Source: a virus. From it: a DNA stretch of 64,000 bases. Positions 1 to 64,000 of the stretch are shown here, one piece after another. Where the stretch lies: positions 33,154 to 97,153 of IMG/VR virus record IMGVR_UViG_3300026557_000002; one strand, written 5' to 3'. Each line of letters begins with the position of its first letter. Within the stretch, counting starts at the first letter, position 1. The notes below the pieces were generated by a model. That model was not told where the DNA came from. It saw nothing but the letters and a program-made list of their open reading frames with translations, and did not search any database. The position numbers and the translations under genes were made by a program.

Positions 1-83
1 TGGAGCAGTACTGGATGCGAGATCGCCAGATGTTGGCGGGTACACTTCGTACGCAACAGGCGGCCCAGAGTCGCGGAGTTTAA
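1..83 (+). CDS. 3' end of upstream virion gene (partial)
   Basis: Open frame ...EQYWMRDRQMLAGTLRTQQAAQSRGV* ending TAA at 81-83, just upstream of the tail gene. Confidence 0.6.
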   Translation, partial: EQYWMRDRQMLAGTLRTQQAAQSRGV

Positions 84-131
84 GTTTCGCTATTTGTAAC
101 CTGAAGTAAATCATAAAAATTTCGGAGCATC

Positions 132-3100
132 ATGCCAGGTTTGTTGCAACAAGCTGGAGCTCAACCCCAGAAACAACCCAAGTGGATTCCATTATTCATC
201 GACAGATCGATGACTGGGATTTACACGCAACGCAACCCGCTGCATGACCCTTCCGATACCGTTACTGCTAAGTACTACGGAGGCAGACCAGACGCGCTTT
301 GGATGGGTTCGAATATTGAACTCACGAATCGCTTGACCCTTCAGCGCCGCCCAGGATTGATTCCATTCTCCACCGATTTGTATCCGACTGCACCGAACAG
401 AACTTTCGCTTTTGAATTGACGGATGGAACGATTCGCGTAGTCGTGGATTCGGGTTCAACTGGCGTGCTGGCAATTACATCCGTGGGAACCGCTAGCGGA
501 ACCACAACGTACACTGGCGTGTTTCCTGCGGCCGCTCTCAACGCGTATGCAAACCTGATTGTTCAGATCACTGGGTTCGTTACTAATCCGTCTAACAACG
601 GGACCTATACAGTTGTCTCGTCTACCGCGACAACTCTGACCGTAAACAACCCGAACGGTATTGCCGAGACCCATGCTGCGACCGCGATATCTGCGGGTGC
701 TGTCTATTGGGATATACAAAATGGTCAGACGACTTTACTTTTTGCAAAGTCCCCAGGTGCGGGCCAAACTTATTTTGTCGCAGTCAATGGCATCCTGTAT
801 ATGGGCGACGGCGTTGATACTAAAGTTTGGGTACCGTTGAATACTGGTCCGAACGGGACCATTTTCGGATTCGGTCTACCTACGCCTACGGTAGCTCCGA
901 CTGTTGTGATTACAGAAAGCGGATCCGCCTCGGTTGCATGGATCGCATCTACTGTATTCTCAACGATGGGTTTGGTATTTGATTCCGGAACCGGAGATAT
1001 GTTCCAGCTTCAATCTGTCAACGCGTCCACAACGAACACTACGCAAGTCGGCACTAGCGGCTCGGGACAACCACCGTGGAATCAGGTCCCGGGTGGAACG
1101 ACCGCAGACACAACTGGCGGCGGAAACATCACTTGGACAAACAAAGGCCCTATCGTCGCGTGGACCGCGAACACCGTTTACAACAACGGCACCGTGGGCG
1201 GAACGCTTGTAAATCCCTGCGTCATATTTGATCCGGTCACGAAGGCCGTCTATATTCAATCTTCCGCCGCAGCCAACGGCACCAGCGGACACACAGTTCC
1301 GACATTCAAGAAGGCTCTAGGCCAGCACACGAACGACGGAAGCTGTGTATGGATTTGGATCGGGCCCGGAATCGCAAACGCTGGTTTGGCTCCGTGGCTT
1401 CCTAGCACGGCATATCCTAAGGTCGGAACAGTTTCAAACAACGACGCCGCTACAGGCATCGTAGAACCTAGCGGCTTGACTGCGGGCCTTCCAGCCGCAC
1501 CAACGATTTTATACTTTCAAGCCTCCGGCGGAGGCACTTCCGGTTCAGGTTATACGCCATTTGGAACATCGGCATTGGCTGCGGGTACGTTGGTTACGGA
1601 TAACGATTTAGTCTGGATGAGTCTGGGATCATTTACTTGGACGGGTACGACGGCATTTAGTGCTTGGTCAGCCAATGGTACGCCGTTCTCCGCTATCGTG
1701 GATTCAAATAACAATTATCAGATCTGCATTCAGACTGGCGTTTCAGCCGGAAGTCAACCAACCTGGGGGATAGGTTACGGTGTTACTACAAATGACGGAA
1801 CCGTAGTCTGGGTCAACGCCGGGGACGCGATGACTTGGGCCACGAATACGAAGTGGTTTCTGCCTACGCAAGGATTTTTTCCTCCGACTGGAGCAACACC
1901 ATTTGGTGGCGCGAGCATTATTGATACCAATGTTCCCCCAGACGTGGAATTCGTTGTCAACAGCGGTAAAAGCGGTGCCGTTCAGCCGACGTGGGGCGCG
2001 ATAGGAACCTATCTGGATGATAACGGTACTAGCTTCACGCTAAGTCAGGTAACTGTTAGCGGGACTACTACAACTTACACAGGAGTAGGTTTAGCTGGCC
2101 TCAGTGGTCAACAGTTGATTATTTCTGGATTCACAAACGCTGGAAATAATGGCTACGTGGTCGCACAAGCGGGCGCTACATCGACAACATTTACTGTTAC
2201 GACCACGAGCCAAGTTAACGAAACGCATGCAGGCGTCGCGAAGAATGGATTGATTTGGTTTAACGAAGAAGCGTTTAGCGCGCAGTCTTTGGCTTTTACG
2301 AAAGGTTACTCGTACGCGTATTCGTATAAGTCCAGATCACTGACAGACTTTTATTCGGTTAATGTCCCGGGAACATCTCAGCCGCCGATTCCTCCTGGGT
2401 TATCTGCACCGCTTCCGGCTCCGACTGGCAGTTTGACGGGCGATGTCTCAAGTGCGTCCCCGGCTACCGTGACTCCGGCAGGGCCAAATCCTGGTGCAGT
2501 CCTGACAATCTCCGGACCTGTTTCAAGTAATCCTGCGGTCGATACGATTGTTATCTGGCGCTCAGCCGATGGCGGCGGTACTCCTAATATGTTTGAGTTG
2601 ACTGAGATTCCTAACAGCCCAAATGCTGGAAACGGCCAATGGTCGTTTAGAGACTTTCTTCCGGATACTCCAACCACAATAGGCGGAGTTAGCTATCCTG
2701 GTTTGAATGAGTTGATAGATGCACCGATTAACGGTGTCAATAACCCGCCACTATCGGGTTTTTTGCCGATGGCTTACAACTTTACCCGAATTTGGGGATC
2801 GGTTGGCAGCACCGTTTATTTTAGTGGCGGCCCAGACACGATAGCTCTAGGAGCAGGTAATCCTAACTCGTCATTTAATATTGCAGACAATCTGCCGTTT
2901 TTGGCAACCGTAGTTCGGTTAGTCAAGACCCCGCAAGGTCTTGTGACCTTTTTGACAGACAGCATTGAAATTATCGCCGGTGGACCTGCTACGGGATCGT
3001 TTTATTCTGTCACCTTGGCACCCGGAATCGGTCTTGGAAATTACAACGGTCTGGATGTCTACATGGGAGAGATGTTCTTCTTTTCCGCAGACAACCAATT

Positions 3101-3848
3101 GATGCTCTTGAGCCCGAGTTTGAACGCGTCTACATTCGGATTCGCTTTAGGAGATCAGTTCGCAAATCAGCCCTCCTCAGGTGTATCAGACACGACTTGG
3201 AATCCAGCAACCGCATATGTCGCTGTTCTGCAATCCGGCGTTGATAATGCGTTATTCGTTGGAGATGGTGCGACAGGATGGTATCGTTGCAATCCTCACC
3301 AAGTTCCGGGAGCAGGACAAGGCCCGCAACCGGTTTGGAGCCCGTTCGCCAATATCACGGGCGGCGCGAAGATGCTGTACACGACCGAGGTTCTGCCGGG
3401 CATTAAGAAATTGCTCGTAGGATCTCCGAGTCCGAACAAACAGATTCTTGAGCGCAGCTTGACCACGTTTACGGATAACGGTACGCCGTACGGCGCGTTC
3501 TTCATTATGGGTAGCATTATGTTGTGCCATCCAGGCGAGCTCGCTTTGCTTAAGTTTATAGAATTGGATATGAGCGGAGTCAATTATCAGCCGACGGTTT
3601 CTTATTTACTGAACGAGATCAGTGGAGTTTTTACGCCATTTACACGCGCGCCACAAATGGATCCTCCCTCCATCTATGGGACAACGACAGTGGCAGCATC
3701 GTATTCTCCGAGCCGATACTATTTTCTAGGAAATGCTAGTCTGGCGAGAGCCCGCCATATGCAGATACGCGTAGATTTAGGAACCACAACGACTGGAAAC
3801 GAGGTTTTTAACCTTACTTTGTGCGGTAGAATTATGGTGGAGACGTAA
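132..3848 (+). CDS. Large tail protein (tail tubular B / P22 gp10-like) with inserted repeat domains
   Basis: 1238 aa, Thr/Gly/Ser rich; beta-rich C-terminal region; internal W-x-A-x-T...G-x-S-G-x3-P...D-x3-4-W repeats; precedes GNAT-like and ejection genes as in podoviruses. Confidence 0.7.
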   Translation: MPGLLQQAGAQPQKQPKWIPLFIDRSMTGIYTQRNPLHDPSDTVTAKYYGGRPDALWMGSNIELTNRLTLQRRPGLIPFSTDLYPTAPNRTFAFELTDGTIRVVVDSGSTGVLAITSVGTASGTTTYTGVFPAAALNAYANLIVQITGFVTNPSNNGTYTVVSSTATTLTVNNPNGIAETHAATAISAGAVYWDIQNGQTTLLFAKSPGAGQTYFVAVNGILYMGDGVDTKVWVPLNTGPNGTIFGFGLPTPTVAPTVVITESGSASVAWIASTVFSTMGLVFDSGTGDMFQLQSVNASTTNTTQVGTSGSGQPPWNQVPGGTTADTTGGGNITWTNKGPIVAWTANTVYNNGTVGGTLVNPCVIFDPVTKAVYIQSSAAANGTSGHTVPTFKKALGQHTNDGSCVWIWIGPGIANAGLAPWLPSTAYPKVGTVSNNDAATGIVEPSGLTAGLPAAPTILYFQASGGGTSGSGYTPFGTSALAAGTLVTDNDLVWMSLGSFTWTGTTAFSAWSANGTPFSAIVDSNNNYQICIQTGVSAGSQPTWGIGYGVTTNDGTVVWVNAGDAMTWATNTKWFLPTQGFFPPTGATPFGGASIIDTNVPPDVEFVVNSGKSGAVQPTWGAIGTYLDDNGTSFTLSQVTVSGTTTTYTGVGLAGLSGQQLIISGFTNAGNNGYVVAQAGATSTTFTVTTTSQVNETHAGVAKNGLIWFNEEAFSAQSLAFTKGYSYAYSYKSRSLTDFYSVNVPGTSQPPIPPGLSAPLPAPTGSLTGDVSSASPATVTPAGPNPGAVLTISGPVSSNPAVDTIVIWRSADGGGTPNMFELTEIPNSPNAGNGQWSFRDFLPDTPTTIGGVSYPGLNELIDAPINGVNNPPLSGFLPMAYNFTRIWGSVGSTVYFSGGPDTIALGAGNPNSSFNIADNLPFLATVVRLVKTPQGLVTFLTDSIEIIAGGPATGSFYSVTLAPGIGLGNYNGLDVYMGEMFFFSADNQLMLLSPSLNASTFGFALGDQFANQPSSGVSDTTWNPATAYVAVLQSGVDNALFVGDGATGWYRCNPHQVPGAGQGPQPVWSPFANITGGAKMLYTTEVLPGIKKLLVGSPSPNKQILERSLTTFTDNGTPYGAFFIMGSIMLCHPGELALLKFIELDMSGVNYQPTVSYLLNEISGVFTPFTRAPQMDPPSIYGTTTVAASYSPSRYYFLGNASLARARHMQIRVDLGTTTTGNEVFNLTLCGRIMVET

Positions 3849-3856
3849 AAATCGTC

Positions 3857-3886
3857 TTGACAAAGCGATTAGTTTTGGGATACAAT
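3857..3886 (+). promoter_or_regulatory. sigma70-like promoter
   Basis: TTGACA-N18-TACAAT. Confidence 0.55.
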
Positions 3887-4243
3887 ATTACTAAGGGCGG
3901 AGACGGCGGTCCCGGCTGGCAAAAAGGTAGAAAACTGTCTGTTGAGACTAAAAAAAAGTTAAGTGACATAAATCTCGGAGAAAATCATCCGAAATGGGGC
4001 ACGAAAGACTCTTTAGAAACAAGAAAGAAAAAGAGATTCGCTTCTTTAGGTAATAAATCAAATACGGGTAAGAAATTTTCAACTAGCCACAAAAGTAAAA
4101 TAGGCTCGGCACAACAAGCCGCTTGGGATGGTTATAGCGCCAAACAAAAACTAGAAAGAGGAAAAGCCATGTCTCTCGGTTGGGCGCGCCGTCGCGAGAG
4201 ATTAAAGAAAGGAAAATGCAAGAAGATAAGCCAAAGACAATAG
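3857..4243 (+). pseudogene. Truncated GIY-YIG/NUMOD3 homing endonuclease remnant
   Basis: GYNITKGG followed by three NUMOD3-like motifs (GRKLSVETKKKLS, GTKDSLETRKKK, GKKFSTSHKSKIG); no GIY-YIG catalytic N-terminus; AT-rich. Confidence 0.7.
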
Positions 4244-5328
4244 CAGAGGAAGCCGGCCTACCCGAAAACTGGGTTCCCAAGGACTCTGCACCTATCATCC
4301 CCGGCGCGCCCTCATCGGATCAGCAACAAGGCCCGGGTTCGTATTTTGCCGGTCCCTTATCTTCTAACTTGCAACACGATGCTGCTTTTTATAAAACAAG
4401 ATACGGCGGCTCAGGTGCTCCAGAATTTCCTTTGATGCCTTTGGCGCCATCCGGAAATCCGTCAGTCAATGCCGGTACGACTAGCATCATTAAGAATACA
4501 CAAGTCGTTGAAGGTCCAGGCGTCCTTTTTGAGACAAACGGGATCAAGGATCCGACTCAAAATCTTAAGAACTTTATTGCTGGTACAGGCATAACTATTA
4601 ACGAAGATAACGTCGGGAATAAAACGTTCGCGGCTACCGCTCAAGTGTCTACTCCGTCTATTCCTCTTCCGAATAGTGGCCTTTATTTCGAAGCTAGAGC
4701 GATTGTCGGTCAGACTGGGCTTCAAACTATTGGAGACGCTTCTACTGCTGTTACCAGCGGAGGAACGGTTGCTATAAGTAACGGAGCTTTTCCTGTTTCT
4801 AACTTGGGCGTGGCTATTCCTGTAGCCGTAGCCAGTGGAGCAGGTTCGGCTTATGCCGGTTGGACACCTATAAATATTGCCAACAACGCCAACGGCATAT
4901 TTAGAGCCGGGCGTAATTGCCGGTACCAAGCACGTATTGCGACTCAATCTCTGGCATCCGTCATAACTTTTTTGGGATTCTCAACAGGCGACCCGTCAAC
5001 TCTCCGGACTTTCCCTTTTGTTGGCTCGAATCATTATTTAGGGCTGTATACTCCCGGATTAGGTATCACGGACAATTGGCATGCCACCATCAATGGGTCA
5101 TCCGTTGATACCGGGGTACCGATTACGACCGGAAGTACGTTCGTGGAAATCGTGATGAATGACATCGCCAACACTACATCATTTTCTGTGAATGGCGGCG
5201 CTCCCACAGTCATATCCGGGTCAAATCCAAGCGGGTTTAATTGGTCTCCAACGATAACCTTTGCGGTGAATGGCAGCTGCACAATAAATTTTGATATACA
5301 GTATTTCTATGCCCAGCAGGATTTTTAA
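4216..5328 (+). CDS. Virion protein, probable tail fibre/receptor-binding protein
   Basis: ATG at 4216 after AAAGGA; NFIAGTGITI fibre-like motif; beta-rich C-terminal domain. Confidence 0.55.
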   Translation: MQEDKPKTIAEEAGLPENWVPKDSAPIIPGAPSSDQQQGPGSYFAGPLSSNLQHDAAFYKTRYGGSGAPEFPLMPLAPSGNPSVNAGTTSIIKNTQVVEGPGVLFETNGIKDPTQNLKNFIAGTGITINEDNVGNKTFAATAQVSTPSIPLPNSGLYFEARAIVGQTGLQTIGDASTAVTSGGTVAISNGAFPVSNLGVAIPVAVASGAGSAYAGWTPINIANNANGIFRAGRNCRYQARIATQSLASVITFLGFSTGDPSTLRTFPFVGSNHYLGLYTPGLGITDNWHATINGSSVDTGVPITTGSTFVEIVMNDIANTTSFSVNGGAPTVISGSNPSGFNWSPTITFAVNGSCTINFDIQYFYAQQDF

Positions 5329-5759
5329 TGACTAGACTCGAAGCGATAACAGTAAACTATCTGGATAAAATTCAAACATGGATTCAGGCGGACCCGTTTC
5401 ATCGAGACAGTCCCAAGAATCAAGCCGAGGCACTTCTGACCGGTAAAGGGTTGTTGACGTTCCGCATCGTCGATGAAATTGGGGATGTGATGTTCGTTCG
5501 TCTGGATGCCGAACAAAATATGGTTCGGTGGTCGGCGCAATTCGGACCGCAAGAAGAAGTCAGTAAGCGGCGAGTCATAGGCGCGCTTCTGAAGGCGGCT
5601 ATTCCAGCGGTCTTGAAATTTAGTCAAGATAAGGGATATAAAGGCGTTGTGTACGAGTCCGTGAATCCTCCTCTGATACAGTTCATGAATAAGCAAGGAT
5701 TTAAATCGGTAGGCGGCGATGATTACGCGCTTATCTTCGAGGGCACATGTGCAGCATAA
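5328..5759 (+). CDS. GNAT-like acetyltransferase-fold protein (position of T7 gp13 / P22 gp14)
   Basis: 143 aa ending N-PPLIQFMNKQGF, a GNAT-type motif; lies between tail and ejection genes. Confidence 0.5.
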   Translation: MTRLEAITVNYLDKIQTWIQADPFHRDSPKNQAEALLTGKGLLTFRIVDEIGDVMFVRLDAEQNMVRWSAQFGPQEEVSKRRVIGALLKAAIPAVLKFSQDKGYKGVVYESVNPPLIQFMNKQGFKSVGGDDYALIFEGTCAA

Positions 5760-6439
5760 CTGATCTGTTCGGCGGACCGAGCAAACAAGAAGAAGGTTTG
5801 GCTAATCAGGCAGACTCGTTTTCCAATGTCCTGCGCGCGAACTACGGAACTGCCTTCGGCGAACAGCAAGATACGCTTAAAAATTTGAATAGCGAAATCA
5901 TGAAGATCGAGACCGGTCAAACAGGTACTGGATTTTCAGCTCAAGAATTAGCCGCCAAGAATACCGCTGCGATTAACTCTGCTGGAGCGGCATCCAGAAA
6001 TGCTCAACAAGCGATTGGAAACTTCACTGCCGGTGAAGGTGGCGGCGGGAGTTCTGGCATTGTATCTGGTGTTCAAGAGCAGTTAAGAGCTGGGGCAGCA
6101 TCATCCGCAGCCAATGAGTTAGCTTCCGCACAGAACAGCATAACCCAACAAAATTACCAGCAAGGTCGAGTTAATGCCGCACAAACAGTAGGTGGCCTCG
6201 AGAATCTAGCTCAGGAATACGGCGGAACAGCCGCTAGTGCTCAAGGCGGAGCCATTCAAGAGAATCAAGCGGCATTCGGTGACGCCGCAAAGATCCAAGA
6301 ACAGAAGAGTCAAATGCTGTCTCAAATTGGCGGTCTAGTGAAGAGCGGAGTCGGAATAGCATCTGGCGGTCTGTCGTCTTTGATTTCGCAGGTCAGTCCA
6401 AACGCGGATACAAGTTTTCTTGACGCGTTTTCGGGATAA
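5747..6439 (+). CDS. Small DNA ejection / internal virion protein
   Basis: Ala/Gln/Gly-rich helical protein with glycine-zipper C-terminus; synteny. Confidence 0.6.
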   Translation: MCSITDLFGGPSKQEEGLANQADSFSNVLRANYGTAFGEQQDTLKNLNSEIMKIETGQTGTGFSAQELAAKNTAAINSAGAASRNAQQAIGNFTAGEGGGGSSGIVSGVQEQLRAGAASSAANELASAQNSITQQNYQQGRVNAAQTVGGLENLAQEYGGTAASAQGGAIQENQAAFGDAAKIQEQKSQMLSQIGGLVKSGVGIASGGLSSLISQVSPNADTSFLDAFSG

Positions 6440-6447
6440 GAGGGGAT

Positions 6448-8889
6448 ATGGATTTTGATCAAAATAGTTTAGCGCAATTAGCGGAAGCGCCGCCTAATCT
6501 ACCGACGGCTGATGACATAGATTCGACGAAGTCTGCGACCGCAGCAAATATTGCACACGCTCTATCTCAATCAAGTCAAGCGCCTCCTCCGACCCCAAAC
6601 AACGTCGCACTGCCGACAGACGGCTCCGGTAGTTTTCAAGACAAGCTGGCTGCGTCTTTGAATAAAGCCAAGCAAGCTGCCGCGCAATCCGGACGAACGC
6701 CTAGTTGGGCTCAACTCTGGATGGGCGCCACGACAGACGCCCTTGCTACACCGCCGGCTGGTACAGCGCCCGCTTCCGGTGAGTGGGAAAGTGCTTTGGC
6801 AAATAGAGATGCAAGTCAGCCTACTCGCGGCTTGCCGCAACCTAAACCACGAGGACTCGGAGGTTTGGTTACGGACCAACTCGCTGATGCGGGTGCCGCA
6901 GAAGGCGGACACGGTCTTGTGGGCGGCTTTTTGAAAGCTGCAGCAGCAGGAAAGAAGAGAACGCAGGAAGAACAACAGAACGCTGTTGCTATGGCCTCCG
7001 CGAATGCCCAGTTGATTCACCAACAAGCCTTGGTTCATAAGATGGGCGAGGACGCGGTAGCCGAGCACGTCAAGGACGGGCAGGCGGGAGTAGACGCAAT
7101 CACAACGCCTCCTCCCGGCGGAGCTTCTGGAACCGTAGACTACAAAGACAAGACGTCTGACGAATTGAAGAAAATGATTACGCCGGATCCGACAACCGGT
7201 AAATCCGAAGTAGATATGTCCAAGCAGACCGTTTTTGCCACGGGCCGCAGACTAGTTGGCAAGGACGCGAACGGACTACCCCTGTATCAGACTACCTATA
7301 CCGTGGTGACTCCTGCGCACGAGGCGGTCGTACAGCCAGATACCGCGAAACTTCTTAACAAGTATGCGGGTACGAATTATCCTACCGAAGAGAAAGAGGG
7401 CGCCGCGAATAAAGGCCTCCAGGTTCTCCCAGGCGCGCAACTAAACCTCCAACTGCAGCAAGCCTATAACTCCCAAGCTAATGAGCAAAAGCGCGATACG
7501 GACTTGAAGAAGCACCAACTCGAGGTCGCAGACGTTAACTCGAATATCGCGGCCAAGACGATCGGGCAGAGTAAATTGGTGACGAACGCCCTTCAAGCAG
7601 CAACAGCTAGCCCGACTGACCCGTACGCTGTAGTCAAGGCGTACAACGCACTCAAGCTGAGCGGAAAATTTGACGACCCGTCCAGTGGTCTAGACGAAGA
7701 TGCGTACAAGATTTGGGCTGGTGGTGGCGGTAAGGACTCTGAGAAGAACTTTGAGAAGATGCAAGACAGCTTCGCCTCCCAGCAACAAAAGAACGCAGAT
7801 AGTATTCACAGCATCATCGACGAGGTTCGCAAGGACCCGACAAAGATCGAGGGACACGTCCCATCAGTCAAGGCTGCGGCTCAAAGCATTATGAGCGACC
7901 CGACTAAGTCGGCGCAAGATAAAGCGGCTGCGGCGCAGGTATTCGCGCAAGCGAAGTCTGTTGAATCTTTTGAACTCGAAATGGATGGAGCTAAGGAAAT
8001 TGCTAAAGACGAAGCTAAGCAGAAGGCCGCTCAGAGACAAGCGGCTTCCTCGAACCCGCAAGGACTGACCGGCGAGGCGTTCATCAAGACCTTACCTCCG
8101 GCCCGAGCTAATACGTTGCGCGCATTCGCGAACGGCTTGATGGTCTTGAACCCATCAGCTCTTGAGCGTACAGATAAAGGCCAAGCGTATTTGGATGACG
8201 TCTACGCAGCCTATCCTGACCTTGATTCGTCCAAGGCTCCGGCGTATGCTAAACTGCGCTCTAACTTCACATCCGGTAAAGAAGCCCAAGGTATTAATGC
8301 GGCTAACACATCGATTCACCACTTGAATCTAATGAGTCAGAATCTAGATACCGCCACTGCGGGTTGGACAGGTTCCGTTGAGCAATTCTTTGGAGGTAAT
8401 GCCGCAGGCCGAAAGGTTGCGGATGATGCAGCCGCAGTAGCTGGTGAATTAGGTAAATTGTATCAAGGCGGCGTTGTCGGAGAAGCTGAGGCAAAGAAGT
8501 GGCAAGAGAAGCTTAACCCGAACGCAGCGGGCATGACCATTAACAAGTTGAGAACTAACGTCCAGGAATTTACAGAACTTTTGGGCGGAAAACTTGAAGC
8601 CTTCCAAGAGCAGTGGGATGACGGCGTCCCGTCTAGATTCATCTCGGCTCCCAAGGCTATCGCGAGCCCAGAAAGCATCTCAGCTTATAAGCGCATGACG
8701 GGTAAAGATCTGAATGTCCATCCGACACAGACTCCCGCAGGCGGAAAGCCGGGCGATCTCCAAGTCCCCGCCGACCTCGCGGGCAAAGCTTCCGGATTGG
8801 CTCCGGGAAGCGACGGCAAGATGTATTTCCACGACGCTTCCGGAAAAATCTTGAGAGCGGCAAAGCCAGAGGAACTTCCTAAGGAATAA
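6448..8889 (+). CDS. Middle DNA ejection / internal virion protein
   Basis: 813 aa Ala/Lys/Gln-rich helical protein; synteny. Confidence 0.6.
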   Translation: MDFDQNSLAQLAEAPPNLPTADDIDSTKSATAANIAHALSQSSQAPPPTPNNVALPTDGSGSFQDKLAASLNKAKQAAAQSGRTPSWAQLWMGATTDALATPPAGTAPASGEWESALANRDASQPTRGLPQPKPRGLGGLVTDQLADAGAAEGGHGLVGGFLKAAAAGKKRTQEEQQNAVAMASANAQLIHQQALVHKMGEDAVAEHVKDGQAGVDAITTPPPGGASGTVDYKDKTSDELKKMITPDPTTGKSEVDMSKQTVFATGRRLVGKDANGLPLYQTTYTVVTPAHEAVVQPDTAKLLNKYAGTNYPTEEKEGAANKGLQVLPGAQLNLQLQQAYNSQANEQKRDTDLKKHQLEVADVNSNIAAKTIGQSKLVTNALQAATASPTDPYAVVKAYNALKLSGKFDDPSSGLDEDAYKIWAGGGGKDSEKNFEKMQDSFASQQQKNADSIHSIIDEVRKDPTKIEGHVPSVKAAAQSIMSDPTKSAQDKAAAAQVFAQAKSVESFELEMDGAKEIAKDEAKQKAAQRQAASSNPQGLTGEAFIKTLPPARANTLRAFANGLMVLNPSALERTDKGQAYLDDVYAAYPDLDSSKAPAYAKLRSNFTSGKEAQGINAANTSIHHLNLMSQNLDTATAGWTGSVEQFFGGNAAGRKVADDAAAVAGELGKLYQGGVVGEAEAKKWQEKLNPNAAGMTINKLRTNVQEFTELLGGKLEAFQEQWDDGVPSRFISAPKAIASPESISAYKRMTGKDLNVHPTQTPAGGKPGDLQVPADLAGKASGLAPGSDGKMYFHDASGKILRAAKPEELPKE

Positions 8890-8890
8890 G

Positions 8891-11800
8891 ATGGCTGACC
8901 CTCAGACACCTACGCAACAAGAGTACGACCAAGACCAAGGGACGCAGGGCGTCACCCTTGATATGAGTAAGTCGACTCCGCTTGCCCCTTCCCAGACTGC
9001 GCCTCCTGATTCGACAACTGGTGTGACTCTTGATATGAGTAAGTCAAAGCCTCTAGTCGCGGCATCAGCGGCACCTCCCCAAACTGCACCGGCGCCCTCC
9101 AGTCAAGGAGATGCTCACGGCGGAGCAGGTTACGCTGCTATTTACAAGTCATTGACAGATTTTGCCAAAGCCCGCAACGTTACGATGACGGGTTCCGAAA
9201 ATCTTCAAGAATTGTATGACAAGGTTAAAAATTTCTCCGGAGCCCCTGTTCCTCCTGGTTTAGGTCCTTACGAAGGCGAGTATAGAATTGGGCGCGAAGC
9301 AATAGATTTCGGAAAAGGCGCGTTAGCTGCTCAACAGCACGAAGTTGACACCGGCGTCGCTCAGTACGCTCAGCCGGGATTCATGAACAAGGCTGGCGGA
9401 ATTATTCGATACGTTCAAGGCGGGATTCCACTTTTAGGACCTCTACTAGGCGCTATTGAGGACCACCTTTCAAATCGAGAGTATGCGCAAGCGGCTGGCG
9501 TCGCATCATCGCTGGCTACGCCCGAGGTAGTTGACAAAGTCGGAACAAAGATTGTCAACACCTTTAAGACCGCTGTAGACGATACTGCGGCTTTGACTAG
9601 AACGCACGACGCCAGGCTGAAAGAACTGGACGTAGCTAGGCAGCAAGCAGCAGACGCACAGTTAGCTGCGGACAAAGCTAAATTGGCGGAAGGCTCAGCT
9701 AGAACACCGCAAGAGATTGAAACAGCCGCTCAGAATACTTCCCAAGCCCAAACAGTAGCCAGCCAGCAACAAGCTAACTTGTCTAGAGCTGAAGCCGCGG
9801 TCAAGGCAGCAGCAGAAGCCAAGGCACAAGCTGCACTCAAGGTGGCACAATCCGGAAGACAGATCGCCAATCAAGCGGCTAAGAAAGCCAAAGCAGGGCC
9901 AAGTCCCGAAGAAATCGCCAAGTCCAACGCGGACTTCCAGAAGGCTATTCCTGCAGGTCCTGGTAAATCCGCTTATACACCAGAAGATTTGAAAGCTGTT
10001 AACCCTATTCTTGAACGCCATCACGCGAACACGGCACCCGTTGATAGCCCTCAGGCCGTCGTAGATGCTCTGGAATCAGATCGCGTTTCCAGAGACAACA
10101 AGGTCAAGGCTGCGGTTCAGAAATATTCAGACGAGCCTTTGAAATTAGCCGATGCGGACGAAAACGCGGTTAGCGTCAAGCAGAAATTGGTCGAAGCGTT
10201 AGCGGACGACGAAAAGGTTCGCCCGGGCTTCACCGAAGCCGCTCTGAAGGAACTCGACAAGTTCAATACCACGGATCCATCGGTTGGCGAGGCAGACGAG
10301 CTGCGCAAGACCTTGAACACCGAAAACCGAGACAAGTTAAATGCTTCGGGGGGTGCTCGAAGTATCGCAGATGCACGCGAGACCGATCCAGAGTTCGCTG
10401 CCAGATATGAGTTAGCGGATATCCTGCGCGACGGTGTCTATGGCAAATTAGAAGAGAAAGGCGTCAAGGGCGCCCGCGAGAGCCGCCAGCTAGATGCCAG
10501 TGCTATCCGAGTACGTAATGCCGCGGAACGCCAAGTCAAGAGAGCGGACGTCCAGGCCCGCGGAACCGGTGAGGCTGGCCCAGTGGCCAAGATCGCGTCT
10601 AAGGTCGCCAAGACGGTAGGAATCGGTGGTGGCGCCGCTTTGGGCGCCGCTACAGGAATCCCTTTCGCCACCGAAGCTGGCGCCATCATAGGCGGTTCTG
10701 CCGGACAAGCTGCCGCCGATTTCTTGGCTCCGGGCGACTTGACACGTTCTGAACTGATTCAACGTAGGATGAAGACCATGCACGGCGGGGACGTTCCTAC
10801 GCTAGATACGAGTGGTGCTCAGCCGAGCGTTTTGCCCGCAGAACCTTTACCTCCCACAGTTGAGGCTCCTATCAACCCGCGAGAGAATACTGGCCTGCAC
10901 GCCGCCTTGGCTACACATTTTGATGAGCCTATCGGCGAGACCCCGTACAACGAGTTAGAGCAAAGACTGCTTCAGGACATCGCAGACAAGAAGAAATACA
11001 ATGTTCCTGTCGATCCCGCAGAGCGAAAGCTGAATCTAGAGATTAACAAAGCCAAGGTTCAAGAACTCCAAAGAGCCCGCGGACTAGCCGAAGAGCAGGT
11101 CAAGGCTCGCGAGAAAGCCAAGGCAGACGTCGAGGCTGAACGAGCCGAGAAAGAGAAGCTAGGTCTGAAGACTAATCTGGCTACGCCGTTTGAGTCCGAA
11201 TCGCACATTTCACCAGAAGACGAATTCACCCTACACCATGAATTAGGCCATCATTTCCAGATCGCTAAAGCAGGATACCCGACGCAGGACATAATCGGTC
11301 GCTTGCACGCAGACATCGACAGCGGCGCCCAAGCCCAGGCTCGTTGGGATGTCAGCGACTTCTTGGACGATAAAGGCAAGATTGACCTCGGCAAGGTAAA
11401 AGACAACATTGAAGCCTTGTTGGACATCTTCCATGGCGGTGCCGTAGCAGACGAGGTTATGCGCGATGTCCCCGTGCATAGAAACAGTGGGGCCAGAACC
11501 GATCTGCGCAGAATGAGAACCTTGTTGATCGACGCTGGTTTTGCTCCAACAGAGGCCGGTCAGCTAATGGGCGCATCCGAAGGCCGCGTCAGACAAGACT
11601 TTACAAAGTCCGGAATTCGTGATATATTCCAGAGATATTCGCAGGCCCGAGAGGCCGGATTGAATCTAGGCCTTTTGATGAGCGAAGAAACATCTGGGCG
11701 CGCGATACAGGACTTTAAAAACGCTTTAGAAGCTAAGGAGAACACAGGTGAGGGCGAAAACAAATCGGCAACTCCTGGAAAAAATCAGCGAGGGGATCGA

Positions 11801-12259
11801 GAAAGCAACCCCGGAAGAACTGGCGGAGTTCAGGCAAGAGGTAAGGAAGCAAACAAATCTGCCCGCTCGACGGGAGAGAGTTCTGGAAGCGGAGCCGGAC
11901 GAGAAGAACCAAGACTAAAGGCCGCCAAAGCAGAACCGGAAGAGCGTTTACCCAAGGTCGAGAACCTTAGAGTACCCCAGGAGCGAACAACGGGCGAACA
12001 TGACGCCGCTATCAAGGAAGGCGGCGGGATTCCCGGCGGGGTTCAAGAAGGCGACGAAGAGATAGGGTTGAAGGATTTGGTTCTTTTCCACGATCCCACG
12101 ACGGGCAGCACACTAGCCTTGCCTGTGGACAAGGTCTCGGCGGAGAATGTCAAGGCTCAATTGCGCAAGTCTAGAGACATGTATATCGCTGCCGAGGATA
12201 AGAAGGCCAAGGTAGCACATCCAGACGACCACGCCAAGAATCATGAAGGTGAACAATGA
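8891..12259 (+). CDS. Large ejection (polyvalent) protein with M41-like Zn metallopeptidase domain
   Basis: 1122 aa; repeated GVTLDMSKS; coiled coils; glycine zipper; HHELGHH...GGAVADEV...SGARTDL. Confidence 0.65.
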   Translation: MADPQTPTQQEYDQDQGTQGVTLDMSKSTPLAPSQTAPPDSTTGVTLDMSKSKPLVAASAAPPQTAPAPSSQGDAHGGAGYAAIYKSLTDFAKARNVTMTGSENLQELYDKVKNFSGAPVPPGLGPYEGEYRIGREAIDFGKGALAAQQHEVDTGVAQYAQPGFMNKAGGIIRYVQGGIPLLGPLLGAIEDHLSNREYAQAAGVASSLATPEVVDKVGTKIVNTFKTAVDDTAALTRTHDARLKELDVARQQAADAQLAADKAKLAEGSARTPQEIETAAQNTSQAQTVASQQQANLSRAEAAVKAAAEAKAQAALKVAQSGRQIANQAAKKAKAGPSPEEIAKSNADFQKAIPAGPGKSAYTPEDLKAVNPILERHHANTAPVDSPQAVVDALESDRVSRDNKVKAAVQKYSDEPLKLADADENAVSVKQKLVEALADDEKVRPGFTEAALKELDKFNTTDPSVGEADELRKTLNTENRDKLNASGGARSIADARETDPEFAARYELADILRDGVYGKLEEKGVKGARESRQLDASAIRVRNAAERQVKRADVQARGTGEAGPVAKIASKVAKTVGIGGGAALGAATGIPFATEAGAIIGGSAGQAAADFLAPGDLTRSELIQRRMKTMHGGDVPTLDTSGAQPSVLPAEPLPPTVEAPINPRENTGLHAALATHFDEPIGETPYNELEQRLLQDIADKKKYNVPVDPAERKLNLEINKAKVQELQRARGLAEEQVKAREKAKADVEAERAEKEKLGLKTNLATPFESESHISPEDEFTLHHELGHHFQIAKAGYPTQDIIGRLHADIDSGAQAQARWDVSDFLDDKGKIDLGKVKDNIEALLDIFHGGAVADEVMRDVPVHRNSGARTDLRRMRTLLIDAGFAPTEAGQLMGASEGRVRQDFTKSGIRDIFQRYSQAREAGLNLGLLMSEETSGRAIQDFKNALEAKENTGEGENKSATPGKNQRGDRESNPGRTGGVQARGKEANKSARSTGESSGSGAGREEPRLKAAKAEPEERLPKVENLRVPQERTTGEHDAAIKEGGGIPGGVQEGDEEIGLKDLVLFHDPTTGSTLALPVDKVSAENVKAQLRKSRDMYIAAEDKKAKVAHPDDHAKNHEGEQ

Positions 12260-12291
12260 TTTGGACACAAGAAACATCGTATATTTATTGG

Positions 12292-12320
12292 TTGACAAAG
12301 CAAGAAATACGTGCTATCTT
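12292..12320 (+). promoter_or_regulatory. sigma70-like promoter with extended -10
   Basis: TTGACA-N17-TATCTT preceded by TG. Confidence 0.65.
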
Positions 12321-12367
12321 GATTGAAGCCCTAGAACGTTGGCTAATTAGCAATTAAAGGAGACACA

Positions 12368-12559
12368 ATGGCAAAGGGAGCAGGAAGCGGTGATAAGCTG
12401 GCTCGAGGTGCGATTCGTGCAACATATACAACCACCGAAGGCGGCGTTTCGAACAAGAAGTGGGATGATATGTTCGCCGATTATGATCCGGAAAGATTCA
12501 AGAAAAACGGGCTGCCCAAAGTCGAGGGCGGCGAGAAAGAGTTGATGAAGAGCCGGTAA
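12368..12559 (+). CDS. Small hypothetical protein
   Basis: AAAGGAG RBS; stop overlaps next start (TAATG). Confidence 0.7.
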   Translation: MAKGAGSGDKLARGAIRATYTTTEGGVSNKKWDDMFADYDPERFKKNGLPKVEGGEKELMKSR

Positions 12560-13329
12560 TGAAATCTGTAGTCGTAATGCCGGTTTGCCGGAGACCGGAG
12601 TTCTTGGCTCTCAGCTTAGAGAAATTAGAACTCGCTGGCGGCCTTGATCTAGATGTAAGAATTTATGCGGACACGGGGACAGACCTCGAATCTGTCTCCT
12701 TTGTTCGTGACCAGTATTTCCCTTCAGCAATGATCTTCCAAGCTAAACCCCATCCTAAAGCACCCTCCGGAACATTTAACATACTCAATTCCATAGCTGC
12801 GGGGTATCATGCTGGCGGTGATTTGATTTACCACGTCGAAGAAGATGTAATGGTACGCTCTGGGTTTTTTGCTTTCCACGAGGCCCAGCATTCGCTATTC
12901 GCGAATCGCGAATCCAGAATACTGGCGACTTGCGGCCGTCAGGTTAAATATTTCATGGACAACTTCGGGGACTTGTACAGTAACCCGGGATCCTGTTTAT
13001 CTCGCCGGCTAGTCGAAGCCTTGATCCCGCATCTCTGCTCAGCGTATTACGCCGACCAAGAAGGCTACCTGAACGCAAACTTCGAGCCCTGGCCAGAAAT
13101 GAGTAAGCTCGATGACGGCCTGATTCGGAGAGTGATCCGCCAGCTAGACGGCCGAGTCGTGTCGGCTAACCCGGGAGTTTGCGCGCACCAAGGGTTCAGG
13201 TACTACGATAAGTTGTCGATATACAGGAATGAAGAGACCGTGATCGAGGCCAGGATTTCTCGTTTAAGGCGGATCTTAGCCGATGTCAGGCCGGGAGATC
13301 GGTACGCGAGGGATTTTGAACCGTTTTGA
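12559..13329 (+). CDS. GT-A fold glycosyltransferase
   Basis: VVVMPVCRRPEFL start, IYAD, HVEEDV (DxD-like). Confidence 0.65.
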   Translation: MKSVVVMPVCRRPEFLALSLEKLELAGGLDLDVRIYADTGTDLESVSFVRDQYFPSAMIFQAKPHPKAPSGTFNILNSIAAGYHAGGDLIYHVEEDVMVRSGFFAFHEAQHSLFANRESRILATCGRQVKYFMDNFGDLYSNPGSCLSRRLVEALIPHLCSAYYADQEGYLNANFEPWPEMSKLDDGLIRRVIRQLDGRVVSANPGVCAHQGFRYYDKLSIYRNEETVIEARISRLRRILADVRPGDRYARDFEPF

Positions 13330-13350
13330 TAATCACCTCTTCGGTGATTA
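13330..13350. terminator. Hairpin between convergent gene blocks (putative bidirectional terminator)
   Basis: TAATCACC-tcttc-GGTGATTA, perfect 8-bp stem at the strand switch. Confidence 0.55.
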
Positions 13351-13539
13351 TCGCTTTGGCTCAACGAATCCATTCACTTCCATGAAGTTCCGTCCCGCTT
13401 GCTCAAACGCTAATGCTACACATTGTTCAGCAAACTGTGGATCGAGGCCGATGGCTATAGCTTTATCCATCAGTTCTTTCCTGATCTTCATCAATTCCGC
13501 CTCGATAGATTCCATCGAGAATGCACTGTAGTCTTCCAT
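13348..13539 (-). CDS. Hypothetical protein
   Basis: GGAGG RBS; 63 aa. Confidence 0.6.
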   Translation of the reverse strand: MEDYSAFSMESIEAELMKIRKELMDKAIAIGLDPQFAEQCVALAFEQAGRNFMEVNGFVEPKR

Positions 13540-13571
13540 CCTGCCTCCTGATAATCAATCGCCCTTGTTTT

Positions 13572-13916
13572 TCATTCTTGCTTCGTCATTAATCTAGGCC
13601 ACCAAGCGTTGGGGTTTACCATCGTGACTGTCTGCCACTCGGCTCCCGTAGCCTTAGCCCTGGCACCACCGCCGCCACCGCTTAGTGGTTTGTTCCCTGG
13701 GACGTGTGTCGGATCATAATCCTTCTTCGGCTGTGGTTTGTCGTCGGCATCAGCCGGAACCAACCTGCTTAAGAATTCGTCCCCGACTTCAATCTTCTTT
13801 CCGTTCTCTAGCTCTAACCGGTGTACGATCCCGGAAGAAGAAAGAATTCGTCCCAAGTACAAAAAATACATCGGCTTTGTCCCGATTACATGTTTGAGCC
13901 AATCTCCTGGTTTCAT
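13572..13916 (-). CDS. Hypothetical protein
   Basis: Tightly packed ORF in the - strand operon. Confidence 0.6.
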   Translation of the reverse strand: MKPGDWLKHVIGTKPMYFLYLGRILSSSGIVHRLELENGKKIEVGDEFLSRLVPADADDKPQPKKDYDPTHVPGNKPLSGGGGGARAKATGAEWQTVTMVNPNAWWPRLMTKQE

Positions 13917-13918
13917 GG

Positions 13919-14110
13919 CTAGGGCTGCTCCGTCTCCTGCTGTGCCCGCTCTGGCAACTCTTCACTCCAAGCAATTGGGTCGATTGCGTTGTGCGTCCGT
14001 GCAAATAATTCTTTGCCAACCGTTTCGCGCACTTGTTCTAAAGTCTCGCCAGACACATCGAAATGGTCTTCTGTGCCGTCATTGTGTTCAAAGTGGATTC
14101 GGAATCTCAT
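13919..14110 (-). CDS. Hypothetical protein
   Basis: ATGA overlap with upstream ORF. Confidence 0.6.
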   Translation of the reverse strand: MRFRIHFEHNDGTEDHFDVSGETLEQVRETVGKELFARTHNAIDPIAWSEELPERAQQETEQP

Positions 14111-15102
14111 GCGCCCGGCCCCTTACGCGCCAGTTCCGCTCGCAGGGCGACAGCGAATTCATTCAGTGCCAATCGGCGATTGGCAAAGTTCAACGCATCG
14201 GCGATCAAAGCTAAGCTTTGTGGATGTGCTGCGTGGTCTCGAATCAGAGGCGCTTTACCTGAAACATGGACAACGGCCTTACCGTCCACAAACCAGTTGT
14301 TCACAGGCGAAGTAAGTATACCGTGCAGCTTCTCGCTAAGCTCCCGCAACCCTTCGAACGCGGGGGCAGCTGGCTGGCGTGTCGCTAGGGCGGACTCCAG
14401 CCCACGAATATCTCTTTTCTGCTGGCGGCAAGAAGGGCAGTCGGTATCAAGCATTTCTTTGCCGCCGCAACATTCATCAACTTCTGCTTGCCACATTCCC
14501 ACTAGCCCCACCACGCTGTCCGGCTGGGCACTCGCTGGCGCTTTTACGCACGTCCCTAGCAAGTGTCTGATTCCGTCTTGCACTTCAGCCATTGGCACTC
14601 GGCAGTACGGGCAGTGCGTGCTCTCCCAAGTGTTACGCCAGCCAATCGGTGGCGTCGGGGTGGCGGTTGCGGGGGCGGAAGTGTTGGTTAGGGTCTCGAC
14701 GGCGAAGCGAAATATCCACTGCATTCCACCAGTATCGCCTTCCAAAAGATACTGCCCGTGCCAACTATCGACTTGCTCCTCACCACACGCTACTGCACGG
14801 ATTCTCACCAGTGCCGCTCGCAGCGTCTCTTCCCTCGGCGGCTGCCCCAGCGCATCCTGTGGTTCGCGGAGGTCAGCAACGAATCGTTCAGCCAATTCAA
14901 TCATGTCCTGCACAGCAGCCTTCGTCTCTGGATAGACAAATTTCACACTACCCGTTCGCATCTTCTCGATGTAGGATTCCCACTTGTTAATCAGCTTCGT
15001 CGTGTCCATTCGCTCCTCCGCCTTCACTTGGCCCGCCATCCCTGGCTTCTCTTTCACATAAGTATGAACCGCTGGATTATCGAACTCGTTTCGCTCACTC
15101 AC
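14107..15102 (-). CDS. Mosaic phage hypothetical protein (start uncertain)
   Basis: GTG start overlapping upstream stop; CxxC motifs; Pro/Ala linkers. Confidence 0.5.
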   Translation of the reverse strand: MSERNEFDNPAVHTYVKEKPGMAGQVKAEERMDTTKLINKWESYIEKMRTGSVKFVYPETKAAVQDMIELAERFVADLREPQDALGQPPREETLRAALVRIRAVACGEEQVDSWHGQYLLEGDTGGMQWIFRFAVETLTNTSAPATATPTPPIGWRNTWESTHCPYCRVPMAEVQDGIRHLLGTCVKAPASAQPDSVVGLVGMWQAEVDECCGGKEMLDTDCPSCRQQKRDIRGLESALATRQPAAPAFEGLRELSEKLHGILTSPVNNWFVDGKAVVHVSGKAPLIRDHAAHPQSLALIADALNFANRRLALNEFAVALRAELARKGPGA

Positions 15103-15320
15103 TTTGCGGACCTCTTGCGCTTGCGGGGCACTGAGCGTCCAGCTACCGCTTCGCATCCGGCCATGAACGCTCGCCACAAGCGATTCTCTAGAAATTGCCC
15201 CGATGCGTTTGCCCAAGTACAGCGTCTGCCTTCATCCGATTCAAGCCAGCGAGTCCACGCGATTGCATCCTCGTGACGCGAAACTTCCCGCACCGCCCCT
15301 GCTCTCTTCTGTTTGCTCAT
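15099..15320 (-). CDS. Hypothetical protein
   Basis: GGAG RBS and ATGA overlap (MSKQKR...). Confidence 0.55.
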   Translation of the reverse strand: MSKQKRAGAVREVSRHEDAIAWTRWLESDEGRRCTWANASGQFLENRLWRAFMAGCEAVAGRSVPRKRKRSAK

Positions 15321-15643
15321 GGCTTCTCCAGCTTCTCTAGGGCGGCGTTCCACTTCGCTTTTAGCGCGTCCCAATCCTCGGCGTATCCGCTCGCATCGCT
15401 CCAGTCATGCATCGCCTGCCCAGAGTTCAACAATGCCGATATCCCTGATTTTTTCTCGCTCAACCCACAATCGCAATTCCGCCTAACCTGCTCTTCCGAA
15501 GTCGCTGGGAACGCGTGACATCTACCACGGTGTTGCATGTAAGGAGCCAGCTTGCGCACCACCGCCTCCATGCGCTTCATGGCAGCCACCACGATGCAAT
15601 AGCCGCTATCGTTAGAACTACAAGTAGCGTCCAAATTTTCCAT
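15317..15643 (-). CDS. Hypothetical protein with H-x3-C / CDCG motif (start uncertain)
   Basis: ORF track; common phage CxCGL motif. Confidence 0.45.
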   Translation of the reverse strand: MENLDATCSSNDSGYCIVVAAMKRMEAVVRKLAPYMQHRGRCHAFPATSEEQVRRNCDCGLSEKKSGISALLNSGQAMHDWSDASGYAEDWDALKAKWNAALEKLEKP

Positions 15644-16032
15644 CCCGGCTTGCTCATTTCTTGCGCTCCTCAATGGCCTGGTCCAGCGCGGCGAACCGCT
15701 CATTTTCCATTCTTCTGATCGCCTCGAATGCGGTATCACACGCGTTCTTGAAAGCTCCAGGAGTGCGTACCCGAGACCTGCGGTCCGGCGTCGGTCGAGT
15801 CATTTGCCTTCGGTCTCCGCGGATCATGCTGCCCCCAATCTGAAACCTAAATTTCTTTTAATCTGTTCTTCCAAAGAGATTGATAGAAATTTTCCCGCAG
15901 CTTCTTCTGGTGTCAATGCTCTAACTTCAAAATCCGTACCTGCCAGAAACCAAATGACGGGATAAGGATAAAGACCTGTTAGCCCTAACCTTTTTCTCGC
16001 TTCCCCGTTCTGTTGTTGAAATTCCTTATACG

Positions 16033-16914
16033 TCACGTTGCACCCAGCCTGAACCCGAGTCCTGCCCGCTGTGCCCATTCGCGGCGTGTAACCAAATCGC
16101 TGGAGGTTTTGTCATAGCGATCCGTTATATCCCCGTTTTTAGAGTGTCCGGCCCAAAACTTAACCAGACCTTCTGGGGCGCCAGCCTTCCTGAGCTGGGT
16201 AATTCGGAACCGGCGGAAAGCGTGGAACCCGACGCCGACGCCGTCAGAAGCCATCTGTCTCCGGTTCTTTTGGTAATCCCCTCGAAACATCCGGCCAGTC
16301 TTGTCTCCAAGAAGATCGATCAAGAGGCCATTCAGGTCCGCAGAAATGTCCACTTCGCGGGTACCCGCATCTGTCTTAGTCTCCCGGATGACTACCGTAG
16401 AGGTCTCAGGGTTCCAGAAGTTGCCGTTCCCGGCGTCCTGGACGGTCAGGGAGAGGGCTTCGGCTATCCTTAGCCCTGAGCCAGCCAGAAGAGCGTAAAG
16501 TGCCTTATTCTCGCCCTGCGAGGCTTTCAGGACATTCTCTACGTCCTCTGAAGTAACCACTGGCGCCGCCTGCTCTTTAGGATTGATGATCGGAAGGTCC
16601 ACGAAGTCGTTATTCCAGGTACGTGGGAAGATCTGGTTACCGGTATTCGGATCTACTGCGGAAGCCACGACCGCTTTGATGACCGATGCGATCCCGGTAA
16701 TACTCGAGGCGGACAAGCCGTCTTCGGTCAGGCCGGCGACCAGAGTCTTTAGAACCCCGTTGTCGATCTCCCCAAGGTCCTTTTCACCGATCTTTGGCAG
16801 GATATGGTTCACCAGATAAGACTGGTAGATGACCGCGGTCCTAGGCTTGATAGGCTCCCGACGACGGTTCTGGCTCTCGGTCATGAACATCTCGGCTCTG
16901 GTTTTAAAGTTCAT
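16033..16914 (-). CDS. int: Tyrosine recombinase / integrase
   Basis: Full catalytic set: GLRIAE (R), TKT (K), HAFRR (HxxR), AGH (H), DRY (Y); core-binding N-terminal domain. Confidence 0.9.
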   Translation of the reverse strand: MNFKTRAEMFMTESQNRRREPIKPRTAVIYQSYLVNHILPKIGEKDLGEIDNGVLKTLVAGLTEDGLSASSITGIASVIKAVVASAVDPNTGNQIFPRTWNNDFVDLPIINPKEQAAPVVTSEDVENVLKASQGENKALYALLAGSGLRIAEALSLTVQDAGNGNFWNPETSTVVIRETKTDAGTREVDISADLNGLLIDLLGDKTGRMFRGDYQKNRRQMASDGVGVGFHAFRRFRITQLRKAGAPEGLVKFWAGHSKNGDITDRYDKTSSDLVTRREWAQRAGLGFRLGAT

Positions 16915-16923
16915 AATGAAATC

Positions 16924-16951
16924 AGTCTACCACAAGCTCTTTGATTGTCAA
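16924..16951 (-). promoter_or_regulatory. Promoter for recombinase (near-leaderless)
   Basis: TTGACA-N16-TAGACT with TGTG; -10 ends about 10 nt from the ATG. Confidence 0.5.
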
Positions 16952-16973
16952 GAAGTATTTTCAAAAAAAAGTA

Positions 16974-17945
16974 CTAGTCATTTTTAGTACTCTCATTCAG
17001 TGTAAAGCCGAGCGTGTATCCTACAGTTGATTTCTGTCCCATTTTAGGCATCTTAATAACGTCTTTAATGTTGCCTCGGAGTCGCTTCAGGGTCAAATCG
17101 TAATCAATTTTTAAACATAGAGTTGCGACTACGAGTTCTCGAAGATGAGCCAACCCCATGCCGTCTGTATCATCAACCATACGTTGGACCTGCGACGCCG
17201 GGATCGCGCCTTTGATTAAATACTCTAAGTACGTCTTGCGGGCGTCGGCTATCGGCGGATTCAAGCCAACAATAAGATCGAATCGCCCGGGCCGTTTAAT
17301 CAGACGATCTTCCAAAACGTCAGGCTTGTTAGTCGTAGCCAAATGGATGATGTTATCGACTTGTTTTTCCCCATCGAGAAAACTCAAAACATCGGATTCT
17401 TGTTCTTTATCATCCATCATTTTCTCGATATCTTCAAAAATAGTCATGACGGGGCGTCTGGGTTCGATTTCGCGTAAGTGCTGGATGATTTGTGATGTCG
17501 TTTCTATCTTCGTGACCGATATCACGACGCCGTCGCGTCTAATGACTTCATCGCATAACAGGCGAATAATGCTAGTTTTGCCGCAGCCTGCCGGACCATA
17601 AAACATAATACCGCGCTTGAATAACAGACCCGTTTGTTTAAACACGTCTTCTTGGCCCCAGAAATTTTTGATTTGGCCAAGAATGAAATCCGTAGGCATC
17701 CCAGGCAAAATAAATAGACTATCAGCAGGAAATTTAATTTCGCGAGCGTAGATGTTATCGTCATTATCCATCCGAGCCTCATAAACCCCGTTCGGCAATC
17801 TCGTATGAGTAGCATTCGTGGGATAGAAGCGGCTTTTCCGCTTAGACCAATGCGTATGATCTTTTGGCTTATTTACATATTCCCAGTCTAGATCTATGTC
17901 TTCAGGCATGAGTTTTTTATCTCCACTGTAATATTGCTCGGACAT
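16974..17945 (-). CDS. AAA+ ATPase (classical AAA clade)
   Basis: Walker A GPAGCGKT, Walker B IFEDIE, sensor TTN, SRH LIKRPGRFD; likely start MSEQYY. Confidence 0.9.
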   Translation of the reverse strand: MSEQYYSGDKKLMPEDIDLDWEYVNKPKDHTHWSKRKSRFYPTNATHTRLPNGVYEARMDNDDNIYAREIKFPADSLFILPGMPTDFILGQIKNFWGQEDVFKQTGLLFKRGIMFYGPAGCGKTSIIRLLCDEVIRRDGVVISVTKIETTSQIIQHLREIEPRRPVMTIFEDIEKMMDDKEQESDVLSFLDGEKQVDNIIHLATTNKPDVLEDRLIKRPGRFDLIVGLNPPIADARKTYLEYLIKGAIPASQVQRMVDDTDGMGLAHLRELVVATLCLKIDYDLTLKRLRGNIKDVIKMPKMGQKSTVGYTLGFTLNESTKND

Positions 17946-17947
17946 AT

Positions 17948-18358
17948 TTACCACAAATCGTGAAATGCGCCGTGCTCCGACAAATCCACCATACAAGCCT
18001 GCCATCGGATCCCGTGAGAGTCAAGTTCTTTCCCGTCCGTCTTGATATGGCATTGTTCATGAAGCAAGGTCAATCGTGCCTGGCGAGGAACCGGATTCGT
18101 CTTCCGGTCGATTCTGATCTGGCGAACACCGTTTGTGTCTACCCAAGTGGCGCCCATGTCGCCTTTGCTCTCCCCATCCGTCATGTCTGACCAGAGAACA
18201 TTAACTTTCTTTGGCAACTGGCCCAGGAAGTAATCCCGGTTGAAGTCTGCGTAGTCCTGCTCTAGGGCGCAAATCTCTCCGGCCTTGGCCGCTTGGGTGA
18301 TCAGAAACCAGATTACGGCTAAGAGGATGGTTATGATGACCTTGGTTCTAATTTTCAT
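17948..18358 (-). CDS. SprT-like Zn metalloprotease with N-terminal signal/TM segment
   Basis: LLHEQCH and HGIRW motifs; hydrophobic N-terminus ending A-K-A. Confidence 0.75.
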   Translation of the reverse strand: MKIRTKVIITILLAVIWFLITQAAKAGEICALEQDYADFNRDYFLGQLPKKVNVLWSDMTDGESKGDMGATWVDTNGVRQIRIDRKTNPVPRQARLTLLHEQCHIKTDGKELDSHGIRWQACMVDLSEHGAFHDLW

Positions 18359-18845
18359 TCTCGATCCTCTTTAATTCTTGTTCTGAAATCATTGCGCCGC
18401 CATAAGGGTCGTCTACCAAATGCCCATCTATGACCGAAACGAACTCGAAAACTCCGTGCGGGTCATGATCGCCTTTAAAGATGATTTCTACGATATCCCG
18501 AGTCCAGTTGGTCGGGCAAGTGTGCTCATCATAGAAATATCGCTGATGGCTTTCGTAGTCTTCAGATGTCATGCCTTGGCTATGCGCGTATTTCCAAGCA
18601 TTTAATTTCAAGATAATCTTAGGTTCTGTTACGGATTGTAAAGTTACGGTTACAGGAGTATTCTTTTTCCCTGTAGAAATTGTCCTGAAGTCAGTCTCGG
18701 ATACCCTTTCAATATCGACGTTCTCTTGGCACTCATTGCATGACCAATTCGTCTTAAATCCTACGCTGATTTGATCAGCACGCCAACTACCTTTGGAGCA
18801 ACTAGGACATGGGATGTACAGTCGAATCTTCGCTTGAACTATCAT
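18348..18845 (-). CDS. Zn-ribbon hypothetical protein
   Basis: CPSC...CNEC; HTCP. Confidence 0.55.
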   Translation of the reverse strand: MIVQAKIRLYIPCPSCSKGSWRADQISVGFKTNWSCNECQENVDIERVSETDFRTISTGKKNTPVTVTLQSVTEPKIILKLNAWKYAHSQGMTSEDYESHQRYFYDEHTCPTNWTRDIVEIIFKGDHDPHGVFEFVSVIDGHLVDDPYGGAMISEQELKRIENEN

Positions 18846-19281
18846 TAACCACCTCCAGATTCAAATCCGTTGCCAACTTTTCTAACATGACCAGAGTATT
18901 CTCTTCCTCTGATTTGGCTTCCTGAAAATTGACGCAGTACGCGGATAAGGCGTCGAAAGCAGTCTCGTAGGTCGCGTAAGGCCCATTCTCCAGATTCCAG
19001 CTTTGCTCGTAAAACCAGAAAGTTCCGTCTGTGTGCTCATGAAGCGGATCGCCGTCCGCCTTATCGTAGTTGCAGACAGGTTCAGTCGGCGGCCGAAGGA
19101 TCGCGAGGTCTGCGGCCTTGCCGAGTTCTTTGACCAGTTTAAGCTGCCGGCCAGTGGACTCGCCCTGTCGGAAGGCTACGACCTTGGCGTAATTCAGGTT
19201 GTCTGGCAAAAACTCTCCGTCCGCCAGGATCACGACGATGACCTGGATTCCATTCTCGACTTTTTTGCCTATGACCATCAA
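18802..19281 (-). CDS. Hypothetical protein
   Basis: ORF abutting the MTase gene. Confidence 0.55.
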   Translation of the reverse strand: MMVIGKKVENGIQVIVVILADGEFLPDNLNYAKVVAFRQGESTGRQLKLVKELGKAADLAILRPPTEPVCNYDKADGDPLHEHTDGTFWFYEQSWNLENGPYATYETAFDALSAYCVNFQEAKSEEENTLVMLEKLATDLNLEVVNDSSSEDSTVHPMS

Positions 19282-20517
19282 TCATCCCTTGATTATCATT
19301 TCTACTTCCTGAATCCTTCTGCCTATCCAAGCCATTACAGGGACGGCCATACTGTTCCCGAGGGCTTTGTACCGAGGGCCGTCCGCCGCTTTCTTGCCTA
19401 TCGGGATCAGCGTATAATCGTCTGGAAATCCCTGAAGCCGCTCGCACTCCTTTGGGGTCAAGCGACGAACCAAGGACTTGGTGCAGTCTGCACCAAGTCG
19501 GCCGCTTCTATGGCAAGAGCCTGAGGCTCTATCCGCATTTGAACCGATTGTACCCGAAATCTCCCCGATATCAATATTTGATCCTTTGGTCTGAAAAGCT
19601 ATAATCGGCTGTCCTCGTCCTGTACCATCTTCGCTACCGTCAAAGCCATCGGCTTTCAAGGCGTGGGTTTTTGTTCCTGTAACGCAAACTAGATCTGATG
19701 CACTCTTATAGTCTCTCGCGGACACCGTGGATGCCACCGTGTCGGTTCCGTATTTTCCGGTAGATTGACGATCAAATGTTTGAATCACCCCCGTCGTGTA
19801 ATTAAGACTATACCCGCCTGTTTTCTTAGCTTGAATAGTTCCTGACAATTCTTCATCACCTAACTGTAGATTTCGGAAATCTACAGTTTTGATTCCACCC
19901 CTTCTCTCAGTGCTTTGTCTAATTGGGGGGGAAGAGATTCGCCTCTTTTTTCTGCCCTTCTCAGGATTCCCTGACAGGCTTTCGCGCTCAAAAAGTACCG
20001 CTGCAGCAGGACGCCAGTCTCCAAGATATCCGACAACAAAGACTCGGCGACGTCTTTGGGGAACTCCGAAGTACCGAGCGTCCAGGATTCGGTAAGCGAA
20101 CCCATACCCGAGTTCTTGAATCGCCCCGAGGAAGGAGCCAAAATCCCGTCCTTTTGAACTGCTAAGAACTCCGGGGACGTTTTCCCAAACGAACCACCTA
20201 GGCCGTTTAATGTCAACAAGTCTGAGAAATTCAAGGCATAAGTTGCCACGAGGATCAGCCAGTCCTTTTCGGAGACCGGCGACGGAGAAAGACTGGCAGG
20301 GGGTGCCTCCAACAAGAAGGTTGATTTCGCTTTCTTGGAAGATTTTGTTCTCATATAGCTTCGTCATATCTCCTAAATCGGGAATCTGAGGATAGTGGTG
20401 TGCCAAGACGGCTTTAGGAAACTTCTCTATCTCAGATAACCACTGTGGCTGCCAGCCTAGAGGGTGCCAGGCTACCGAAGCCGCCTCGATTCCTGAACAA
20501 ACCGATCCGTATTTCAT
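19282..20517 (-). CDS. dcm: DNA cytosine-5 methyltransferase
   Basis: CSGIEA (I), GTPCQSFS (IV), ENV (VI), QRRRR (VIII), RRLTPKECERLQGFP (IX), GNSMAV (X). Confidence 0.95.
   Translation of the reverse strand: MKYGSVCSGIEAASVAWHPLGWQPQWLSEIEKFPKAVLAHHYPQIPDLGDMTKLYENKIFQESEINLLVGGTPCQSFSVAGLRKGLADPRGNLCLEFLRLVDIKRPRWFVWENVPGVLSSSKGRDFGSFLGAIQELGYGFAYRILDARYFGVPQRRRRVFVVGYLGDWRPAAAVLFERESLSGNPEKGRKKRRISSPPIRQSTERRGGIKTVDFRNLQLGDEELSGTIQAKKTGGYSLNYTTGVIQTFDRQSTGKYGTDTVASTVSARDYKSASDLVCVTGTKTHALKADGFDGSEDGTGRGQPIIAFQTKGSNIDIGEISGTIGSNADRASGSCHRSGRLGADCTKSLVRRLTPKECERLQGFPDDYTLIPIGKKAADGPRYKALGNSMAVPVMAWIGRRIQEVEMIIKG
19881..20354 (-). CDS. Nested alternative-frame ORF (M.EcoHK31I beta-like polypeptide)
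   Basis: 157 aa same-strand ORF inside dcm; NSGM...SLLSDILE...YFLSAKACQGILRRAEKRG. Confidence 0.55.
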   Translation of the reverse strand: MRTKSSKKAKSTFLLEAPPASLSPSPVSEKDWLILVATYALNFSDLLTLNGLGGSFGKTSPEFLAVQKDGILAPSSGRFKNSGMGSLTESWTLGTSEFPKDVAESLLSDILETGVLLQRYFLSAKACQGILRRAEKRGESLPPQLDKALREGVESKL

Positions 20518-20565
20518 TCCCTTGATTTCCTTTTAAAACAGGTACGATTCAATGACAACTATTGC

Positions 20566-20871
20566 TTACTGATTTGGCCTTCTCTGCGTCAATGCTTCCC
20601 GCTTTTCAACATGAAGCATCTGCATGCGCTCAATCGTCCTTTTCATCCTGATCTCTTCGTCATTCAACTCGTCTAGTAAAACACGGAATTCTTCGTATGT
20701 CAAGACCTTTTTATCTTTTTCTTCTACGGCGACCTTATCGAAGGATCTCTTCAAAACGGTGAACTCTTCGCCGCTGGGCCCGATTACCTGATAGAAGCCT
20801 CCGCCCGCCGTCAGCTTGGCCTTGACTTGGGTCCCTTGTACCAAATACGTCTTGTACCCGTCGATCTCCAT
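20566..20871 (-). CDS. Hypothetical protein
   Basis: GGAGG RBS before MEIDGY. Confidence 0.55.
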   Translation of the reverse strand: MEIDGYKTYLVQGTQVKAKLTAGGGFYQVIGPSGEEFTVLKRSFDKVAVEEKDKKVLTYEEFRVLLDELNDEEIRMKRTIERMQMLHVEKREALTQRRPNQ

Positions 20872-21044
20872 CAAACCCTCCCTAGGTGGCATTTGCAATC
20901 ACACGGCTCGCCGGCCCCGCCGATCTTGCCGTCAAACTTATGCCCGCACTTTGGGCAAACCGTCGCCATACAGACGTTCGTGCTAGACTTTGCCGCTGGC
21001 TTAATGGCGAACGGAAAGGGCTCCAGATCTTTGTATTCGGTCAT
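20871..21044 (-). CDS. Small Cys-rich protein (below ORF-track cutoff)
   Basis: 57 aa MTEYKDL...CPKCGH...CDCKCH; overlaps both neighbours. Confidence 0.55.
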   Translation of the reverse strand: MTEYKDLEPFPFAIKPAAKSSTNVCMATVCPKCGHKFDGKIGGAGEPCDCKCHLGRV

Positions 21045-21226
21045 TCTGTCTCCAAGTAACCGATGAACTCTTTCCAGGCTTTAGACTTCGTATCAATCAG
21101 ACTCGTCACGCCCGACTCTGGCCAGATGATGTGAACTGTCGATCCGGACTGTATCACTTCTCCTAGCTCGTTGTCAAGCAGGACTATCGTGCCGACAGGA
21201 AGCGCTTGGAGTAATTCCGGAGCCAT
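21041..21226 (-). CDS. Hypothetical protein
   Basis: ORF track; operon packing. Confidence 0.55.
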   Translation of the reverse strand: MAPELLQALPVGTIVLLDNELGEVIQSGSTVHIIWPESGVTSLIDTKSKAWKEFIGYLETE

Positions 21227-21496
21227 CTAAATCCGTCCTTTATCTGCAGCCAACCGTGCGAGTCGATAAACGTCATCCAAATCTGGAGATTCTGTGCCCC
21301 AAACACCCCATGCTGAGGGCACAGAAAAAACTCAAAAACTTCTCTCACTTCGGTCTCGATTCAATTAATTTTTCGACGTACGCGTTTACAATCAAAATCT
21401 CCTCACGAGTCAATTTTTGACGGATATCGTCAAACCTGTTTCTAGCTTCTTGATCCTCGGTAATCATAACCCATCGACGATAGCCTTCGGGGAACA

Positions 21497-21841
21497 TTAA
21501 AATTTCTTTCCTCCGTGTTTATACGGCCTGGATTCATTGAACGCCATTTTAGCAATAACGGCCTCGGCGACCCTAAGATTGAAATGGTAGGCGCTATCCA
21601 TTATTCGGATGATCACGTCGGCGAACTCTTCTTCGGCTCCCGTAAATTCTGGAATGTGATCGCTAGGAGGGTCTCCGTGCCGATAGGACTCCAAGGCTTC
21701 GGACAATTCTGAGTGCATCAAGGCTATCACTTCGCCAAAATTCTTCGGCTCTTCATGAAATCCATGATCTTTGCTGATGTTATAGGCGGTGTACTGTTTG
21801 CTTGTGAATGCCTGAACGAAAGCGTTGTCTTGTAATCCCAT
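21497..21841 (-). CDS. MazG-like nucleotide pyrophosphohydrolase
   Basis: HSELSEALE and EEEFADVIIRIMD; likely start MGLQDN. Confidence 0.85.
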   Translation of the reverse strand: MGLQDNAFVQAFTSKQYTAYNISKDHGFHEEPKNFGEVIALMHSELSEALESYRHGDPPSDHIPEFTGAEEEFADVIIRIMDSAYHFNLRVAEAVIAKMAFNESRPYKHGGKKF

Positions 21842-21999
21842 TACATTATCCTCACTGCGACCATAATACCGGTGGCCGAGACCCAATAAAGAACTCGCTT
21901 CCAATCGCCTTGGAGAGCGTAACCGATAGCTGCACAAACGTCAAGAACTATGCCGACGGAGACGAAGAAATTGCCCCAGTTGATATTATGTAAAATCAT
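21841..21999 (-). CDS. Small two-helix membrane protein (below ORF-track cutoff)
   Basis: 52 aa MILHNINWGNFFVSVGIVLDVCAAIGY...VLYWVSATGIMVAVRIM; overlaps both neighbours. Confidence 0.55.
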   Translation of the reverse strand: MILHNINWGNFFVSVGIVLDVCAAIGYALQGDWKRVLYWVSATGIMVAVRIM

Positions 22000-22250
22000 G
22001 ATTTCGGATACGCCACCGAGAACGTACTCCTGAATTCCGGTCGGAACTGGTTAACGCCATGATTCACGATGCCACCTTTGCCGAGCGCGGTGTATTGGAT
22101 AAAATGGCTCTTTCCGGTAACTTCATTCGAGCTAAACCTGATGACCTTGCGCTCGTTCTCGTCTCCGTCTCGGAGTTCTTGAAACAAACGGTCGCGCTGG
22201 TCTTTGTCCGCCATCGTCAGGACTTCAAATTCTGTGAATGGTTTTTTCAT
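21996..22250 (-). CDS. Hypothetical protein
   Basis: ORF track. Confidence 0.55.
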   Translation of the reverse strand: MKKPFTEFEVLTMADKDQRDRLFQELRDGDENERKVIRFSSNEVTGKSHFIQYTALGKGGIVNHGVNQFRPEFRSTFSVAYPKS

Positions 22251-22269
22251 GGAATTACGTTTAGTCCCC

Positions 22270-22587
22270 TTATCCGTTGCTGATTTCCGCCGCTATGCCA
22301 ATTGAGATTTTCTCAAAATCTTGCCAAGAACCGTCACTAACAAACATAAGAATAGGCTGTAGTGGTTCGCCAAACGTTAGTAGTTGGAGATAAATATCCG
22401 CCCCCTTCGCTATCGCTTCCCGCTGTTCCGGGGTAGGCTCCCAATGGCTTAATACACGGCGATCTTTGTCGTTTCCTACCAGCGTTCGCAAGGCGATGTA
22501 CTGCGGTTGATCTTTTGCGTAGACAATCTCTTTATGCTCAAGCCCGTCAATTACTGGGCCGTCTTTAGGTTTTAGATATGAAATCAT
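22270..22587 (-). CDS. Conserved-type phage hypothetical protein
   Basis: AGGAG RBS; YAKDQPQY...W.PT.EQR...LLTFG.PLQP. Confidence 0.65.
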   Translation of the reverse strand: MISYLKPKDGPVIDGLEHKEIVYAKDQPQYIALRTLVGNDKDRRVLSHWEPTPEQREAIAKGADIYLQLLTFGEPLQPILMFVSDGSWQDFEKISIGIAAEISNG

Positions 22588-22599
22588 GTTTGTATCTCC

Positions 22600-22773
22600 T
22601 AAAAGAACAAAAGTCCCGCCAGAACCAGAATCCCGATCTCCAAAACAACTCTTAAAACTATCCTCATGTGTCCTCAGGACGAGGTCGGCCTCTTGCTACC
22701 TTGAAGCCGACCTCCGCGGTTGTGGTCGCTATCCTTCGGGGCACTTTCGGTTTCCCTATCCTCCCCGATCGAG
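22600..22773 (-). ncRNA. Candidate structured RNA or long 5' leader
   Basis: ORF-free on - strand, downstream of a promoter; 12-bp hairpin, TCGGGG/CCCCGA helix, GG-GAAA-CC, three AGGATAG. Confidence 0.4.
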
Positions 22774-22778
22774 CCTTG

Positions 22779-22807
22779 ACTGTATCAGTTATTCGGCGGG
22801 TTGTCAA
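22779..22807 (-). promoter_or_regulatory. sigma70-like promoter
   Basis: TTGACA-N17-TACAGT with extended TG. Confidence 0.6.
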
Positions 22808-22985
22808 GATAATTCTTCATGGCCTGTACAGATGGTTCTGGTAACGGGATATACGGACGGTTATACTCGTTGATCCAACTAACGATGTGCGCGGAGTGCT
22901 CCAACGCCTCGATATAATGCTCCGTGCATTTCCGTACCCCGCGGATTTCATAGCGGGCTGTTTGGGCACAATCTGCGCAGATCAT
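22785..22985 (-). CDS. Small Zn-finger-like protein
   Basis: CADC...CTEH; ATGA overlap. Confidence 0.55.
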   Translation of the reverse strand: MICADCAQTARYEIRGVRKCTEHYIEALEHSAHIVSWINEYNRPYIPLPEPSVQAMKNYLDNPPNN

Positions 22986-23857
22986 TGTGCGCCCGACGTG
23001 AAGGACTTGACCGCTCCAGTTGCTTTGAACAAGACAATCGAGAAATTGGCTTGACTAACCTTTGGCATCAAGGTCAGAACTAATCCGCCATCGTAGAAGG
23101 TTTGCCCGACTTGACTCCCCATCGCAACCAACGTGACTTGGTACGTCTCCGTACTAGCCAGGGTAAAAACTCCTATCGCGGCACCAGTCACAGAATCGGG
23201 AGTCAGATTTAGTTGACCGATTGTATTTTTAGGATCGGTAATATCGTTGACATTCACAGTCAAAATCGTAGGAATTGAGCCATCGTCGTATGTTGCTGAA
23301 ATCGAGACGGTCACGATGTTCTGAAGCGGTGGTGGAGGAGGAACATTAGGAGTAGCGGTCAAGGTTACGTTGTCGAAAATTGCCTGGCCGTTAGTGGATG
23401 CTAAGGAGATGATAAGTTCACCTGTTGGCGTAGGGCACGGCAAAGTAATGGGTACAAGCGATCCTGACTGGGCATAACTTGCAGTTCCACTAACAGAGCA
23501 TCCCGCATACGACACAGTATACGCGCCGCCATAACCAGATTGGCTGCCTACCGATACTGTGAGAGAATAATTTTTAGTGGGATCTGCTGGCCCAGAATCT
23601 TGCGTACAAAATGCCCCGCCGTTAATCCAGACCACGGTATTGCCCTTGATCCCGCTGCTGAGTTGCGCAGGCGTCGGATTTTGCATCCCATGACCGCCGC
23701 CGACGTTAGGACAAGTCCATCCTGTGGGTGTTCCGTAATTGTAGTTTCCGGTTGGTGGATTTGCTTCGAACGACGGATTGATAATCGGAACCTGTTGTCC
23801 ATATCCAAGTGGAACCAATATTGATAACGCGAGTAGAAGAAACAGAGCCTTTTTCAT
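22982..23857 (-). CDS. Secreted protein with CBM/galactose-binding-like domain
   Basis: Sec signal peptide; INPSFE...GW...FDNVTL jelly-roll signature; PPPPP linker; second beta domain. Confidence 0.7.
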   Translation of the reverse strand: MKKALFLLLALSILVPLGYGQQVPIINPSFEANPPTGNYNYGTPTGWTCPNVGGGHGMQNPTPAQLSSGIKGNTVVWINGGAFCTQDSGPADPTKNYSLTVSVGSQSGYGGAYTVSYAGCSVSGTASYAQSGSLVPITLPCPTPTGELIISLASTNGQAIFDNVTLTATPNVPPPPPLQNIVTVSISATYDDGSIPTILTVNVNDITDPKNTIGQLNLTPDSVTGAAIGVFTLASTETYQVTLVAMGSQVGQTFYDGGLVLTLMPKVSQANFSIVLFKATGAVKSFTSGAQ

Positions 23858-23943
23858 ATATCCCCCGATATATTGTACCCCGGGACTTGGTCTTCTTGCA
23901 TGGGGTGCAGCCGCCGCCCGAGGCTAGATTTAACTCCGAGACC

Positions 23944-23972
23944 AATATGCTCTCGGGAAGAAACCTTGTCAA
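23944..23972 (-). promoter_or_regulatory. sigma70-like promoter
   Basis: TTGACA-N17-CATATT. Confidence 0.5.
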
Positions 23973-23981
23973 GCCTTATTT

Positions 23982-24506
23982 TCACTTTTTATCTAGTACT
24001 TTTTCGCACCAAAGGCATACGGGGAAGGGCTCGGTCAGCATGTACTCTTCATAAACAAAAGTCTGGCAGACATAGCATTTGAGGTCAGGCGGGATTGATT
24101 TTGGATACGGAGAAACATACGGGGGTTCTGGCGGCAAATCTTTCGGCCCAATCCAGCAATGCTCTCCGCAATCATGATCTGGAGCATCCGGAGTTTTATC
24201 TGGAGTCTTCTTCGCCTCCGCCTGAGCCTTCTTCATCAACTTCTTGACTTCGTCGTTCTTGGCCTTAATATCGGCTAGCCGCTGGTAGACTAGATAAGCT
24301 GCGTCCGTTATAGTCAGGCCCGATGCGGGTTTGTTTTTGCGGATTCGTTCGAGTGCCGGGAGTCCGGGAGGAGGCGCGTACCAGGTCCAGTCAGGCGGGC
24401 CGGATGTCATGAACTTGGCGGCTTTACAGGCGTCGAGATCGCCCTGGAAGTCCTGGCTAAACTGAGCCACGAAGAGATGACTGACGGGATTGTAGTCAAT
24501 CAACAT
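23982..24506 (-). CDS. Hypothetical protein with C-terminal CxxC pair
   Basis: Likely start MLIDY overlapping the upstream stop. Confidence 0.55.
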   Translation of the reverse strand: MLIDYNPVSHLFVAQFSQDFQGDLDACKAAKFMTSGPPDWTWYAPPPGLPALERIRKNKPASGLTITDAAYLVYQRLADIKAKNDEVKKLMKKAQAEAKKTPDKTPDAPDHDCGEHCWIGPKDLPPEPPYVSPYPKSIPPDLKCYVCQTFVYEEYMLTEPFPVCLWCEKVLDKK

Positions 24507-25093
24507 CAGATCGGAGGTTCTCCGCCGTTGCTTTCGCCGGCGGCCGCGACCATCCACTTAATGTTGTGCTGCTTGATCCTGCCCGCTATGATATGCGGCC
24601 TCAAGGCGTCTCCGACCATCCGGTCCTCGAACTGATATCCCGAAACGTCAAAGTCCGCGACTATCTGCATCGCTTTCCTGGATAAAAAATATCCGAAGCC
24701 TGAACAGTGAACTGGCGGATAGTGGTCGCGAGGAAAACAAGAGCCTGCGTAATCGTACTTCGTGTAATCAAATGCTCGGAAGCGTTTCTCATCGGGGACG
24801 GTGTCGCAATCTATTTTAAACAGATATGAGTAATTATGTTCTAATGCCCAAAAGCAAATTGCTTGAACTTTTAAAGGTAGATCAAAATATTCGTCTGGCG
24901 TATCAAGACAAATCCTATCATTAAATGTGTGAACAACTTTGTGTGAGTAAGCCGCTTTCGTGCGGCTATGCGTGTAGCCTGTAAAAAATCGCGTATCCGC
25001 GACATCCGAAAAAGGCACCCACTTAATTCGGATACTATCGTGAAGACCTTGATCCCTGCGACAACTGGCGACGGCGATGAGGAGTTTTGTCAT
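24506..25093 (-). CDS. GT31-like galactosyltransferase
   Basis: DEYFDLPLKV, KIDCDT, SGFGYFLSR, EDRMVG. Confidence 0.8.
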   Translation of the reverse strand: MTKLLIAVASCRRDQGLHDSIRIKWVPFSDVADTRFFTGYTHSRTKAAYSHKVVHTFNDRICLDTPDEYFDLPLKVQAICFWALEHNYSYLFKIDCDTVPDEKRFRAFDYTKYDYAGSCFPRDHYPPVHCSGFGYFLSRKAMQIVADFDVSGYQFEDRMVGDALRPHIIAGRIKQHNIKWMVAAAGESNGGEPPI

Positions 25094-25361
25094 GCTTTTC
25101 GGTCAGGGAACTCGAAACCGCTATCATATCGAAAATTAGAAAATGTTGTTCCGAGAAATATGATGCCGCAACGCGAACATCATAAGTTTACCAGCATTTT
25201 CGGGAAGCCCTAGTTAATTTATTTCTCTCTTTTTCGTATAATTTTTGGCGCAGTCTATGAGCTACCGATCCAATTTGACAATTGTTTTCTCGGACTGCCA
25301 AAAGAAATTCTTTAGCCTCTTTTGCGTACCCGTTTATAGCTGCTATAAAATAAGCCCCAAG

Positions 25362-25550
25362 TCATCGGTGCACCATCTCTAAAATCTTGTAAAGCACAAT
25401 CGCGGACGCCAATCCGCTCAGGAGTGCGCAAGCCGTCCGGACTAGAGACATCGCGAACAAAATCTTTTCTCGCCGAGTCACGATTTCGGCTCTAAGGATA
25501 TCGTTTGAACCGCTTTTTTCTCGGCTTGTTTTCTCTTCGCTTGCCGCCAT
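25362..25550 (-). CDS. Small membrane protein (holin/antiholin candidate)
   Basis: Single hydrophobic segment; downstream of endolysin. Confidence 0.4.
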   Translation of the reverse strand: MAASEEKTSREKSGSNDILRAEIVTRREKILFAMSLVRTACALLSGLASAIVLYKILEMVHR

Positions 25551-25660
25551 TCGGCCCTCTCTTCAAAACGATGCTTGTTCATTGCCCATACAGACCACTC
25601 AAAGTACATGACGAAGAAACCCTGTATCGTAATCAAAACTAGCAGGATGGTATCTACCAT
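25478..25660 (-). CDS. Putative holin
   Basis: N-terminal TM with basic C-terminus, directly after endolysin. Confidence 0.5.
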   Translation of the reverse strand: MVDTILLVLITIQGFFVMYFEWSVWAMNKHRFEERAEWRQAKRKQAEKKAVQTISLEPKS

Positions 25661-25665
25661 AGGTC

Positions 25666-26133
25666 CTAAGAGTTGATGCGGTTAAGCCAGCCTTGAATAA
25701 AAATTCTCTCTTGTGGCTTAGCGGTTACTACATTGAAAGCATGGGTTGCCAAGTTGCCTTTGAAACTCTTGAGCAAAGTCATTTCCTCAGCCTGGTTGAC
25801 GGCCGTCAGCGTCCCAGATCCGAACATTCCGTCTTGCACAACACCCAAAGTAAGTTGGAGGATTGTGATTGCGGTTCCGACTCCAAAAAGCACCCCAAGA
25901 TCGAAAAGTTTTTCAGCTACTGCTTGGCTCTCGATTTGGGAATAGAGATTTTTCCAATATCCCTCTTTATAAATTTCGATGGCTTGGGCCTGAGTCAAGT
26001 TCTTAATATCTAGGTTCGGGTATTCTCTTTTGGAGATTCCGAAATTCGTTTCTCCTCCGGGGTCCGAAGACGAGTTTGTATATCCGCCTTCATGAACTAG
26101 AGTTTTGGATATCGCTATCGTGCTATCAGACAT
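25666..26133 (-). CDS. Endolysin, GH108 lysozyme with peptidoglycan-binding domain
   Basis: HEGGY, DPGGETNFGI, DGMFGSGT, F.QGWLNR; GAGGAG RBS before MSDSTI. Confidence 0.92.
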   Translation of the reverse strand: MSDSTIAISKTLVHEGGYTNSSSDPGGETNFGISKREYPNLDIKNLTQAQAIEIYKEGYWKNLYSQIESQAVAEKLFDLGVLFGVGTAITILQLTLGVVQDGMFGSGTLTAVNQAEEMTLLKSFKGNLATHAFNVVTAKPQERIFIQGWLNRINS

Positions 26134-26344
26134 TAGAAATCTCCTCACTAGTCCACCGACGCCATCTTTGTTTGCAAAACGGGCACATCCACTCGCTCGT
26201 GCCATCGTATTCGGCGGTCTCGATGCCAATCAAATGGCTGAAAAACTCGCCTGCGAACAAATGCTTGTCTTTTTCAGGGATCTCGCCAGCGACCCAACTC
26301 TTATGACACTTAGGGCACTCTCGAGCCTGACTTGAAAATTTCAT
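26126..26344 (-). CDS. Small Zn-ribbon protein
   Basis: CPKC...[12 protein letters not shown]. Confidence 0.6.
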
Positions 26345-27297
26345 CTCTTCTCTCCGTAAAATTCGGCGTTTACCATCAGATTCACTAGACCTCTAAATTT
26401 AGTCTTGGCTTCCCAGCCAAGATTTTTCTTGGCTTTCGATGGATCCCCTAAAAGAAGATCTACCTCGGCGGGTCGAAAGTTCCCTGAATCTATCACGACG
26501 TATTTAGTCCAGTCAAGTCCCAAATAATTGAACGCCTCGCACAAAAACTCTCGTACCGAATGCGTCTCTCCTGTCGCCAATACGTAGTCATCCGGTTTGG
26601 ACTGTTGTAGCATTCTCCACATTCCTTCCACGTACTCGGGAGCATAACCCCAGTCCCGTTGGGCATCAAGATTTCCTAAAGAGAGAGTTTTTTGTTCGCC
26701 TTTAAGAATCTGAACTGCGGCCTTAACGATTTTCTTAGTTACGAAATTCTCTCCTCGACGAAAACTTTCGTGATTCATCAAAATTCCATTACAGGCGAAT
26801 ATCCCGTATGTCTCTCGATAGTTCAAGACCGTTTGATGTCCGAAATGTTTTGCTATAGCGTAAGGGCTTTGTGGATTAAACGGGGTGTTCTCGTTTTGTG
26901 GCGTTTCTTTAACCTTGCCGAACAACTCGCTTGTTCCGGCTTGATAAAATTTGCATTCTGGGACAACTTTACGGACTATTTCCAACAGGCGAAGAACTCC
27001 TAATCCGTCAATGTTGGCCGCATACTCAGGAGTATGAAAGCTGACTCCGACGTGCGACATAGCCGCAAGGTTGTAGATTTCGTCGGGTTCAACTTCTTTT
27101 ATAACGTTGTGTAGGCTGCTTGTATCCGCTAGGTCCCCGTCATAAATCTTGATTCGGTCTAAGATATGACTAATTCGTCCGAGGTTGGCACTGCTTGAAC
27201 GACGAACCATGCCGTGAACCTCGTATCCTTTTTCTAGAAGAAGCTCAGATAAATACGATCCATCTTGGCCGCCGCAACCAGTCACGAGTGCTTTCAT
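26341..27297 (-). CDS. gmd: GDP-mannose 4,6-dehydratase
   Basis: [51 protein letters not shown]. Confidence 0.97.
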
Positions 27298-28514
27298 ACT
27301 ACCTCCAATTTAGGCAAAGGAAAAACCAATCTTTGGCCCGCGTACTTCGGATTCTCTACAAAGAACTTCCTGAAGTGCCAAGGCAATACGATCAAGTAAT
27401 CTGGCTTCATAGCAAGTGCCCTACTTTCAGGGATGATTGGTATCCCGCTTCCCGGCGTGTAAGATCCGAACTTATCTGGGTTCACCTCGCCTATATACGA
27501 GATATTCTTTTCTGTCAGGCCGCAGTACTGCAACAAAACGTTTCCTTTGGTGGAGGCACCGAGCGCAGCCACGCTACATCCTTGAGATCGAACTAATTTG
27601 ATAAACTCAAGCAAGTCCTGCTTTGACTGAGCCGCCTGCAACCCGAAGTCGAAATAAGGCCGGATTGTATCTAAGCCTAGTTCTCGCTCTTTGTCAAGGA
27701 CTTTCTGGACATCAGGTGACTCGGGTCCGGTCTTGGACATCGTGACCGAGATACTACCCCCGTTGACGTCGTTGAACTCGATGCATCGAATAATGAAGCC
27801 GACGCGGTCAGCCATGAACTTGATCTGTTTCAGGGCATAAAATTCTAGGTGTTCGTGACAGACTGTGTCGTAAGAATTTGTCTCTAACATGCTAGGCATG
27901 TAACTTTGCTCAAAGACCCAGATACCATCTTCGTGAAGGACTTCGTGTATTTCGGCCATGAAGCCTGTCGGATCTTCGAGATCATAAAACATAGAAAATG
28001 ATGTGACGACTTTTGCCTTTTTTGAAAAGCATCTTCGAAGCAACGAGGCAGAAAAGAACTCGCAAATTAGCATGGTGTACTTAGAATAACAATCTTCAAA
28101 CTTGACTCCAGCCGGATCAAATCCTATTAAAGTTAAATCTGAAGGATAAGCACGTAGAGTAGTGCCGTCATTGCTGCCGATATCCACGACAAGGTCGCCC
28201 GCGTCTAGTTTGATCTGGGACAAGATTCTTCTAACCTTGTCTTGAAGGTGCCGAACCATACTAGGATTCAAACCGGAACGGTATCCGTAATTCTCGCCGT
28301 ACATCTCACCTGAGTTGTAAGAGTGTGCTAGCTGGAGCAATCCGCACACATCCTGACCTTGGCATTTGACTAGACGCAGCGGACCTCGGGTTATCTTCCC
28401 ATCCTTGATCTTGGGGAAGACGCCTGTCAGCATTTGCTCGCCCAAATCCAAGACTTGGACAAGGTTAGCATTTCCGCATATCCGGCATCTGTCGATCTTC
28501 TTAAACTTTCCCAT
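27294..28514 (-). CDS. NDP-hexose C-methyltransferase (Zn-binding, SAM and C-terminal domains)
   Basis: [46 protein letters not shown]; alternative start 28538. Confidence 0.9.
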
Positions 28515-28734
28515 AAAGTTTGGAACTTCCTTGTCCATAAGACTTCTGACCTAGCTCTTCGTCGACGGCTTGGATCAAATCGTTTCTGTGCTGGTTCGCG
28601 GTATTCGTGACGCGAGTCGCGTCCGCTATCTGCTTGTCTGTAGCCTTCGGGTCTCGCTTCCTGTCTTCGGCCATCCAGATACGGATATTCGCAATCGTTA
28701 GGGCGTCTATTAAATTTCCGATACTGACTTTCAT
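28501..28734 (-). CDS. Small helical protein (DUF4254-like, glycan-cluster associated)
   Basis: IGNLIDALTIANIRIWMAED...NQHRNDLIQAVD. Confidence 0.55.
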   Translation of the reverse strand: MKVSIGNLIDALTIANIRIWMAEDRKRDPKATDKQIADATRVTNTANQHRNDLIQAVDEELGQKSYGQGSSKLYGKV

Positions 28735-29717
28735 AGTTTGTCCAACATGTTGACTAACCGATTCTTGTATTCTTGCCTGTGATTTAGGCTCGGCGGGAAG
28801 CGCTTTTCGTGTTCTGGTGGGTTACTTCTGGGCGGATCGGCAACAACGAGATCCATCGGGCCATTAGCGAGGCTATACGTACTCATGATAAAAGAACCAC
28901 AGTACTGCAATTTAGGCGTCGGCTTGTTACCCCAACAACTCGTCACGACCGAGATACCCGAAGAGATACCAATAAACAAATCGGAATAATTGTTCACGAG
29001 CGCAGTCTGCCGGACTGTAAATTGCGAGCAAGATACGACGCCTAGGTCATCATAAAACCTGGAATTATCACCGGCGCAACAAAAAATAAAATTAGTCGGG
29101 CCAAAGCGATTCCGGCAGATTGTCATGGTCTCGCGAGTCAACTCGTCGTCCCATTGAGACTTGCCAGAGGTGAAATCTGTCTCTAGCATGACGGTTTTGG
29201 GATGAGGTAGAGTAGAACAGAAATCCCTGACAGCCTCGCGTTCAGAGTCCAAAAAGCCTAGATACGGATGCCACTCCCAACTAGGATCGGCGCCGAATAC
29301 CTTTCGAGAGATATTAGGATAATCGATACCGTGCCTCTGAGCCAAGGACATCATCCACGGCGTCGGGAAATAACCTAATTCAAGGTCTTTCGTCATCTCA
29401 AATTGGTGCTTGAAATCCTGTCTGAGATGGTTGTTAGCGTCCATTAAAACGCTAAGATCCGCCCAAGGAAGGTCTCTGGATTCTCCTCGGGCTATCCTGG
29501 CGTTCTCCAAAACACAACGCTCCGGTAGTTTCCAACCCTCTGGCCAAGGCCTGATTTCAGCGATGGCATCGTTGTGCTTCAAGACTTCGGTATACCTTGA
29601 GCAAAACCAGATGACGTCCTTGTTGGGCCAAAGCCGGTCTTTGTACTTCAGGACGCTCATCGCGCTAGCGATGTCGCCATTCAATCCAGGAAGAAAAATC
29701 CCTACTTTGCCTCTCAT
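28731..29717 (-). CDS. GT9-like GT-B glycosyltransferase
   Basis: N-terminal GLNGDI; C-terminal LVNNYSDLFIGISSG. Confidence 0.6.
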   Translation of the reverse strand: MRGKVGIFLPGLNGDIASAMSVLKYKDRLWPNKDVIWFCSRYTEVLKHNDAIAEIRPWPEGWKLPERCVLENARIARGESRDLPWADLSVLMDANNHLRQDFKHQFEMTKDLELGYFPTPWMMSLAQRHGIDYPNISRKVFGADPSWEWHPYLGFLDSEREAVRDFCSTLPHPKTVMLETDFTSGKSQWDDELTRETMTICRNRFGPTNFIFCCAGDNSRFYDDLGVVSCSQFTVRQTALVNNYSDLFIGISSGISVVTSCWGNKPTPKLQYCGSFIMSTYSLANGPMDLVVADPPRSNPPEHEKRFPPSLNHRQEYKNRLVNMLDKL

Positions 29718-30250
29718 CGTATCCACCAATCCTCGAATGGCTTACTGCCGACTTCTACATCATTTATTACACAAGACGGAGAAGGCACGTCAGAAACCGC
29801 AAGTTTGTAGCCTTGTGAAAGCATGAACTCCCGGATGGCATTCCGATGCTCTAGCTTGATGCCCATGCTGTCGTGTTCGATCGTGGCACAACGAAATGAA
29901 ACGCCAGCCGCGACCAAATTACGGAGCACATCTAGCTCTTCGCCGTACAAATCCAAGGACAGGTAACCGATTTCAAGTGACAAACCACGCGATGTTAGCG
30001 CTTGGCGCCAATCGATGTTTAAAGCATTTGCACATATAGCCGGACATTTTCGGTACTGATTCCAAGAAGATATAAACAAGTCTTCAAAATCAACCGCTAG
30101 GCCTTCCCAGCCGGCGAGTTCCAAGATAAAGGTGTTATTGTCGCTGAAGGGTTCCATGCACCCGATATCCAAGAATGTCTGGTTTCCGCCTGAGTTCTCG
30201 AGCGCGAACAAATCTTGACCAACTTGACTCCACGACTTTTTAGCGGCCAT
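29714..30250 (-). CDS. FkbM-like methyltransferase
   Basis: SQVGQD, FLDIGC, NNTF.LE..GWEG, YLSLD, TIEHD. Confidence 0.8.
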   Translation of the reverse strand: MAAKKSWSQVGQDLFALENSGGNQTFLDIGCMEPFSDNNTFILELAGWEGLAVDFEDLFISSWNQYRKCPAICANALNIDWRQALTSRGLSLEIGYLSLDLYGEELDVLRNLVAAGVSFRCATIEHDSMGIKLEHRNAIREFMLSQGYKLAVSDVPSPSCVINDVEVGSKPFEDWWIR

Positions 30251-30878
30251 ACTGCTCCAGCTTTGCTATCACATCTTCCGGATAGCACGATTGACTTTTA
30301 ACTTTTTCAATAGTCGCAGGATTGAAATATCCTAGGTCGAGATACCAATCCTCGAATGGAGAATCCACAATATCAGGATGGCGAACAAAGATGTCCGCAC
30401 ACGCCAGAACGTATCCTTGGCTTAAAAAGAGTTCTCTTTGAGGCGCTCTGTACGTATCGCCATATTGATAGGCGTCATGCTCGATACCAATGACCCTAAA
30501 CCGATAGTTGGCGTTAAGCACGAGCTTGGCAACATCCAAGTCCAGAACATCCACGTCGAGAGATAGGAAGTCTATAGAATAAGGCATATGCGCTTTCGCG
30601 AACTCTTTGTTGTAATCGATTTTTGTCGCATCTTGGTTGAGATAAGTACAATGCTTCCTATCCGCATAGCTGTCGTTATATCGGCTTTCTAATTCGACAC
30701 AGATGCCTCTCCAGTCCAATTTCGAATCTAAGTAATGCGAGTTATTATGAAACTTAGAATCCGCCGATCCGATGTCAACGTACGTGCCGACTACTTTAAA
30801 ATGAAACAAACGGGCACAGAACTCGTCGAGCCTAGAGCCGCTATGGCAGTTGGGATAATTCGTGAAAGATCGCTTCAT
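30240..30878 (-). CDS. FkbM-like methyltransferase (paralogue)
   Basis: YVDIGS, NNSHYL...WRGICVE, IDFLSLDVD, IEHD, PFEDW. Confidence 0.8.
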   Translation of the reverse strand: MKRSFTNYPNCHSGSRLDEFCARLFHFKVVGTYVDIGSADSKFHNNSHYLDSKLDWRGICVELESRYNDSYADRKHCTYLNQDATKIDYNKEFAKAHMPYSIDFLSLDVDVLDLDVAKLVLNANYRFRVIGIEHDAYQYGDTYRAPQRELFLSQGYVLACADIFVRHPDIVDSPFEDWYLDLGYFNPATIEKVKSQSCYPEDVIAKLEQYGR

Positions 30879-31654
30879 CCAATCCTACCTTTCAGCCACT
30901 CGGTCTTTCTTTGATGAAAGTCCGCGGAGCGATGATCCCAGTTGCTACCGGACCTGTAGTGCAGAATTACTTTTTCGCCCAAGCGGAACTCGTCATAACT
31001 GAATTCCGTGAAATGGTTCTTGCGGCAAGCCAAAATATCAAGGTCTAGATGCGCCTGAAAGTAATGGTGCGTCTGACCACCTACGTCTACAGGCGTATCT
31101 TGAATTCTCCCACACCACCAATTCAAAGTCTCTGGACTAGGTAATCTAGCCATGTCGGCCAACATGAAGGTAGGCCACATGTAATGAAAGACTCTTCCGT
31201 CTTCATGCTTTTTGCCATCCGAGATGTTAACCATTACGTGCGGGTTCAAGTAGTCTGTCAGCTTGATGCCCTCGACCAAGAATACGTCTGAGTCCAAGAT
31301 ACCGATGGGGCCTTTTTCTTTCGAAATATGATTCTCCCAAGCCCAGCACAAAGCGTAAGCATGAGCGACATTAGCATTCATGTACTTCCCTTCATGATTA
31401 AGAATAGAGCAGCTCAGCTCAATTTTCTGGCAACGAGCAAGTAAATCTTCGTTCTTTTCGACATCAATCATCTGGACGCCGAGTGCTTTGGCTTGTTCGT
31501 GAAGCCCGGTATAATTTCCCCCGAAGCCGTTGTCATACCTAGCGTTGTTAAAAACAACGAATTCAAAGTCTTCCTGAAGGTGTCTCCGGAACGAGCGCAG
31601 TTGGAGGCCGATGAAATCTGGTCGGTTAGAGCCAAAAGTGAAAATCATAATCAT
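30875..31654 (-). CDS. GT-A fold nucleotide-sugar transferase
   Basis: NRPDFI..Q, LDSDVF (DxD), DVGG, HYRSGSNW. Confidence 0.65.
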   Translation of the reverse strand: MIMIFTFGSNRPDFIGLQLRSFRRHLQEDFEFVVFNNARYDNGFGGNYTGLHEQAKALGVQMIDVEKNEDLLARCQKIELSCSILNHEGKYMNANVAHAYALCWAWENHISKEKGPIGILDSDVFLVEGIKLTDYLNPHVMVNISDGKKHEDGRVFHYMWPTFMLADMARLPSPETLNWWCGRIQDTPVDVGGQTHHYFQAHLDLDILACRKNHFTEFSYDEFRLGEKVILHYRSGSNWDHRSADFHQRKTEWLKGRIG

Positions 31655-32649
31655 GAAAGAAATCCGTTGTCATATAATAGACAAGTTAAAGCATCTTTAT
31701 CCATTATTACGTCATTTGAACTAAATTCTTTTTGCAGATCTGTTCTGGTTTCAAATTGTCCTAATACGGACGAGATCACGTAATACCTGCCTCCGTCGAC
31801 TGTTCGAGAAATTTCTTCTTCACTAACGAGGATCTCGTGAATTTTCTCGCCTGGACGAACGCCGTCTATCCTGATTTCTATATCTCGTTCTCCGATCAAA
31901 CAATGCACCACATCCATCACTCGTGCTGACGGTATCTTGGGAACCCAGGTCTCGCCAGAATTCCCGAACTGGACGGTTGCAAATACGGTATCAACCGCAT
32001 GATCTAATGAAAGAAGAAAACGAGTCATATCTCTGGTTGTTACCGTGACGGGGCCCCCTCTCTTAATTTGTTCTTTAAAAAGCGGGATTACAGAACCGCG
32101 GGAAGCTAAAACGTTGCCATATCTGACACAGACAAACTTTGTCTGGGGGCAGCGCTCACCAGCGCTCAGAAAAATACGCTCTTGAATAGCTTTCGTCATG
32201 CCCATCACGTTCACGGGCGCACAAGCTTTGTCAGTGGATATCCCAACGACCGTCTCGACAACAAGGGCTTGTTCACTGATAGCGCGTACGATATTCTCGG
32301 CGCCGTTTATATTAGTCTTGACGGCCTCGTAAGGAAAATATTCGCAGGACGGGACCTGCTTCGAAGCTGCGGCATTAAATACGATATCCGCTTCTTGTAA
32401 AACACTAGCCACTGACGCATAATCCCGAATGTCCCCAATACGAAAACGAACCCGTCGCCTGAATTCCTCTCTTAGCTCGGGATCCATAGAATACTTAGCC
32501 ATCATGGCTGACTGCTTGGCCTCGTCGCGAGAAAAGACCGTAATCTTGTCTACGGTGCCGCCTTCTCCTGATAACAGCCGGCGAAGCAGCACGCTTCCCA
32601 AAGAGCCGGTTCCACCTGTTATCAAGATGCGCTTATTTTGAAAAAACAT
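31651..32649 (-). CDS. UDP-GlcNAc 4,6-dehydratase (FnlA/WbjB/PseB family)
   Basis: TGGTGSLG, FSRDEAKQ, KQVPSCE, STDKA, MGMTK, RYGNVLASRGSVIP, RPGEKIHE. Confidence 0.93.
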   Translation of the reverse strand: MFFQNKRILITGGTGSLGSVLLRRLLSGEGGTVDKITVFSRDEAKQSAMMAKYSMDPELREEFRRRVRFRIGDIRDYASVASVLQEADIVFNAAASKQVPSCEYFPYEAVKTNINGAENIVRAISEQALVVETVVGISTDKACAPVNVMGMTKAIQERIFLSAGERCPQTKFVCVRYGNVLASRGSVIPLFKEQIKRGGPVTVTTRDMTRFLLSLDHAVDTVFATVQFGNSGETWVPKIPSARVMDVVHCLIGERDIEIRIDGVRPGEKIHEILVSEEEISRTVDGGRYYVISSVLGQFETRTDLQKEFSSNDVIMDKDALTCLLYDNGFLS

Positions 32650-33451
32650 AGCCGTCTCCCTCGTCGTCTGTCTTCTTTTGCCAGTACAATAGCTCTTCCA
32701 AACCTAGCGGAGCCAATGTCGTAGCCGCCCTGAACTTAACCGCCAACAAGCTTCGGTCGCATTTCTCAGCCTCTACAGGCAAGATATTTACATCACTTTT
32801 TCCGTATGTCTTCTGGAACAATTTTAAAAGATCAAACTTTGAGATACGTTGAGAAGCCACATGGTAAAGGCCCGAGAGCCTGCTCTCTCGCTTCAAAAGG
32901 TCCCCAACAACGTCCGCAAGCCAGTTCGTGGTGACACCCGTAAAGAACGCGTTCTTGTATCCCTGAACATCTCCCGTTTGGCGCAAGAACCATTCCAGGA
33001 GTCCTTTGTAGTTATTTCGCTCTCGACCGACGATAGATGTCCTAATCGTCAACGTGTTTGGCACCTGCGTAACTTCGCCAGCCAGCTTTGTCTTGCCGTA
33101 AAGGTCTACTGGATCCGGAGTATGAGTTTCCATATAGCGCCCGAGATTGCCGGAGAATACACAGTCTGAACTGAAGTGAACTAAGTATGGGCACATGGCC
33201 TGAAGGTCATGTGGCAACTTAGCGTTGACGGCCTCAAGCAGCCTGGGGTCTTGCTCGCGTTGTTTGATGACGCCGACGCAATTCAAGACCGCATCCGGCT
33301 TAAAAAACTTGATGACCTTTTCCACGCTTGAGGAGTCCGTAGCGTCGAACGACGGCCTGGAGACGCCGATAACGGTCTCGAACTTCGGGCGCAGTCTCTC
33401 GACCATCTTGTGCCCGAGCATGCCGGTTGAGCCTAGGACGAGGACTCTCAT
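32633..33451 (-). CDS. RmlD-like NDP-4-keto-6-deoxysugar reductase
   Basis: GSTGMLG, SSDCVFSG, YGKTK, RTSIVG. Confidence 0.9.
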   Translation of the reverse strand: MRVLVLGSTGMLGHKMVERLRPKFETVIGVSRPSFDATDSSSVEKVIKFFKPDAVLNCVGVIKQREQDPRLLEAVNAKLPHDLQAMCPYLVHFSSDCVFSGNLGRYMETHTPDPVDLYGKTKLAGEVTQVPNTLTIRTSIVGRERNNYKGLLEWFLRQTGDVQGYKNAFFTGVTTNWLADVVGDLLKRESRLSGLYHVASQRISKFDLLKLFQKTYGKSDVNILPVEAEKCDRSLLAVKFRAATTLAPLGLEELLYWQKKTDDEGDGYVFSK

Positions 33452-34401
33452 CTAGACTCCTGGGTGATTCGGACGGCTTCCAAAAGACCGTTCAATTTTG
33501 TAACATACGTGTGATTTTGGGCAACTTCGTCCATCAACTTATGCAGGGTATCAATCTTGATTTTAGGGAGGGCTTCCTTGGCGTCGTAGAAAAGCTGACG
33601 TGTTTCCTCGTTGAAAATCAAATCAGGGAAAATCTTCTTGGACGCTATGTTGTTCGTAATTGGGAAGCAACCGTAACTAATATTTTTTGCAGTCCTGCAC
33701 GGAAAATAATGGACGTTATCTCGGTTGTGGTAGGTGTCCCCAATCGCGGGTGCCATATAGGACGCCTTGACGAGCCATTGATTCTCCTCAACAGAGACTG
33801 CGGTTCCGCCGCTGTACCCGCCGTAAGCGTTGAAGTTAATCCCGTTCTCAAGACAGGCTTTCTTGAAAGGGTTGTGAACATTGCCGTAGATGGTGCCGAC
33901 GAAATTGACATCCCGGCTCTCTTGGTTGAATACCTGGGCGGTCGGCTTGTTGGCCTCAATCTCGTGCGGCAGAAGATCCGTGCCCCAATACAGCACGGTA
34001 GACGAATACTTTTCGTGTCTCTGCAGAGATAGATATATATCGTGCCCGACCTTGATATCGTTGTCTACGTTAGTCGTCAGAGTATAGACGCCGTAATTCA
34101 TGAAATCGTAAGAACCGATATCACCGAAGAGCTCCTTGACTTTTTCGTCAGTATTATGGCAGACATAGAACGTGTCCTTGCGCTTCGGCATCAGTCTCAA
34201 GTCGGCCACGTTGACGGTCAAGAACAGCGAATTACTAAAATCGATATTGTCTAAGTTATCTTGGCCGTCAAGCCACAGGACCTCGCGGTCAGGGAACTTG
34301 AACTTGAGCGCGCGGTACCAGGCTTCCTGAATATGTTTGAACGTGTTGTAGCTCGATTTGAAGCCCCAGATAACGAACTTGTTTGTCTTTAAATCTATCA
34401 T
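33448..34401 (-). CDS. Putative GT-B glycosyltransferase
   Basis: WGTDLLPHEI, FVGTI, PCRTAKNISYG, HTY; cluster context. Confidence 0.55.
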   Translation of the reverse strand: MIDLKTNKFVIWGFKSSYNTFKHIQEAWYRALKFKFPDREVLWLDGQDNLDNIDFSNSLFLTVNVADLRLMPKRKDTFYVCHNTDEKVKELFGDIGSYDFMNYGVYTLTTNVDNDIKVGHDIYLSLQRHEKYSSTVLYWGTDLLPHEIEANKPTAQVFNQESRDVNFVGTIYGNVHNPFKKACLENGINFNAYGGYSGGTAVSVEENQWLVKASYMAPAIGDTYHNRDNVHYFPCRTAKNISYGCFPITNNIASKKIFPDLIFNEETRQLFYDAKEALPKIKIDTLHKLMDEVAQNHTYVTKLNGLLEAVRITQESR

Positions 34402-35174
34402 AGTCGTACCCACCTCTCAGGGCAAATGTCCCGAGCGTCTTCCGTACATGTCGGGCCGAACCAATTCTTCGGTGCGATCACAGTTCCGTAAGGATGTTTA
34501 AAATAGGCTGCCCACCAGCTGAACGAAGAATTTGCCGTAATTACATGATCGCAGAGGGACATCGCGTAAATATCCGTCGCTTCGGTACCGGGTTCTACAA
34601 CGACATCCCGACCCAAAGAAAAATCCGTGTAAAAAGTCTCGGAGACCCACTTAGGATTATCAGTGAAAAAGAAGAACTTTGGATGACTGATGCAGTCACG
34701 GATATATTGTCTGGCGGGACCATAATATCCGTAATCAAGATTCCCGTGAAAACTCTTATGCGGCTCTTGAATATAGTCCCCACGTCGAACATGAATCGCG
34801 ACCGCGTTCTCTTCGGCCAAAATCTGGCTCTCTAAATCTTTGCGGCGATTAAGAGGATTCAAATTTCTTAGTTCTTCTCGGACGTTTTCAAAATATTTCT
34901 CAGATTGCCAGTAGCCTTGTAAGACGTCTCCATCTCGAATGTTATCCACTAGCTTCTGGTTGTACGGCAAGCCGACTTCGCGAACGGTAGGCACCATTCT
35001 AGGCGACAATCTAAAGGCGTCTATATCCCACTGGCCTAGGGAGAACGGACGATTAACCGCCAACCGAGTGGCGTCGAATTGTACCTCGACACCGAGCCGC
35101 TTCGCCTGTGCCCGCCCAAAGGCGTACTGAAACATTTGATTGCCTATGCCGCCTTGCAAAATCACAGTGATCAT
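34398..35174 (-). CDS. GT11 alpha-1,2-fucosyltransferase
   Basis: GGIGNQMFQYA, GYWQSEKYF, HVRRGDY, NSSFSWWAAY. Confidence 0.95.
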   Translation of the reverse strand: MITVILQGGIGNQMFQYAFGRAQAKRLGVEVQFDATRLAVNRPFSLGQWDIDAFRLSPRMVPTVREVGLPYNQKLVDNIRDGDVLQGYWQSEKYFENVREELRNLNPLNRRKDLESQILAEENAVAIHVRRGDYIQEPHKSFHGNLDYGYYGPARQYIRDCISHPKFFFFTDNPKWVSETFYTDFSLGRDVVVEPGTEATDIYAMSLCDHVITANSSFSWWAAYFKHPYGTVIAPKNWFGPTCTEDARDICPERWVRL

Positions 35175-35833
35175 CGCGCCGTCCATGTAAGTTCAGGATG
35201 TAAAGACTTCATGACTTCAATCATCTTGCCTCGGTTCATAGTCGAGACCATGGATGTCTGCTTCCTGCGGTAAAAGAACAAAGCGTCGTTCAGGACCTGG
35301 ACTCGCCAGCCGCGTTTCAAGATTGAGACCCAGAGCTCCCAATCTTCGCAGCCTTCCGCCATCACGGATTTGTATCCGCCAGCCTCCAAGATCGCTTGCT
35401 TCCGAATCAGAGAGCACACCGGCATTCCGTTATATGCTGTAATCTGATGAAGCCCTGTATGCGTCGGGCGAAGGCGATTTGTATGCGTACCGAAGTATGT
35501 CATATCGGTCGAGACCACGCCGATCCCAGGACCCATTAGTGGCACAGTCTTCTCAAGGTAATGCGGATCGATTTTGTCATCTGCGTCTAAAGGCAGGATT
35601 AATTCGCCCGTCGAGAACTCTATTCCAGAGTTGCGCGCTGCCGCCAACCCGCCATTCACCTTATTGACGATCTTGACAGAAAATTTCTCAATCTCGCCCA
35701 GAGATCCGTCCGTTGAGCCGTCATTGACAACGATAACCTCAAGGTCTTTATACGTTTGCGCTAAAGCAGAACTGATCGCTTCCGCGACGTATTCGCGCAT
35801 ATTAAAGCACGGAATCACGATGCTGACTCTCAC
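35171..35833 (-). CDS. GT2 glycosyltransferase
   Basis: VSIVIPCFN, VNDGSTD, ARNSG, LDADD, EDWELW. Confidence 0.95.
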   Translation of the reverse strand: MRVSIVIPCFNMREYVAEAISSALAQTYKDLEVIVVNDGSTDGSLGEIEKFSVKIVNKVNGGLAAARNSGIEFSTGELILPLDADDKIDPHYLEKTVPLMGPGIGVVSTDMTYFGTHTNRLRPTHTGLHQITAYNGMPVCSLIRKQAILEAGGYKSVMAEGCEDWELWVSILKRGWRVQVLNDALFFYRRKQTSMVSTMNRGKMIEVMKSLHPELTWTAR

Positions 35834-36528
35834 CTTCCGTCCTTTTTAGTCAAGGCCAGAATCTTTGGAGTCGGATTGATGCCTGCGGCCTTCCACTTAT
35901 CTAGGTAGTGCAAGTTGGCCCCTTCTGGGTAACAATAGGATGGGTCCAAGATTTTGGCTGGCGGATGATCCAATAAATAGCGATTCAGATGAGACTCGTC
36001 ATGCCATACGGCTACGATGTAACGGTTGAGATCAAAACTAATATTTGACGCAAGTTCTTCTGACATCTTTAAAAAGGCTTTCGCGTTCCCGCCATTAAAG
36101 CCGCCGCAGAAATACTTATTATTTTTCGCCGGATTAATATAGGCACAAGATTCCACTCGCCTCTCTGGTGTGCCACTTTCGTTGATGTAACCAGGATGGA
36201 GTGTCCCGACCACACCGTCGGCAAAAACTTCCTCCCCTACTGGGGCCACGAATCTCATATCTACATCTGCATAAAAGACTTGATCATATTTCTCCAATAA
36301 TATCTTTTGTCCGAGGAAAGTATGATAGCGATAAAGCGTTTCGTTCGGATAGCCCAAGGCCCCTTTGGTTATGACGAATTTCGCGTCAAATTGACTGGCG
36401 GCTCGTAAGGTATCCGTCCAAACGACAGCGTCGTGCTCAACAAAAAATTCCTTAGCGGATTCCAGTAGCGGATTCACGTATTTGTGATATTTCTCACCCG
36501 TCGCTATCACTAAAAGAGCGGTTTTCAT
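35830..36528 (-). CDS. GT6 (ABO-type) alpha-1,3-Gal/GalNAc transferase
   Basis: IATGEKY, YADVDM, LHPGY, YFCGGFNGG, WHDESHLNRY. Confidence 0.95.
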   Translation of the reverse strand: MKTALLVIATGEKYHKYVNPLLESAKEFFVEHDAVVWTDTLRAASQFDAKFVITKGALGYPNETLYRYHTFLGQKILLEKYDQVFYADVDMRFVAPVGEEVFADGVVGTLHPGYINESGTPERRVESCAYINPAKNNKYFCGGFNGGNAKAFLKMSEELASNISFDLNRYIVAVWHDESHLNRYLLDHPPAKILDPSYCYPEGANLHYLDKWKAAGINPTPKILALTKKDGR

Positions 36529-37220
36529 CGGCTCTCCGCATACTTTCTTTTCATCCAATCATAACCGACCTTCTCGTCGTACCCTTGGCCATACCTACTT
36601 GAAGGGAAGTGGTCGGTAAATGGCTCAGGTGTCGAGTCCCCAATCATAATCTTGCCTTCGGCCGCAAGCGAGCCCATAACTTGGCCGACCCAAAGATCCT
36701 CTGCCCAGCTAGACGGATACGAAAATACGACTTCGTTCAGGGCTGCTCGGCTCAGGAAGTACCCGAAGCCTCCGCTGGCCCAGGGGTACGCACGCTGATG
36801 CATCTCCTTCTCGCCCTCGCGGTTGACGGCTTCGTACCTAAAGGTGCCTGAGGTCTTGCCGTTAAAGTGTCCGAAGTAATCGTAAGAGGTGAACGGCGAG
36901 GCAAGAAGCTTCTTGACGTTGACGAAGGTATCTGTATCACAAAGAAAAATGAAATTTACCATCTTGCCTTGGAACCACTTGCATATCTCGCGGGTCTTCT
37001 TCGGCAAGCTATTGTAATCATCGTCGCAGGCAACCCGAATCTCGTCTGACTCGAAATTGACGACTCGGGCCGAGTTTTGCTCTTGCTGGCCGACGAAGAA
37101 CTTCACCGGGATGCCGGCAGCCCTGGCGTCTTGGCCCCAGGTTGAGCGGATCAAGTTATGGTCGCCGCGGTCTTTGTGCTGGAGACAGGACTTGACAGCG
37201 ATAATCAGCCTGAGGTTCAC
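36525..37220 (-). CDS. GT31-like galactosyltransferase
   Basis: IRSTWG, DDYNSLPKKT, CDTDTFV, SGGFGYFLSR, EDLWVG. Confidence 0.85.
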   Translation of the reverse strand: MNLRLIIAVKSCLQHKDRGDHNLIRSTWGQDARAAGIPVKFFVGQQEQNSARVVNFESDEIRVACDDDYNSLPKKTREICKWFQGKMVNFIFLCDTDTFVNVKKLLASPFTSYDYFGHFNGKTSGTFRYEAVNREGEKEMHQRAYPWASGGFGYFLSRAALNEVVFSYPSSWAEDLWVGQVMGSLAAEGKIMIGDSTPEPFTDHFPSSRYGQGYDEKVGYDWMKRKYAESR

Positions 37221-38101
37221 TTGACACATCCTCCGGACAACCGCTCTTCTTCGGTCAAGATATTCCTGCCAAGGATGCGATCAAGAACTTGCCGGCCGTA
37301 CTCAAGACTTAGCTGGAAGCCGGAAGCATGAAGATGCCCGCCGCCGTTAAACACTTTCGCAATCGCCGAGACATCTACGTCGCCTTCGGAACGTAGGCTG
37401 AACTGGATCATGCCATCCGCTCTCTCAAACCAGGTCAGGCTGACATCATGCGTCTTCGCTAACTCGTTCCCGATCTCCGAACAATTCAGATACAGAGCGT
37501 TCACGACCGCCGTCTTGTATCCTTGGAAGAAGCCGACTTGGGCTTGCTTAACGGCTTCGCGGACGTAATGGTTAATATGGGCTAAGGCTCCTTCGCCTTT
37601 GTAAGCTGCGTCCTTGGCTTCCATATCATAAAGACCGTCCCATGCTTCGGCAGTTAATTCCTCCTTAGACCAACGCAGCTTCCAATTCCACAGATCCCGA
37701 TCTTCCACATATTCGACCATCCATGGCCTAGCGGGAGGGTAATGAGTATCATTAAGCCTTGGGGCATTTGTGTCACTCCCGAATAGGTGGTCCCACGTTA
37801 ATCCGGCACCAGAACGTTTCATATCAAAGATAGCGTATGATGCGCCTTCAAGGACAGCTTGTGCTGTTTTGTGGTGATCAAGTATCTTGAAAGATTTCGC
37901 CAGCGAATTCAATTTGTCATTTAGTTCGCGGGTCCTGAGACTGAAATCCAACATCAGGACATCTTTGCCTTTGACTTGGGAGAAATCAAATTCTGCCCCG
38001 TGATTGAGCGGGACTAGTTTGGCCTCGGGGTATCTCTTGCTTGCGATAAAGGCGGCACACCAGCCGTCTGGGCATGCGCCGTGGTAGTAAACGATATCCA
38101 T
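37217..38101 (-). CDS. DHH/DHHA1 phosphoesterase
   Basis: H..CPDG, LDF, LDHHKT, DRDLW, FSLRS, GGGHLHASG. Confidence 0.92.
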   Translation of the reverse strand: MDIVYYHGACPDGWCAAFIASKRYPEAKLVPLNHGAEFDFSQVKGKDVLMLDFSLRTRELNDKLNSLAKSFKILDHHKTAQAVLEGASYAIFDMKRSGAGLTWDHLFGSDTNAPRLNDTHYPPARPWMVEYVEDRDLWNWKLRWSKEELTAEAWDGLYDMEAKDAAYKGEGALAHINHYVREAVKQAQVGFFQGYKTAVVNALYLNCSEIGNELAKTHDVSLTWFERADGMIQFSLRSEGDVDVSAIAKVFNGGGHLHASGFQLSLEYGRQVLDRILGRNILTEEERLSGGCVK

Positions 38102-38892
38102 TATTTCTTCTCCTGATAATCTACGATCCCATTCGCCATGATGTACGTCTTGATCCCGCGCTTGACAAAACATGGGCGCTCTGGGAAGAGCGCGCGGTTA
38201 CGGAACTTTTTATACTCCGCGCTATCCGTTCCTTGCTGCTGATTTATGTTTGCTCCCGGGACGAAGCCGACTTTGAAGCCAGCACGGCGCATATCAACAA
38301 ACCAAGCACCATGTTCTCCCCCACCGATTTTTACATCGTCGTCCCAACGAAGTTCTTTAAAAGTCTCGCGACGGAACAGCGTATAGTTCACTGTCAGGTC
38401 TACATCGAAGACCTCAAGGAATGAACTCTCTTTGACACGTTCGTCAATCTTGGCATCATGTTCTGCTATGATGCCTTTATTCTCTGACAAGAACGTCTCG
38501 TAAGGTCGATTGTCTACTCGCCCCGAGACAGCATAATACCTAGGGTGCTTTTCAAGAATTGCCAGCATCTTCTCGATTCCCACGCGAACGCTCGGATCAG
38601 CGAAATCGAAATCATCACTAGCCACAAGAAGGTACGGCGTATCCAAGGCGTCGATGATCGCATTACTCATGGCTCCAAATCCGGCGTCGAAATTTAATTT
38701 CAAAAATTTCCAATCATTGTAGGCTACATAACCTGCGAAATTGATATTTTTTGTAAAAGTTTCATGACCGCAATCGGCTACAATAACCTTAACATCCGAT
38801 CCCCAACTCACTATGTCGCCGAGAGTCTTCAGTAACTTTTCGTCGCGGAGAAACGTCTTGATTCCGATGCTGATTTTAGATAGATCTAACAT
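38101..38892 (-). CDS. GT2-like glycosyltransferase
   Basis: IKTFLRD, IVADCG, FDAGFG, SDDFDF, GGGEH. Confidence 0.8.
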   Translation of the reverse strand: MLDLSKISIGIKTFLRDEKLLKTLGDIVSWGSDVKVIVADCGHETFTKNINFAGYVAYNDWKFLKLNFDAGFGAMSNAIIDALDTPYLLVASDDFDFADPSVRVGIEKMLAILEKHPRYYAVSGRVDNRPYETFLSENKGIIAEHDAKIDERVKESSFLEVFDVDLTVNYTLFRRETFKELRWDDDVKIGGGEHGAWFVDMRRAGFKVGFVPGANINQQQGTDSAEYKKFRNRALFPERPCFVKRGIKTYIMANGIVDYQEKK

Positions 38893-39170
38893 ATCGGTTC
38901 GACACTCTCTATACGTCGGATTCTAATTTTAGAATCGGGCGGTAATACGACTCGGAACTTAATATAGCTAGGATCATCGCAATCACAAAGACCCTCTACC
39001 AATATCTGCGCGCCGTCGCAACACGGACAATTGGCTATCAGGGCTCGACTTTTTCCACCGCTTTTGAATCCACCGCAGATGCAATCCTCTTCTTTGTTAG
39101 TCGGAGGCGTAAAGTTCTCCGGTCTGGCGAAAAGGTGTACGTGCTTGCCGATAATCTCTTCGTGGCTCAT
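38886..39170 (-). CDS. Cys-rich hypothetical protein
   Basis: ORF track; overlaps neighbours. Confidence 0.5.
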   Translation of the reverse strand: MSHEEIIGKHVHLFARPENFTPPTNKEEDCICGGFKSGGKSRALIANCPCCDGAQILVEGLCDCDDPSYIKFRVVLPPDSKIRIRRIESVEPIC

Positions 39171-39796
39171 AAACCCCGATTGATCCTTCGGCTAGTGTCC
39201 TGAGTTCGACGATACTTCTTGGCCTTCCGGTGCGCCTCTTTCCTCAACTGGCACTCAGCGGTCGTCCTCATCAATCGAATTCTGTGTTGGAACTCCTCAG
39301 GAGAAACGTAACCCTCGTTCCCTGTTTCGCCAAAGTTCTTTTTGGACCTCTCGATTAACTGGAGGTCGCCTTGATTCGGGTGCGGATTCTTACGCTTGGA
39401 TTTGAAACCTGCTGCGCCGACTTTCTGCCTCACAGTCGGCTTTTTGTCATGCGGGATACAGGTCGCGAATACCGTGACTTTCTCGCCGGTCTCGAGGTCC
39501 TCTTCTACGTGCAATTCCTTGAATCGCTGCTCGCACTTAAGGACTGAACGGTGCCTTGTTCCGCATACGGAGCAACTGATCATTTTTCCCAACTCCGGAT
39601 GCCTCCCGCTGAACGAGCGATCTTTAATGGCCTGGAGCGCCTTATTGGCTGCGGCTTGTGCCTCTGCGGAGGCGGGAATCGTTTCGGTCTCGACACTGTC
39701 GGCGGAATCTACTGAGACGCGGTTTACGACGTCCGAAGAAACTTCTATATAATGATCTTCACAGGTTCCGTCTTGGCAATCATGCTCATGCGTCAT
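39167..39796 (-). CDS. Hypothetical protein with Zn-ribbon
   Basis: CSVC..RH...C; ATGA overlaps. Confidence 0.55.
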   Translation of the reverse strand: MTHEHDCQDGTCEDHYIEVSSDVVNRVSVDSADSVETETIPASAEAQAAANKALQAIKDRSFSGRHPELGKMISCSVCGTRHRSVLKCEQRFKELHVEEDLETGEKVTVFATCIPHDKKPTVRQKVGAAGFKSKRKNPHPNQGDLQLIERSKKNFGETGNEGYVSPEEFQHRIRLMRTTAECQLRKEAHRKAKKYRRTQDTSRRINRGL

Positions 39797-40419
39797 ATTG
39801 ACCTCCCGTAATCGAATCCTCGGCCAACGCCTTTCTCTGGATCATCTTCTGGCTCGAAGCCGACAATCAAGCTGGCTAGCATTTCTCGATATAATCGCCC
39901 GTACTCCTCGATCCTATCGCGCGCTTCGTTCTTTTTATCCCACTGCCTAGGAAAGGCTTTTGTCAACCCGTCAGAATATGCGTTCTGAATGTGACCCATC
40001 TCAACAGTTGCCGTCCGAGGCGTCTTCTTCGCCAAAGCCGAGCTCCGCTTTTTCTCTTTCTTATCCGCTGGCGGGCGACTAACCAAGACCAAATCGTTAC
40101 CGAACTCCTCGACAGTCTCGTTCGCTATCTCTTTACCTGTTCCGCGGCAAGACGCACATTTCTTAAACTCTGGGTCACCTTTGCACAGTCGGCAAAGGAC
40201 CTCTTGGCCCTCCTCGATCCGGGAAGTAACGACCCAGCTAGCCTCGCCTTCCTTGACCATCTTGGTCGCCCGCCGAAGGCTGATATACTTGCGGCATCTA
40301 CACTTAGGCGCAGGTGGCCAGGCGCTTCCCTCCGCTATCTTTACCTGCTCCTTGCATGTGTGAACCCGAGAGACCGACATAGAACTCCTGTACTTCAGAG
40401 GCTCGCGGGATGGTATCAC
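39793..40419 (-). CDS. Hypothetical protein with DnaJ-type CxxCxGxG motif
   Basis: CRLCKG...CASCRGTG. Confidence 0.55.
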   Translation of the reverse strand: MIPSREPLKYRSSMSVSRVHTCKEQVKIAEGSAWPPAPKCRCRKYISLRRATKMVKEGEASWVVTSRIEEGQEVLCRLCKGDPEFKKCASCRGTGKEIANETVEEFGNDLVLVSRPPADKKEKKRSSALAKKTPRTATVEMGHIQNAYSDGLTKAFPRQWDKKNEARDRIEEYGRLYREMLASLIVGFEPEDDPEKGVGRGFDYGRSI

Positions 40420-40955
40420 GATTTCTTCGGGCGGCCCATCCTGCGCCCATGGATACCGGTATTATTGGCACTTATGCCTTTCGCTACCCTGCGGGCCCGC
40501 TGCAGAATTGAGTTCACAACGGTTGAGCCAATTCTGAGTTCAGCCCCTATCTGGGACTTCGTCATATTCATGCGGTAGAACAAGACCAGGACTGCGGCCC
40601 ACCGAGCCGCGCGCTTTCTCTGCTTACTATCCGTTTGCAGCTTAGGAAAGGCCCTCAGAAGAACCTTTTGTTGAGTCTCTTTGTCGTTTGTAGCCCACAA
40701 AGGAATCTCTTTCTCTCTCGTCCTGATCTTCTTGATCTGGTGGCCTCCAGAAACGAAGCCGTCTCGAGAGTCGAATTTAGTTCTGAGTTGCTCGAAGTCC
40801 CGGTTAAGGCCTGAGACGCGCCGGCCTCGAGTCGGCTCGATCTCGGGAGTAGGATTGCCTTCTCCGTTATCTTGTAATCCGAGTTGATGCATCCCCAGAC
40901 CGTGCTTCCTGAGTTGCTCCTCCCAATACTCTTCTGTCACTATGTCTCGCTTCAT
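40416..40955 (-). CDS. HTH regulator resembling sigma region 4
   Basis: FYRMNMTKSQIGAELRIGSTVVNSILQRARR; heads the gene run leading into the glycan island. Confidence 0.6.
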   Translation of the reverse strand: MKRDIVTEEYWEEQLRKHGLGMHQLGLQDNGEGNPTPEIEPTRGRRVSGLNRDFEQLRTKFDSRDGFVSGGHQIKKIRTREKEIPLWATNDKETQQKVLLRAFPKLQTDSKQRKRAARWAAVLVLFYRMNMTKSQIGAELRIGSTVVNSILQRARRVAKGISANNTGIHGRRMGRPKKS

Positions 40956-42151
40956 TCTGCCTCCGGGTCGCGGTCGGCAAAAAGGTCTTCGGCCGAATCC
41001 TCGTTACTTATGGTGAAATTCAACTTCTTAAACTCTTCGTCGCCTAAAATAAAGGCCCTGAAGTAAGGATCTGATCTATCGTCTCTTGGAAATTTGACCC
41101 CGAATCCATTAGGCCACTCTTTACGATTCCAAGCATTCACGATATCAACAATCTGCCGACCGGCTATCATGCCCGCTTCTTCGGCAGACTCGATACTGAC
41201 ATAACCGGCATTGAACTGTAGGCGCTGTTTAGTAATGATTTCTGCGGGAACTCTGGCTCCGTATTGGGCTAACCACTGATCCCTACGTTCCTTAGCTACC
41301 TTAGTTTGCTCGGTTCTGCCATCTGCTTTCTTACCTTGTGCGCGCTCCATCTCTTCAATCAAGAAGTCGTTGGCGACCAAGATTATTTCGTCCCCGTCGA
41401 TTTGAGCAATAACGGCTTCTTGACCGGCTTTAAATAATCCGCCATCTTCAAGCAAAGTAATGGAAGAGCCTTTTTGAAGCGATCTGGATTTCTTAATAAA
41501 ACCGAGCAGGGCCACGTCGCGAATCCCTGATTGATAGCTATATCGTCTTAGCTGAGAATCGAACGCAGCTATCCCGTACTGTTCTGGCAAATCGGCGGTC
41601 ATAGCCTTCATGTCGATAATCAGGGGGCGCCAAGCACCGTATTCGGGTTTCCAGTTTAACTTGGGCAGCAAAGGATGGTCAGGCTCAACGTAAGATATGA
41701 TATCCAGCTTACCGCAGTCCAAAATATCGCCGTACGTGGGGTCTCCGACAAAAACCTCGCGTTCGCGTTCTTGTTGGAATAGCGATCTTCCGCCCATCGG
41801 GATAGGAAGGCCAGGCTGACGGATTATGTAAAGGCGAATATGGTCTAGACCGTCTAGCAGAAGGTTTTGCCAATCTTTTTCTACCTTGGTGTACTTCAGG
41901 TCTTTATCGGCTTCTTGCAACCAGCGATTCCGGAAGAAATCCAAAGCGCCCTCGCCATTATTCTCGTGGTAAAACTGCACGGTTTCTTCAATGGCTTTGC
42001 CGTATTGGAATCTTGCCAGTGAGTCCTTTTCACGCCAGCCCTGCACCTTTTGCAAAAAGTACTTTTTCGGACTTTGGTCAAATGTATTCCCCGCCGAGAA
42101 AGAATGACGACGATGTTGCTGGCCCTTCGGATTAATATAAAGGAAGCCCAT
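40952..42151 (-). CDS. PD-(D/E)XK (RecB/AddB-like) nuclease
   Basis: SFSA...P.KYFLQ, GKLDII, IIDMK, QLRRY. Confidence 0.75.
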   Translation of the reverse strand: MGFLYINPKGQQHRRHSFSAGNTFDQSPKKYFLQKVQGWREKDSLARFQYGKAIEETVQFYHENNGEGALDFFRNRWLQEADKDLKYTKVEKDWQNLLLDGLDHIRLYIIRQPGLPIPMGGRSLFQQEREREVFVGDPTYGDILDCGKLDIISYVEPDHPLLPKLNWKPEYGAWRPLIIDMKAMTADLPEQYGIAAFDSQLRRYSYQSGIRDVALLGFIKKSRSLQKGSSITLLEDGGLFKAGQEAVIAQIDGDEIILVANDFLIEEMERAQGKKADGRTEQTKVAKERRDQWLAQYGARVPAEIITKQRLQFNAGYVSIESAEEAGMIAGRQIVDIVNAWNRKEWPNGFGVKFPRDDRSDPYFRAFILGDEEFKKLNFTISNEDSAEDLFADRDPEAE

Positions 42152-42561
42152 CAGTTCACCTTTGGGTCCGTGAAGGTCAATAGACCACCGTCAATGCGAT
42201 ACTCATCGAATAGTTCGCAATCGAATTCTTCTGACTCTGTGTCCATCTCATTCCATTTATTAAACTCCGCTTTCTTGGCGACAGGGATAACGTACTCGTG
42301 GCCGCTTTCGTCGCTGGCGAGAGTAAACCTTTCGGTCACGCGAAGATTCTTTTCGTGCTGCTCGCTAGTCTCACCCTTGATTGATTTAACTTTGCTGGGC
42401 TTTCGTTCTTCCATAGGTAGACTAGACGTGGCCGCGACGAACGGCTCGCAATCACAAGTATCTCCTGCGGCGTCTAATCCCCCGCACCGCATTCTAGGAC
42501 CGCTATGCATCGCACCGCTATGAGGGCAGTGTAAACAATAATAATTAGGTTGTTTGGACAT
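42151..42561 (-). CDS. Hypothetical protein
   Basis: Likely start MSKQPN; Cys-rich N-terminus; DESGHEYVIP. Confidence 0.5.
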   Translation of the reverse strand: MSKQPNYYCLHCPHSGAMHSGPRMRCGGLDAAGDTCDCEPFVAATSSLPMEERKPSKVKSIKGETSEQHEKNLRVTERFTLASDESGHEYVIPVAKKAEFNKWNEMDTESEEFDCELFDEYRIDGGLLTFTDPKVN

Positions 42562-44137
42562 ACATCTTAATCTCCCCTTCGAAATTATTAAGGAATTCGC
42601 TTCTGGGACCGGAGTAGCTAATGTGCAAAAAATCAGCGGCGCGGCTGCAAGCCACAAAGAATATTCGCTTCTCTTCTAAAATCTCCCCGTCTTGGTGCGG
42701 CATTTTCCCCTGGGTACATCCTATCACGAAAACGTTCTTCCATTCTCTTCCTTTGGCCTGATGCACCGTCGTCAAGGAAAGGATCGGCTCTTTGTGCTTC
42801 AAGGACTTCGAGCCAAACGTAAGCTTCCTCATCCAGGTAAGAAACTCAGCTAGTGTTCCGCGCTTGGCCGAAAGCTTGACAAGATCGTTGAGATTCTCAG
42901 TCGGGTCCTTCTCATTTGGACTGCCGGAGTTGCGATATAGCCAAGTCAAGTTGTGGTCCGAGATTAGCTTGGTCAAGACCTCATGTGCCGGATGGTAGTC
43001 GTGTGCGTACACCTTGGCTAACTTGAGGAGATGAGCCACCTCAGTCTGTTCCCAGAGGTTTTTTCTACCGAGCATGACCGATTTGATCTGACGGCCTAGG
43101 CATCGCTTCTGGAAGTCTAGCAGCTGGCGATTAGTTCTAGCTATAACGGCGGTGTTCTCGGGATCGGTAATCTTTTTCAGGACTTCGTTGGCTTCTTGAA
43201 GCGAATCGCCGTATTGAACGAAAACCGGCTTGACTCCTTCCTCGCGCTCGGAAATCATATGCGAAGCCAAACCATTATCTACGGGTGTGATCTGTTTAAT
43301 AAAGGAAACGAGGGCGCGGGTGGATCTGAAATTTTGTCCGAGAAATAGTGTTTTCGCTCCTGGAAAAGACTTGGCGAAATTCTCTAGATTTCCTGGCTGC
43401 GCTGATCTCCACTCATAAATCAACTGATTGGAATCACCGACACAAAATATGTTACCACCATAGATAAGTTGTAACAGGCAAAATTGTACGACATCAGTAT
43501 CTTGGGCCTCGTCAACGCACGTGTATTTAATCTTGTTTCTGTCCCGAACTTCAACATTTTCTTCTAACAGCTGAACCGTAACTTTCATTAATGAATCAAA
43601 ATCTAACCAGCCGTCTTCTCGGCATTTCTTCTCGTAGTCTCGATAAGCTGCCGCGAAAAAAAACTCGGCACCATTGTTGTAGGTGTGCTCCATAGCCTCT
43701 TGGGGACTAACGTTCGACCGCTTCCACTCGGATATCCGTTCTTTCAATGCCCGAAAGCTTGTGATTGCCGGGTACTGCTTTAATAAATCTTTCAGCAACT
43801 GAAAGTCCTGCCCGTATACCGGGATGACGGTTTCGCAAAGCGGAAATGGTAGATGCTTAGCCTCCCGCTTGAGAAGATCCATTGCGAAGCTGTGGAAAGT
43901 CCTGAACACCTTCTTGGCATCCATCAGACCGGCTCTGGCTACCATCTCCTCGGCTGCTGAACTCGTAAAAGTCAGGTTCAAAATGTCTGTCTGAGGAATC
44001 CCGCGACGGCCAATCATTTCAAAATACCGTTCGATTAAAACGGACGTCTTGCCCGATCCGGGACCTGCGATCACACAAAAATTTCCGTCAATCGCGTCTC
44101 GGGCGGCTAGCTGTTCTGGATTAAGGGGCAGATTCAT
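42545..44137 (-). CDS. UvrD/PcrA-family SF1A helicase (compact)
   Basis: AGPGSGKT, DEAQD, GDSNQLIY, QNFRS, TVHQAKGREW, FVACSRA. Confidence 0.95.
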   Translation of the reverse strand: MNLPLNPEQLAARDAIDGNFCVIAGPGSGKTSVLIERYFEMIGRRGIPQTDILNLTFTSSAAEEMVARAGLMDAKKVFRTFHSFAMDLLKREAKHLPFPLCETVIPVYGQDFQLLKDLLKQYPAITSFRALKERISEWKRSNVSPQEAMEHTYNNGAEFFFAAAYRDYEKKCREDGWLDFDSLMKVTVQLLEENVEVRDRNKIKYTCVDEAQDTDVVQFCLLQLIYGGNIFCVGDSNQLIYEWRSAQPGNLENFAKSFPGAKTLFLGQNFRSTRALVSFIKQITPVDNGLASHMISEREEGVKPVFVQYGDSLQEANEVLKKITDPENTAVIARTNRQLLDFQKRCLGRQIKSVMLGRKNLWEQTEVAHLLKLAKVYAHDYHPAHEVLTKLISDHNLTWLYRNSGSPNEKDPTENLNDLVKLSAKRGTLAEFLTWMRKLTFGSKSLKHKEPILSLTTVHQAKGREWKNVFVIGCTQGKMPHQDGEILEEKRIFFVACSRAADFLHISYSGPRSEFLNNFEGEIKMYVQTT

Positions 44138-44370
44138 TTTCTACGTTTCGCTTTCAAGACTAGATTCATCATGTGAGAGGCCGCATCAATAGATTTGTCC
44201 TCGTGCATTTGGTGATCTTTGGATAGATGCGCCATCAGGCCTAGGATCATGTGACTGCGCAAGAAATCATGACACTTTACGCACTCTGGGATTCCGTAAG
44301 AACTCAAATCAACCACCTTCGACGTCTGGACTTGTGGGCCGAAAATCCATCGGTTGATTAGGCTGATCAC
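44134..44370 (-). CDS. Small C2H2-like protein
   Basis: CVKC...HLSKDH. Confidence 0.5.
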   Translation of the reverse strand: MISLINRWIFGPQVQTSKVVDLSSYGIPECVKCHDFLRSHMILGLMAHLSKDHQMHEDKSIDAASHMMNLVLKAKRRK

Positions 44371-45764
44371 TTCCCCTGAATCGCTTTCTGGATGTACTCA
44401 ACCAAAGCCGGCGCGCCATTCTTGGCTAGATAGTTATCCATGAATCCAAACAGGTCTTCCCATTGTTCTCGACTCAACTCCGCGACTGGGACGCCTTGCG
44501 TAGCTTGCACGAAGCGGCGCATCTGCATCGTTGGCCCCCCGATAGAATCGATCGGCATCATGCGCCCTTGGGCTGGCAGAATGTTCTGTGCGTAATCCTT
44601 CCACTTCAGAAGGTATGCGGTCTTTTCGGCCTCGGAAAGATTGTCAACCTTGACCGGTTGCGGAGCAGGAGCAACTGGAATAGGTTGCGGGATAGTTACG
44701 ACGCCGGTCAAGACTTCTGCGGCTTTGACCATATCATTGACTATCTGGATGGCTGCGATGGGAAGAGGGGGAAACGGCGTAGTTTCAATTCGCGGCGTTG
44801 TCGCCGAACACTGACTTTCTGGAATGACGGCATTTGGCGACATCTGCAAGATTTCAGTCTTTGGAGCGGTTTCAACGGTTGTTGAAACAGGCTCAATTGG
44901 TGAAATAACGCCTTGGGCGTCAATATGCCCTGCGGGAATCTCGGCTTGAACCGGTTCCTGGCCGGGCGAACTGATATCCTTGGTGTTCTTGCGAGCCGGC
45001 CCTCGACCGCGGCGTTTGCGAGGCTCTTCTGTTATATTCGGGGGACCGCCAGCATCAAAGGCTTGTATTGGCACAGCAGAATTCGCTTGTTCTGGTGCAA
45101 CCAAGGCGGCCTGCGCGGTCGCTCGAAGTTCGGCCTGACGAGCCTCAAATTGCTCCTGAGTCTCAAATTTGACGGTTTCTCCGACATGTGGGGTAAAAGG
45201 AACCCTGTATTCCGTCTTTGTTTCAGGCAAAGGCGTGATGTCTTTGCCTGCTTCTGGACTGAGAACGACCTGCGGGGGTGGCATAACGACGCCAGAACCA
45301 GCTAGCTGTGCATTGGAGGCGGCTGGCGAAGCGTTAGTAGCCGGTATGCCATAAACCTCGCTCTCGTCCAAAACGCCGCACCCAGCGAACTGCATGGTCA
45401 AACGCCGGAGGGCGCGCGTACTCGCGGTCATAACAGCTGAGGCGAGCTTCTCACCCTTTAGGCCCTCGATTGATGCGGAGCCGATAGCGATCTCTGGCCG
45501 TCCCGACCTGTTGACGCCCTCGGCGGTAAAGCAAACGTACCCGGGACCATCTTGGCGCGTCAGGACAGTAACATGAACATCGTGCTTATCGCGGAGAATC
45601 TCTGCAGCGCCACGCTTCGCGTACAGGACTAGACTACTAAACCCATTCTCCTGAGGAATCCAGAAGTAGTCTAGAAGCCCGAGGGCGGGGTCAAGCCCGA
45701 TCTGCTTACTGACCCTAATCTTGTGTTCTTCTCGTTGTTCATTGCTCATATCTGCTAAGTTCAT
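44367..45764 (-). CDS. Putative ssDNA-annealing protein (RecT/Bet-like N-terminus, long disordered C-terminus)
   Basis: GLDP...LYA...MTASTRALRRLT...G.G; adjacent to helicase and nuclease. Confidence 0.55.
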   Translation of the reverse strand: MNLADMSNEQREEHKIRVSKQIGLDPALGLLDYFWIPQENGFSSLVLYAKRGAAEILRDKHDVHVTVLTRQDGPGYVCFTAEGVNRSGRPEIAIGSASIEGLKGEKLASAVMTASTRALRRLTMQFAGCGVLDESEVYGIPATNASPAASNAQLAGSGVVMPPPQVVLSPEAGKDITPLPETKTEYRVPFTPHVGETVKFETQEQFEARQAELRATAQAALVAPEQANSAVPIQAFDAGGPPNITEEPRKRRGRGPARKNTKDISSPGQEPVQAEIPAGHIDAQGVISPIEPVSTTVETAPKTEILQMSPNAVIPESQCSATTPRIETTPFPPLPIAAIQIVNDMVKAAEVLTGVVTIPQPIPVAPAPQPVKVDNLSEAEKTAYLLKWKDYAQNILPAQGRMMPIDSIGGPTMQMRRFVQATQGVPVAELSREQWEDLFGFMDNYLAKNGAPALVEYIQKAIQGK

Positions 45765-45791
45765 TGTCTCATCCTTTTCTAAACTTGCGAC

Positions 45792-45820
45792 ACTTTATCT
45801 TATTTTACGACGTTTGTCAA
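45792..45820 (-). promoter_or_regulatory. sigma70-like promoter
   Basis: TTGACA-N17-TAAAGT. Confidence 0.6.
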
Positions 45821-46095
45821 GCTTTATTTTCGTTCTTGTACTTCAGCAGTCGGCGGGCGATATCCCACGCACAATCTAGGCTTGCCTTAGTTGGGAGGAT
45901 TCGCTCGTCAAACAGCTTGAACTTCTCCGCTACCTCTAACAAGCGGGAGAGATTAAAGTCATCAAATTTAAAGTCTTTCCGGCCTTCGCGCCACTCAATA
46001 AATAGTGGAAGCTGATCGGCAGCGCGCATCTTTCGGCTGACCGCATCAGCCTTTGGCTCCGGCTGTCTTGTTTCTTTTAAAAAGTAGATGCTCAT
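45817..46095 (-). CDS. Hypothetical protein
   Basis: Start overlaps the polymerase stop. Confidence 0.55.
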   Translation of the reverse strand: MSIYFLKETRQPEPKADAVSRKMRAADQLPLFIEWREGRKDFKFDDFNLSRLLEVAEKFKLFDERILPTKASLDCAWDIARRLLKYKNENKA

Positions 46096-47120
46096 TATCC
46101 CTTCCTATAAAACGTGTCTTGAAATCCATCTGCACCTAAAAGTAAGCCGGGGGCCCAAGAAACGGGTCGGCTCATAATGTCGATCATGTCATCAACTCGA
46201 GGAGAAAAAGGATCATCCAAAACTAAAGCCACGCCCTCGTCATGTACATGACCTATAATTGGCAAATCCGCTTCTTCCAGCGCCAACAGCTTTTCGGCCA
46301 AAACATCCCGGGCAATTCCCTGAACCCCGTTTTGATACATCTTCGCGCCGTGCGATTTAGCGGTTGCCCACTTTCCAGTAACTTGATCAGCGTTAGCGTA
46401 AACAAGTCCTGGACGCCAAACTTCATGGCCTTCAGAATCCTCCCAAGGCATCTTGGACATCTCCATCCGAGCGTCCATGTAGTGCAAACGACGACCGCTG
46501 GGAAGCTGCATTCTTAATAATGGATGACGGCCCTGAATATTCAAGCGATCAAACAATATGCATCCATTTATACCAACGCGACGCTGGGTATTCGGGTGGT
46601 CAACGTGCAGAACTTCTTTGAAGGCGTCCTCAAACGCATACCAGCATGTCGGAATTTCTGGATAGGAGTCACGGAACATCCGCGCCACCATATGCGCGGT
46701 CTCCTGCGACATCTCAACGCCAGCCTTCCAAGCGTATCCCCACAGACCTCCGCGAACACGATCCCAGACCCACTCGCCTGTGATAGGATCTTTGTACTTG
46801 CTCTTACCACGCTGCCAATCGCCGCCACTTTGACCATAGATAGCCGCCAAGACACCTGGTTTTGCCATCTGGCGCATCAACTTTGCTGCTGCGGCTACCG
46901 CTTCGTCTGCAGACTTTGAATCAATATAAATCCGATCATACGACAAGCAGTACATCTTGGCCGCGAACGCAATGTACGGATCTTTCCCGTTTCTATGCCA
47001 CTTCCCGTCCGGTCCGACGCAGGGTGTAAACACATCCATCAGCGAAGGGCAGTTTGCCAACCAAGCTCCGACTCGAGTCTCGATCGCATTCTCATCACAA
47101 ATTTGCAATCGGGTCTTCAT
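46095..47120 (-). CDS. DNA polymerase family A, C-terminal catalytic part
   Basis: Motif A DENAIETRV, motif B RQMAKPGVLAAIYG, motif C HVHDE. Confidence 0.9.
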   Translation of the reverse strand: MKTRLQICDENAIETRVGAWLANCPSLMDVFTPCVGPDGKWHRNGKDPYIAFAAKMYCLSYDRIYIDSKSADEAVAAAAKLMRQMAKPGVLAAIYGQSGGDWQRGKSKYKDPITGEWVWDRVRGGLWGYAWKAGVEMSQETAHMVARMFRDSYPEIPTCWYAFEDAFKEVLHVDHPNTQRRVGINGCILFDRLNIQGRHPLLRMQLPSGRRLHYMDARMEMSKMPWEDSEGHEVWRPGLVYANADQVTGKWATAKSHGAKMYQNGVQGIARDVLAEKLLALEEADLPIIGHVHDEGVALVLDDPFSPRVDDMIDIMSRPVSWAPGLLLGADGFQDTFYRKG

Positions 47121-48334
47121 TCAAGAACCTCAAACACTGTGCGAATTGTGTTCTTGATAACGAGCAAAACACTTCCGGGCTTCCCAGTCTTTGGATCCTT
47201 GAAGCGCTCTTTGATGCCTTCGTAGTCTTCAGCGAGAATCAGGGTGCGTGCATCAGCAAGGTTTTTACGGCTCTCAAACATTTTATCCGGCCGGGCCATG
47301 TTGTGGAGCTGCACGGCCCCTGAACTCCATCTTCCGCAACGACTTGACCCCATAAAGATAAACATATTGCGGAGACGACCATCAGGGGATACCTGTCTCA
47401 AAATCTTTGCTAGTTTGGTGTACGTGGTTGATGCGGCTTCTCGACGTTTAGTCAGAACGAGTCTACATTCTTCGGACAATACAATAGCGGGATCCTTCAA
47501 AACGGCGTCGACAAAATCTTTGCCTAAGGTATTATAAGGATATCCTCGTTCTTTCGCCCACGGCAAAAGCTGTTGTACGCTGTTTGAGTTCTCTAAACCT
47601 GTAATCTTGTCTTGGGCTGCGATAGCCTCTTCTTTGGCACGTACACCTAGCTTATGTGCCTTCTGGACAAATTCGACGTTCACAGGCATGCCGCGATCAT
47701 TCACGATCTGATCGAATATCCAAAGACGCTGTTCAAACGGAGGAAGTGGAAGAGCCTCGAGGATGATTTCTCTTCGTTCAACCTCCTCCTCAGCGATTAT
47801 GTCCTGCTTACAATAATCCGCAAATTCTGCGAACTCAACGGGATGGCTATTCCAGTCATTGAAGTACATCGTGGATTCGATGCCTTTTTTCTTCCTCGTC
47901 CACTTCGGTTCACAGAAAATCTTGATAAGCGCAGAGCCGCGCTTGTCTTTCATCAAGTTTTCAGGAAGGGTTAGAATTTCGCCTACCTCTTCGAGACTGG
48001 CTGGAAGGCTTAAATAACGGGCGCCTACTTGGGGGTCGCTAAATCGAGAGGGATGAACTAGTAGATCGCATTTGTATCTCAGAATATATCGTTCAAAGGC
48101 ACAATTAAAAGCAGATATGGTTACGCTCGGATCTAAAATCGCGGCTCTGAGTTCTGCTGACATCGGACCTAGGTGAGGAAACCAGATATCCACAACTTTG
48201 GATCCCGGCATCTTGTAGGCAAGCATTAATACCAGCGTAGACTTGTGTGTGGCGTAATTGTATAAGCCCACAGACTCCTGTCCACCGAGGATCAACTCAC
48301 TACGCGTCTCGAAATCGAGTCGCAAAGTCTTCAC
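47117..48334 (-). CDS. DNA polymerase family A, N-terminal 3'-5' exonuclease/thumb part
   Basis: LDFET, FNCAFER, YCKQD, GRWSS..VQLHN. Confidence 0.9.
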   Translation of the reverse strand: MKTLRLDFETRSELILGGQESVGLYNYATHKSTLVLMLAYKMPGSKVVDIWFPHLGPMSAELRAAILDPSVTISAFNCAFERYILRYKCDLLVHPSRFSDPQVGARYLSLPASLEEVGEILTLPENLMKDKRGSALIKIFCEPKWTRKKKGIESTMYFNDWNSHPVEFAEFADYCKQDIIAEEEVERREIILEALPLPPFEQRLWIFDQIVNDRGMPVNVEFVQKAHKLGVRAKEEAIAAQDKITGLENSNSVQQLLPWAKERGYPYNTLGKDFVDAVLKDPAIVLSEECRLVLTKRREAASTTYTKLAKILRQVSPDGRLRNMFIFMGSSRCGRWSSGAVQLHNMARPDKMFESRKNLADARTLILAEDYEGIKERFKDPKTGKPGSVLLVIKNTIRTVFEVLE

Positions 48335-49385
48335 TTCTTGACTCCGACGCTAGCGATTCGCTTATCCTGCAATTCCTTATAGGCTGGGTTCAATTCACAG
48401 CCGAGATACTGACGACCGTGTTGAAGCGCGACTTGGGCGGTGGTTCCGGAACCCATGAATGGATCGAAGACGATGTCGCCTGGGCGGCTACCCGCCAAGA
48501 TGCAGGGCTCAATCAAATCGGGCGGAAAGGTGGCAAAATGAGCGCCTTTAAACGGCTTGGTAGTTACATCCCAAACACTCCGCTTATTGGCTCCGCGCTC
48601 TAAATAATTTCCTTCGTCTTCGTTACCGGAGTGAATTCGTGTATTGTATCCTGCCTGTTTATTCCGGCCTCCGAAGCACGCCTTCATAGGTCCATTAGTC
48701 TTTCCTGGGACTCTCTCGCTACCCGCTTGCTGCTCTAGCGTCGGCTGCTCTAGACGTGCCTTGGTTGACGGCTTACATTCCGTTGCTATAGCGTCTCCAT
48801 CAAAGTAATACTTAGGTTGCTTAGTTAAAAGAAAAATATATTCGTGAGCCTTAGTGCAGCGATCTCGAACACTTTCTGGCATCGGGTTTCGTTTATACCA
48901 AATGATATCTTGTCTGAGATACCAACCGTCAGCCTGCAAAGCGAAAGCGACTCGCCACGGAATTCCAATCAACTCCTTAGGCTTTAAAAACGGATGCTTG
49001 TAGCTAGACGGCGGACGATCCCTGTTCTCATCCCACCCTCGACGCGGAAGATAGTCGCAATCTTTGGGACGCTGATTTGAAGATTTTTTATCTAACTCTG
49101 GACGATTACCTGCGTTACCCACGACCCCCAATAGCTGTCCCCTAAATTAAGCCAAAGCGTGCCGTCATCCGTGAGCAAGTCTCTAACTAGCCGAAGTGTG
49201 GAAACTAATTCGGAGACAAATAGCTCAGGAGTCTTCTCTTGACCCATCTGGCCATCTACACCATAATCTCTCAAGCCAAAATACGGCGGACTTGTAACAC
49301 AAGTCTGGACCTTGACGCCTTCCCAAATCCAGTGTTTCATCAATTCGCGGCAATCTCCGAATTCAATCAAGTTACTCATCATCAA
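48331..49385 (-). pseudogene. N4-C/N6-A DNA methyltransferase (beta class), frameshifted near 49118-49129
   Basis: TSPPY in 49092-49385 and HFATFP/DPFMGSGTT in 48331-49131; adding one G gives GDSYWGSWGNAG. Confidence 0.85.
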
Positions 49386-51384
49386 CGTCTCGCTTTCTCA
49401 GTAACTGAACATAGCACGGCTGTGACCTAGTACCAGGCCCGTCTTCGCGGATGATTCCGGCACCTGTCATGGCGTTGTAAGACTGCTTCCAGATGGTGAG
49501 CCCGTACTTACGGTAATCTACTGCAGCCTCAAGTTTACGCTTCTCCATCCGACCTTTGTTCATTTCCAGAATGCGGCTAACCTTGAGTTGGATCTCGCCT
49601 TCGCGGGTGACGGCTTCATAAGACTTCAGGTACTTCTTGACGGCGATTTCGTAATTAACGATAGCGCAAGCGCGCTCTACACACTCGCTATCTACCTGAT
49701 CTAGACCGAGATCGATAGCCAGACCCACCGCCCAACGCTCGGCTCGAGCAGCATACCTGGGTTCCTTTTTATTCAGTTCAACCAGCATAGGATGGTTGCG
49801 ATCCTCGAACTCGTAAACCTTTCTTTGGTCTACCGCGCGATCAATCAGTCTACGGGTCACCTGAGAATTCATAACGGTATTGACTTGCTGCTGCAGTCTA
49901 GGCTCTGGCAAAAATTCTGGCTGATAGACGAACATAAATCGATCATCCAAGCCAGTATCCGCTCCAGCGAGTTTTGACCACAATTCTGGAAACTTCTTAT
50001 CAGTTGTACACGCGATCAGACTGGCACAATACGTATCCGGATCAATCGAGTACGTTTCTTTCGCGGCCTTGACGGAGTTAGAGAATTTTCCGCTCTCGTA
50101 CATCGTAAGCAGGGCGGAGGAGAGTGCGCTTGAATCAATATTTGTTTTGGATACCAGCGTCGAGAGCTCATCGTAAAAAAGTACAGAATTTTTGCAATTT
50201 GTCCGAGCCATATCGAGACCGAGACCTTCCGGAGATCCGGCGGTCCACACCAACATTCGGCCTTCCGCAGCCTTGGTGTCTTTTCCGGCTTGCTGCAAAA
50301 GGCCGCAATAATTGAAATAGTTCTGCGCATCCTTGACGGAATCCGACTTATGTGCCTTGCCTTTCTGGCCGATCAAGACTAAATAAAGCGCACCCCTGAA
50401 CGGAAACTCTCCTCCGAAACCTTTGATCTTAATCTTCGGGCCAACGTAATTAAGAAGAAGTTGCATCGCGGGTAGCCACATGAAATATGGTATTCGTTCA
50501 TTCAAATCGCAAACAGGCTTGACGAGTTGTTCATAAATACTGGTTCCGGCCATCACCCATGCAGGCCAACGAGGATAGGGCTCATCTTCGAAGTCAGGAA
50601 GTTCTTCCGGATCGCATTGTTGAGCAGGCTGTGGAGTCTGGTTAAGTGTCAACTCGACTTGAGGCTGACCTGGGGGCCAATTGATGGATTGTGCCATCTG
50701 CCGAACCTTAGACTCGTCGAGCGGCGGCGCACAATTCGCGTGGGCGATCTCAAGTAAGGCAGCCTCAATCAATTCGATGCTTAAGCCTTGGCCTCGAAGA
50801 CGACCCGCTTGCTGTAAAAGATAATTATGAATCTGGCCGTGCATCACCAGATTGTGTTCGTCGCGCTCAAATGTTTGCTGCTGCTTTTTGCTCGGACGCA
50901 GGCGATCAAGAAGATCCAAAGGAAGCGGCGCGATTGGCGCTTTGACACGAACTAGATATTCCGGCCCATCTGGGTGAAGCGAAAAAGGACCAAGGACGTA
51001 CCCTCCCGCAGTCTTGATTTCACCAATATGGATATGATTGAAAAACATATTGGTTTGCTGACTCGCACCGGAGAAGTACACATGCGTCCCGCGGCTAGTT
51101 GAGACTTGAAGGGTTTCAGGCAGGTTTAATTCGGGCGGAGGAAGGCCTTTATCGAAGTCCAGAACCGTGAGATTGGAGCGGCCCAAATCTATTCCAACAT
51201 TATTTTTTGGTTTTTTGGACCACCACTCGCGAACTATATCGGGGTCATTTGTAGCGCTCTTGAACCCGTTTGGGGCAAACTCATTATCAGGCTGTTTTGA
51301 TTTTTCTCCTAAGGGGAATACGTACCAGCCTTTCTCAACGCAGGTAAGGGCAGATACCAATTGATTAGACTGAGCGTTTTCCAT
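49372..51384 (-). CDS. Primase-polymerase (AEP) + PriCT + DUF3987-like helicase domain
   Basis: GWYVFPL, GFKSAT, NVGI, LDFD, GTHVYF, GGYV; PPLDESKV; FYDELS, GLDDRF. Confidence 0.85.
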   Translation of the reverse strand: MENAQSNQLVSALTCVEKGWYVFPLGEKSKQPDNEFAPNGFKSATNDPDIVREWWSKKPKNNVGIDLGRSNLTVLDFDKGLPPPELNLPETLQVSTSRGTHVYFSGASQQTNMFFNHIHIGEIKTAGGYVLGPFSLHPDGPEYLVRVKAPIAPLPLDLLDRLRPSKKQQQTFERDEHNLVMHGQIHNYLLQQAGRLRGQGLSIELIEAALLEIAHANCAPPLDESKVRQMAQSINWPPGQPQVELTLNQTPQPAQQCDPEELPDFEDEPYPRWPAWVMAGTSIYEQLVKPVCDLNERIPYFMWLPAMQLLLNYVGPKIKIKGFGGEFPFRGALYLVLIGQKGKAHKSDSVKDAQNYFNYCGLLQQAGKDTKAAEGRMLVWTAGSPEGLGLDMARTNCKNSVLFYDELSTLVSKTNIDSSALSSALLTMYESGKFSNSVKAAKETYSIDPDTYCASLIACTTDKKFPELWSKLAGADTGLDDRFMFVYQPEFLPEPRLQQQVNTVMNSQVTRRLIDRAVDQRKVYEFEDRNHPMLVELNKKEPRYAARAERWAVGLAIDLGLDQVDSECVERACAIVNYEIAVKKYLKSYEAVTREGEIQLKVSRILEMNKGRMEKRKLEAAVDYRKYGLTIWKQSYNAMTGAGIIREDGPGTRSQPCYVQLLRKRDVDDE

Positions 51385-51395
51385 CTGTCCTCTGA

Positions 51396-51424
51396 AGTTT
51401 ATCCGATCTCTGACCGGAAGTCAA
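51396..51424 (-). promoter_or_regulatory. sigma70-like promoter
   Basis: TTGACT-N17-TAAACT upstream of the primase. Confidence 0.6.
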
Positions 51425-51452
51425 GCCTAGTGCGTCGGCTTTCACGTTGAGG

Positions 51453-52142
51453 TTAGAATGCGCGGGTATTAGGAGGAGCTCCGGGAGGTACATTAGACGG
51501 CACCGGAAATCCAGGTTGTGCGGGCGGTTGGAAGGTCGGCTGAGCCGGCGGTTGATATTGCGGTGCCGGAGGCTGTTGTGCGGGTTGCTGCGGTGGCGCC
51601 GCATATGTTAGTTGCTGAGACTGCTGCGATTGTGCGGCCGCTTGCGGAGTCGCGTACGTCTGTTGGCCATTGATGGTCTTGGGGCGGTTGATTTCGCGAA
51701 CGTAGTTTGACGGAACTACCGGCGGACGCTGGCCAGGCATAATCGGAGAGTGACCCGCAATATTGGTGTAAGGATCCGCAGGATTCTTTTCGTTTGCGGC
51801 CTTTACCAAGAACAGGTTTGCGCTGCGGCCGATTAAAAGCTGAGCCATCTGCTCTGTTGAGTTCATGACCGGGGGCATTGAATTCAGGATCTGAACCAAA
51901 GCCTTGGTCAACTTTGAGCTGTCCGTCAAGATGGCATTATAGAACTCCGCCACTGTCAACGGCCCGCCCTTAGAATCAAGAACGGCGTTACCGTTAAGAT
52001 CGGCTAAAATCCAGTCAATCCTGACTTTGTTCTGGGGACCATAAGCGGATGGGCGATTAGGCATGTCAACAACGTCTACGATGGTGCCGAGAAATGGACC
52101 GCCCGGGGCTCGTTCTCGTGGTGCTGGTTTTGTAAACTCCAT
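51453..52142 (-). CDS. Putative single-stranded DNA-binding protein
   Basis: OB-like N-terminal domain, Pro/Gln-rich tail ending in F; AAGGAG RBS; replication context. Confidence 0.6.
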   Translation of the reverse strand: MEFTKPAPRERAPGGPFLGTIVDVVDMPNRPSAYGPQNKVRIDWILADLNGNAVLDSKGGPLTVAEFYNAILTDSSKLTKALVQILNSMPPVMNSTEQMAQLLIGRSANLFLVKAANEKNPADPYTNIAGHSPIMPGQRPPVVPSNYVREINRPKTINGQQTYATPQAAAQSQQSQQLTYAAPPQQPAQQPPAPQYQPPAQPTFQPPAQPGFPVPSNVPPGAPPNTRAF

Positions 52143-52215
52143 ATATCTCCTTAGTTTTTTCCTTTTCGTTAGTTTTGGATTTTACTACTTTATTGCATTC
52201 GCTTTCGCGAAACTC

Positions 52216-52407
52216 TTAGTCGTTCTTCAATACGCCTTGGATTTCTGTTGAGCCGTCAGCGTATTCGCCGTTCACGGTGACAAAATCGTCGTTCTTGAGT
52301 TCTTTGGCTTTCTCCAAAGCCTCTTCTAGGCTGGCCGCTCGGATATTGAGGATTACTTGCCGATAGCATTTTGCCCAAACCCCGTACTCTGTTTGTTTCT
52401 TTACCAT
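52216..52407 (-). CDS. Hypothetical protein
   Basis: AAGGAG RBS; AASLEEALEKA motif. Confidence 0.65.
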   Translation of the reverse strand: MVKKQTEYGVWAKCYRQVILNIRAASLEEALEKAKELKNDDFVTVNGEYADGSTEIQGVLKND

Positions 52408-52416
52408 TTTGTCTCC

Positions 52417-53139
52417 TTATAGTGCTAAAAGTTCTTCGGCGACTTGCTTATCTATAATAGATAGGGCGAAGGTCGCGTTCTTTTTGAGTTGCTCCAAATC
52501 CATTTCCTTTACGGCTTTGAACCAGAGTTTTCTCTCAGGATTCCACCTAAATTGGAGTTTCTTGACTAAATCGTTCTCATGTCGGCTCTGATGGCTTTGA
52601 ACCACGACGGTTGGGGACTTGGCTCTCTCAACGATTTGATCGAAGTCGTAATATGTAGCCAACTTGAGCGTAGCCTTTGCGTCGTCTTCGGCTGAGTGTT
52701 GATGCGGGTTCACGAATCCCTTTTTCGCGCACATGGTAATCAATTGCTCGCCTTTGGTCTGAGGCAGATCGGTCATGGTGTCGATCCACAGTTTGGAGGG
52801 CAACTCGCACAAAAACCTGTGCGCGGTATTATCGGTGATCGGTTTATCGAAGCGGATCACGTTATGGCCCATGATGGCATCTGCTTGACTCATCCAGTCC
52901 ATGATGTCATTTAGGGCTGCGGATGGTTCGTATCCAAATCTGTCCAGAGCTTCTTGAGTGATGTGCGTCAGATCTGTAATCTCAGGTGTGACGGGGACTC
53001 CGTCTGACTGAACCAAGAATCCTGTACTCTCTAAGATCTTGTTCTGGCCAGTGGAGTAAAGAACTAGGCCGACTTCGATCATGCGATCCTTTTGTTTATC
53101 AAGGCCAGTCGTCTCGATGTCATATCCGAGTATAATCAA
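52417..53139 (-). CDS. DEDDh 3'-5' exonuclease (DnaQ-like)
   Basis: DIETTG, HN..FD, HSAEDD; C-terminal FRWNPERKLW domain. Confidence 0.92.
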   Translation of the reverse strand: MIILGYDIETTGLDKQKDRMIEVGLVLYSTGQNKILESTGFLVQSDGVPVTPEITDLTHITQEALDRFGYEPSAALNDIMDWMSQADAIMGHNVIRFDKPITDNTAHRFLCELPSKLWIDTMTDLPQTKGEQLITMCAKKGFVNPHQHSAEDDAKATLKLATYYDFDQIVERAKSPTVVVQSHQSRHENDLVKKLQFRWNPERKLWFKAVKEMDLEQLKKNATFALSIIDKQVAEELLAL

Positions 53140-53516
53140 TGTCTCACCAATTCTTTCCCGCTCGTCAAAAATACTTTGCCCTCTTGGTCAACCATCGGAA
53201 TCTCCGCAGATAACATCTGGAAGTCTGCAGTGATGTGCGTAATCATGTGCAGCGGGACGAACATCCGGTCAAAGATCTCAAGTTTCTTGGCGTCTAGCAA
53301 CTCATCAGGATTCTTGCGAATCCACATACCTGTGAGCCGCAGATACTTCGTTATCTCGTCGTTGATGCTCTTGAAGACACCTTGAGAGTTCTCGGCTTGG
53401 ATATAGGTGTCCTCGCGCACCTGCTGAGGGAAACCTTTGGGAAAGTCCTTAGAAACCTCCCTCGGACGCTTGTTCTCGTCGATGTGGCCTGTAATGCGGA
53501 TCATGTAATCAGGCAC
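53136..53516 (-). CDS. Hypothetical protein
   Basis: ORF track; overlaps. Confidence 0.55.
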   Translation of the reverse strand: MPDYMIRITGHIDENKRPREVSKDFPKGFPQQVREDTYIQAENSQGVFKSINDEITKYLRLTGMWIRKNPDELLDAKKLEIFDRMFVPLHMITHITADFQMLSAEIPMVDQEGKVFLTSGKELVRH

Positions 53517-53718
53517 GGGCTTTTACCTTTTGAATCGGAGACGGACCTTTCCAACCTGTGGCCGTATTAACGGCTTGAAGGATTGCTTCGACATCAAATC
53601 GGTACCCTAATTTATCAAGTTTTTTAACAAATTTTTGATTACTCATCATTGATATGACAAAAGGTATAGTTCTGAGAAATTCTTGTCTGGCAACTTTTTC
53701 GACTTTTGTTTTAGACAT
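53509..53718 (-). CDS. Hypothetical protein
   Basis: ORF track. Confidence 0.5.
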   Translation of the reverse strand: MSKTKVEKVARQEFLRTIPFVISMMSNQKFVKKLDKLGYRFDVEAILQAVNTATGWKGPSPIQKVKARA

Positions 53719-53720
53719 AA

Positions 53721-54089
53721 TTATCCAATGATACCAGGCTGGCCGGACTTGAGTGCGGCTGTAGCCTTCTCGGCTGCTGCTGCGACGGCGGCGGCTTGGG
53801 CTACGGACGCAGATGATGCGACGCCGGAGATGATCTTCTTGGGTTCGGGTACGTTATGTACGCCGGTTCCGGCCGCTGTTATCTCGCATTCGTCTCCGCA
53901 ATACAAGAATGCTTGCGGGCGTTGCTGACCAGGCGCGGGGACTAGGTTTTGGACAATGCGCGCCGTCTTGATGACCCAAGAGTTTTCAGGCTTGCTGAGT
54001 TCTTCTTGCTCGTTGACGCCGGCGTAAGTGATGGTTTTCTTGCAAGAATCACATGTCACGGTACTGAATTGCGTATTAGTAACTGGCAT
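53721..54089 (-). CDS. Hypothetical protein with CxxC motifs
   Basis: AAGGAG RBS; CDSC...CGDEC. Confidence 0.6.
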   Translation of the reverse strand: MPVTNTQFSTVTCDSCKKTITYAGVNEQEELSKPENSWVIKTARIVQNLVPAPGQQRPQAFLYCGDECEITAAGTGVHNVPEPKKIISGVASSASVAQAAAVAAAAEKATAALKSGQPGIIG

Positions 54090-54603
54090 TGCTATTCTCC
54101 TTTAAGTACTCAAAAAATTCACTTCTGCTAAGAAAAATCTCTGTCGAAAAATTATGCATTACATCAATTCGAGTAGGTTCATCTTCAAAAACAATGAATC
54201 CCGGTTTGCCTTTGCCGATTGTATATCCTAATTCGAGATGCGCGCTCTTACCTGCGGGCATGAGCATTACTGCGGCGTCACAACGGTCCAGATGCTTAAC
54301 ATCAAAAGCATAAACGTGCTGAGCTGCATAACTATTGAGAATCTGTTTATAATTGCGACCGCGAGCCTTAGAGTACTCAAGAAGAAAGGAATCTGCGGGC
54401 GGGCCTGGCGCTTTCCAATCTGAAAAAGCCTCGTAGCCTAGTGCTTCCAGTTCATTCGAGAATGACGCAATTTGTTCATTAGCGAGTGCGCCGATTACGT
54501 AAAAAGATTTAATCGGCTTTTTGTAATATTTAGAAGCGGGGATTATTTCCATCTCAAAATGCCCGCCCGGAATCCAAGTAAATTTAGTACCGCCTGAACT
54601 CAT
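54076..54603 (-). CDS. Nucleoside 2-deoxyribosyltransferase-like protein
   Basis: DVKHLDRCDAAVML.PAGKSAHLELGY..GKGKP; ATGA-coupled start. Confidence 0.8.
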   Translation of the reverse strand: MSSGGTKFTWIPGGHFEMEIIPASKYYKKPIKSFYVIGALANEQIASFSNELEALGYEAFSDWKAPGPPADSFLLEYSKARGRNYKQILNSYAAQHVYAFDVKHLDRCDAAVMLMPAGKSAHLELGYTIGKGKPGFIVFEDEPTRIDVMHNFSTEIFLSRSEFFEYLKENSNASY

Positions 54604-54791
54604 GGCAACACGACCAATCCCTGAACCTTGTGAGACCACTTTAGGATCACGTAGGTATCCCCATTCCACTCGTTAGCTTTATAGTACTCAACAATCTCTT
54701 TGTTCGCTTGCAAGAAATACCATATACTCGTAACCTCTTGCTGAGTCAGTGATGACTTCGGAACATTTTTCAGCAGTTCAGGAAGATTCAT
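54600..54791 (-). CDS. Hypothetical protein
   Basis: ATGA overlaps on both sides. Confidence 0.55.
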   Translation of the reverse strand: MNLPELLKNVPKSSLTQQEVTSIWYFLQANKEIVEYYKANEWNGDTYVILKWSHKVQGLVVLP

Positions 54792-55318
54792 TTCAGTTGA
54801 TAGAATCTTTCCAAAAATAGCCGCTTGTTATCCGCGAATGAGGTCTCAACGATCTTTACATCCGCAGGCTTATCCAAGTCCGACCATTTGTAATCCCATT
54901 CGACGCCGAACATCAACTGTTCTTTTTCTGCATACAGCATGGCGTTATCGATCACCTTGACTTGCGGCGGATCGACGCGACTGATCCCGAACACATCGCA
55001 AATAACACCTTGGAGCCTTGATTCAACCTTTCTGTACTCGTCTCCGACTACCGAAAAATGTTTCAGCGGTCGCGTAACGTCGCCGATAAAGCTTTCGCTA
55101 GCGTCGTGGAGCAAAAAATCTAGTGCGAACTCGTCTTCTATGATGTAGCTGCCAAGTCTGCAATGCTGACTGACAGGATATGGAAATCTACAATGGCCGG
55201 CAAATCTGTTGACTTGAGAACCTGCGTGAGCGATGTCCTCGATCCGAATCATATCTGGCTGCGGATCAAGAACGTCAAACTTGACGCCGGTTGCCGTTTC
55301 TATCCAAGCTTGACTCAT
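54788..55318 (-). CDS. HD-domain phosphohydrolase (YfbR/YfdR-like)
   Basis: IEDIAH, RFAGH, QH, LLHDASE..GD..RPLK. Confidence 0.9.
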   Translation of the reverse strand: MSQAWIETATGVKFDVLDPQPDMIRIEDIAHAGSQVNRFAGHCRFPYPVSQHCRLGSYIIEDEFALDFLLHDASESFIGDVTRPLKHFSVVGDEYRKVESRLQGVICDVFGISRVDPPQVKVIDNAMLYAEKEQLMFGVEWDYKWSDLDKPADVKIVETSFADNKRLFLERFYQLK

Positions 55319-55872
55319 TAAGCCTTCAATCCTCGGTAATACTCCGTTAATGTAATCGCGTATTCGGCGGTCAATGCTGCGTCTTTGCTTTTTATATAGG
55401 CATCAAAATTATAGCTGTCTAGCTGAACCTCGCTGATAAAATTCGGATCCCGATCCCCCGAGATGAATTGCGATCCATCTAGATTTAACCTGGTAACTTG
55501 TACAGTCCGACCGCCCTTGCTCTTGACCCAATCAGCCTCGTTCGTGTACCGCATATCAGTCAGAACCGCGACGCCTTTAAAGCCGGCCATTGATTGTTCT
55601 AGCTTATTGATCCAATAATTAAGGCCGTATTCGTTTCTGCGACCTTCTCCGACTTGTTGTAACAAGCGAGCATCCTTGCCCACCATGCCGTATTCTTCAC
55701 GGCATACCTTGTACAAGGCGTCTGCAAACTTGAAGATCCGGGCTTCAGGAACCGTGAACGGGAGATCATGTTCTGCTTGGATGTCGCGTTTGCGGTTATA
55801 ATAATCACAAATCGCGAGGCCCGCAGTATCTTTTCCTTGACGCGCTTTATTTCCTAGCCCAAATAATATCAC
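55318..55872 (-). CDS. Deoxynucleoside monophosphate kinase
   Basis: G.KARQGKDT, FADAL, LLQQVG, TDMRYTNE, SE..LD. Confidence 0.9.
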   Translation of the reverse strand: MILFGLGNKARQGKDTAGLAICDYYNRKRDIQAEHDLPFTVPEARIFKFADALYKVCREEYGMVGKDARLLQQVGEGRRNEYGLNYWINKLEQSMAGFKGVAVLTDMRYTNEADWVKSKGGRTVQVTRLNLDGSQFISGDRDPNFISEVQLDSYNFDAYIKSKDAALTAEYAITLTEYYRGLKA

Positions 55873-56042
55873 TTGACCACCGCCAATTGCTTGACATCGT
55901 TTGATGCGTGCTCTGCGAATCCCATCGGGCCGCCTTTATCAAACTTGACGGCTACATTCAGTGATCCGCTTTTGCCTTCGAGGACGTTTACGACGACGCC
56001 AGAACCGTAGATTTTATGTTCGACGCGATTTCCTATTTTCAT
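55869..56042 (-). CDS. 57-aa Tudor-like protein resembling the PcrA/UvrD C-terminal domain
   Basis: KIGNRVEHKIYGSGVVVNVLEG...VAVKF; coupled overlaps on both sides. Confidence 0.6.
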   Translation of the reverse strand: MKIGNRVEHKIYGSGVVVNVLEGKSGSLNVAVKFDKGGPMGFAEHASNDVKQLAVVK

Positions 56043-57286
56043 CCGTTCACCGCTGTCGGGATACTGGACGCCTTCTCGATAAAGTCGTCGCTGTCCGTAT
56101 AGATTACGATGCCGATCAGGCCTTGGATGGCGTCCCAAACAAATGCTTCGGAACTCCGCAGGTTTCCCACGAACCCCATCTCTGCGTGCCATGCATCTGA
56201 GGGACAGAGCGCGGGCAGGATTCGGACACGGACGCCGTTGAATTCCTCGGTCCTCGTTTGATGCTTGTGCCCTGTATGCCACTCGTGAAACAATGTCCTG
56301 CCGAAATCCTGCCTAGCCTCTGTCGCCATCAACAAAGGCAAATTCTTACCCTTGGCTTTGTCTCCGTGCGTGTATCCGATCAGCGTATTACCATATACGT
56401 GGTACTTGCGCGCCGAGGGCTGATTGTCAACAACCACGTCTGTATACTTTGAAAAATAGAGTTCAAGAGAATCGCCTAGATGCCACATTGAGTTATGATC
56501 GTGATTGCCTGGAACTACGATAACTCTAACCTTCTTTGCGATATACCTCAACTTGTTCTCGACCGCTTGTACCAACAGGGTTCGTGCAACCACGTATGTT
56601 TTTTCGTGCCTGAAATCTGATTCAACTTGCGTTCCGGCCGTTGTCTTGCCCGTCGTGTCATCCGAGTTAAGCAGGTCATTGCCTACTACGAACCAGACCT
56701 CCTCATAAGTCGCAAACGGCGAGCGATTAATCAGCGTATCCAAGGCGCGATTGAACAGCTTGGCTGCAATCTTGACATCATAATTCGGGCCTAGCGTTTC
56801 AAGTCCCCAAGCCATCTTACCGAAGTGATGATCGATCAAGTTGATCTCGAGCATTCCGCCTTGAGGGTTCTCGGGTTTCTTGATCGCTTTAGGCTGAGGC
56901 GCGGTCTGCTTAGCCAACTTCATCAGATCTTCTATTTCTTTCTTGACGTTTACGATGTCAACTTTACGTTTCAGAAACGCTTTGACTTGATACAACTCGT
57001 GGTGGGATGCCTTTCCATCAACCACATATCCCATATCCCATTTATTGGCTACGAAACGAGAGACTTCCCAAATTTCTGTATCGATCTCAAACGCTTTAAT
57101 CAATCCCTCAAGCGTATGAATGCGCGTTTTGGGAATACTTATTTCCCAATTATTACCCGAGACTTGGCTGGACTCTTTCAAGTCCTTGATGACCTTTTGC
57201 TGGCAGCCGCAAGTCTTGACATCTGACCGCATCATCTTCTCTTCTTTGCATGCGGGGCAGATTCGTTTTGTGATTTTACGAGGCAT
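56039..57286 (-). CDS. Calcineurin-like metallophosphoesterase
   Basis: DHHFG, GNDLL, GNHD, HGD, GHKH. Confidence 0.88.
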   Translation of the reverse strand: MPRKITKRICPACKEEKMMRSDVKTCGCQQKVIKDLKESSQVSGNNWEISIPKTRIHTLEGLIKAFEIDTEIWEVSRFVANKWDMGYVVDGKASHHELYQVKAFLKRKVDIVNVKKEIEDLMKLAKQTAPQPKAIKKPENPQGGMLEINLIDHHFGKMAWGLETLGPNYDVKIAAKLFNRALDTLINRSPFATYEEVWFVVGNDLLNSDDTTGKTTAGTQVESDFRHEKTYVVARTLLVQAVENKLRYIAKKVRVIVVPGNHDHNSMWHLGDSLELYFSKYTDVVVDNQPSARKYHVYGNTLIGYTHGDKAKGKNLPLLMATEARQDFGRTLFHEWHTGHKHQTRTEEFNGVRVRILPALCPSDAWHAEMGFVGNLRSSEAFVWDAIQGLIGIVIYTDSDDFIEKASSIPTAVNG

Positions 57287-57902
57287 AAGTCCTCTGTTCT
57301 TCAAAATCAAACAATATTCCATTCTCTCGGAGTTCCCAATTGAACGTTTTATTAGTTATCTCTCCGTTTCCATTCCCAAGATTAATCCAAGACTCTTTTC
57401 CTGATGAGAATGACCCGCCCTCTCCTGAAATAGCTTCTTGGAACGGTATCAAAGATGTATCTGGGGGAATTAAAAAGTGAACCCTGATTTGAGTACCCCA
57501 CTTATTTCTCTGAATAGAAGCTTCAGGCAAAGTTGTATCCTTATTTAATCGTTGGTGATATTCGTCCTCAAAAATTTCCGGTTCCGAGGTTTCTACAGTT
57601 AGCCGATACCAAGTAGACTGTAAGTATTCGACAAAATCTACGAATTCTTGTTTTCCTACATACTGGCGAATAATCTCTCGTGCGCGTTGCTTTTTATTTT
57701 TATACTTGGCTGAGAAAACTTTCTTGGGCGACGGTGTTTCCAGTATTGTTAAAACTGATAGATCATCAATTATCCACTCTCCATCTAATCCTTTAGCGAG
57801 CCAAGAACCGCTAGATAGCTCTTTGATGAGTTCCATCTTTCCGTTTTGAGGATGAGAAACAATCTGGCCTATTGAATACACTGCTTGCTCTCCTTTCCCC
57901 AC
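57276..57902 (-). CDS. Hypothetical protein
   Basis: AT-rich ORF; start uncertain. Confidence 0.55.
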   Translation of the reverse strand: MGKGEQAVYSIGQIVSHPQNGKMELIKELSSGSWLAKGLDGEWIIDDLSVLTILETPSPKKVFSAKYKNKKQRAREIIRQYVGKQEFVDFVEYLQSTWYRLTVETSEPEIFEDEYHQRLNKDTTLPEASIQRNKWGTQIRVHFLIPPDTSLIPFQEAISGEGGSFSSGKESWINLGNGNGEITNKTFNWELRENGILFDFEEQRTYAS

Positions 57903-59062
57903 CCATCGAAACCTTGGATTTCCCTTCGATTAAACATGTCCAATCGCCGACCACCGGTAATGCGGCGCAATAGGTCATAGAATTCTTCCGGTTTTTCGCT
58001 GTGTTTGCCGCGAGGTGCCTCGAATACAGTAAAAAATTTCTTAGTATCTATAAATTTTGGTGACCCTTTTCGAGCATAAACAGCAAATTCACCATTATAT
58101 TGAGGAAGCCCTATAGGCTGAAATCCACCCGGTTTATGCCAGACAAAAACACAAACATACTTCATCTTCCATGATTCGAGGAGATCGAAGGCATTTGGAA
58201 GGAACTTCTGCGTAGTCCACAAGAACACATGAGCGTCTGCGTCTGTGTGTTTTTTTAGGGCGGCTCCGACCTCCTCATCAATCTTCTCTAAACTCATTGT
58301 CGGGTAATCGAACTTAACTTGATTGGGGCGCTCGTCTCGCTCGATTTTTTCCATAGGCCATGGAGGATCGATTACGAACACATCGTATTTGCCAGAAATT
58401 TCTTTGGCTTTAATGGCTTCAACCGAAGATAACTTTTCAATCAAATCTTCTCGACGAACAGTACGCTTAGCTTCTGCTAGAGATATCTCTCCTGAGCGTA
58501 CTTTCTCCAATAGCGCGGGCGAGCTCTTTTTAATTTCTTGAACTGTTCTAAGCTTTCTCTCTGGCACATTTGCTTCTTTAGCGATTTCTTTTCTTGTATC
58601 TCTATAAGTTGTTTTGTTTCTATCATTTAACGTCTCGGACGCATTGTCCGAATCGTTAAGCCGTTGATTAGATAAGGGTTTAACCGATCCTGCGATTTTA
58701 GCTGCTTCTGACTTAGCAATACTTGATCGCCATTCTCTGATCTCATTAGCGATAACAGATCTCTGGTCATCTGTAAGATTTCTGCGGCCTAATTGGCGCT
58801 CCCCTATCCAAAGTTTTGTGTGTTCTCGATCTTCTAAATCAAGAAACACGACCTCAAATTTTTTGTTGTGCTTCTCACAAATTTTATATCTATTATGTCC
58901 GTCAATAAGAATGATTTTACCATCATATTTCCAAATTGATAATGGCTCTTGACAACCATCTCGAAGAATATTCGCTTCAAGTTGCTTAAACTCTTCTGGC
59001 TGAAGAGAGGGAATCAATTTCTGAAATTCTCGATCAATTATTAGTTGGAGTTTATTCATCAT
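57869..59062 (-). CDS. ParB-like domain fused to MT-A70 adenine methyltransferase
   Basis: LIDGHNRY, GRRNLT; DPPW, LWTT, HSEKP, DMFNR...WG. Confidence 0.9.
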   Translation of the reverse strand: MMNKLQLIIDREFQKLIPSLQPEEFKQLEANILRDGCQEPLSIWKYDGKIILIDGHNRYKICEKHNKKFEVVFLDLEDREHTKLWIGERQLGRRNLTDDQRSVIANEIREWRSSIAKSEAAKIAGSVKPLSNQRLNDSDNASETLNDRNKTTYRDTRKEIAKEANVPERKLRTVQEIKKSSPALLEKVRSGEISLAEAKRTVRREDLIEKLSSVEAIKAKEISGKYDVFVIDPPWPMEKIERDERPNQVKFDYPTMSLEKIDEEVGAALKKHTDADAHVFLWTTQKFLPNAFDLLESWKMKYVCVFVWHKPGGFQPIGLPQYNGEFAVYARKGSPKFIDTKKFFTVFEAPRGKHSEKPEEFYDLLRRITGGRRLDMFNRREIQGFDGWGKESKQCIQ

Positions 59063-59751
59063 GGTTTGATAATCTCCCGCCCAATAAATCCTGTAACAAA
59101 TCCAATTCCAAACCAGCGAAATTTAGACTTTCGGCACTTCGCCTTCTCTGCGTTCAGAACTTTCGTATCACTGTCGATCTGCACGGCAAGGACCTTCTTA
59201 TCCTCGGCAATTATGGATATCTGCCCAGAGATTGTGTCGCCTTGATTCTTGATGATGCCTGCTTGCTGGACAACTGTCTGGGCGTCTGCCAAGCCTTGGT
59301 CTAGCTTCGCGACGATTTCTTGGCCTAGGGGGAGCGGGACGATTAAATCTTGACTTACATCAAGCGTGATGGCGCCTTGTTTAAATCCCGTCAGAGTCTC
59401 AATCCTGTGTCCGAGCTCCGGCGCAGGCAGTGCTTTGTCGTGTATGATCTGGACTTGGGCCTGTTTCTGGAGCGCTAGGATCGTTTGCTGGAACTGCGCA
59501 TTCTGGAGATCGCGCTGGGCTTGGGCTTGGGCGAAAGCCGCTGTCAGTTGTGCCGAGTGGTCTTTCTCGACGGCTAGCGCCTGCTCTGCAGCGGTAGCTC
59601 GGGCCTCTTGGAGGGCTGCGTACTTCGACTCTACGGTGTAGATGCCTAAACCTAGAGCGGCGGCCAGCAAGAGATAGAGTACGATGTGATGCGTACTGAG
59701 GAATACTCCGGCCTGTTTTTCAATCCCTTGGATGTCGGTACTAATGCTCAT
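59059..59751 (-). CDS. Membrane-anchored coiled-coil protein (spanin-like)
   Basis: N-terminal TM, coiled coil, hydrophobic C-terminus. Confidence 0.45.
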   Translation of the reverse strand: MSISTDIQGIEKQAGVFLSTHHIVLYLLLAAALGLGIYTVESKYAALQEARATAAEQALAVEKDHSAQLTAAFAQAQAQRDLQNAQFQQTILALQKQAQVQIIHDKALPAPELGHRIETLTGFKQGAITLDVSQDLIVPLPLGQEIVAKLDQGLADAQTVVQQAGIIKNQGDTISGQISIIAEDKKVLAVQIDSDTKVLNAEKAKCRKSKFRWFGIGFVTGFIGREIIKP

Positions 59752-59789
59752 TTTACCTCTGTCGGGGTACAACTGTTGTAGAGAGGGTA

Positions 59790-60221
59790 TTACGACTTAT
59801 TCGCCTTCGCTTTTTCTTTATCCCGTCTCTTGATGAACGCCTTGTGCTCTTTAGTTCCGATCCGGCCAGGCCAACCGTATACCTCGCGGCCCAAGGCTTG
59901 GACGGCCGGCGGGCTTCGGAGGTATTCGGCTGTCTTGAGGACGATGCCAATTAAGGTTACGCCCTCGATTTTATGCAGGCCGTACCGCTTGAAAGCGTTC
60001 TCGATTTTACCCAAAAGGATGTTGCAGCGCAGGCACAGCAGGCCGCGGAACAAGCCCGAATCATGTACGTGATCGGTAGATAGTCTCTGATCGCGTTTGT
60101 TAGCGTGTCCGCATATAAAGCATTTGTGACCCTGGAATGAATTGACCGTCTCCCACTCCTGGATTGTGAGGTTGTAATTGTTGAACAGCCTCTTGGCTCT
60201 GGTTTTTTCGGATTCCATCAC
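59790..60221 (-). CDS. Endonuclease VII-family nuclease
   Basis: YNLT, CFIC, DHVH...RGLLC..CN..LG. Confidence 0.9.
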   Translation of the reverse strand: MMESEKTRAKRLFNNYNLTIQEWETVNSFQGHKCFICGHANKRDQRLSTDHVHDSGLFRGLLCLRCNILLGKIENAFKRYGLHKIEGVTLIGIVLKTAEYLRSPPAVQALGREVYGWPGRIGTKEHKAFIKRRDKEKAKANKS

Positions 60222-61090
60222 AGGAGCCGCTGTAGGGTATTACGAGATTCCATCTCCCGTTTCGCCACTCGCGTAGATTGCCTGCCCAAGTATCATCGTA
60301 CTCAATCACCTTAATATCGCCTGAGCGGATAGCCGCTAGCGTCAGGGACTCAAGCGGGACCTTGCCTAGGCTGACGGGCTTGGGCGGAAAGACCGCAGAT
60401 AGAATCAGAGCTATCATGTCCTGTACAGACCTGTATGGAAACCGTGAATGGTAAAATATCGACCGCCTTCGGGGTGCCTAGAAAAGAATCGAATCGTTGA
60501 GACTTCGGGACCATCTGAGGTAGGATCATATCTGAGAACATTACCGATGTTACATTTCTGAAAGTGTCTCTCGTGAGCAGAGATCGGCTCTGAATCATAA
60601 TAAAAACTTCCGTTTATATCGGTACCGATCACTTTGCCTCCTGTGTTTGAATCAAACAACCTTGGCATGAGTCAACCATCTTGCCAGTAAAGTCTTGGTT
60701 CTCGGGACGCTGATATCCGACTACATTCTTGGATCTTTCGGTCGGGTGCGTCTTGTCGCTTTTGTTACAGAAATGACAACGGTCTTTGTCATACGGTCCG
60801 TTTTGCTCACTCATTATTCCTCCAAGTCTCCAAGACAGAGTCCGTAATGCAGATAGCAATCAAGAGAAGGATTAATCCTGTGACTACGCCGACGATCATC
60901 GCTTTCTCCCTTTATTGCCTACTTCTCGTTTTTCCCGACAGAGATCGCAACGAGAGCCTTGTTGAGCGTCTCGGAAACATCTGAGACAGGTCAGGATTAC
61001 CTCTTGGCCATCTCCGGCTTGGTCAGAGCGTTTCTGATTCCTCTCGCGAAAGAACGAACGACGGTAGTTCGTTGGTACAATCAGCGTCAT
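60100..61090 (-). other. Run of small hypothetical ORFs
   Basis: Several 60-105 aa overlapping ORFs in the track. Confidence 0.45.
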
Positions 61091-61594
61091 TTAAGACTTC
61101 GGCATCCAGTCTTTATACAACTTGCCAACGATGGCAGGTTTATCCGCGGCGTCATAACCGAGGCGCCAAAGTGAACTCGATGCTCGGACTTTGGATAAAG
61201 ATTCGGCCCTCCACCCGTTTTTCTTTTTTCTTCCTTCCTCAAATGCTCGGTACCCGGCCTGAAACCATTCCTTCTCGAGAGCCAGTATTTCGGCTTGCGT
61301 ATTCTCCGCCTTTCTGGACTTATTCGCCATCTCAAAGATGTCAACAACCTCGCGGACGCTTAGCTCAAACCATCCCGGTCGTGCTTGTTTGGGTGCCAGA
61401 TGTGCGACCAAGCTATTCTCTGAGGCTGTCGCCTGATCCCAATTAGTCATTCTCAGGTCCCCGTCTGACCTTAACTCAACCGGGGAATGCAACTGGAACA
61501 TCTTGAGGCGCGTCTCGGGATCATGTGTCCTGCCGATATTGACTAATCCGAGTTCTGGTGCGCGGATGAAAGACAAGTAGCTTCTGGATTTCAT
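61091..61594 (-). CDS. T5orf172 / GIY-YIG-like protein
   Basis: FIRA...VNIGRT..PETRL..FQ..SP..L, E...H, GWF. Confidence 0.65.
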   Translation of the reverse strand: MKSRSYLSFIRAPELGLVNIGRTHDPETRLKMFQLHSPVELRSDGDLRMTNWDQATASENSLVAHLAPKQARPGWFELSVREVVDIFEMANKSRKAENTQAEILALEKEWFQAGYRAFEEGRKKKNGWRAESLSKVRASSSLWRLGYDAADKPAIVGKLYKDWMPKS

Positions 61595-61596
61595 AT

Positions 61597-62143
61597 TTAA
61601 AGCCCACACGAACGGCGGTAATGCGGACACAACTCGTACTTAGATTTTGCGGGACTCAGGCAGCCGCACGGGAGTTCAATAAGTTTGGGTGCTTTCAAAC
61701 TCAACCCCGGATGTTCGCTCAATAAACCTCTGCCTTCTTCAATGGCTCTTTTGAGCCTTTGGTCTGCTTCTCGAATCTCATCTTGTACTCGATCTCTCAT
61801 CCAATTAAGTTCGTTCATTCGTTTTTGTGCTTCGGCTTTCGTCATAAACCCCCCTTGAATTTTATTCTTAGACCAAAACAAGGTATCGGGCAAATGTATA
61901 AAACTTGGTTTTTTGTATCCCAATATGCACCGATCCACAAATCATACCACCGAAAAAATAGTTCAAAGCCCATTAGTCTTTGTAGGGCTTTCGTTTTATA
62001 AAACAGAAAAACTTTTCCTTGCAAGTCTCACATAAAAGTTTTGAGTAATCCCCAAACCATTCATGGATATTAAACCATCCCGATTTTCTCCCCTCGCTTT
62101 TTGCTCCACATCGATCACAAGTGTAAATGGTTATTTCTGCCAT
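61597..62143 (-). other. Three small hypothetical ORFs
   Basis: 61597-61845, 61842-62024, 61973-62143 (GGAGG RBS, CDRC...CETC). Confidence 0.5.
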
Positions 62144-62200
62144 TGGTCCTCCATGCATTGCATTAAATTACTTTTGCATCTTGGCGTCAATAGTACTTCT

Positions 62201-62453
62201 GTACTGGTACCACCCCATTTCTAATCTCGTTTTACTCCCTAGTGCGAGAGAAAAATCTATATAGAGGGGTCAAGACACGAACTCTCGGTACCCCGTGAAG
62301 TACTCCCCCGTTCAGGATCCTGATCTGGAAAAACTCGTTAGCTAAAAACATAGCGGTTTTCAAAATCTGAGTGTTTTTCACAGCAAATGTCAAAATATTT
62401 TAGTCCTATCGGTACTAGTACGTAAAAATTTCGTAGGTCTAGCGTACTGGTAC
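62201..62453. promoter_or_regulatory. Three GTAC-N2-GTAC palindromic sites
   Basis: GTACTGGTAC 62201, GTACTAGTAC 62412, gcGTACTGGTACgc 62444. Confidence 0.4.
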
Positions 62454-62622
62454 GCAATAGCAATCTAATGGCCGAATTGTCTAGGCACACTTCACCTATC
62501 TGCCGGCCGATTAGCCTACTTGTGAGGCATGCGGAATACCGCGTCTGGTAGGCAGAATGTCAGAATGCCGGCCAGAGCGAACAGGTAGACAAATAGCATT
62601 AGGGTTTCCACGATCCTCCTAT

Positions 62623-62708
62623 CATGGCCAAGATAACTAACATGGCCAAGATAACTAACATGGCCAAGATAACTAACATGGCCAAGATAACTAACATGGC
62701 CATGTTAG
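62623..62708. repeat. Four perfect 18-bp tandem repeats ending in an 18-bp palindrome (iteron-like)
   Basis: CATGGCCAAGATAACTAA x4, then CTAACATGGCCATGTTAG at 62691-62708. Confidence 0.95.
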
Positions 62709-62784
62709 CGCGAACGCGCGCTATAATGAACGCTACGCCGTCTAGCGTCCATTCTGGCGAACGTTAACAGGGTTTAGGTGTGAC

Positions 62785-63021
62785 TTACTCGCCTGCAGGG
62801 ATAAGCTGGTTAACAAGCTTGGAATGATAGGGTACGATTCCACACATACCCCATATTTTGGTATACTCGCCGTCCCGCGCGTCAACAAAGAATGCGTCAT
62901 AATCGCCCGCGGCCGTGCCTAGATGCTCCCTGATCGCTTGCACGTCTTGAGAGTCTGAAACGAATTGTAGATGCTGGCCTAGATTCGCTACTGTTCGCAT
63001 TTTGTTCTGACTCAATACCAT
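62785..63021 (-). CDS. Hypothetical early-type protein
   Basis: GAGGG RBS; 78 aa. Confidence 0.6.
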   Translation of the reverse strand: MVLSQNKMRTVANLGQHLQFVSDSQDVQAIREHLGTAAGDYDAFFVDARDGEYTKIWGMCGIVPYHSKLVNQLIPAGE

Positions 63022-63079
63022 ACACCCTCTTTTCTTAGATTAGATTCTTGGAACGTAACAGGCAGAGCAAGGCGAGTAC

Positions 63080-63463
63080 CTACAGACAGGGACTTGTAAA
63101 GACTTGCCCGTTATCCCCTACGTAGAGGTCACACTCGCCGAAACTGTGCGCGATCTCTGTCAAGGCGTCGCCGATTGCCTTTGGATAATCTCCGTCCCAA
63201 AAGCCAGCGCCGTGATGATTGCGGGTGAGCCAAAAGTCGTGTGCTATCGGGCAGTGTTCAAAGTCTCCCGATACGTAATCTAACGCATTGACGGCCTTAA
63301 CATACTCTGCTTGGAAACGTTCGCAGTCTGCCTCAAATTGTGCAAGAGTTTCTGGCGATATCTCTGCATTTGAATATTTCGAATCATCCAGCGGGATCCC
63401 GAATTCGTCCGTGCTAGACCATAGAGCAGTTTCAATATAAGACTGGACAAACTTGCTAGGTAT
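63080..63463 (-). CDS. Phage protein with HDFWLTRNxHGAGFWD motif, lacking a canonical start (ATA)
   Basis: 127-codon open frame after TAAGGAGG; missing from the ORF track. Confidence 0.7.
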   Translation of the reverse strand: MPSKFVQSYIETALWSSTDEFGIPLDDSKYSNAEISPETLAQFEADCERFQAEYVKAVNALDYVSGDFEHCPIAHDFWLTRNHHGAGFWDGDYPKAIGDALTEIAHSFGECDLYVGDNGQVFTSPCL

Positions 63464-63522
63464 ACATCCTCCTTAGGCGAATCGTGCAAGGCGCCGCAAA
63501 CGATGCGCCTTGACCGTCTAGC

Positions 63523-64000
63523 CTAATCGTAATTCTCTGCCTCAATCCGGGTAAGGAAAAAATGGATTCCTCCTCCGCATTCTGTGAACCTGTCCGTATT
63601 CCAGTTATCGCACCGAACTACTTCGCCTTTGACGTAGGTTGTTTTTGAGTCGTGTTTAGAGACTCCCTTAGTCGCGCCGATAACGTCTAGGACGGTCACA
63701 TACTCTGCACGGCATTTCCGGCCCGTAGCATTAGACCGTTTAGCGTCCACAGGTATTTGAACCTGAACCAAAACACTATCTTGGCATAGTTTCCAGCCGA
63801 TGAATGATCCGTGTTCAGGAACGATAGAAGTTTGCGCTAAAGCTAATTCCGCATTCTCCGCACTGCACAGGTCCGCACCGCGCAGGTCCGCACCGTGCAG
63901 GTTCGCACTGGACAGGTTCGCACTGGACAGGTCCGCACCGCGCAGGTTCGCACTGGACAGGTTCGCACTGCACAGGTCCGCACCGCGCAGGTCCGCACCG
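63523..64000 (-). CDS. Pentapeptide-repeat protein with DUF5758-like C-terminal domain (5' end outside window)
   Basis: 15-bp repeats encoding GADLR/SANLS; GSFIGWK, AKRSNATGRKCRA, CGGGIHFF. Confidence 0.9.
   Translation of the reverse strand, partial: GADLRGADLCSANLSSANLRGADLSSANLSSANLHGADLRGADLCSAENAELALAQTSIVPEHGSFIGWKLCQDSVLVQVQIPVDAKRSNATGRKCRAEYVTVLDVIGATKGVSKHDSKTTYVKGEVVRCDNWNTDRFTECGGGIHFFLTRIEAENYD

Follow-up and report, generated by a model that had tools for sequence, protein, structure and literature searches.

A 97-kb tailed phage, uncultured and with a portal of the SU10 type, was recovered from a soil-type metagenome and probably infects a host in Acidobacteriota; it carries a long-resident, modular glycan-assembly island. 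Our leading, tentative reading is that its soluble enzymes work in the host cytoplasm on host nucleotide-sugar pools, with phage proteins as the acceptor. The island occupies positions 24506-38892 on the minus strand of the window, i.e., the whole 64,000-nucleotide stretch of DNA analysed here. Similar islands are already known from cyanophages and giant viruses.

The initial annotation described about 14 kb of co-oriented, often overlapping genes, and we found an unbroken chain of overlapping minus-strand ORFs whose ends coincide exactly with the span (Table 1). The sole apparent gap is filled by the DUF4254 ORF, which overlaps both neighbours. Together with the upstream replication genes (UvrD downward), the island constitutes one overlapping ORF chain in the replication/lysis arm, opposite the virion genes. 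The late expression proposed earlier stays conjectural. In addition, the span includes items omitted from that annotation, namely the DHH phosphoesterase, the endolysin, small membrane ORFs and the DUF4254 ORF, which are not glycan genes, and the Zn-ribbon ORF. The DHH phosphoesterase, which is missing from two related loci (L010 and L011), interrupts the island and is probably not a glycan enzyme.

Table 1. Features of the glycan island and of nearby genes (window positions).
Feature	Position	Strand	Evidence or remark
Claimed tenth GT	12559..13329	+	End of virion/ejection gene block; conserved family, invariant E94-E95-D96
Tyrosine recombinase	16033-16914		Integrase-like gene
Signal-peptide protein, HpiC1/CBM-like domain	22982-23857		Downstream of island; own promoter-like site
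Second GT31, DCD motif	24506..25093	-	PF01762 9.5e-9; downstream of lysis genes
Lysis cassette	25362..26229	-	Endolysin and two small TM ORFs
Small hydrophobic TM ORFs	25478-25660, 25362-25550	-	Beside endolysin
GH108 + PG_binding_3 endolysin	25666-26229	-	PF05838 1.1e-20; PF09374 6.2e-9
Zn-ribbon ORF	26126-26344		Within island span
GDP-mannose 4,6-dehydratase (Gmd)	26341..27297	-	TIGR01472 6.8e-133, 443 bits (cut-off 415); PF16363 1e-128
NDP-hexose C-methyltransferase	27294..28538	-	PF08484 3.2e-43; PF08421 2.8e-14; PF13489 7.7e-11 (Methyltransf_13/23/14)
DUF4254 ORF, 77 aa	28501..28734	-	PF14063 8.6e-11, 38 bits (cut-off 27)
Conserved uncharacterised protein, candidate GT9-like	28731..29729	-	Language-model features only (Atlas, 5/30 neighbours GT9); lead only
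Candidate FkbM-like methyltransferase, paralog 1	29714..30250	-	Atlas, 7/30 nearest clusters FkbM, score 0.97; lead only
Candidate FkbM-like methyltransferase, paralog 2	30240..30878	-	30% identical to paralog 1; lead only
GT-A-fold GT, uncharacterised family	30875..31654	-	AlphaFold2 pLDDT 91.1; Foldseek
PseB/FnlA-like UDP-GlcNAc 4,6-dehydratase (Polysacc_synt_2)	31651..32649	-	PF02719 2.7e-88; TIGR03589 1.9e-88; TIGR04130 1.8e-75 (both TIGR scores below equivalog cut-offs)
RmlD-like NDP-4-keto-6-deoxyhexose reductase	32633..33451	-	PF04321 3.8e-32; TIGR01214 1.1e-29 (below cut-off)
GT-B-fold GT, uncharacterised family	33448..34413	-	AlphaFold2 pLDDT 90.9; Foldseek
GT11, alpha-1,2-fucosyltransferase type	34398..35186	-	PF01531 1.6e-27; HVRRGD motif
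GT2, DAD motif	35171..35833	-	PF00535 7.7e-31
GT6, alpha-1,3-Gal/GalNAc-transferase type	35830..36558	-	PF03414 7.6e-30; metal-binding DVD98-100, WHDESHLN
First GT31 (beta-1,3-Gal/GlcNAc-transferase type, Fringe-like), DTD motif	36525..37229	-	PF01762 1e-10; PF02434 2.6e-6
DHH/DHHA1 phosphoesterase	37217..38173	-	phrog_4771 1.1e-63; PF02272 1.2e-6; DHH and GGGH motifs
GT-A candidate, first glycan gene of chain	38101..38892	-	TIGR04440 6e-10, 39 bits (cut-off 70); SDDFDF motif

Five related metagenomic phages show synteny for the island, which lies between the same replication and lysis genes: one relative (L009) shares the whole island at 34-86% amino acid identity, four from other metagenomes (L010-L013) carry it at the same position, and the sugar-pathway cassette is swapped among them. 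A recently captured or misassembled O-antigen/EPS locus of the host, a prospect raised at the outset, might be considered, since bacterial O-antigen clusters are similar in gene content and the record is a metagenomic contig. It is contradicted by the synteny in five independent assemblies, the GC content (island 47.8% vs. 49.7%), the codon usage (r = 0.88 with the phage replication genes), the overlaps of island ORFs with flanking phage genes, the lack of Wzx, Wzy or a PGT and the viral DxD type of the GT6, and we regard such an artefact as extremely improbable.

Eight of the nine glycosyltransferases (GTs) originally claimed were supported: the two GT31 enzymes, GT11, GT2 and GT6 by HMM, the GT-A and GT-B proteins by fold, and the first gene of the chain weakly. 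The family profile of the first GT31 matches human B3GALT5 (9e-9) as well as B3GNT2 and C1GalT1. The GT-B protein had no match in Pfam, NCBIfam or PHROG; in Foldseek its model retrieved SenB (8rz3, E 8e-6, TM 0.53) and also FUT9 and EXT1/2, and its 17 viral homologs often adjoin Gmd. The GT-A model retrieved SpsA (1h7q, 1.3e-6) together with GTA/GTB, BoGT6a and LARGE1, and the family alignment contains a DxD-type LDSDxF motif with invariant D123 and F125. Predicted folds confirm the two as members of new GT-B and GT-A families. The first gene of the chain, conserved beside the GT31/GT6 core in L009-L013 and L016, is by its sequence a probable GT-A enzyme. The ninth, GT9-like candidate had no HMM match: its homologs, at least 175 in number, all lack a Pfam domain, and GT9 (PF01075) was found neither in the protein nor in 36 homologs, a PDB profile search or six frames. 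Similarly, the tenth GT proposed beside the virion genes lacked HMM or profile support. Its 129 homologs are all without annotation, Pfam and profiles gave no match, hhalign against the GT-A family and a PDB profile search were negative or weak, and only the invariant EED and a GT-A-like N-terminus point to a GT.

All three short-chain (SDR) nucleotide-sugar enzymes claimed (Gmd, PseB/FnlA-like and RmlD-like) were confirmed by HMM, and the genes of the latter two overlap. Among the three methyltransferases claimed, the C-methyltransferase is proven by HMM; it comprises a Zn-binding N-domain, a SAM domain and a C-terminal domain, and its gene start overlaps the gmd stop. The two FkbM-like paralogs, which have the motifs DIG, LSLDxxxxxLDV and IEHD in common, are probable methyltransferases; neither matched PF05050 by HMM, and hhalign of paralog 1 against a Pfam-positive FkbM of the same genome was negative. 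The description of the island as self-contained was overstated, because neither a sugar-1-P nucleotidyltransferase nor a GDP-fucose synthase (Fcl/GMER) was found in the phage genome, which has three SDRs only. No Bac_transf or other initiating phosphoglycosyl transferase was found in the genome either, and further glycan genes are located beyond the window. Without Fcl, the GT11 donor is not covered.

This soluble, phage-resident enzyme set is able to assemble a branched and methylated oligosaccharide in the cytoplasm, as proposed initially, with deoxy sugars among its residues. First, Gmd makes GDP-4-keto-6-deoxymannose and, with the C-methyltransferase translationally coupled after it, may lead to a C-methyl-branched 6-deoxyhexose, comparable to the proposed virenose route. 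Second, the coupled PseB/FnlA-like dehydratase and RmlD-like reductase act on a UDP-HexNAc-type substrate, the expected product being a 2-acetamido-2,6-dideoxy-L-hexose of the RhaNAc type, a route with precedents in WbvB/WbvR and Megavirus Mg534/535. Third, judging from family knowledge, GT31 would add beta-1,3-linked Gal, GT11 alpha-1,2-Fuc and GT6 an alpha-1,3-Gal/GalNAc cap, giving an ABH-like branch, and the FkbM-like enzymes may O-methylate the glycan. If phage proteins are the acceptor, cassette swapping among relatives would give each phage its own glycan type.

No TM segment was predicted in any GT, methyltransferase or SDR ORF, in line with the initial annotation, and its claim that no exporter, Wzx, Wzy or Gtr is encoded also held: no ORF with more than two TM-like segments, and thus no polytopic membrane protein, occurs in the 97-kb genome, none of 1577 ORFs in 80 GT6 loci has six or more, and no flippase, polymerase, ligase or initiating transferase was found in the genome or these loci. 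The solubility of the GTs had been taken as a pointer to a protein acceptor; however, it cannot separate a protein from a lipid-linked acceptor, because O-antigen and LPS-core GTs are likewise soluble or peripheral and rely on host flippases. It is quite possible, if still doubtful, that the phage GTs remodel the host envelope by extending host Und-PP-glycan or lipid A-core at the inner leaflet, with export by host MsbA, Wzx or ABC transporters and a host ligase; the surface would then be changed in infection or (pseudo)lysogeny, blocking superinfection and keeping progeny from re-adsorbing to debris. Precedents are E. coli O86, where soluble GT11 and GT6 make a blood-group-B-like O unit, and prophage TarP, a soluble GT whose target is a cell-wall polymer. 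The tyrosine recombinase is consistent with this, cassette variation between relatives fits a receptor arms race, and the GT9-like ORF would suit LPS core, an assignment that failed all HMM tests. Host-surface modification is also the standing reading of the homologous cyanophage 'LPS' clusters, favoured by their authors (PMC7824862; PMC12801897), and the families seen here recur in the P-SSM2 cluster. Against it, with no initiating or export set in this genome or the 80 loci, the phage enzymes must fit the intermediates of each host. Furthermore, replication and lysis genes of the lytic cycle stand in one chain with the island, and no moron-like promoter or terminator frame was seen around it. 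GT6 homologs occur in 282 viral loci, and all of the 80 fetched are DxD, whereas bacterial GT6 is nearly all NxN (PMC3961637), so the machinery here was not just taken over from an O-antigen system. Of those 80 loci, 61 have a GT11 homolog. A GT6-GT11(-Gmd) core is recurrent among at least 80 viral loci; the GT6-GT11 pair also occurs in strictly lytic T4-like cyanophages, and lysogenic conversion is therefore not its general role.

By analogy, the glycan may be assembled straight onto phage proteins, such as those of the virion surface, fibres or decoration, and we favour this reading with reserve. PBCV-1 offers a capsid-glycan precedent with virus-encoded, soluble, cytoplasmic GTs (PMC5408694), Megavirinae carry clade-specific clusters of 6-33 genes, Rha2NAc included (PMC10117803), and virion glycosylation is described for mycobacteriophages Che8, Corndog and Myrna (PMC12363180). 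The cassette swap parallels the Megavirinae clades and may count for a protein acceptor. In this phage, a third GT31 (contig 5547-6176, 31% identical to the second GT31), an FkbM methyltransferase and a methyltransferase-like ORF lie outside the window (contig 4055-6176) on the virion-gene strand, adjoining a Ser/Thr-rich Ig-like (TIG) protein (27% S+T) whose start overlaps the stop of the third GT31. Virion proteins as likeliest acceptor, as first put forward, remain a plausible leading guess, but no acceptor is evident: no virion protein was recognised as mucin-like, collagen-like or strongly rich in Ser/Thr, nor was a C-terminal acceptor extension, and the cyanophage literature favours the host surface. 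The main island lies away from the virion genes, and Gmd, FnlA/RmlD, GT2, GT11, GT6 and possibly GT9 form a classic O-antigen/LPS set. The uncovered GT11 donor, three enzyme assignments that are leads only and a genome estimated as 92% complete also weigh against this explanation.

It is unlikely that the glycan goes to another soluble target, be it an oligosaccharide that stays free or is secreted, a glycosylated small molecule, or a protein of phage or host outside the virion. C-methylated and deoxy sugars typically occur in glycosylated natural products, the secreted HpiC1/CBM-like protein encoded directly downstream would be one candidate acceptor, and Iyer et al. described secondary-metabolite-like sugar clusters in cyanophages. 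However, no gene for making an aglycone, such as a PKS or NRPS, occurs in the genome, eight to nine GTs far exceed the needs of small-molecule decoration, and a Sec-exported protein is beyond the reach of cytoplasmic GTs once exported. Glycosylation of hydroxymethylated phage bases to evade restriction is very improbable. Phage GTs that hypermodify DNA with varied glycans are on record (Pyle et al. 2024, as cited in PMC12619734), and the GT-B model weakly matches T4 beta-glucosyltransferase and phage HY126 GT folds; but no thymidylate-synthase/dCMP-hydroxymethylase family gene was found in the genome, the encoded C5-cytosine, N6/N4 and MT-A70 methyltransferases imply ordinary bases, and GT31, GT11 and GT6 belong to families that extend glycans and use sugars as acceptors.

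The nearest known systems are cyanophage 'LPS' clusters (P-SSM2) and giant-virus glycosylation clusters. The 'LPS' or cell-wall-synthesis-and-modification clusters of T4-like cyanomyoviruses (P-SSM2, S-SCSM1, S-SCSM2R and ACG-2014f) are likewise contiguous and co-oriented, with Gmd and SDR enzymes, GT2, GT11, GT6 and further GTs and no exporters, and for both the function is putative. Their carriers are jumbo or near-jumbo myoviruses, in contrast to the smaller soil-type phage here, in which the island sits between replication and lysis genes, adds the C-methyltransferase, the FnlA/RmlD pair, two GT31 and two structure-only GT families, and lacks GT25, GT1 and Fcl-type epimerases. Giant viruses (PBCV-1, Megavirinae) share soluble GTs that lack a signal peptide and TM segments, viral Gmd, methylated sugars, a Rha2NAc-type pathway, a fixed genomic place and clusters differing between close relatives, although our GT31 profile search did not retrieve PBCV-1 A064R. 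Their hosts are eukaryotic and their virion target has been shown experimentally, whereas that of the present island is a proposed one. In the virion O-glycosylation of mycobacteriophages (Freeman et al. 2023, as cited in PMC12363180 and PMC12619734), soluble phage GTs modify the phage's own capsid and tail proteins, using two to three GTs and host sugar donors, compared with eight to nine GTs and three or four sugar-nucleotide enzymes here. Seroconverting GtrABC or O-antigen-modifying temperate phages also carry glycan-changing gene sets, and an integrase-like gene is present here; in contrast to the island enzymes, Gtr systems consist of membrane proteins and work in the periplasm. The logic of GT11, GT6, beta-1,3-GalT and Gmd leading to an ABH-like epitope is shared with E. 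coli O86 (GT11 WbnK, GT6 WbnI, beta-1,3-GalT, gmd/fcl) and with Bacteroides ovatus BoGT6a, which requires a Fuc-alpha-1,2-Gal acceptor (PMC3961637). Bacterial O86-type loci differ in having wzx, wzy, fcl and a GT6 nearly always of the metal-independent NxN type, and the beta-1,3-transferase is GT2 in E. coli O86 and GT31 in the phage island.

Profile searches bore out most of the glycan island described by the initial annotation, whose coordinates each coincide with an ORF boundary. HMM assignment confirmed two GT31 glycosyltransferases (GTs) as well as GT11, GT2 and GT6 enzymes, together with a PseB/FnlA-like UDP-HexNAc 4,6-dehydratase, an RmlD-like reductase, a sugar C-methyltransferase of three domains, and Gmd, which scored above the equivalog cut-off. 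Both GT6 (DVD98-100 and WHDESHLN) and GT11 (HVRRGD132) retain their catalytic motifs, DxD is present in GT2 and both GT31 enzymes, and a GT31 profile combining the paralogs with viral homologs matched human B3GALT5 (9e-9), B3GNT2 and C1GalT1. The earlier tally of nine GTs, three SDRs and three methyltransferases was essentially right, except that three of the assignments (the 28731-29729 ORF and two FkbM-like paralogs) are unproven, having no HMM support. Several items inside the span had been missed: a DHH phosphoesterase, an endolysin with two small membrane ORFs, and a DUF4254 ORF. The phosphoesterase, with possible roles in nucleotide turnover or anti-defence signalling, is kept at the same place in three of five related metagenomic phages (L009, L012 and L013) and is missing in the other two (L010 and L011). 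The DUF4254 ORF is shorter than the default ORF-list minimum, and its product may be a partner of the C-methyltransferase; the one apparent gap in the span, 192 nt long, is accounted for by this ORF and showed no RNA structure (z = +1.5). For the endolysin, the true start is probably an internal ATG at about residue 33, judging from the domain position.

Features of the studied phage and its relatives (window coordinates unless marked)
Feature	Location	Strand	Remarks
12559 ORF	12559-13329	+	last gene of the virion/ejection block
AAA protein	16974-18005		
DNA methyltransferases, three	19282-20517, 48331-49131, 57869-59062	-	different classes (C5, N6/N4, MT-A70)
HpiC1/CBM-like protein	22982-23857	-	just downstream of the island; clear signal peptide
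Promoter-like site	23972-23944		TTGACA-17-CATATT, upstream of the 22982-23857 gene
Endolysin	25666-26229	-	longest ORF opens with TTG; GH108 domain from residue 41
DUF4254 ORF, 77 aa	28501-28734	-	PF14063, 8.6e-11; overlaps the 28731 ORF and the C-methyltransferase gene
28731 ORF	28731-29729	-	
FkbM-like paralogs	29714-30250, 30240-30878	-	
GT-A family ORF	30875-31654	-	fold predicted
GT-B family ORF	33448-34413	-	fold predicted
DHH/DHHA1 phosphoesterase	37217-38173	-	DHH and GGGH motifs intact; between two GT genes
Nucleoside 2-deoxyribosyltransferase-like ORF	54076-54669		
Glycan mini-module	contig 4055-6823	+	outside the window, on the virion-gene strand; glycan genes span contig 4055-6176
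Sugar cassette of L010	L010:12211-16099	+	
Triple GT fusion of L012	L012:11469-13544	+	692 aa

Five island ORFs had no match in Pfam, NCBIfam, PHROGs or PDB sequence searches (single-sequence PDB searches gave noise only), and two of them were resolved by alignments of viral homologs and AlphaFold2. One is predicted to adopt a GT-B fold (pLDDT 90.9; matches to SenB, FUT9 and exostosin), and the other a GT-A fold (pLDDT 91.1; matches to SpsA, ABO transferases and BoGT6a), in which a DxD-type motif is invariant. Profile searches of the PDB gave nothing or noise with these two families, and likewise with the 28731 and 12559 families. The 28731 ORF belongs to a large unannotated family of at least 175 members; its GT9 likeness is seen in Atlas language-model features alone, and the Glyco_transf_9 profile found no match in the ORF, in 36 homologs (E <= 1) or in six frames (E <= 10). 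The FkbM-like paralogs carry FkbM-like motifs and were an Atlas lead; neither matched the Methyltransf_21 profile, and hhalign against the Pfam-positive FkbM of the genome was negative. It was likewise negative for the 28731 family against the GT-B family, the 12559 family against the GT-A family, and the single 12559 protein against the GT-A alignment. The 12559 ORF, once counted as a tenth GT, is unproven as one; no profile ties its family to any GT. The search gave this family at least 129 members, none of them annotated (40-82% identity; contigs among the hits reach ~115 kb), which share an invariant EED, 30 invariant columns overall and a GT-A-like N-terminal strand-helix.

The record is a linear sequence of 97,153 bp with 49% GC and no terminal overlap, estimated by CheckV to be 92% complete; the window covers its bases 33154-97153. 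It encodes the large terminase and SU10-type portal of a tailed phage. Large Pfam-negative virion/ejection proteins occupy the plus strand, and the minus-strand arm holds a primase-polymerase, UvrD helicase, PD-(D/E)XK nuclease, three DNA methyltransferases, the endolysin and a tyrosine recombinase. By terminase, the closest isolated phage is Tunturiibacter phage Tunturi_3 at a mere 24% identity, a 97.6-kb podovirus of Acidobacteriota (PMC11924767), and the portal has relatives in a MAG of Bryobacterales and on a contig of 99.9 kb from an archaeal bin. These matches point, if weakly, to a probably acidobacterial host. In the Bryobacterales MAG, the GT6, PD-(D/E)XK and 12559 queries retrieved no homolog. 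Megablast with the island as query found nothing among 50,697 phage records. The archaeal-bin contig, CABMCB010000059.1 (99,937 bp; bin "uncultured archaeon LFW-28"), is a phage of the same lineage, probably placed in the wrong bin: its portal is 65% identical, it has the head and ejection genes in common, and it carries GT31, GT6 and GT11 as a block.

Several lines of evidence show that the island is the phage's own. First, the synteny search recovered the whole island in L009, a 91-kb contig, at 34-86% amino acid identity; the other four relatives keep a GT-(DHH)-GT31-GT6-GT11-GT2 core with the same flanks, UvrD and PD-(D/E)XK at one end and the endolysin at the other. Second, island GC (47.8%) resembles that of the phage, as does its codon usage (r = 0.88 against the replication genes), and an unbroken chain of overlapping ORFs runs from UvrD down to gmd. 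Third, a GT6 query returned 282 viral loci, and all 80 fetched sequences, a sample biased to relatives of the DxD-bearing query, have DxD at the metal-binding position, whereas bacterial GT6 enzymes are almost all NxN (PMC3961637). Given this difference, the viral GT6 clade looks metal-dependent like the vertebrate enzymes, and the uniform viral DxD is relevant to how the blood-group transferase family arose. On the basis of synteny, codon usage and GC, ORF overlaps and the DxD-type GT6 we reject a captured or misassembled host locus, the refuting case set by the initial annotation.

Hydrophobic segments are absent from every GT, methyltransferase and SDR ORF, as first reported; the maximum 19-residue hydropathy is below 1.4 throughout, and the enzymes are soluble, with neither signal peptide nor transmembrane (TM) segment. 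Across the whole 97-kb genome no ORF of at least 60 aa has more than two TM-like segments, in agreement with the reported absence of Wzx, Wzy, an ABC exporter and GtrAB; the AAA protein matches ABC_tran below threshold only, and a membrane GtrA flippase/GtrB/GtrC set finds no counterpart among the ORFs of the genome. Polytopic membrane proteins were also absent from 1,577 ORFs across the GT6 loci (1.4 Mb). Six-frame searches of the genome found no Bac_transf initiating transferase (PF02397), with no polytopic WecA-like candidate, and no sugar-1-phosphate nucleotidyltransferase of the ManC/RmlA/GlmU type (PF00483). The only SDRs in the genome are the three of the island, none of them Fcl-like (NF047922 0.004, N-terminal only), so the GDP-L-fucose pathway is incomplete, with Gmd present and Fcl/GMER absent. 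Because the membrane and six-frame family searches exposed these gaps, the claim of no exporter was right and that of a self-contained island was wrong: host GDP-mannose, UDP-GlcNAc and UDP-Gal/GalNAc are needed, and host GDP-fucose synthase too if fucose is used. A Wzx/Wzy- or ABC-dependent O-antigen/EPS locus is contradicted by the same results, as its initiating transferase, its flippase, polymerase or exporter, and its nucleotidyltransferase are all missing.

Starting from the demonstrated enzyme families, their coupling and their motifs, an assembly route can be proposed from family knowledge. Gmd would supply GDP-4-keto-6-deoxymannose, to which the overlapping C-methyltransferase, as in the pathway proposed for virenose, would add a 3-C-methyl branch. 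The pair of FnlA-like and RmlD-like enzymes would make UDP-2-acetamido-2,6-dideoxy-L-hexose, the sugar yielded by the WbvB/WbvR route. Megavirus Mg534/535 make the same compound. GT31 would form Gal-beta-1,3-R, GT11 Fuc-alpha-1,2-Gal and GT6 an alpha-1,3-Gal/GalNAc cap, and FkbM-like enzymes would methylate hydroxyls of the glycan. The tight GT11-GT6 linkage fits this order, since GT6 enzymes such as BoGT6a need a fucosylated acceptor (PMC3961637). Of an ABH-type set, GT6 (DVD, WHDESHLN) and GT11 (HVRRGD) are in place and a complete GDP-Fuc supply is missing.

The acceptor of this glycan may be the virion or other phage proteins, a reading that we rate a little short of even. All enzymes are soluble, the lipid-pathway entry enzyme is absent throughout, PBCV-1, Megavirinae and mycobacteriophages provide precedents, and the core also occurs in strictly lytic cyanomyoviruses. 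In addition, a second glycan module adjoins an Ig-like protein on the virion strand: it runs from an FkbM methyltransferase (PF05050, 9e-8) through a 173-aa methyltransferase-like ORF and a third GT31 to an IPT/TIG Ig-like protein, whose gene overlaps that GT31. Homologs of the 173-aa ORF adjoin GT6 in eight viral GT6 loci (L014, L019-L021, L029-L032). As a candidate acceptor we name the TIG protein, encoded at contig 6173-6823; a screen for S/T-rich or collagen-like acceptors gave nothing striking, the best, at 27% Ser+Thr, being this protein and a structural protein of 688 aa encoded at contig 27695-29761. The main island itself lies in the replication arm, and the virion-gene strand has only the GT31/FkbM module and the unproven 12559 ORF. 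Remodelling of the host envelope is rated only slightly lower: O-antigen and LPS synthesis classically uses these enzyme families, with GTs that are soluble as well, the remaining steps could pass through host MsbA, Wzx and ligase, and published opinion on homologous cyanophage clusters favours it. Scanning 21-41 kb for promoters and terminators revealed no clear frame enclosing the island, terminators being no more frequent than chance predicts, and no expression signal separating the virion and host-envelope readings. Just downstream of the island, the HpiC1/CBM-like gene may be expressed separately from the operon and give a secreted or surface protein. Other soluble targets are improbable. 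Glycosylation of DNA through hmC or hmU is very improbable: a C5 DNA methyltransferase is present and no dCMP/dUMP hydroxymethylase was found, the six-frame search for the thymidylate-synthase family (PF00303) being negative in this genome and positive in control genomes.

The closest known system is the "LPS" cluster of P-SSM2 (Gmd, epimerases, two GT2, GT1, GT11, GT6 and GT25), of which the S-SCSM2R cluster, with 13 GTs, is a relative. Like clusters of this type, the island is contiguous and co-oriented, has GT2, GT11 and GT6 with its own Gmd and two further SDRs, and is phage-resident between phage genes (UvrD/PD-(D/E)XK and endolysin) with no export genes. It differs in carrier lineage, in its position from replication genes through lysis genes, in the C-methyl sugar route, in having GT31 in place of a GT2-type beta-1,3-transferase, and in two GT families known from predicted structure only. 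Virus-encoded soluble GTs are shared with the virion glycosylation systems of mycobacteriophages, chloroviruses and Megavirinae; the Megavirinae clusters are the closest functional analogue with experimental testing. Whether such islands decorate virions or host surfaces has been a question since the P-SSM2 genome. If virions are the target, soil phage particles would wear strain-specific glycan coats affecting adsorption, stability and phage-phage competition, and the island would be a bacteriophage counterpart of the clade-specific fibril glycosylation of Megavirinae, beyond actinophages and with its own nucleotide-sugar pathways. Multi-GT islands are emerging as common in environmental phages, as the 282 viral loci from the GT6 query alone indicate. 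For heterologous expression, this compact 97-kb phage provides such an island in small, tightly coupled form: its GT31-GT11-GT6 set is intact, it has two rare-sugar routes, and two of its GT families, both uncharacterised, are predicted to fold with high confidence.

The sugar-pathway part of the island is swapped among relatives. In L010 a cassette replaces the C-methyltransferase, FkbM-like and FnlA set with a split TPP-dependent E1-like pair (E1_dh and Transket_pyr), an SDR, an RmlC-type 3,5-epimerase and a DegT aminotransferase, a composition that suggests a two-carbon-branched or amino deoxysugar. We tentatively propose that virion proteins bear a self-made, O-methylated glycan with a C-methyl-branched deoxysugar and an ABH-blood-group-like Fuc-alpha-1,2-Gal(alpha-1,3-Gal/GalNAc) branch, and that trading of sugar cassettes would give each phage its own "glycotype". 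Outside the studied phage family, GT11 accompanies GT6 in 56 of 75 loci and Gmd in 39 of 75, contigs of 150-317 kb among them. In L012, three GT domains are fused in the order GT6, Gly_transf_sug (GT32-like) and GT2.

Follow-up and report, generated by a model that had tools for sequence, protein, structure and literature searches.

A phage run of GT31-like, GT6, GT2 and GT11 genes and its predicted blood-group-A-like product

The locus described here raises the question of which glycan a phage might build with four neighbouring glycosyltransferase genes, and on which carrier. The source is an uncultivated, tailed phage of about 97 kb from an environmental metagenome (IMG/VR virus record IMGVR_UViG_3300026557_000002, 97,153 bp). 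The window, that is, the whole stretch of DNA analysed, comprises 64,000 nt and corresponds to record positions 33,154 to 97,153; all coordinates below refer to it. We found no vertebrate link for this phage.

Gene families, motifs and operon structure

The list of open reading frames places four consecutive genes on the minus strand, in the transcription order GT31-like, GT6, GT2 and GT11. All four exceed the Pfam cut-offs, and the adjacency of these four families claimed by the original prediction holds. The end of the run had been set at 37220, which is the GTG start of the GT31-like gene in the database gene call (231 aa). At each of the three junctions (GT31-like/GT6, GT6/GT2 and GT2/GT11) the genes overlap by 4 nt, as ATGA or GTGA; the GT2/GT11 overlap is conditional on GT11 starting at its second ATG, which is probably the true start and overlaps the GT2 stop as ATGA. 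We are inclined to see the four genes as a translationally coupled cassette with an A-like product, forming the conserved core of a glycan-building island of about 14 kb, a joint reading to which we give slightly better than even chances. The island shares its strand with the replication genes, and the virion genes are separate from it. The features concerned are the following:

24506..25093, minus strand: second GT31 paralog, beyond the lysis gene (30% identity to the GT31-like protein, E 1e-19)
26341..27297, minus strand: Gmd, GDP-mannose 4,6-dehydratase (PF16363 1e-128)
27294..28538, minus strand: NDP-hexose C-methyltransferase (PF08484 3.2e-43, PF08421 2.8e-14), with a 4-nt overlap onto gmd
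31651..32649, minus strand: PseB/FnlA-like UDP-GlcNAc 4,6-dehydratase (PF02719 2.7e-88)
32633..33451, minus strand: RmlD-like NDP-4-keto-6-deoxyhexose reductase (PF04321 3.8e-32; TIGR01214 103 bits, below cut-off)
33448..34413, minus strand: u321, unclassified glycosyltransferase with a predicted GT-B fold, overlapping the GT11 gene
34398..35186, minus strand: putative GT11 alpha-1,2-fucosyltransferase-type enzyme (PF01531)
35171..35833, minus strand: GT2 glycosyltransferase, soluble, 220 aa, DADD motif
35830..36528, minus strand: putative GT6 retaining alpha-1,3-GalNAc/Gal-transferase of the minimal DxD phage/environmental clade
36525..37229, minus strand: GT31-like glycosyltransferase (beta-1,3-Gal/GlcNAc/GalNAc-transferase family), first gene of the run
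37217..38173, minus strand: DHH/DHHA1 phosphoesterase (PF02272 1.2e-6), embedded upstream of the GT31-like gene
38101..38892, minus strand: u263, possible further glycosyltransferase at the upstream island edge

The GT31-like protein matches PF01762 (1e-10, 42 bits against a cut-off of 23) and Fringe PF02434 (2.6e-6, 27 bits), and its DTD (DxD) and EDLWVG motifs align with DSD and EDVFVG of B3GalT5. The top Foldseek match of its AF2 model (pLDDT 94.8) is human B3GalT5 (TM 0.70, E 8e-12), followed by B3GNT2, which fits nearly as well, B3GalT6, C1GalT1 and Fringe, and at least the 30 top matches are all GT31 enzymes, with TM up to 0.70. With the profile, the DxD, the E-D-x-x-x-G and a GT31-type GT-A fold all present, the protein is a member of CAZy GT31. 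Almost all of its 313 homologs carry PF01762.

The GT2 protein scores 107.7 bits on PF00535 (7.7e-31, cut-off 23.3), finds only sub-threshold NCBIfam matches (TuaG, EpsD, EpsE) and has no predicted transmembrane (TM) segment. The GT31 and GT2 families both span Gal, GlcNAc, GalNAc and Glc transferases. GT11 reaches 97 bits on PF01531 (1.6e-27, cut-off 23.9) and is 35% identical to cyanophage GT11 genes. Its translation carries GGIGNQMFQYAF and HVRRGDY, and both family motifs are present, namely H-x-R-R-G-D-Y (GDP-fucose) and the N-terminal G-N-Q-M-F-Q-Y.

Around the run, u321 returned zero matches in Pfam, PHROG and NCBIfam. Its AF2 model (pLDDT 91.4) resembles the GT-B enzymes SenB, Gtf3 and others in Foldseek (TM ~0.5), and both viruses and Chlamydiota/Dependentiae MAGs repeatedly carry the gene beside a GT6 of this clade. 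The phosphoesterase has 51-53% identical orthologs at the same place in loci L002, L005 and L006. Likewise, L002-L006 and L009 retain u263, which has a weak match to the TIGR04440 glycosyltransferase domain (39 bits against a cut-off of 70). GT31-GT6-GT11 is preserved in every collinear relative (L002-L006 and L082) and GT2 in all of them except L082, with the remaining island variable.

GT6 determinants and linkage to GT11

The GT6 open frame spans 35830-36558, and the ATG at 36528 is the most likely start, giving 232 aa. The protein matches PF03414 (7.6e-30, 104 bits against a cut-off of 25) and NCBIfam Gltr_6 (1e-48). Its best phmmer match among solved structures is BoGT6a (4.8e-37), human GTA scoring ~9e-24. 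The sequence carries DVD, HPG, C-G-G, WHDES and A-L-T-K motifs. It consists of the catalytic domain alone, lacking both the C-terminal basic-hydrophobic-basic membrane domain and an N-terminal anchor: the chain terminates 4 residues past the conserved Lys, and the 19-residue hydropathy maximum is 0.88.

In the phmmer alignments to solved structures, DVD occupies the place of NAN in BoGT6a and is matched by an identical DVD in the human ABO transferase. The original prediction had singled out this metal-type motif; the match to the human enzyme stands, but the motif is not unusual, since it is the rule in the phage/environmental clade. A DxD occurs in 80/80 viral and 73/78 cellular GT6 loci, D88 and D90 are invariant in a 28-sequence alignment, and DxD and CGG are kept in the 120 nearest homologs. 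This minimal DxD clade, comprising P-SSM2, marine metagenomes and Parachlamydia PaGT6, was published in 2010-2012 (Brew et al. 2010; Thiyagarajan et al. 2012, PMC3516806). PaGT6, itself a DxD enzyme of minimal domain size, represents the nearest type of relative to have been characterised: it is an A-synthase that uses GalNAc on H-type acceptors exclusively and is active only with Mn2+ or Mg2+. By analogy with that assay, and from its DxD motif, the phage GT6 would likewise depend on Mn2+/Mg2+.

The catalytic machinery is retained. VWHDES corresponds to IWHDES in BoGT6a, and T-L-Y-R to T-L-K-R; the catalytic Glu of W-H-D-E (Glu192 in BoGT6a, Glu303 in GTA) and the donor-binding Thr/Arg are kept, Thr, Tyr and WHDES are conserved, and WHDES occurs in 80/80 viral loci. 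As for the acceptor, rules that separate GT6 enzymes using fucosylated acceptors from alpha3GalT rely on positions A1, A2 and A7 (PMC3516806). In the phage enzyme A1 is His, A2 is Gly, and the residue three places ahead of the C-terminal Lys is small, a pattern of the GTA/BoGT6a type. Its H-P-G aligns with His122/Gly124 of BoGT6a and His233/Gly235 of GTA, and A-L-T-K fits the GTA pattern Ala343...Lys346, where alpha3GalT carries Trp356, A7 being assigned by motif register to the conserved Lys and not by structure.

The donor-site stretch 'kyfcggfngg' corresponds to 'fyylggffgg' in the human enzyme and to 'yyyagglsgg' in BoGT6a, so that C-G-G falls on human residues 266-268, and the Gly proposed at the equivalent of human 268 is indeed there. 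The corresponding triads are A-G-G in BoGT6a (GalNAc), L-G-G in GTA, M-G-A in GTB and H-A-A in alpha3GalT. An x-Gly-Gly triad would give the N-acetyl group of the donor enough space; the phage triad has the Gly-Gly of GTA and BoGT6a, but a Cys in first position is without characterised precedent. Elsewhere in the clade both A2 (Tyr, Trp) and the triad (AAA, QGC) vary. In the tree, the phage GT6 groups in a viral clade with loci L002-L006 (SH-aLRT 96).

Of 64 non-redundant viral loci, 47 have a GT11 gene no more than 10 kb from GT6, including 21 in which the two are immediate neighbours; 22 of the 64 contain GT2. GT11 occurs in 103 of 50,697 deposited phage records (~0.2%). Tight GT6-GT11 linkage, as seen across diverse viruses, is what an order of action in which H precedes A predicts. 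Polytopic proteins lie within 10 kb of GT6 in 0/80 viral loci versus 22/78 cellular loci. A phage gene set of the GT6 plus GT11 kind was already known before.

Proposed product, sugar supply and carrier

Considering the above results, we believe that the cassette most likely makes an A-like sugar cap, and we infer its sugars, linkages, order of action and carrier as follows. The GT31-like enzyme and/or GT2 would place a beta-linked galactose on a primer; GT11, with GDP-fucose as donor, would attach alpha-1,2-fucose and so complete an H-type disaccharide; and the DxD-type, Mn2+/Mg2+-dependent GT6 would then add alpha-1,3-GalNAc to the same galactose. That these steps end in a blood-group-A-like terminal trisaccharide seems to us a little more probable than otherwise. 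The A-like product originally proposed retains the support of the GTA/BoGT6a-type determinants, the GT6-GT11 linkage and PaGT6, but the clade is a known one and the phage has gmd without fcl. The glycan mimicry or shielding suggested along with it, and display on virions, are speculative.

Gmd catalyses the first step toward GDP-fucose or other GDP-6-deoxyhexoses and is alone insufficient for GDP-fucose. The gmd gene reported in the same island is genuine (TIGR01472 443 bits against a cut-off of 415) and lies 7 kb from the four-gene run. We found no fcl in the genome: it encodes three SDR enzymes only, Fcl not among them, and the NF047922 search for Fcl peaked at 17.5 bits, on the RmlD-like protein. 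The GDP-L-fucose pathway (Gmd plus Fcl) is therefore incomplete in this phage, and the fucose donor would come from phage Gmd together with a host GDP-fucose synthase. Since gmd also overlaps the C-methyltransferase gene, the Gmd product may instead feed a different sugar. Loci L002 and L007 likewise combine gmd with a C-methyltransferase gene. Beside the same glycosyltransferase set, relatives L082 and L063 carry gmd and a gene that is best matched by Fcl at 303 and 464 bits, both below the model cut-off of 500. The PseB/FnlA-like protein (TIGR03589 PseB 296 bits, FnlA 254 bits, both below cut-off) and the RmlD-like reductase, which accompanies the PseB-like gene in L002, L041, L066 and L082, suggest a route to a UDP-2-acetamido-2,6-dideoxyhexose.

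The glycan carrier would not be encoded by the cassette. The island enzymes have no TM segments, the whole 97-kb genome encodes no protein with at least three, and we found no phage-encoded lipid-carrier initiating enzyme, flippase, polymerase, ligase or Gtr-type protein. Soluble enzymes without lipid-carrier or export machinery point to glycan synthesis in the cytoplasm or on the cytoplasmic side of the membrane. Ordinary O-antigen glycosyltransferases are likewise soluble, and the absence of TM segments is therefore also compatible with a host lipid-linked carrier. Of the two candidates, a phage structural protein (glycosylation of the virion) and a lipid-linked surface glycan of the host, we slightly favour the former, although the position of the island on the replication-gene strand, apart from the virion genes, counts against it.

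The latter possibility, in which the transferases act on undecaprenyl-linked O-antigen, LOS or exopolysaccharide intermediates that the host exports, strikes us as doubtful but worth weighing. It would change the phage receptor, with superinfection exclusion and fewer progeny lost on debris, and would amount to serotype conversion if the phage were temperate; a tyrosine-recombinase-like gene (16033-16914, PF00589, 29.7 bits) speaks for it. So do the soluble GT2, GT11 and GT6 enzymes that serve the E. coli O86 O-antigen, and the frequent proximity of the GT6 clade to polytopic membrane proteins in cellular genomes. Moreover, it is the usual reading of cyanophage clusters with GT11 and GT6, described as 'LPS/cell-wall' (P-SSM2; PMC12801897). 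On the other hand, the phage lacks the initiating, flipping, polymerising, ligating and Gtr-type functions named above, the GT6-GT11 core recurs in very different phages with presumably different hosts and host glycans, and some nine transferases with three sugar-nucleotide pathways resemble de novo synthesis rather than the tweaking of an existing glycan.

It is unlikely, in our judgement, that the families are right and the product is not A/H-like. As parts of this reading, GT11 might move another GDP-6-deoxyhexose, for example one C-methylated through Gmd and the adjacent C-methyltransferase, or GT6 might transfer Gal or take a non-fucosylated acceptor. The missing fcl, the translational coupling of gmd to the C-methyltransferase with the same pair in two other loci, the uncharacterised Cys of the GT6 triad and the drift in specificity across the clade all lean this way. 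They are countered by the gmd and Fcl-like gene of relatives with the same island order and by the complete set of GTA/BoGT6a-type acceptor determinants in GT6; to our knowledge, all characterised GT11 enzymes are GDP-L-fucose alpha-1,2-fucosyltransferases. Finally, phages such as the T-even group glycosylate their DNA, and T4 beta-glucosyltransferase appears low in the Foldseek list for u321. Yet the genome has no thymidylate-synthase-like hydroxymethylase, it encodes several DNA methyltransferases, GT6, GT11 and GT31 enzymes use sugar acceptors, and a fucose or 6-deoxy-sugar supply is without precedent in DNA modification, making glycosylation of hypermodified bases highly improbable here.

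Comparison with known systems

The phage GT6 shares with the minimal DxD clade a length of ~230 aa, a catalytic domain alone, DxD, WHDES and the lack of a C-terminal membrane-binding domain. It is 42-46% identical to Parachlamydiaceae GT6, with HPG and A-L-x-K in common, and 39% identical to the P-SSM2 enzyme. However, it falls in a well-supported viral sub-clade that includes neither P-SSM2 nor the Chlamydiota/Dependentiae sequences; its triad is C-G-G instead of A-G-G, and A2 is Gly where P-SSM2 has Tyr.

Cultured cyanophages already hold GT11 and GT6 together. In cyanomyovirus clusters (P-SSM2 PCMG_00264-00275; Synechococcus phages B23, ACG-2014f and Bellamy) the two genes are co-oriented beside GT2 and sugar-nucleotide enzymes, and in B23 GT11 lies directly upstream of GT6. 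Our phage, at ~97 kb, is of another type, without psbA and with no cultured relative found, and it adds a GT31, a GT-B enzyme, a PseB/RmlD-type pathway and the Gmd plus C-methyltransferase pair.

The blood-group-B-like O-antigen of E. coli O86 follows the same scheme, its WbnJ (GT2), WbnK (GT11) and WbnI (GT6) adding beta-Gal, then alpha1,2-Fuc, then alpha1,3-Gal(NAc), and the enzyme logic is also common to the A-like antigens of Helicobacter mustelae and Bacteroides ovatus (BoGT6a). The GT6 enzymes of these bacteria are NxN, metal-independent and equipped with a C-terminal membrane-association domain, whereas the phage enzyme is DxD and has no such domain. Those bacterial clusters also contain wzx/wzy together with an initiating transferase, all of them missing from the phage. 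The island is not organised as a Wzx/Wzy-type O-antigen cluster: the genome has no protein with at least three TM segments, and the island enzymes have none.

Virion glycosylation in mycobacteriophages Che8, Corndog and Myrna (Freeman et al. 2023) and in chlorovirus PBCV-1, with its capsid glycans, differs in its transferase families, and the phage island lies outside the structural operon. These systems share with the phage soluble virus-encoded transferases, methylated 6-deoxy sugars, which in the phage are predicted, the lack of membrane export and, in PBCV-1, a virus-encoded Gmd.

The four-gene block and the phage that carries it

We found that the run of four consecutive genes named in the original prediction, GT31-GT6-GT2-GT11, is borne out at the level of family, with every member above its curated Pfam cut-off. 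The ORFs occupy 34398-37229 on the minus strand, in this transcription order:

36525-37229, minus strand, GT31-like transferase (PF01762, 1e-10; Fringe, 2.6e-6)
35830-36528, minus strand, GT6 transferase (PF03414, 7.6e-30)
35171-35833, minus strand, GT2 transferase (PF00535, 7.7e-31)
34398-35186, minus strand, GT11 transferase (PF01531, 1.6e-27)

The end originally placed at 37220 matches the GTG start of a 231-aa database gene call, but the ORF itself extends to 37229. For GT6 the ATG at 36528 is the most probable start codon and yields a protein of 232 aa. At the junctions the sequence is cgATGAaa (GT31/GT6), agGTGAga (GT6/GT2) and cgATGAtc (GT2/GT11), the last being a 4-nt overlap only if GT11 begins at its second ATG. 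Such ATGA/GTGA-type overlaps of 4 nt are typical of translational coupling.

GT31 was the weakest family call of the four and was checked by structure. With its AF2 model (pLDDT 94.8), Foldseek placed only GT31 enzymes at the top, led by B3GalT5 (TM 0.70, E 8e-12) and followed by B3GNT2, B3GalT6, C1GalT1, chondroitin synthases and Manic Fringe; its DTD and EDLWVG motifs aligned to DSD and EDVFVG of B3GalT5. The GT31-like protein had no PHROG match, and GT11 had no relative of solved structure by sequence. Past the lysis gene, and separate from the main island, there is a second GT31 paralog (24506-25093; 30% identity, E 1e-19). A DHH/DHHA1 phosphoesterase gene (37217-38173) is wedged among the glycosyltransferase genes, a position kept in the related loci L002, L005 and L006; that it clears nucleotide by-products is a guess.

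The window covers bases 33154-97153 of a 97,153-bp IMG/VR record that is 92% complete (CheckV). The record encodes a phage-type helicase, a primase-polymerase, DNA methyltransferases and a muramidase-like lysis-type protein that has a TM segment. Comparison with 50,697 deposited phages detected no relative at the DNA level and no close one at the protein level, and the helicase and a large virion protein, used as queries, retrieved no cultured relative. No psbA was found in the genome, and nothing thus points to a cyanophage. For the very large plus-strand proteins Pfam gave zero matches, and no transferase was detected among them; an ORF with a NUMOD3 motif, a homing-endonuclease-type DNA-binding motif, lies between them (3857-4243). 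A promoter/terminator scan performed no better than on shuffled sequence. We also noted a tyrosine recombinase of the phage integrase family (16033-16914; PF00589, 29.7 bits against a cut-off of 27.1), which could indicate a temperate lifestyle or be an Xer-like resolvase; this matters for whether the glycan island might be active in a prophage.

Collinearity with the window, running from the helicase across the island, is seen in six GT6-bearing loci, L002-L006 and L082. All of them keep GT31, GT6 and GT11, and all except L082 keep GT2, with the GT2/GT11 order swapped in L003-L005. Among the four proteins conservation is strongest for GT6, with 53-74% identity against 36% to 80% for the other three. 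The downstream part, comprising a GT-B enzyme, RmlD-like and PseB-like proteins, unknown proteins, a C-methyltransferase and gmd, is present in L002, partial in L003, L004 and L082, and missing from L005 and L006, where the transferase block almost directly abuts the lysis gene. Since the block is kept while the downstream part varies, it forms the conserved core of a glycan island that otherwise changes. L082 itself (CABMCB010000059.1, 99,937 bp, 25-61% protein identity to this phage) is filed under the MAG 'uncultured archaeon isolate LFW-28'; this is almost certainly the genome of a phage from this lineage that ended up in an archaeal MAG, rather than DNA of an archaeon.

The protein adjoining GT11 (33448-34413) has a confident predicted GT-B glycosyltransferase fold (pLDDT 91.4) and no Pfam, PHROG or NCBIfam match. 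Its family recurs beside DxD-type GT6 and GT11 in L088, L096, L121, L134, L138 and other compared loci, in phages as well as in Chlamydiota, Dependentiae and Verrucomicrobiota MAGs. Nine unknown island proteins had no PHROG match. One protein with no family hit (30875-31654, 259 aa) accompanies the GT6 module in several phages; the ESM-Atlas language-model clusters nearest to it, taken as a lead only, are hypothetical proteins, mostly from Nucleocytoviricota.

Predicted specificity of GT6 and its pairing with GT11

By phmmer alignment to solved structures, the DVD of the phage GT6 pairs with D-V-D of the human ABO transferase and with N-A-N of the metal-independent Bacteroides ovatus BoGT6a. 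The proposed likeness to mammalian ABO enzymes thus stands as an alignment, but not as an unusual feature, as DxD is the rule in this clade and already published: it is kept in 120 of the 120 nearest GT6 homologs, in 80/80 viral loci and in 73/78 cellular loci. H-P-G lies opposite H-P-G in both reference enzymes, K-Y-F-C-G-G-F-N-G-G lies opposite Y-Y-Y-A-G-G-L-S-G-G (BoGT6a) and F-Y-Y-L-G-G-F-F-G-G (human A-type), and the catalytic Glu falls within V-W-H-D-E-S.

Published rules separate enzymes acting on 2'-fucosylated acceptors (GTA, GTB and BoGT6a) from alpha3GalT at three positions: A1 (His versus Gln), A2 (Gly or Ser versus Trp) and A7 (Ala or Ile versus Trp, three residues before the conserved C-terminal Lys) (Thiyagarajan et al., PMC3516806). 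The phage GT6 carries His, Gly and Ala (A-L-T-K), and is of the fucosylated-acceptor type at all three. Its donor triad, C-G-G, compares with A-G-G in BoGT6a and L-G-G in GTA, both GalNAc enzymes, and differs from M-G-A in GTB and H-A-A in alpha3GalT, which use Gal; the suggested match to human A-type rather than GTB holds for the Gly at the 268-equivalent position. An alpha3GalT mutant with A-G-G-L acquires GalNAc activity (PMC3516806). Because Gly-Gly is found in the GTA and BoGT6a triads and in this mutant, it would favour UDP-GalNAc, the donor originally proposed. However, we know of no characterised enzyme with Cys at the first triad position.

The GT6 family has been split into three clades, and one member, PaGT6, needs Mn2+ or Mg2+ to transfer GalNAc, which it places on H trisaccharide or 2'-fucosyllactose but not on LacNAc (PMC3516806). 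With 232 aa, a DxD and no membrane-binding tail, the phage GT6 fits the clade of PaGT6. It is 39% identical to the GT6 of P-SSM2 and 42-46% identical to those of Parachlamydiaceae. In a tree of 159 sequences, from which vertebrate and NxN-type GT6 were left out, it grouped with five viral contigs (SH-aLRT 96), the six being nested in a mostly viral group of 24, apart from the P-SSM2 group (51 rows) and a Chlamydiota/Dependentiae group (61 rows). Across the clade the donor triad is AGG, CGG, AAA or QGC and A2 is Gly, Tyr or Trp, a variation that suggests diversification of specificity. Duplicate GT6 genes, tandem or nearby, occur in loci L007, L008, L045, L069, L077, L091 and L100. The vertebrate ABO family has been proposed to descend from this prokaryotic DxD clade, whose natural acceptor bears on why ABO-type chemistry arose.

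Searching the ORFs of 80 of the 282 viral loci bearing a GT6 relative with the island proteins, and collapsing GT6 at 90% identity, left 64 loci. GT11 lay within 10 kb of GT6 in 47 of the 64 and was its immediate neighbour in 21, whereas GT2, the commonest transferase family, was found in 22; gmd was found in 27 and GT31 in 7. These counts are inflated by shared ancestry, but the linkage persists to 33% GT6 identity and over three clades. By comparison, GT11 is rare among 50,697 deposited phage records, with 103 carrying it, nearly all marine cyanophages, and GT6 is present in 72. Cellular loci show the linkage too, in 26 of 78 cases that come mostly from Chlamydiota and Dependentiae MAGs. This pairing supports an H-then-A logic, in which GT11 would add alpha-1,2-fucose to galactose and GT6 would add alpha-1,3-GalNAc to the same galactose.

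Sugar-nucleotide supply and candidate acceptors

The gmd gene predicted in the island is real (26341-27297; TIGR01472, 443 bits against a cut-off of 415) and lies 7 kb from the four-gene block. It is, however, weaker support for an A/H-type product than originally supposed, because it overlaps by 4 nt, and is translationally coupled to, an NDP-hexose C-methyltransferase gene (together 26341-28538), not fcl, and no GDP-fucose synthase was found in the genome: among its three SDR enzymes (Gmd, a PseB/FnlA-like UDP-GlcNAc 4,6-dehydratase and an RmlD-like reductase), the Fcl model NF047922 reached at most 17.5 bits, on the RmlD-like protein. The same two observations keep alive the alternative that GT11 uses a donor other than GDP-fucose. 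Fucose would reach this phage through a host Fcl, or the Gmd product would be diverted to a C-methyl-6-deoxyhexose. Some relatives appear to encode their own fucose supply, as Fcl-like genes follow gmd in L082 (303 bits, its best hit) and in the P-SSM2-type locus L063 (464 bits), both below the model's 500-bit cut-off. Taken with these, gmd and the C-methyltransferase suggest a pathway to a GDP-linked C-methyl-6-deoxyhexose and donor-pathway swapping among related phages. As the RmlD-like gene occurs together with the PseB-like gene (L002, L041, L066 and L082), a role in making a 2-acetamido-2,6-dideoxyhexose is the likelier one for it.

No island enzyme has a TM segment. Across all ORFs of the 97-kb genome, none has three or more hydrophobic segments. 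The phage therefore lacks an initiating polyprenyl-phosphate transferase and a flippase, as well as a polymerase, a ligase and any protein of the Gtr type, and we reject both a self-sufficient O-antigen cluster and a seroconversion module of Gtr type. A polytopic protein lay within 10 kb of GT6 in none of 80 viral loci versus 22 of 78 cellular loci, a contrast that is weak evidence because phages rarely encode polytopic proteins. DNA glycosylation is unlikely, as no hydroxymethylase was found in the genome. The acceptor may be a cytoplasmic protein, such as one of the virion, or a host lipid-linked glycan. We slightly favour the virion: the enzyme set appears self-contained and de novo, and the same core recurs in very different phages, although the island sits with replication genes rather than virion genes.

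In a bolder and less probable reading, soluble enzymes acting wholly in the cytoplasm would place a glycan, capped by a blood-group-A-like GalNAc-alpha1,3(Fuc-alpha1,2)Gal trisaccharide, on capsid or tail proteins of this environmental phage. On that reading, a GT6, GT11 and GT-B module found as well in giant viruses and in protist-dwelling Chlamydiota/Dependentiae would hint at a shared role against lectins or grazers, not towards the bacterial host.

Comparison with known systems

If the H/A reading is true, many environmental phages make such a sugar cap, since this GT6 clade occurs in 282 viral contigs, usually with an adjoining GT11. Such phages would then offer, in large numbers, natural pairs of an A-synthase and an alpha-1,2-fucosyltransferase that are small, soluble and metal-dependent. 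Compact at four genes and conserved in one phage lineage, the block lends itself to expression and to asking whether phages put sugars on their own particles or on the surface of the host.

A full-text literature search, in which the 2010 Glycobiology paper on GT6 distribution was represented through citations only, returned no paper discussing the phage GT6-GT11 pairing or its product. The finding is nonetheless not new in kind, because the pairing already exists in cultured phages: a single cluster of P-SSM2 combines GT2, GT1, GT11 and GT6 with an epimerase and GT25, and in Synechococcus phage B23 the gene directly upstream of GT6 is GT11. The predicted working logic of the cassette is that of the E. 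coli O86 and Bacteroides A/B-antigen pathways. Its GT6 places it in the known phage/environmental DxD clade, and it belongs to a known kind of phage glycan cluster, as in P-SSM2 and other cyanomyoviruses, to which it adds a GT31 enzyme, a new phage lineage without cultured relatives and a clean GTA-like determinant set.
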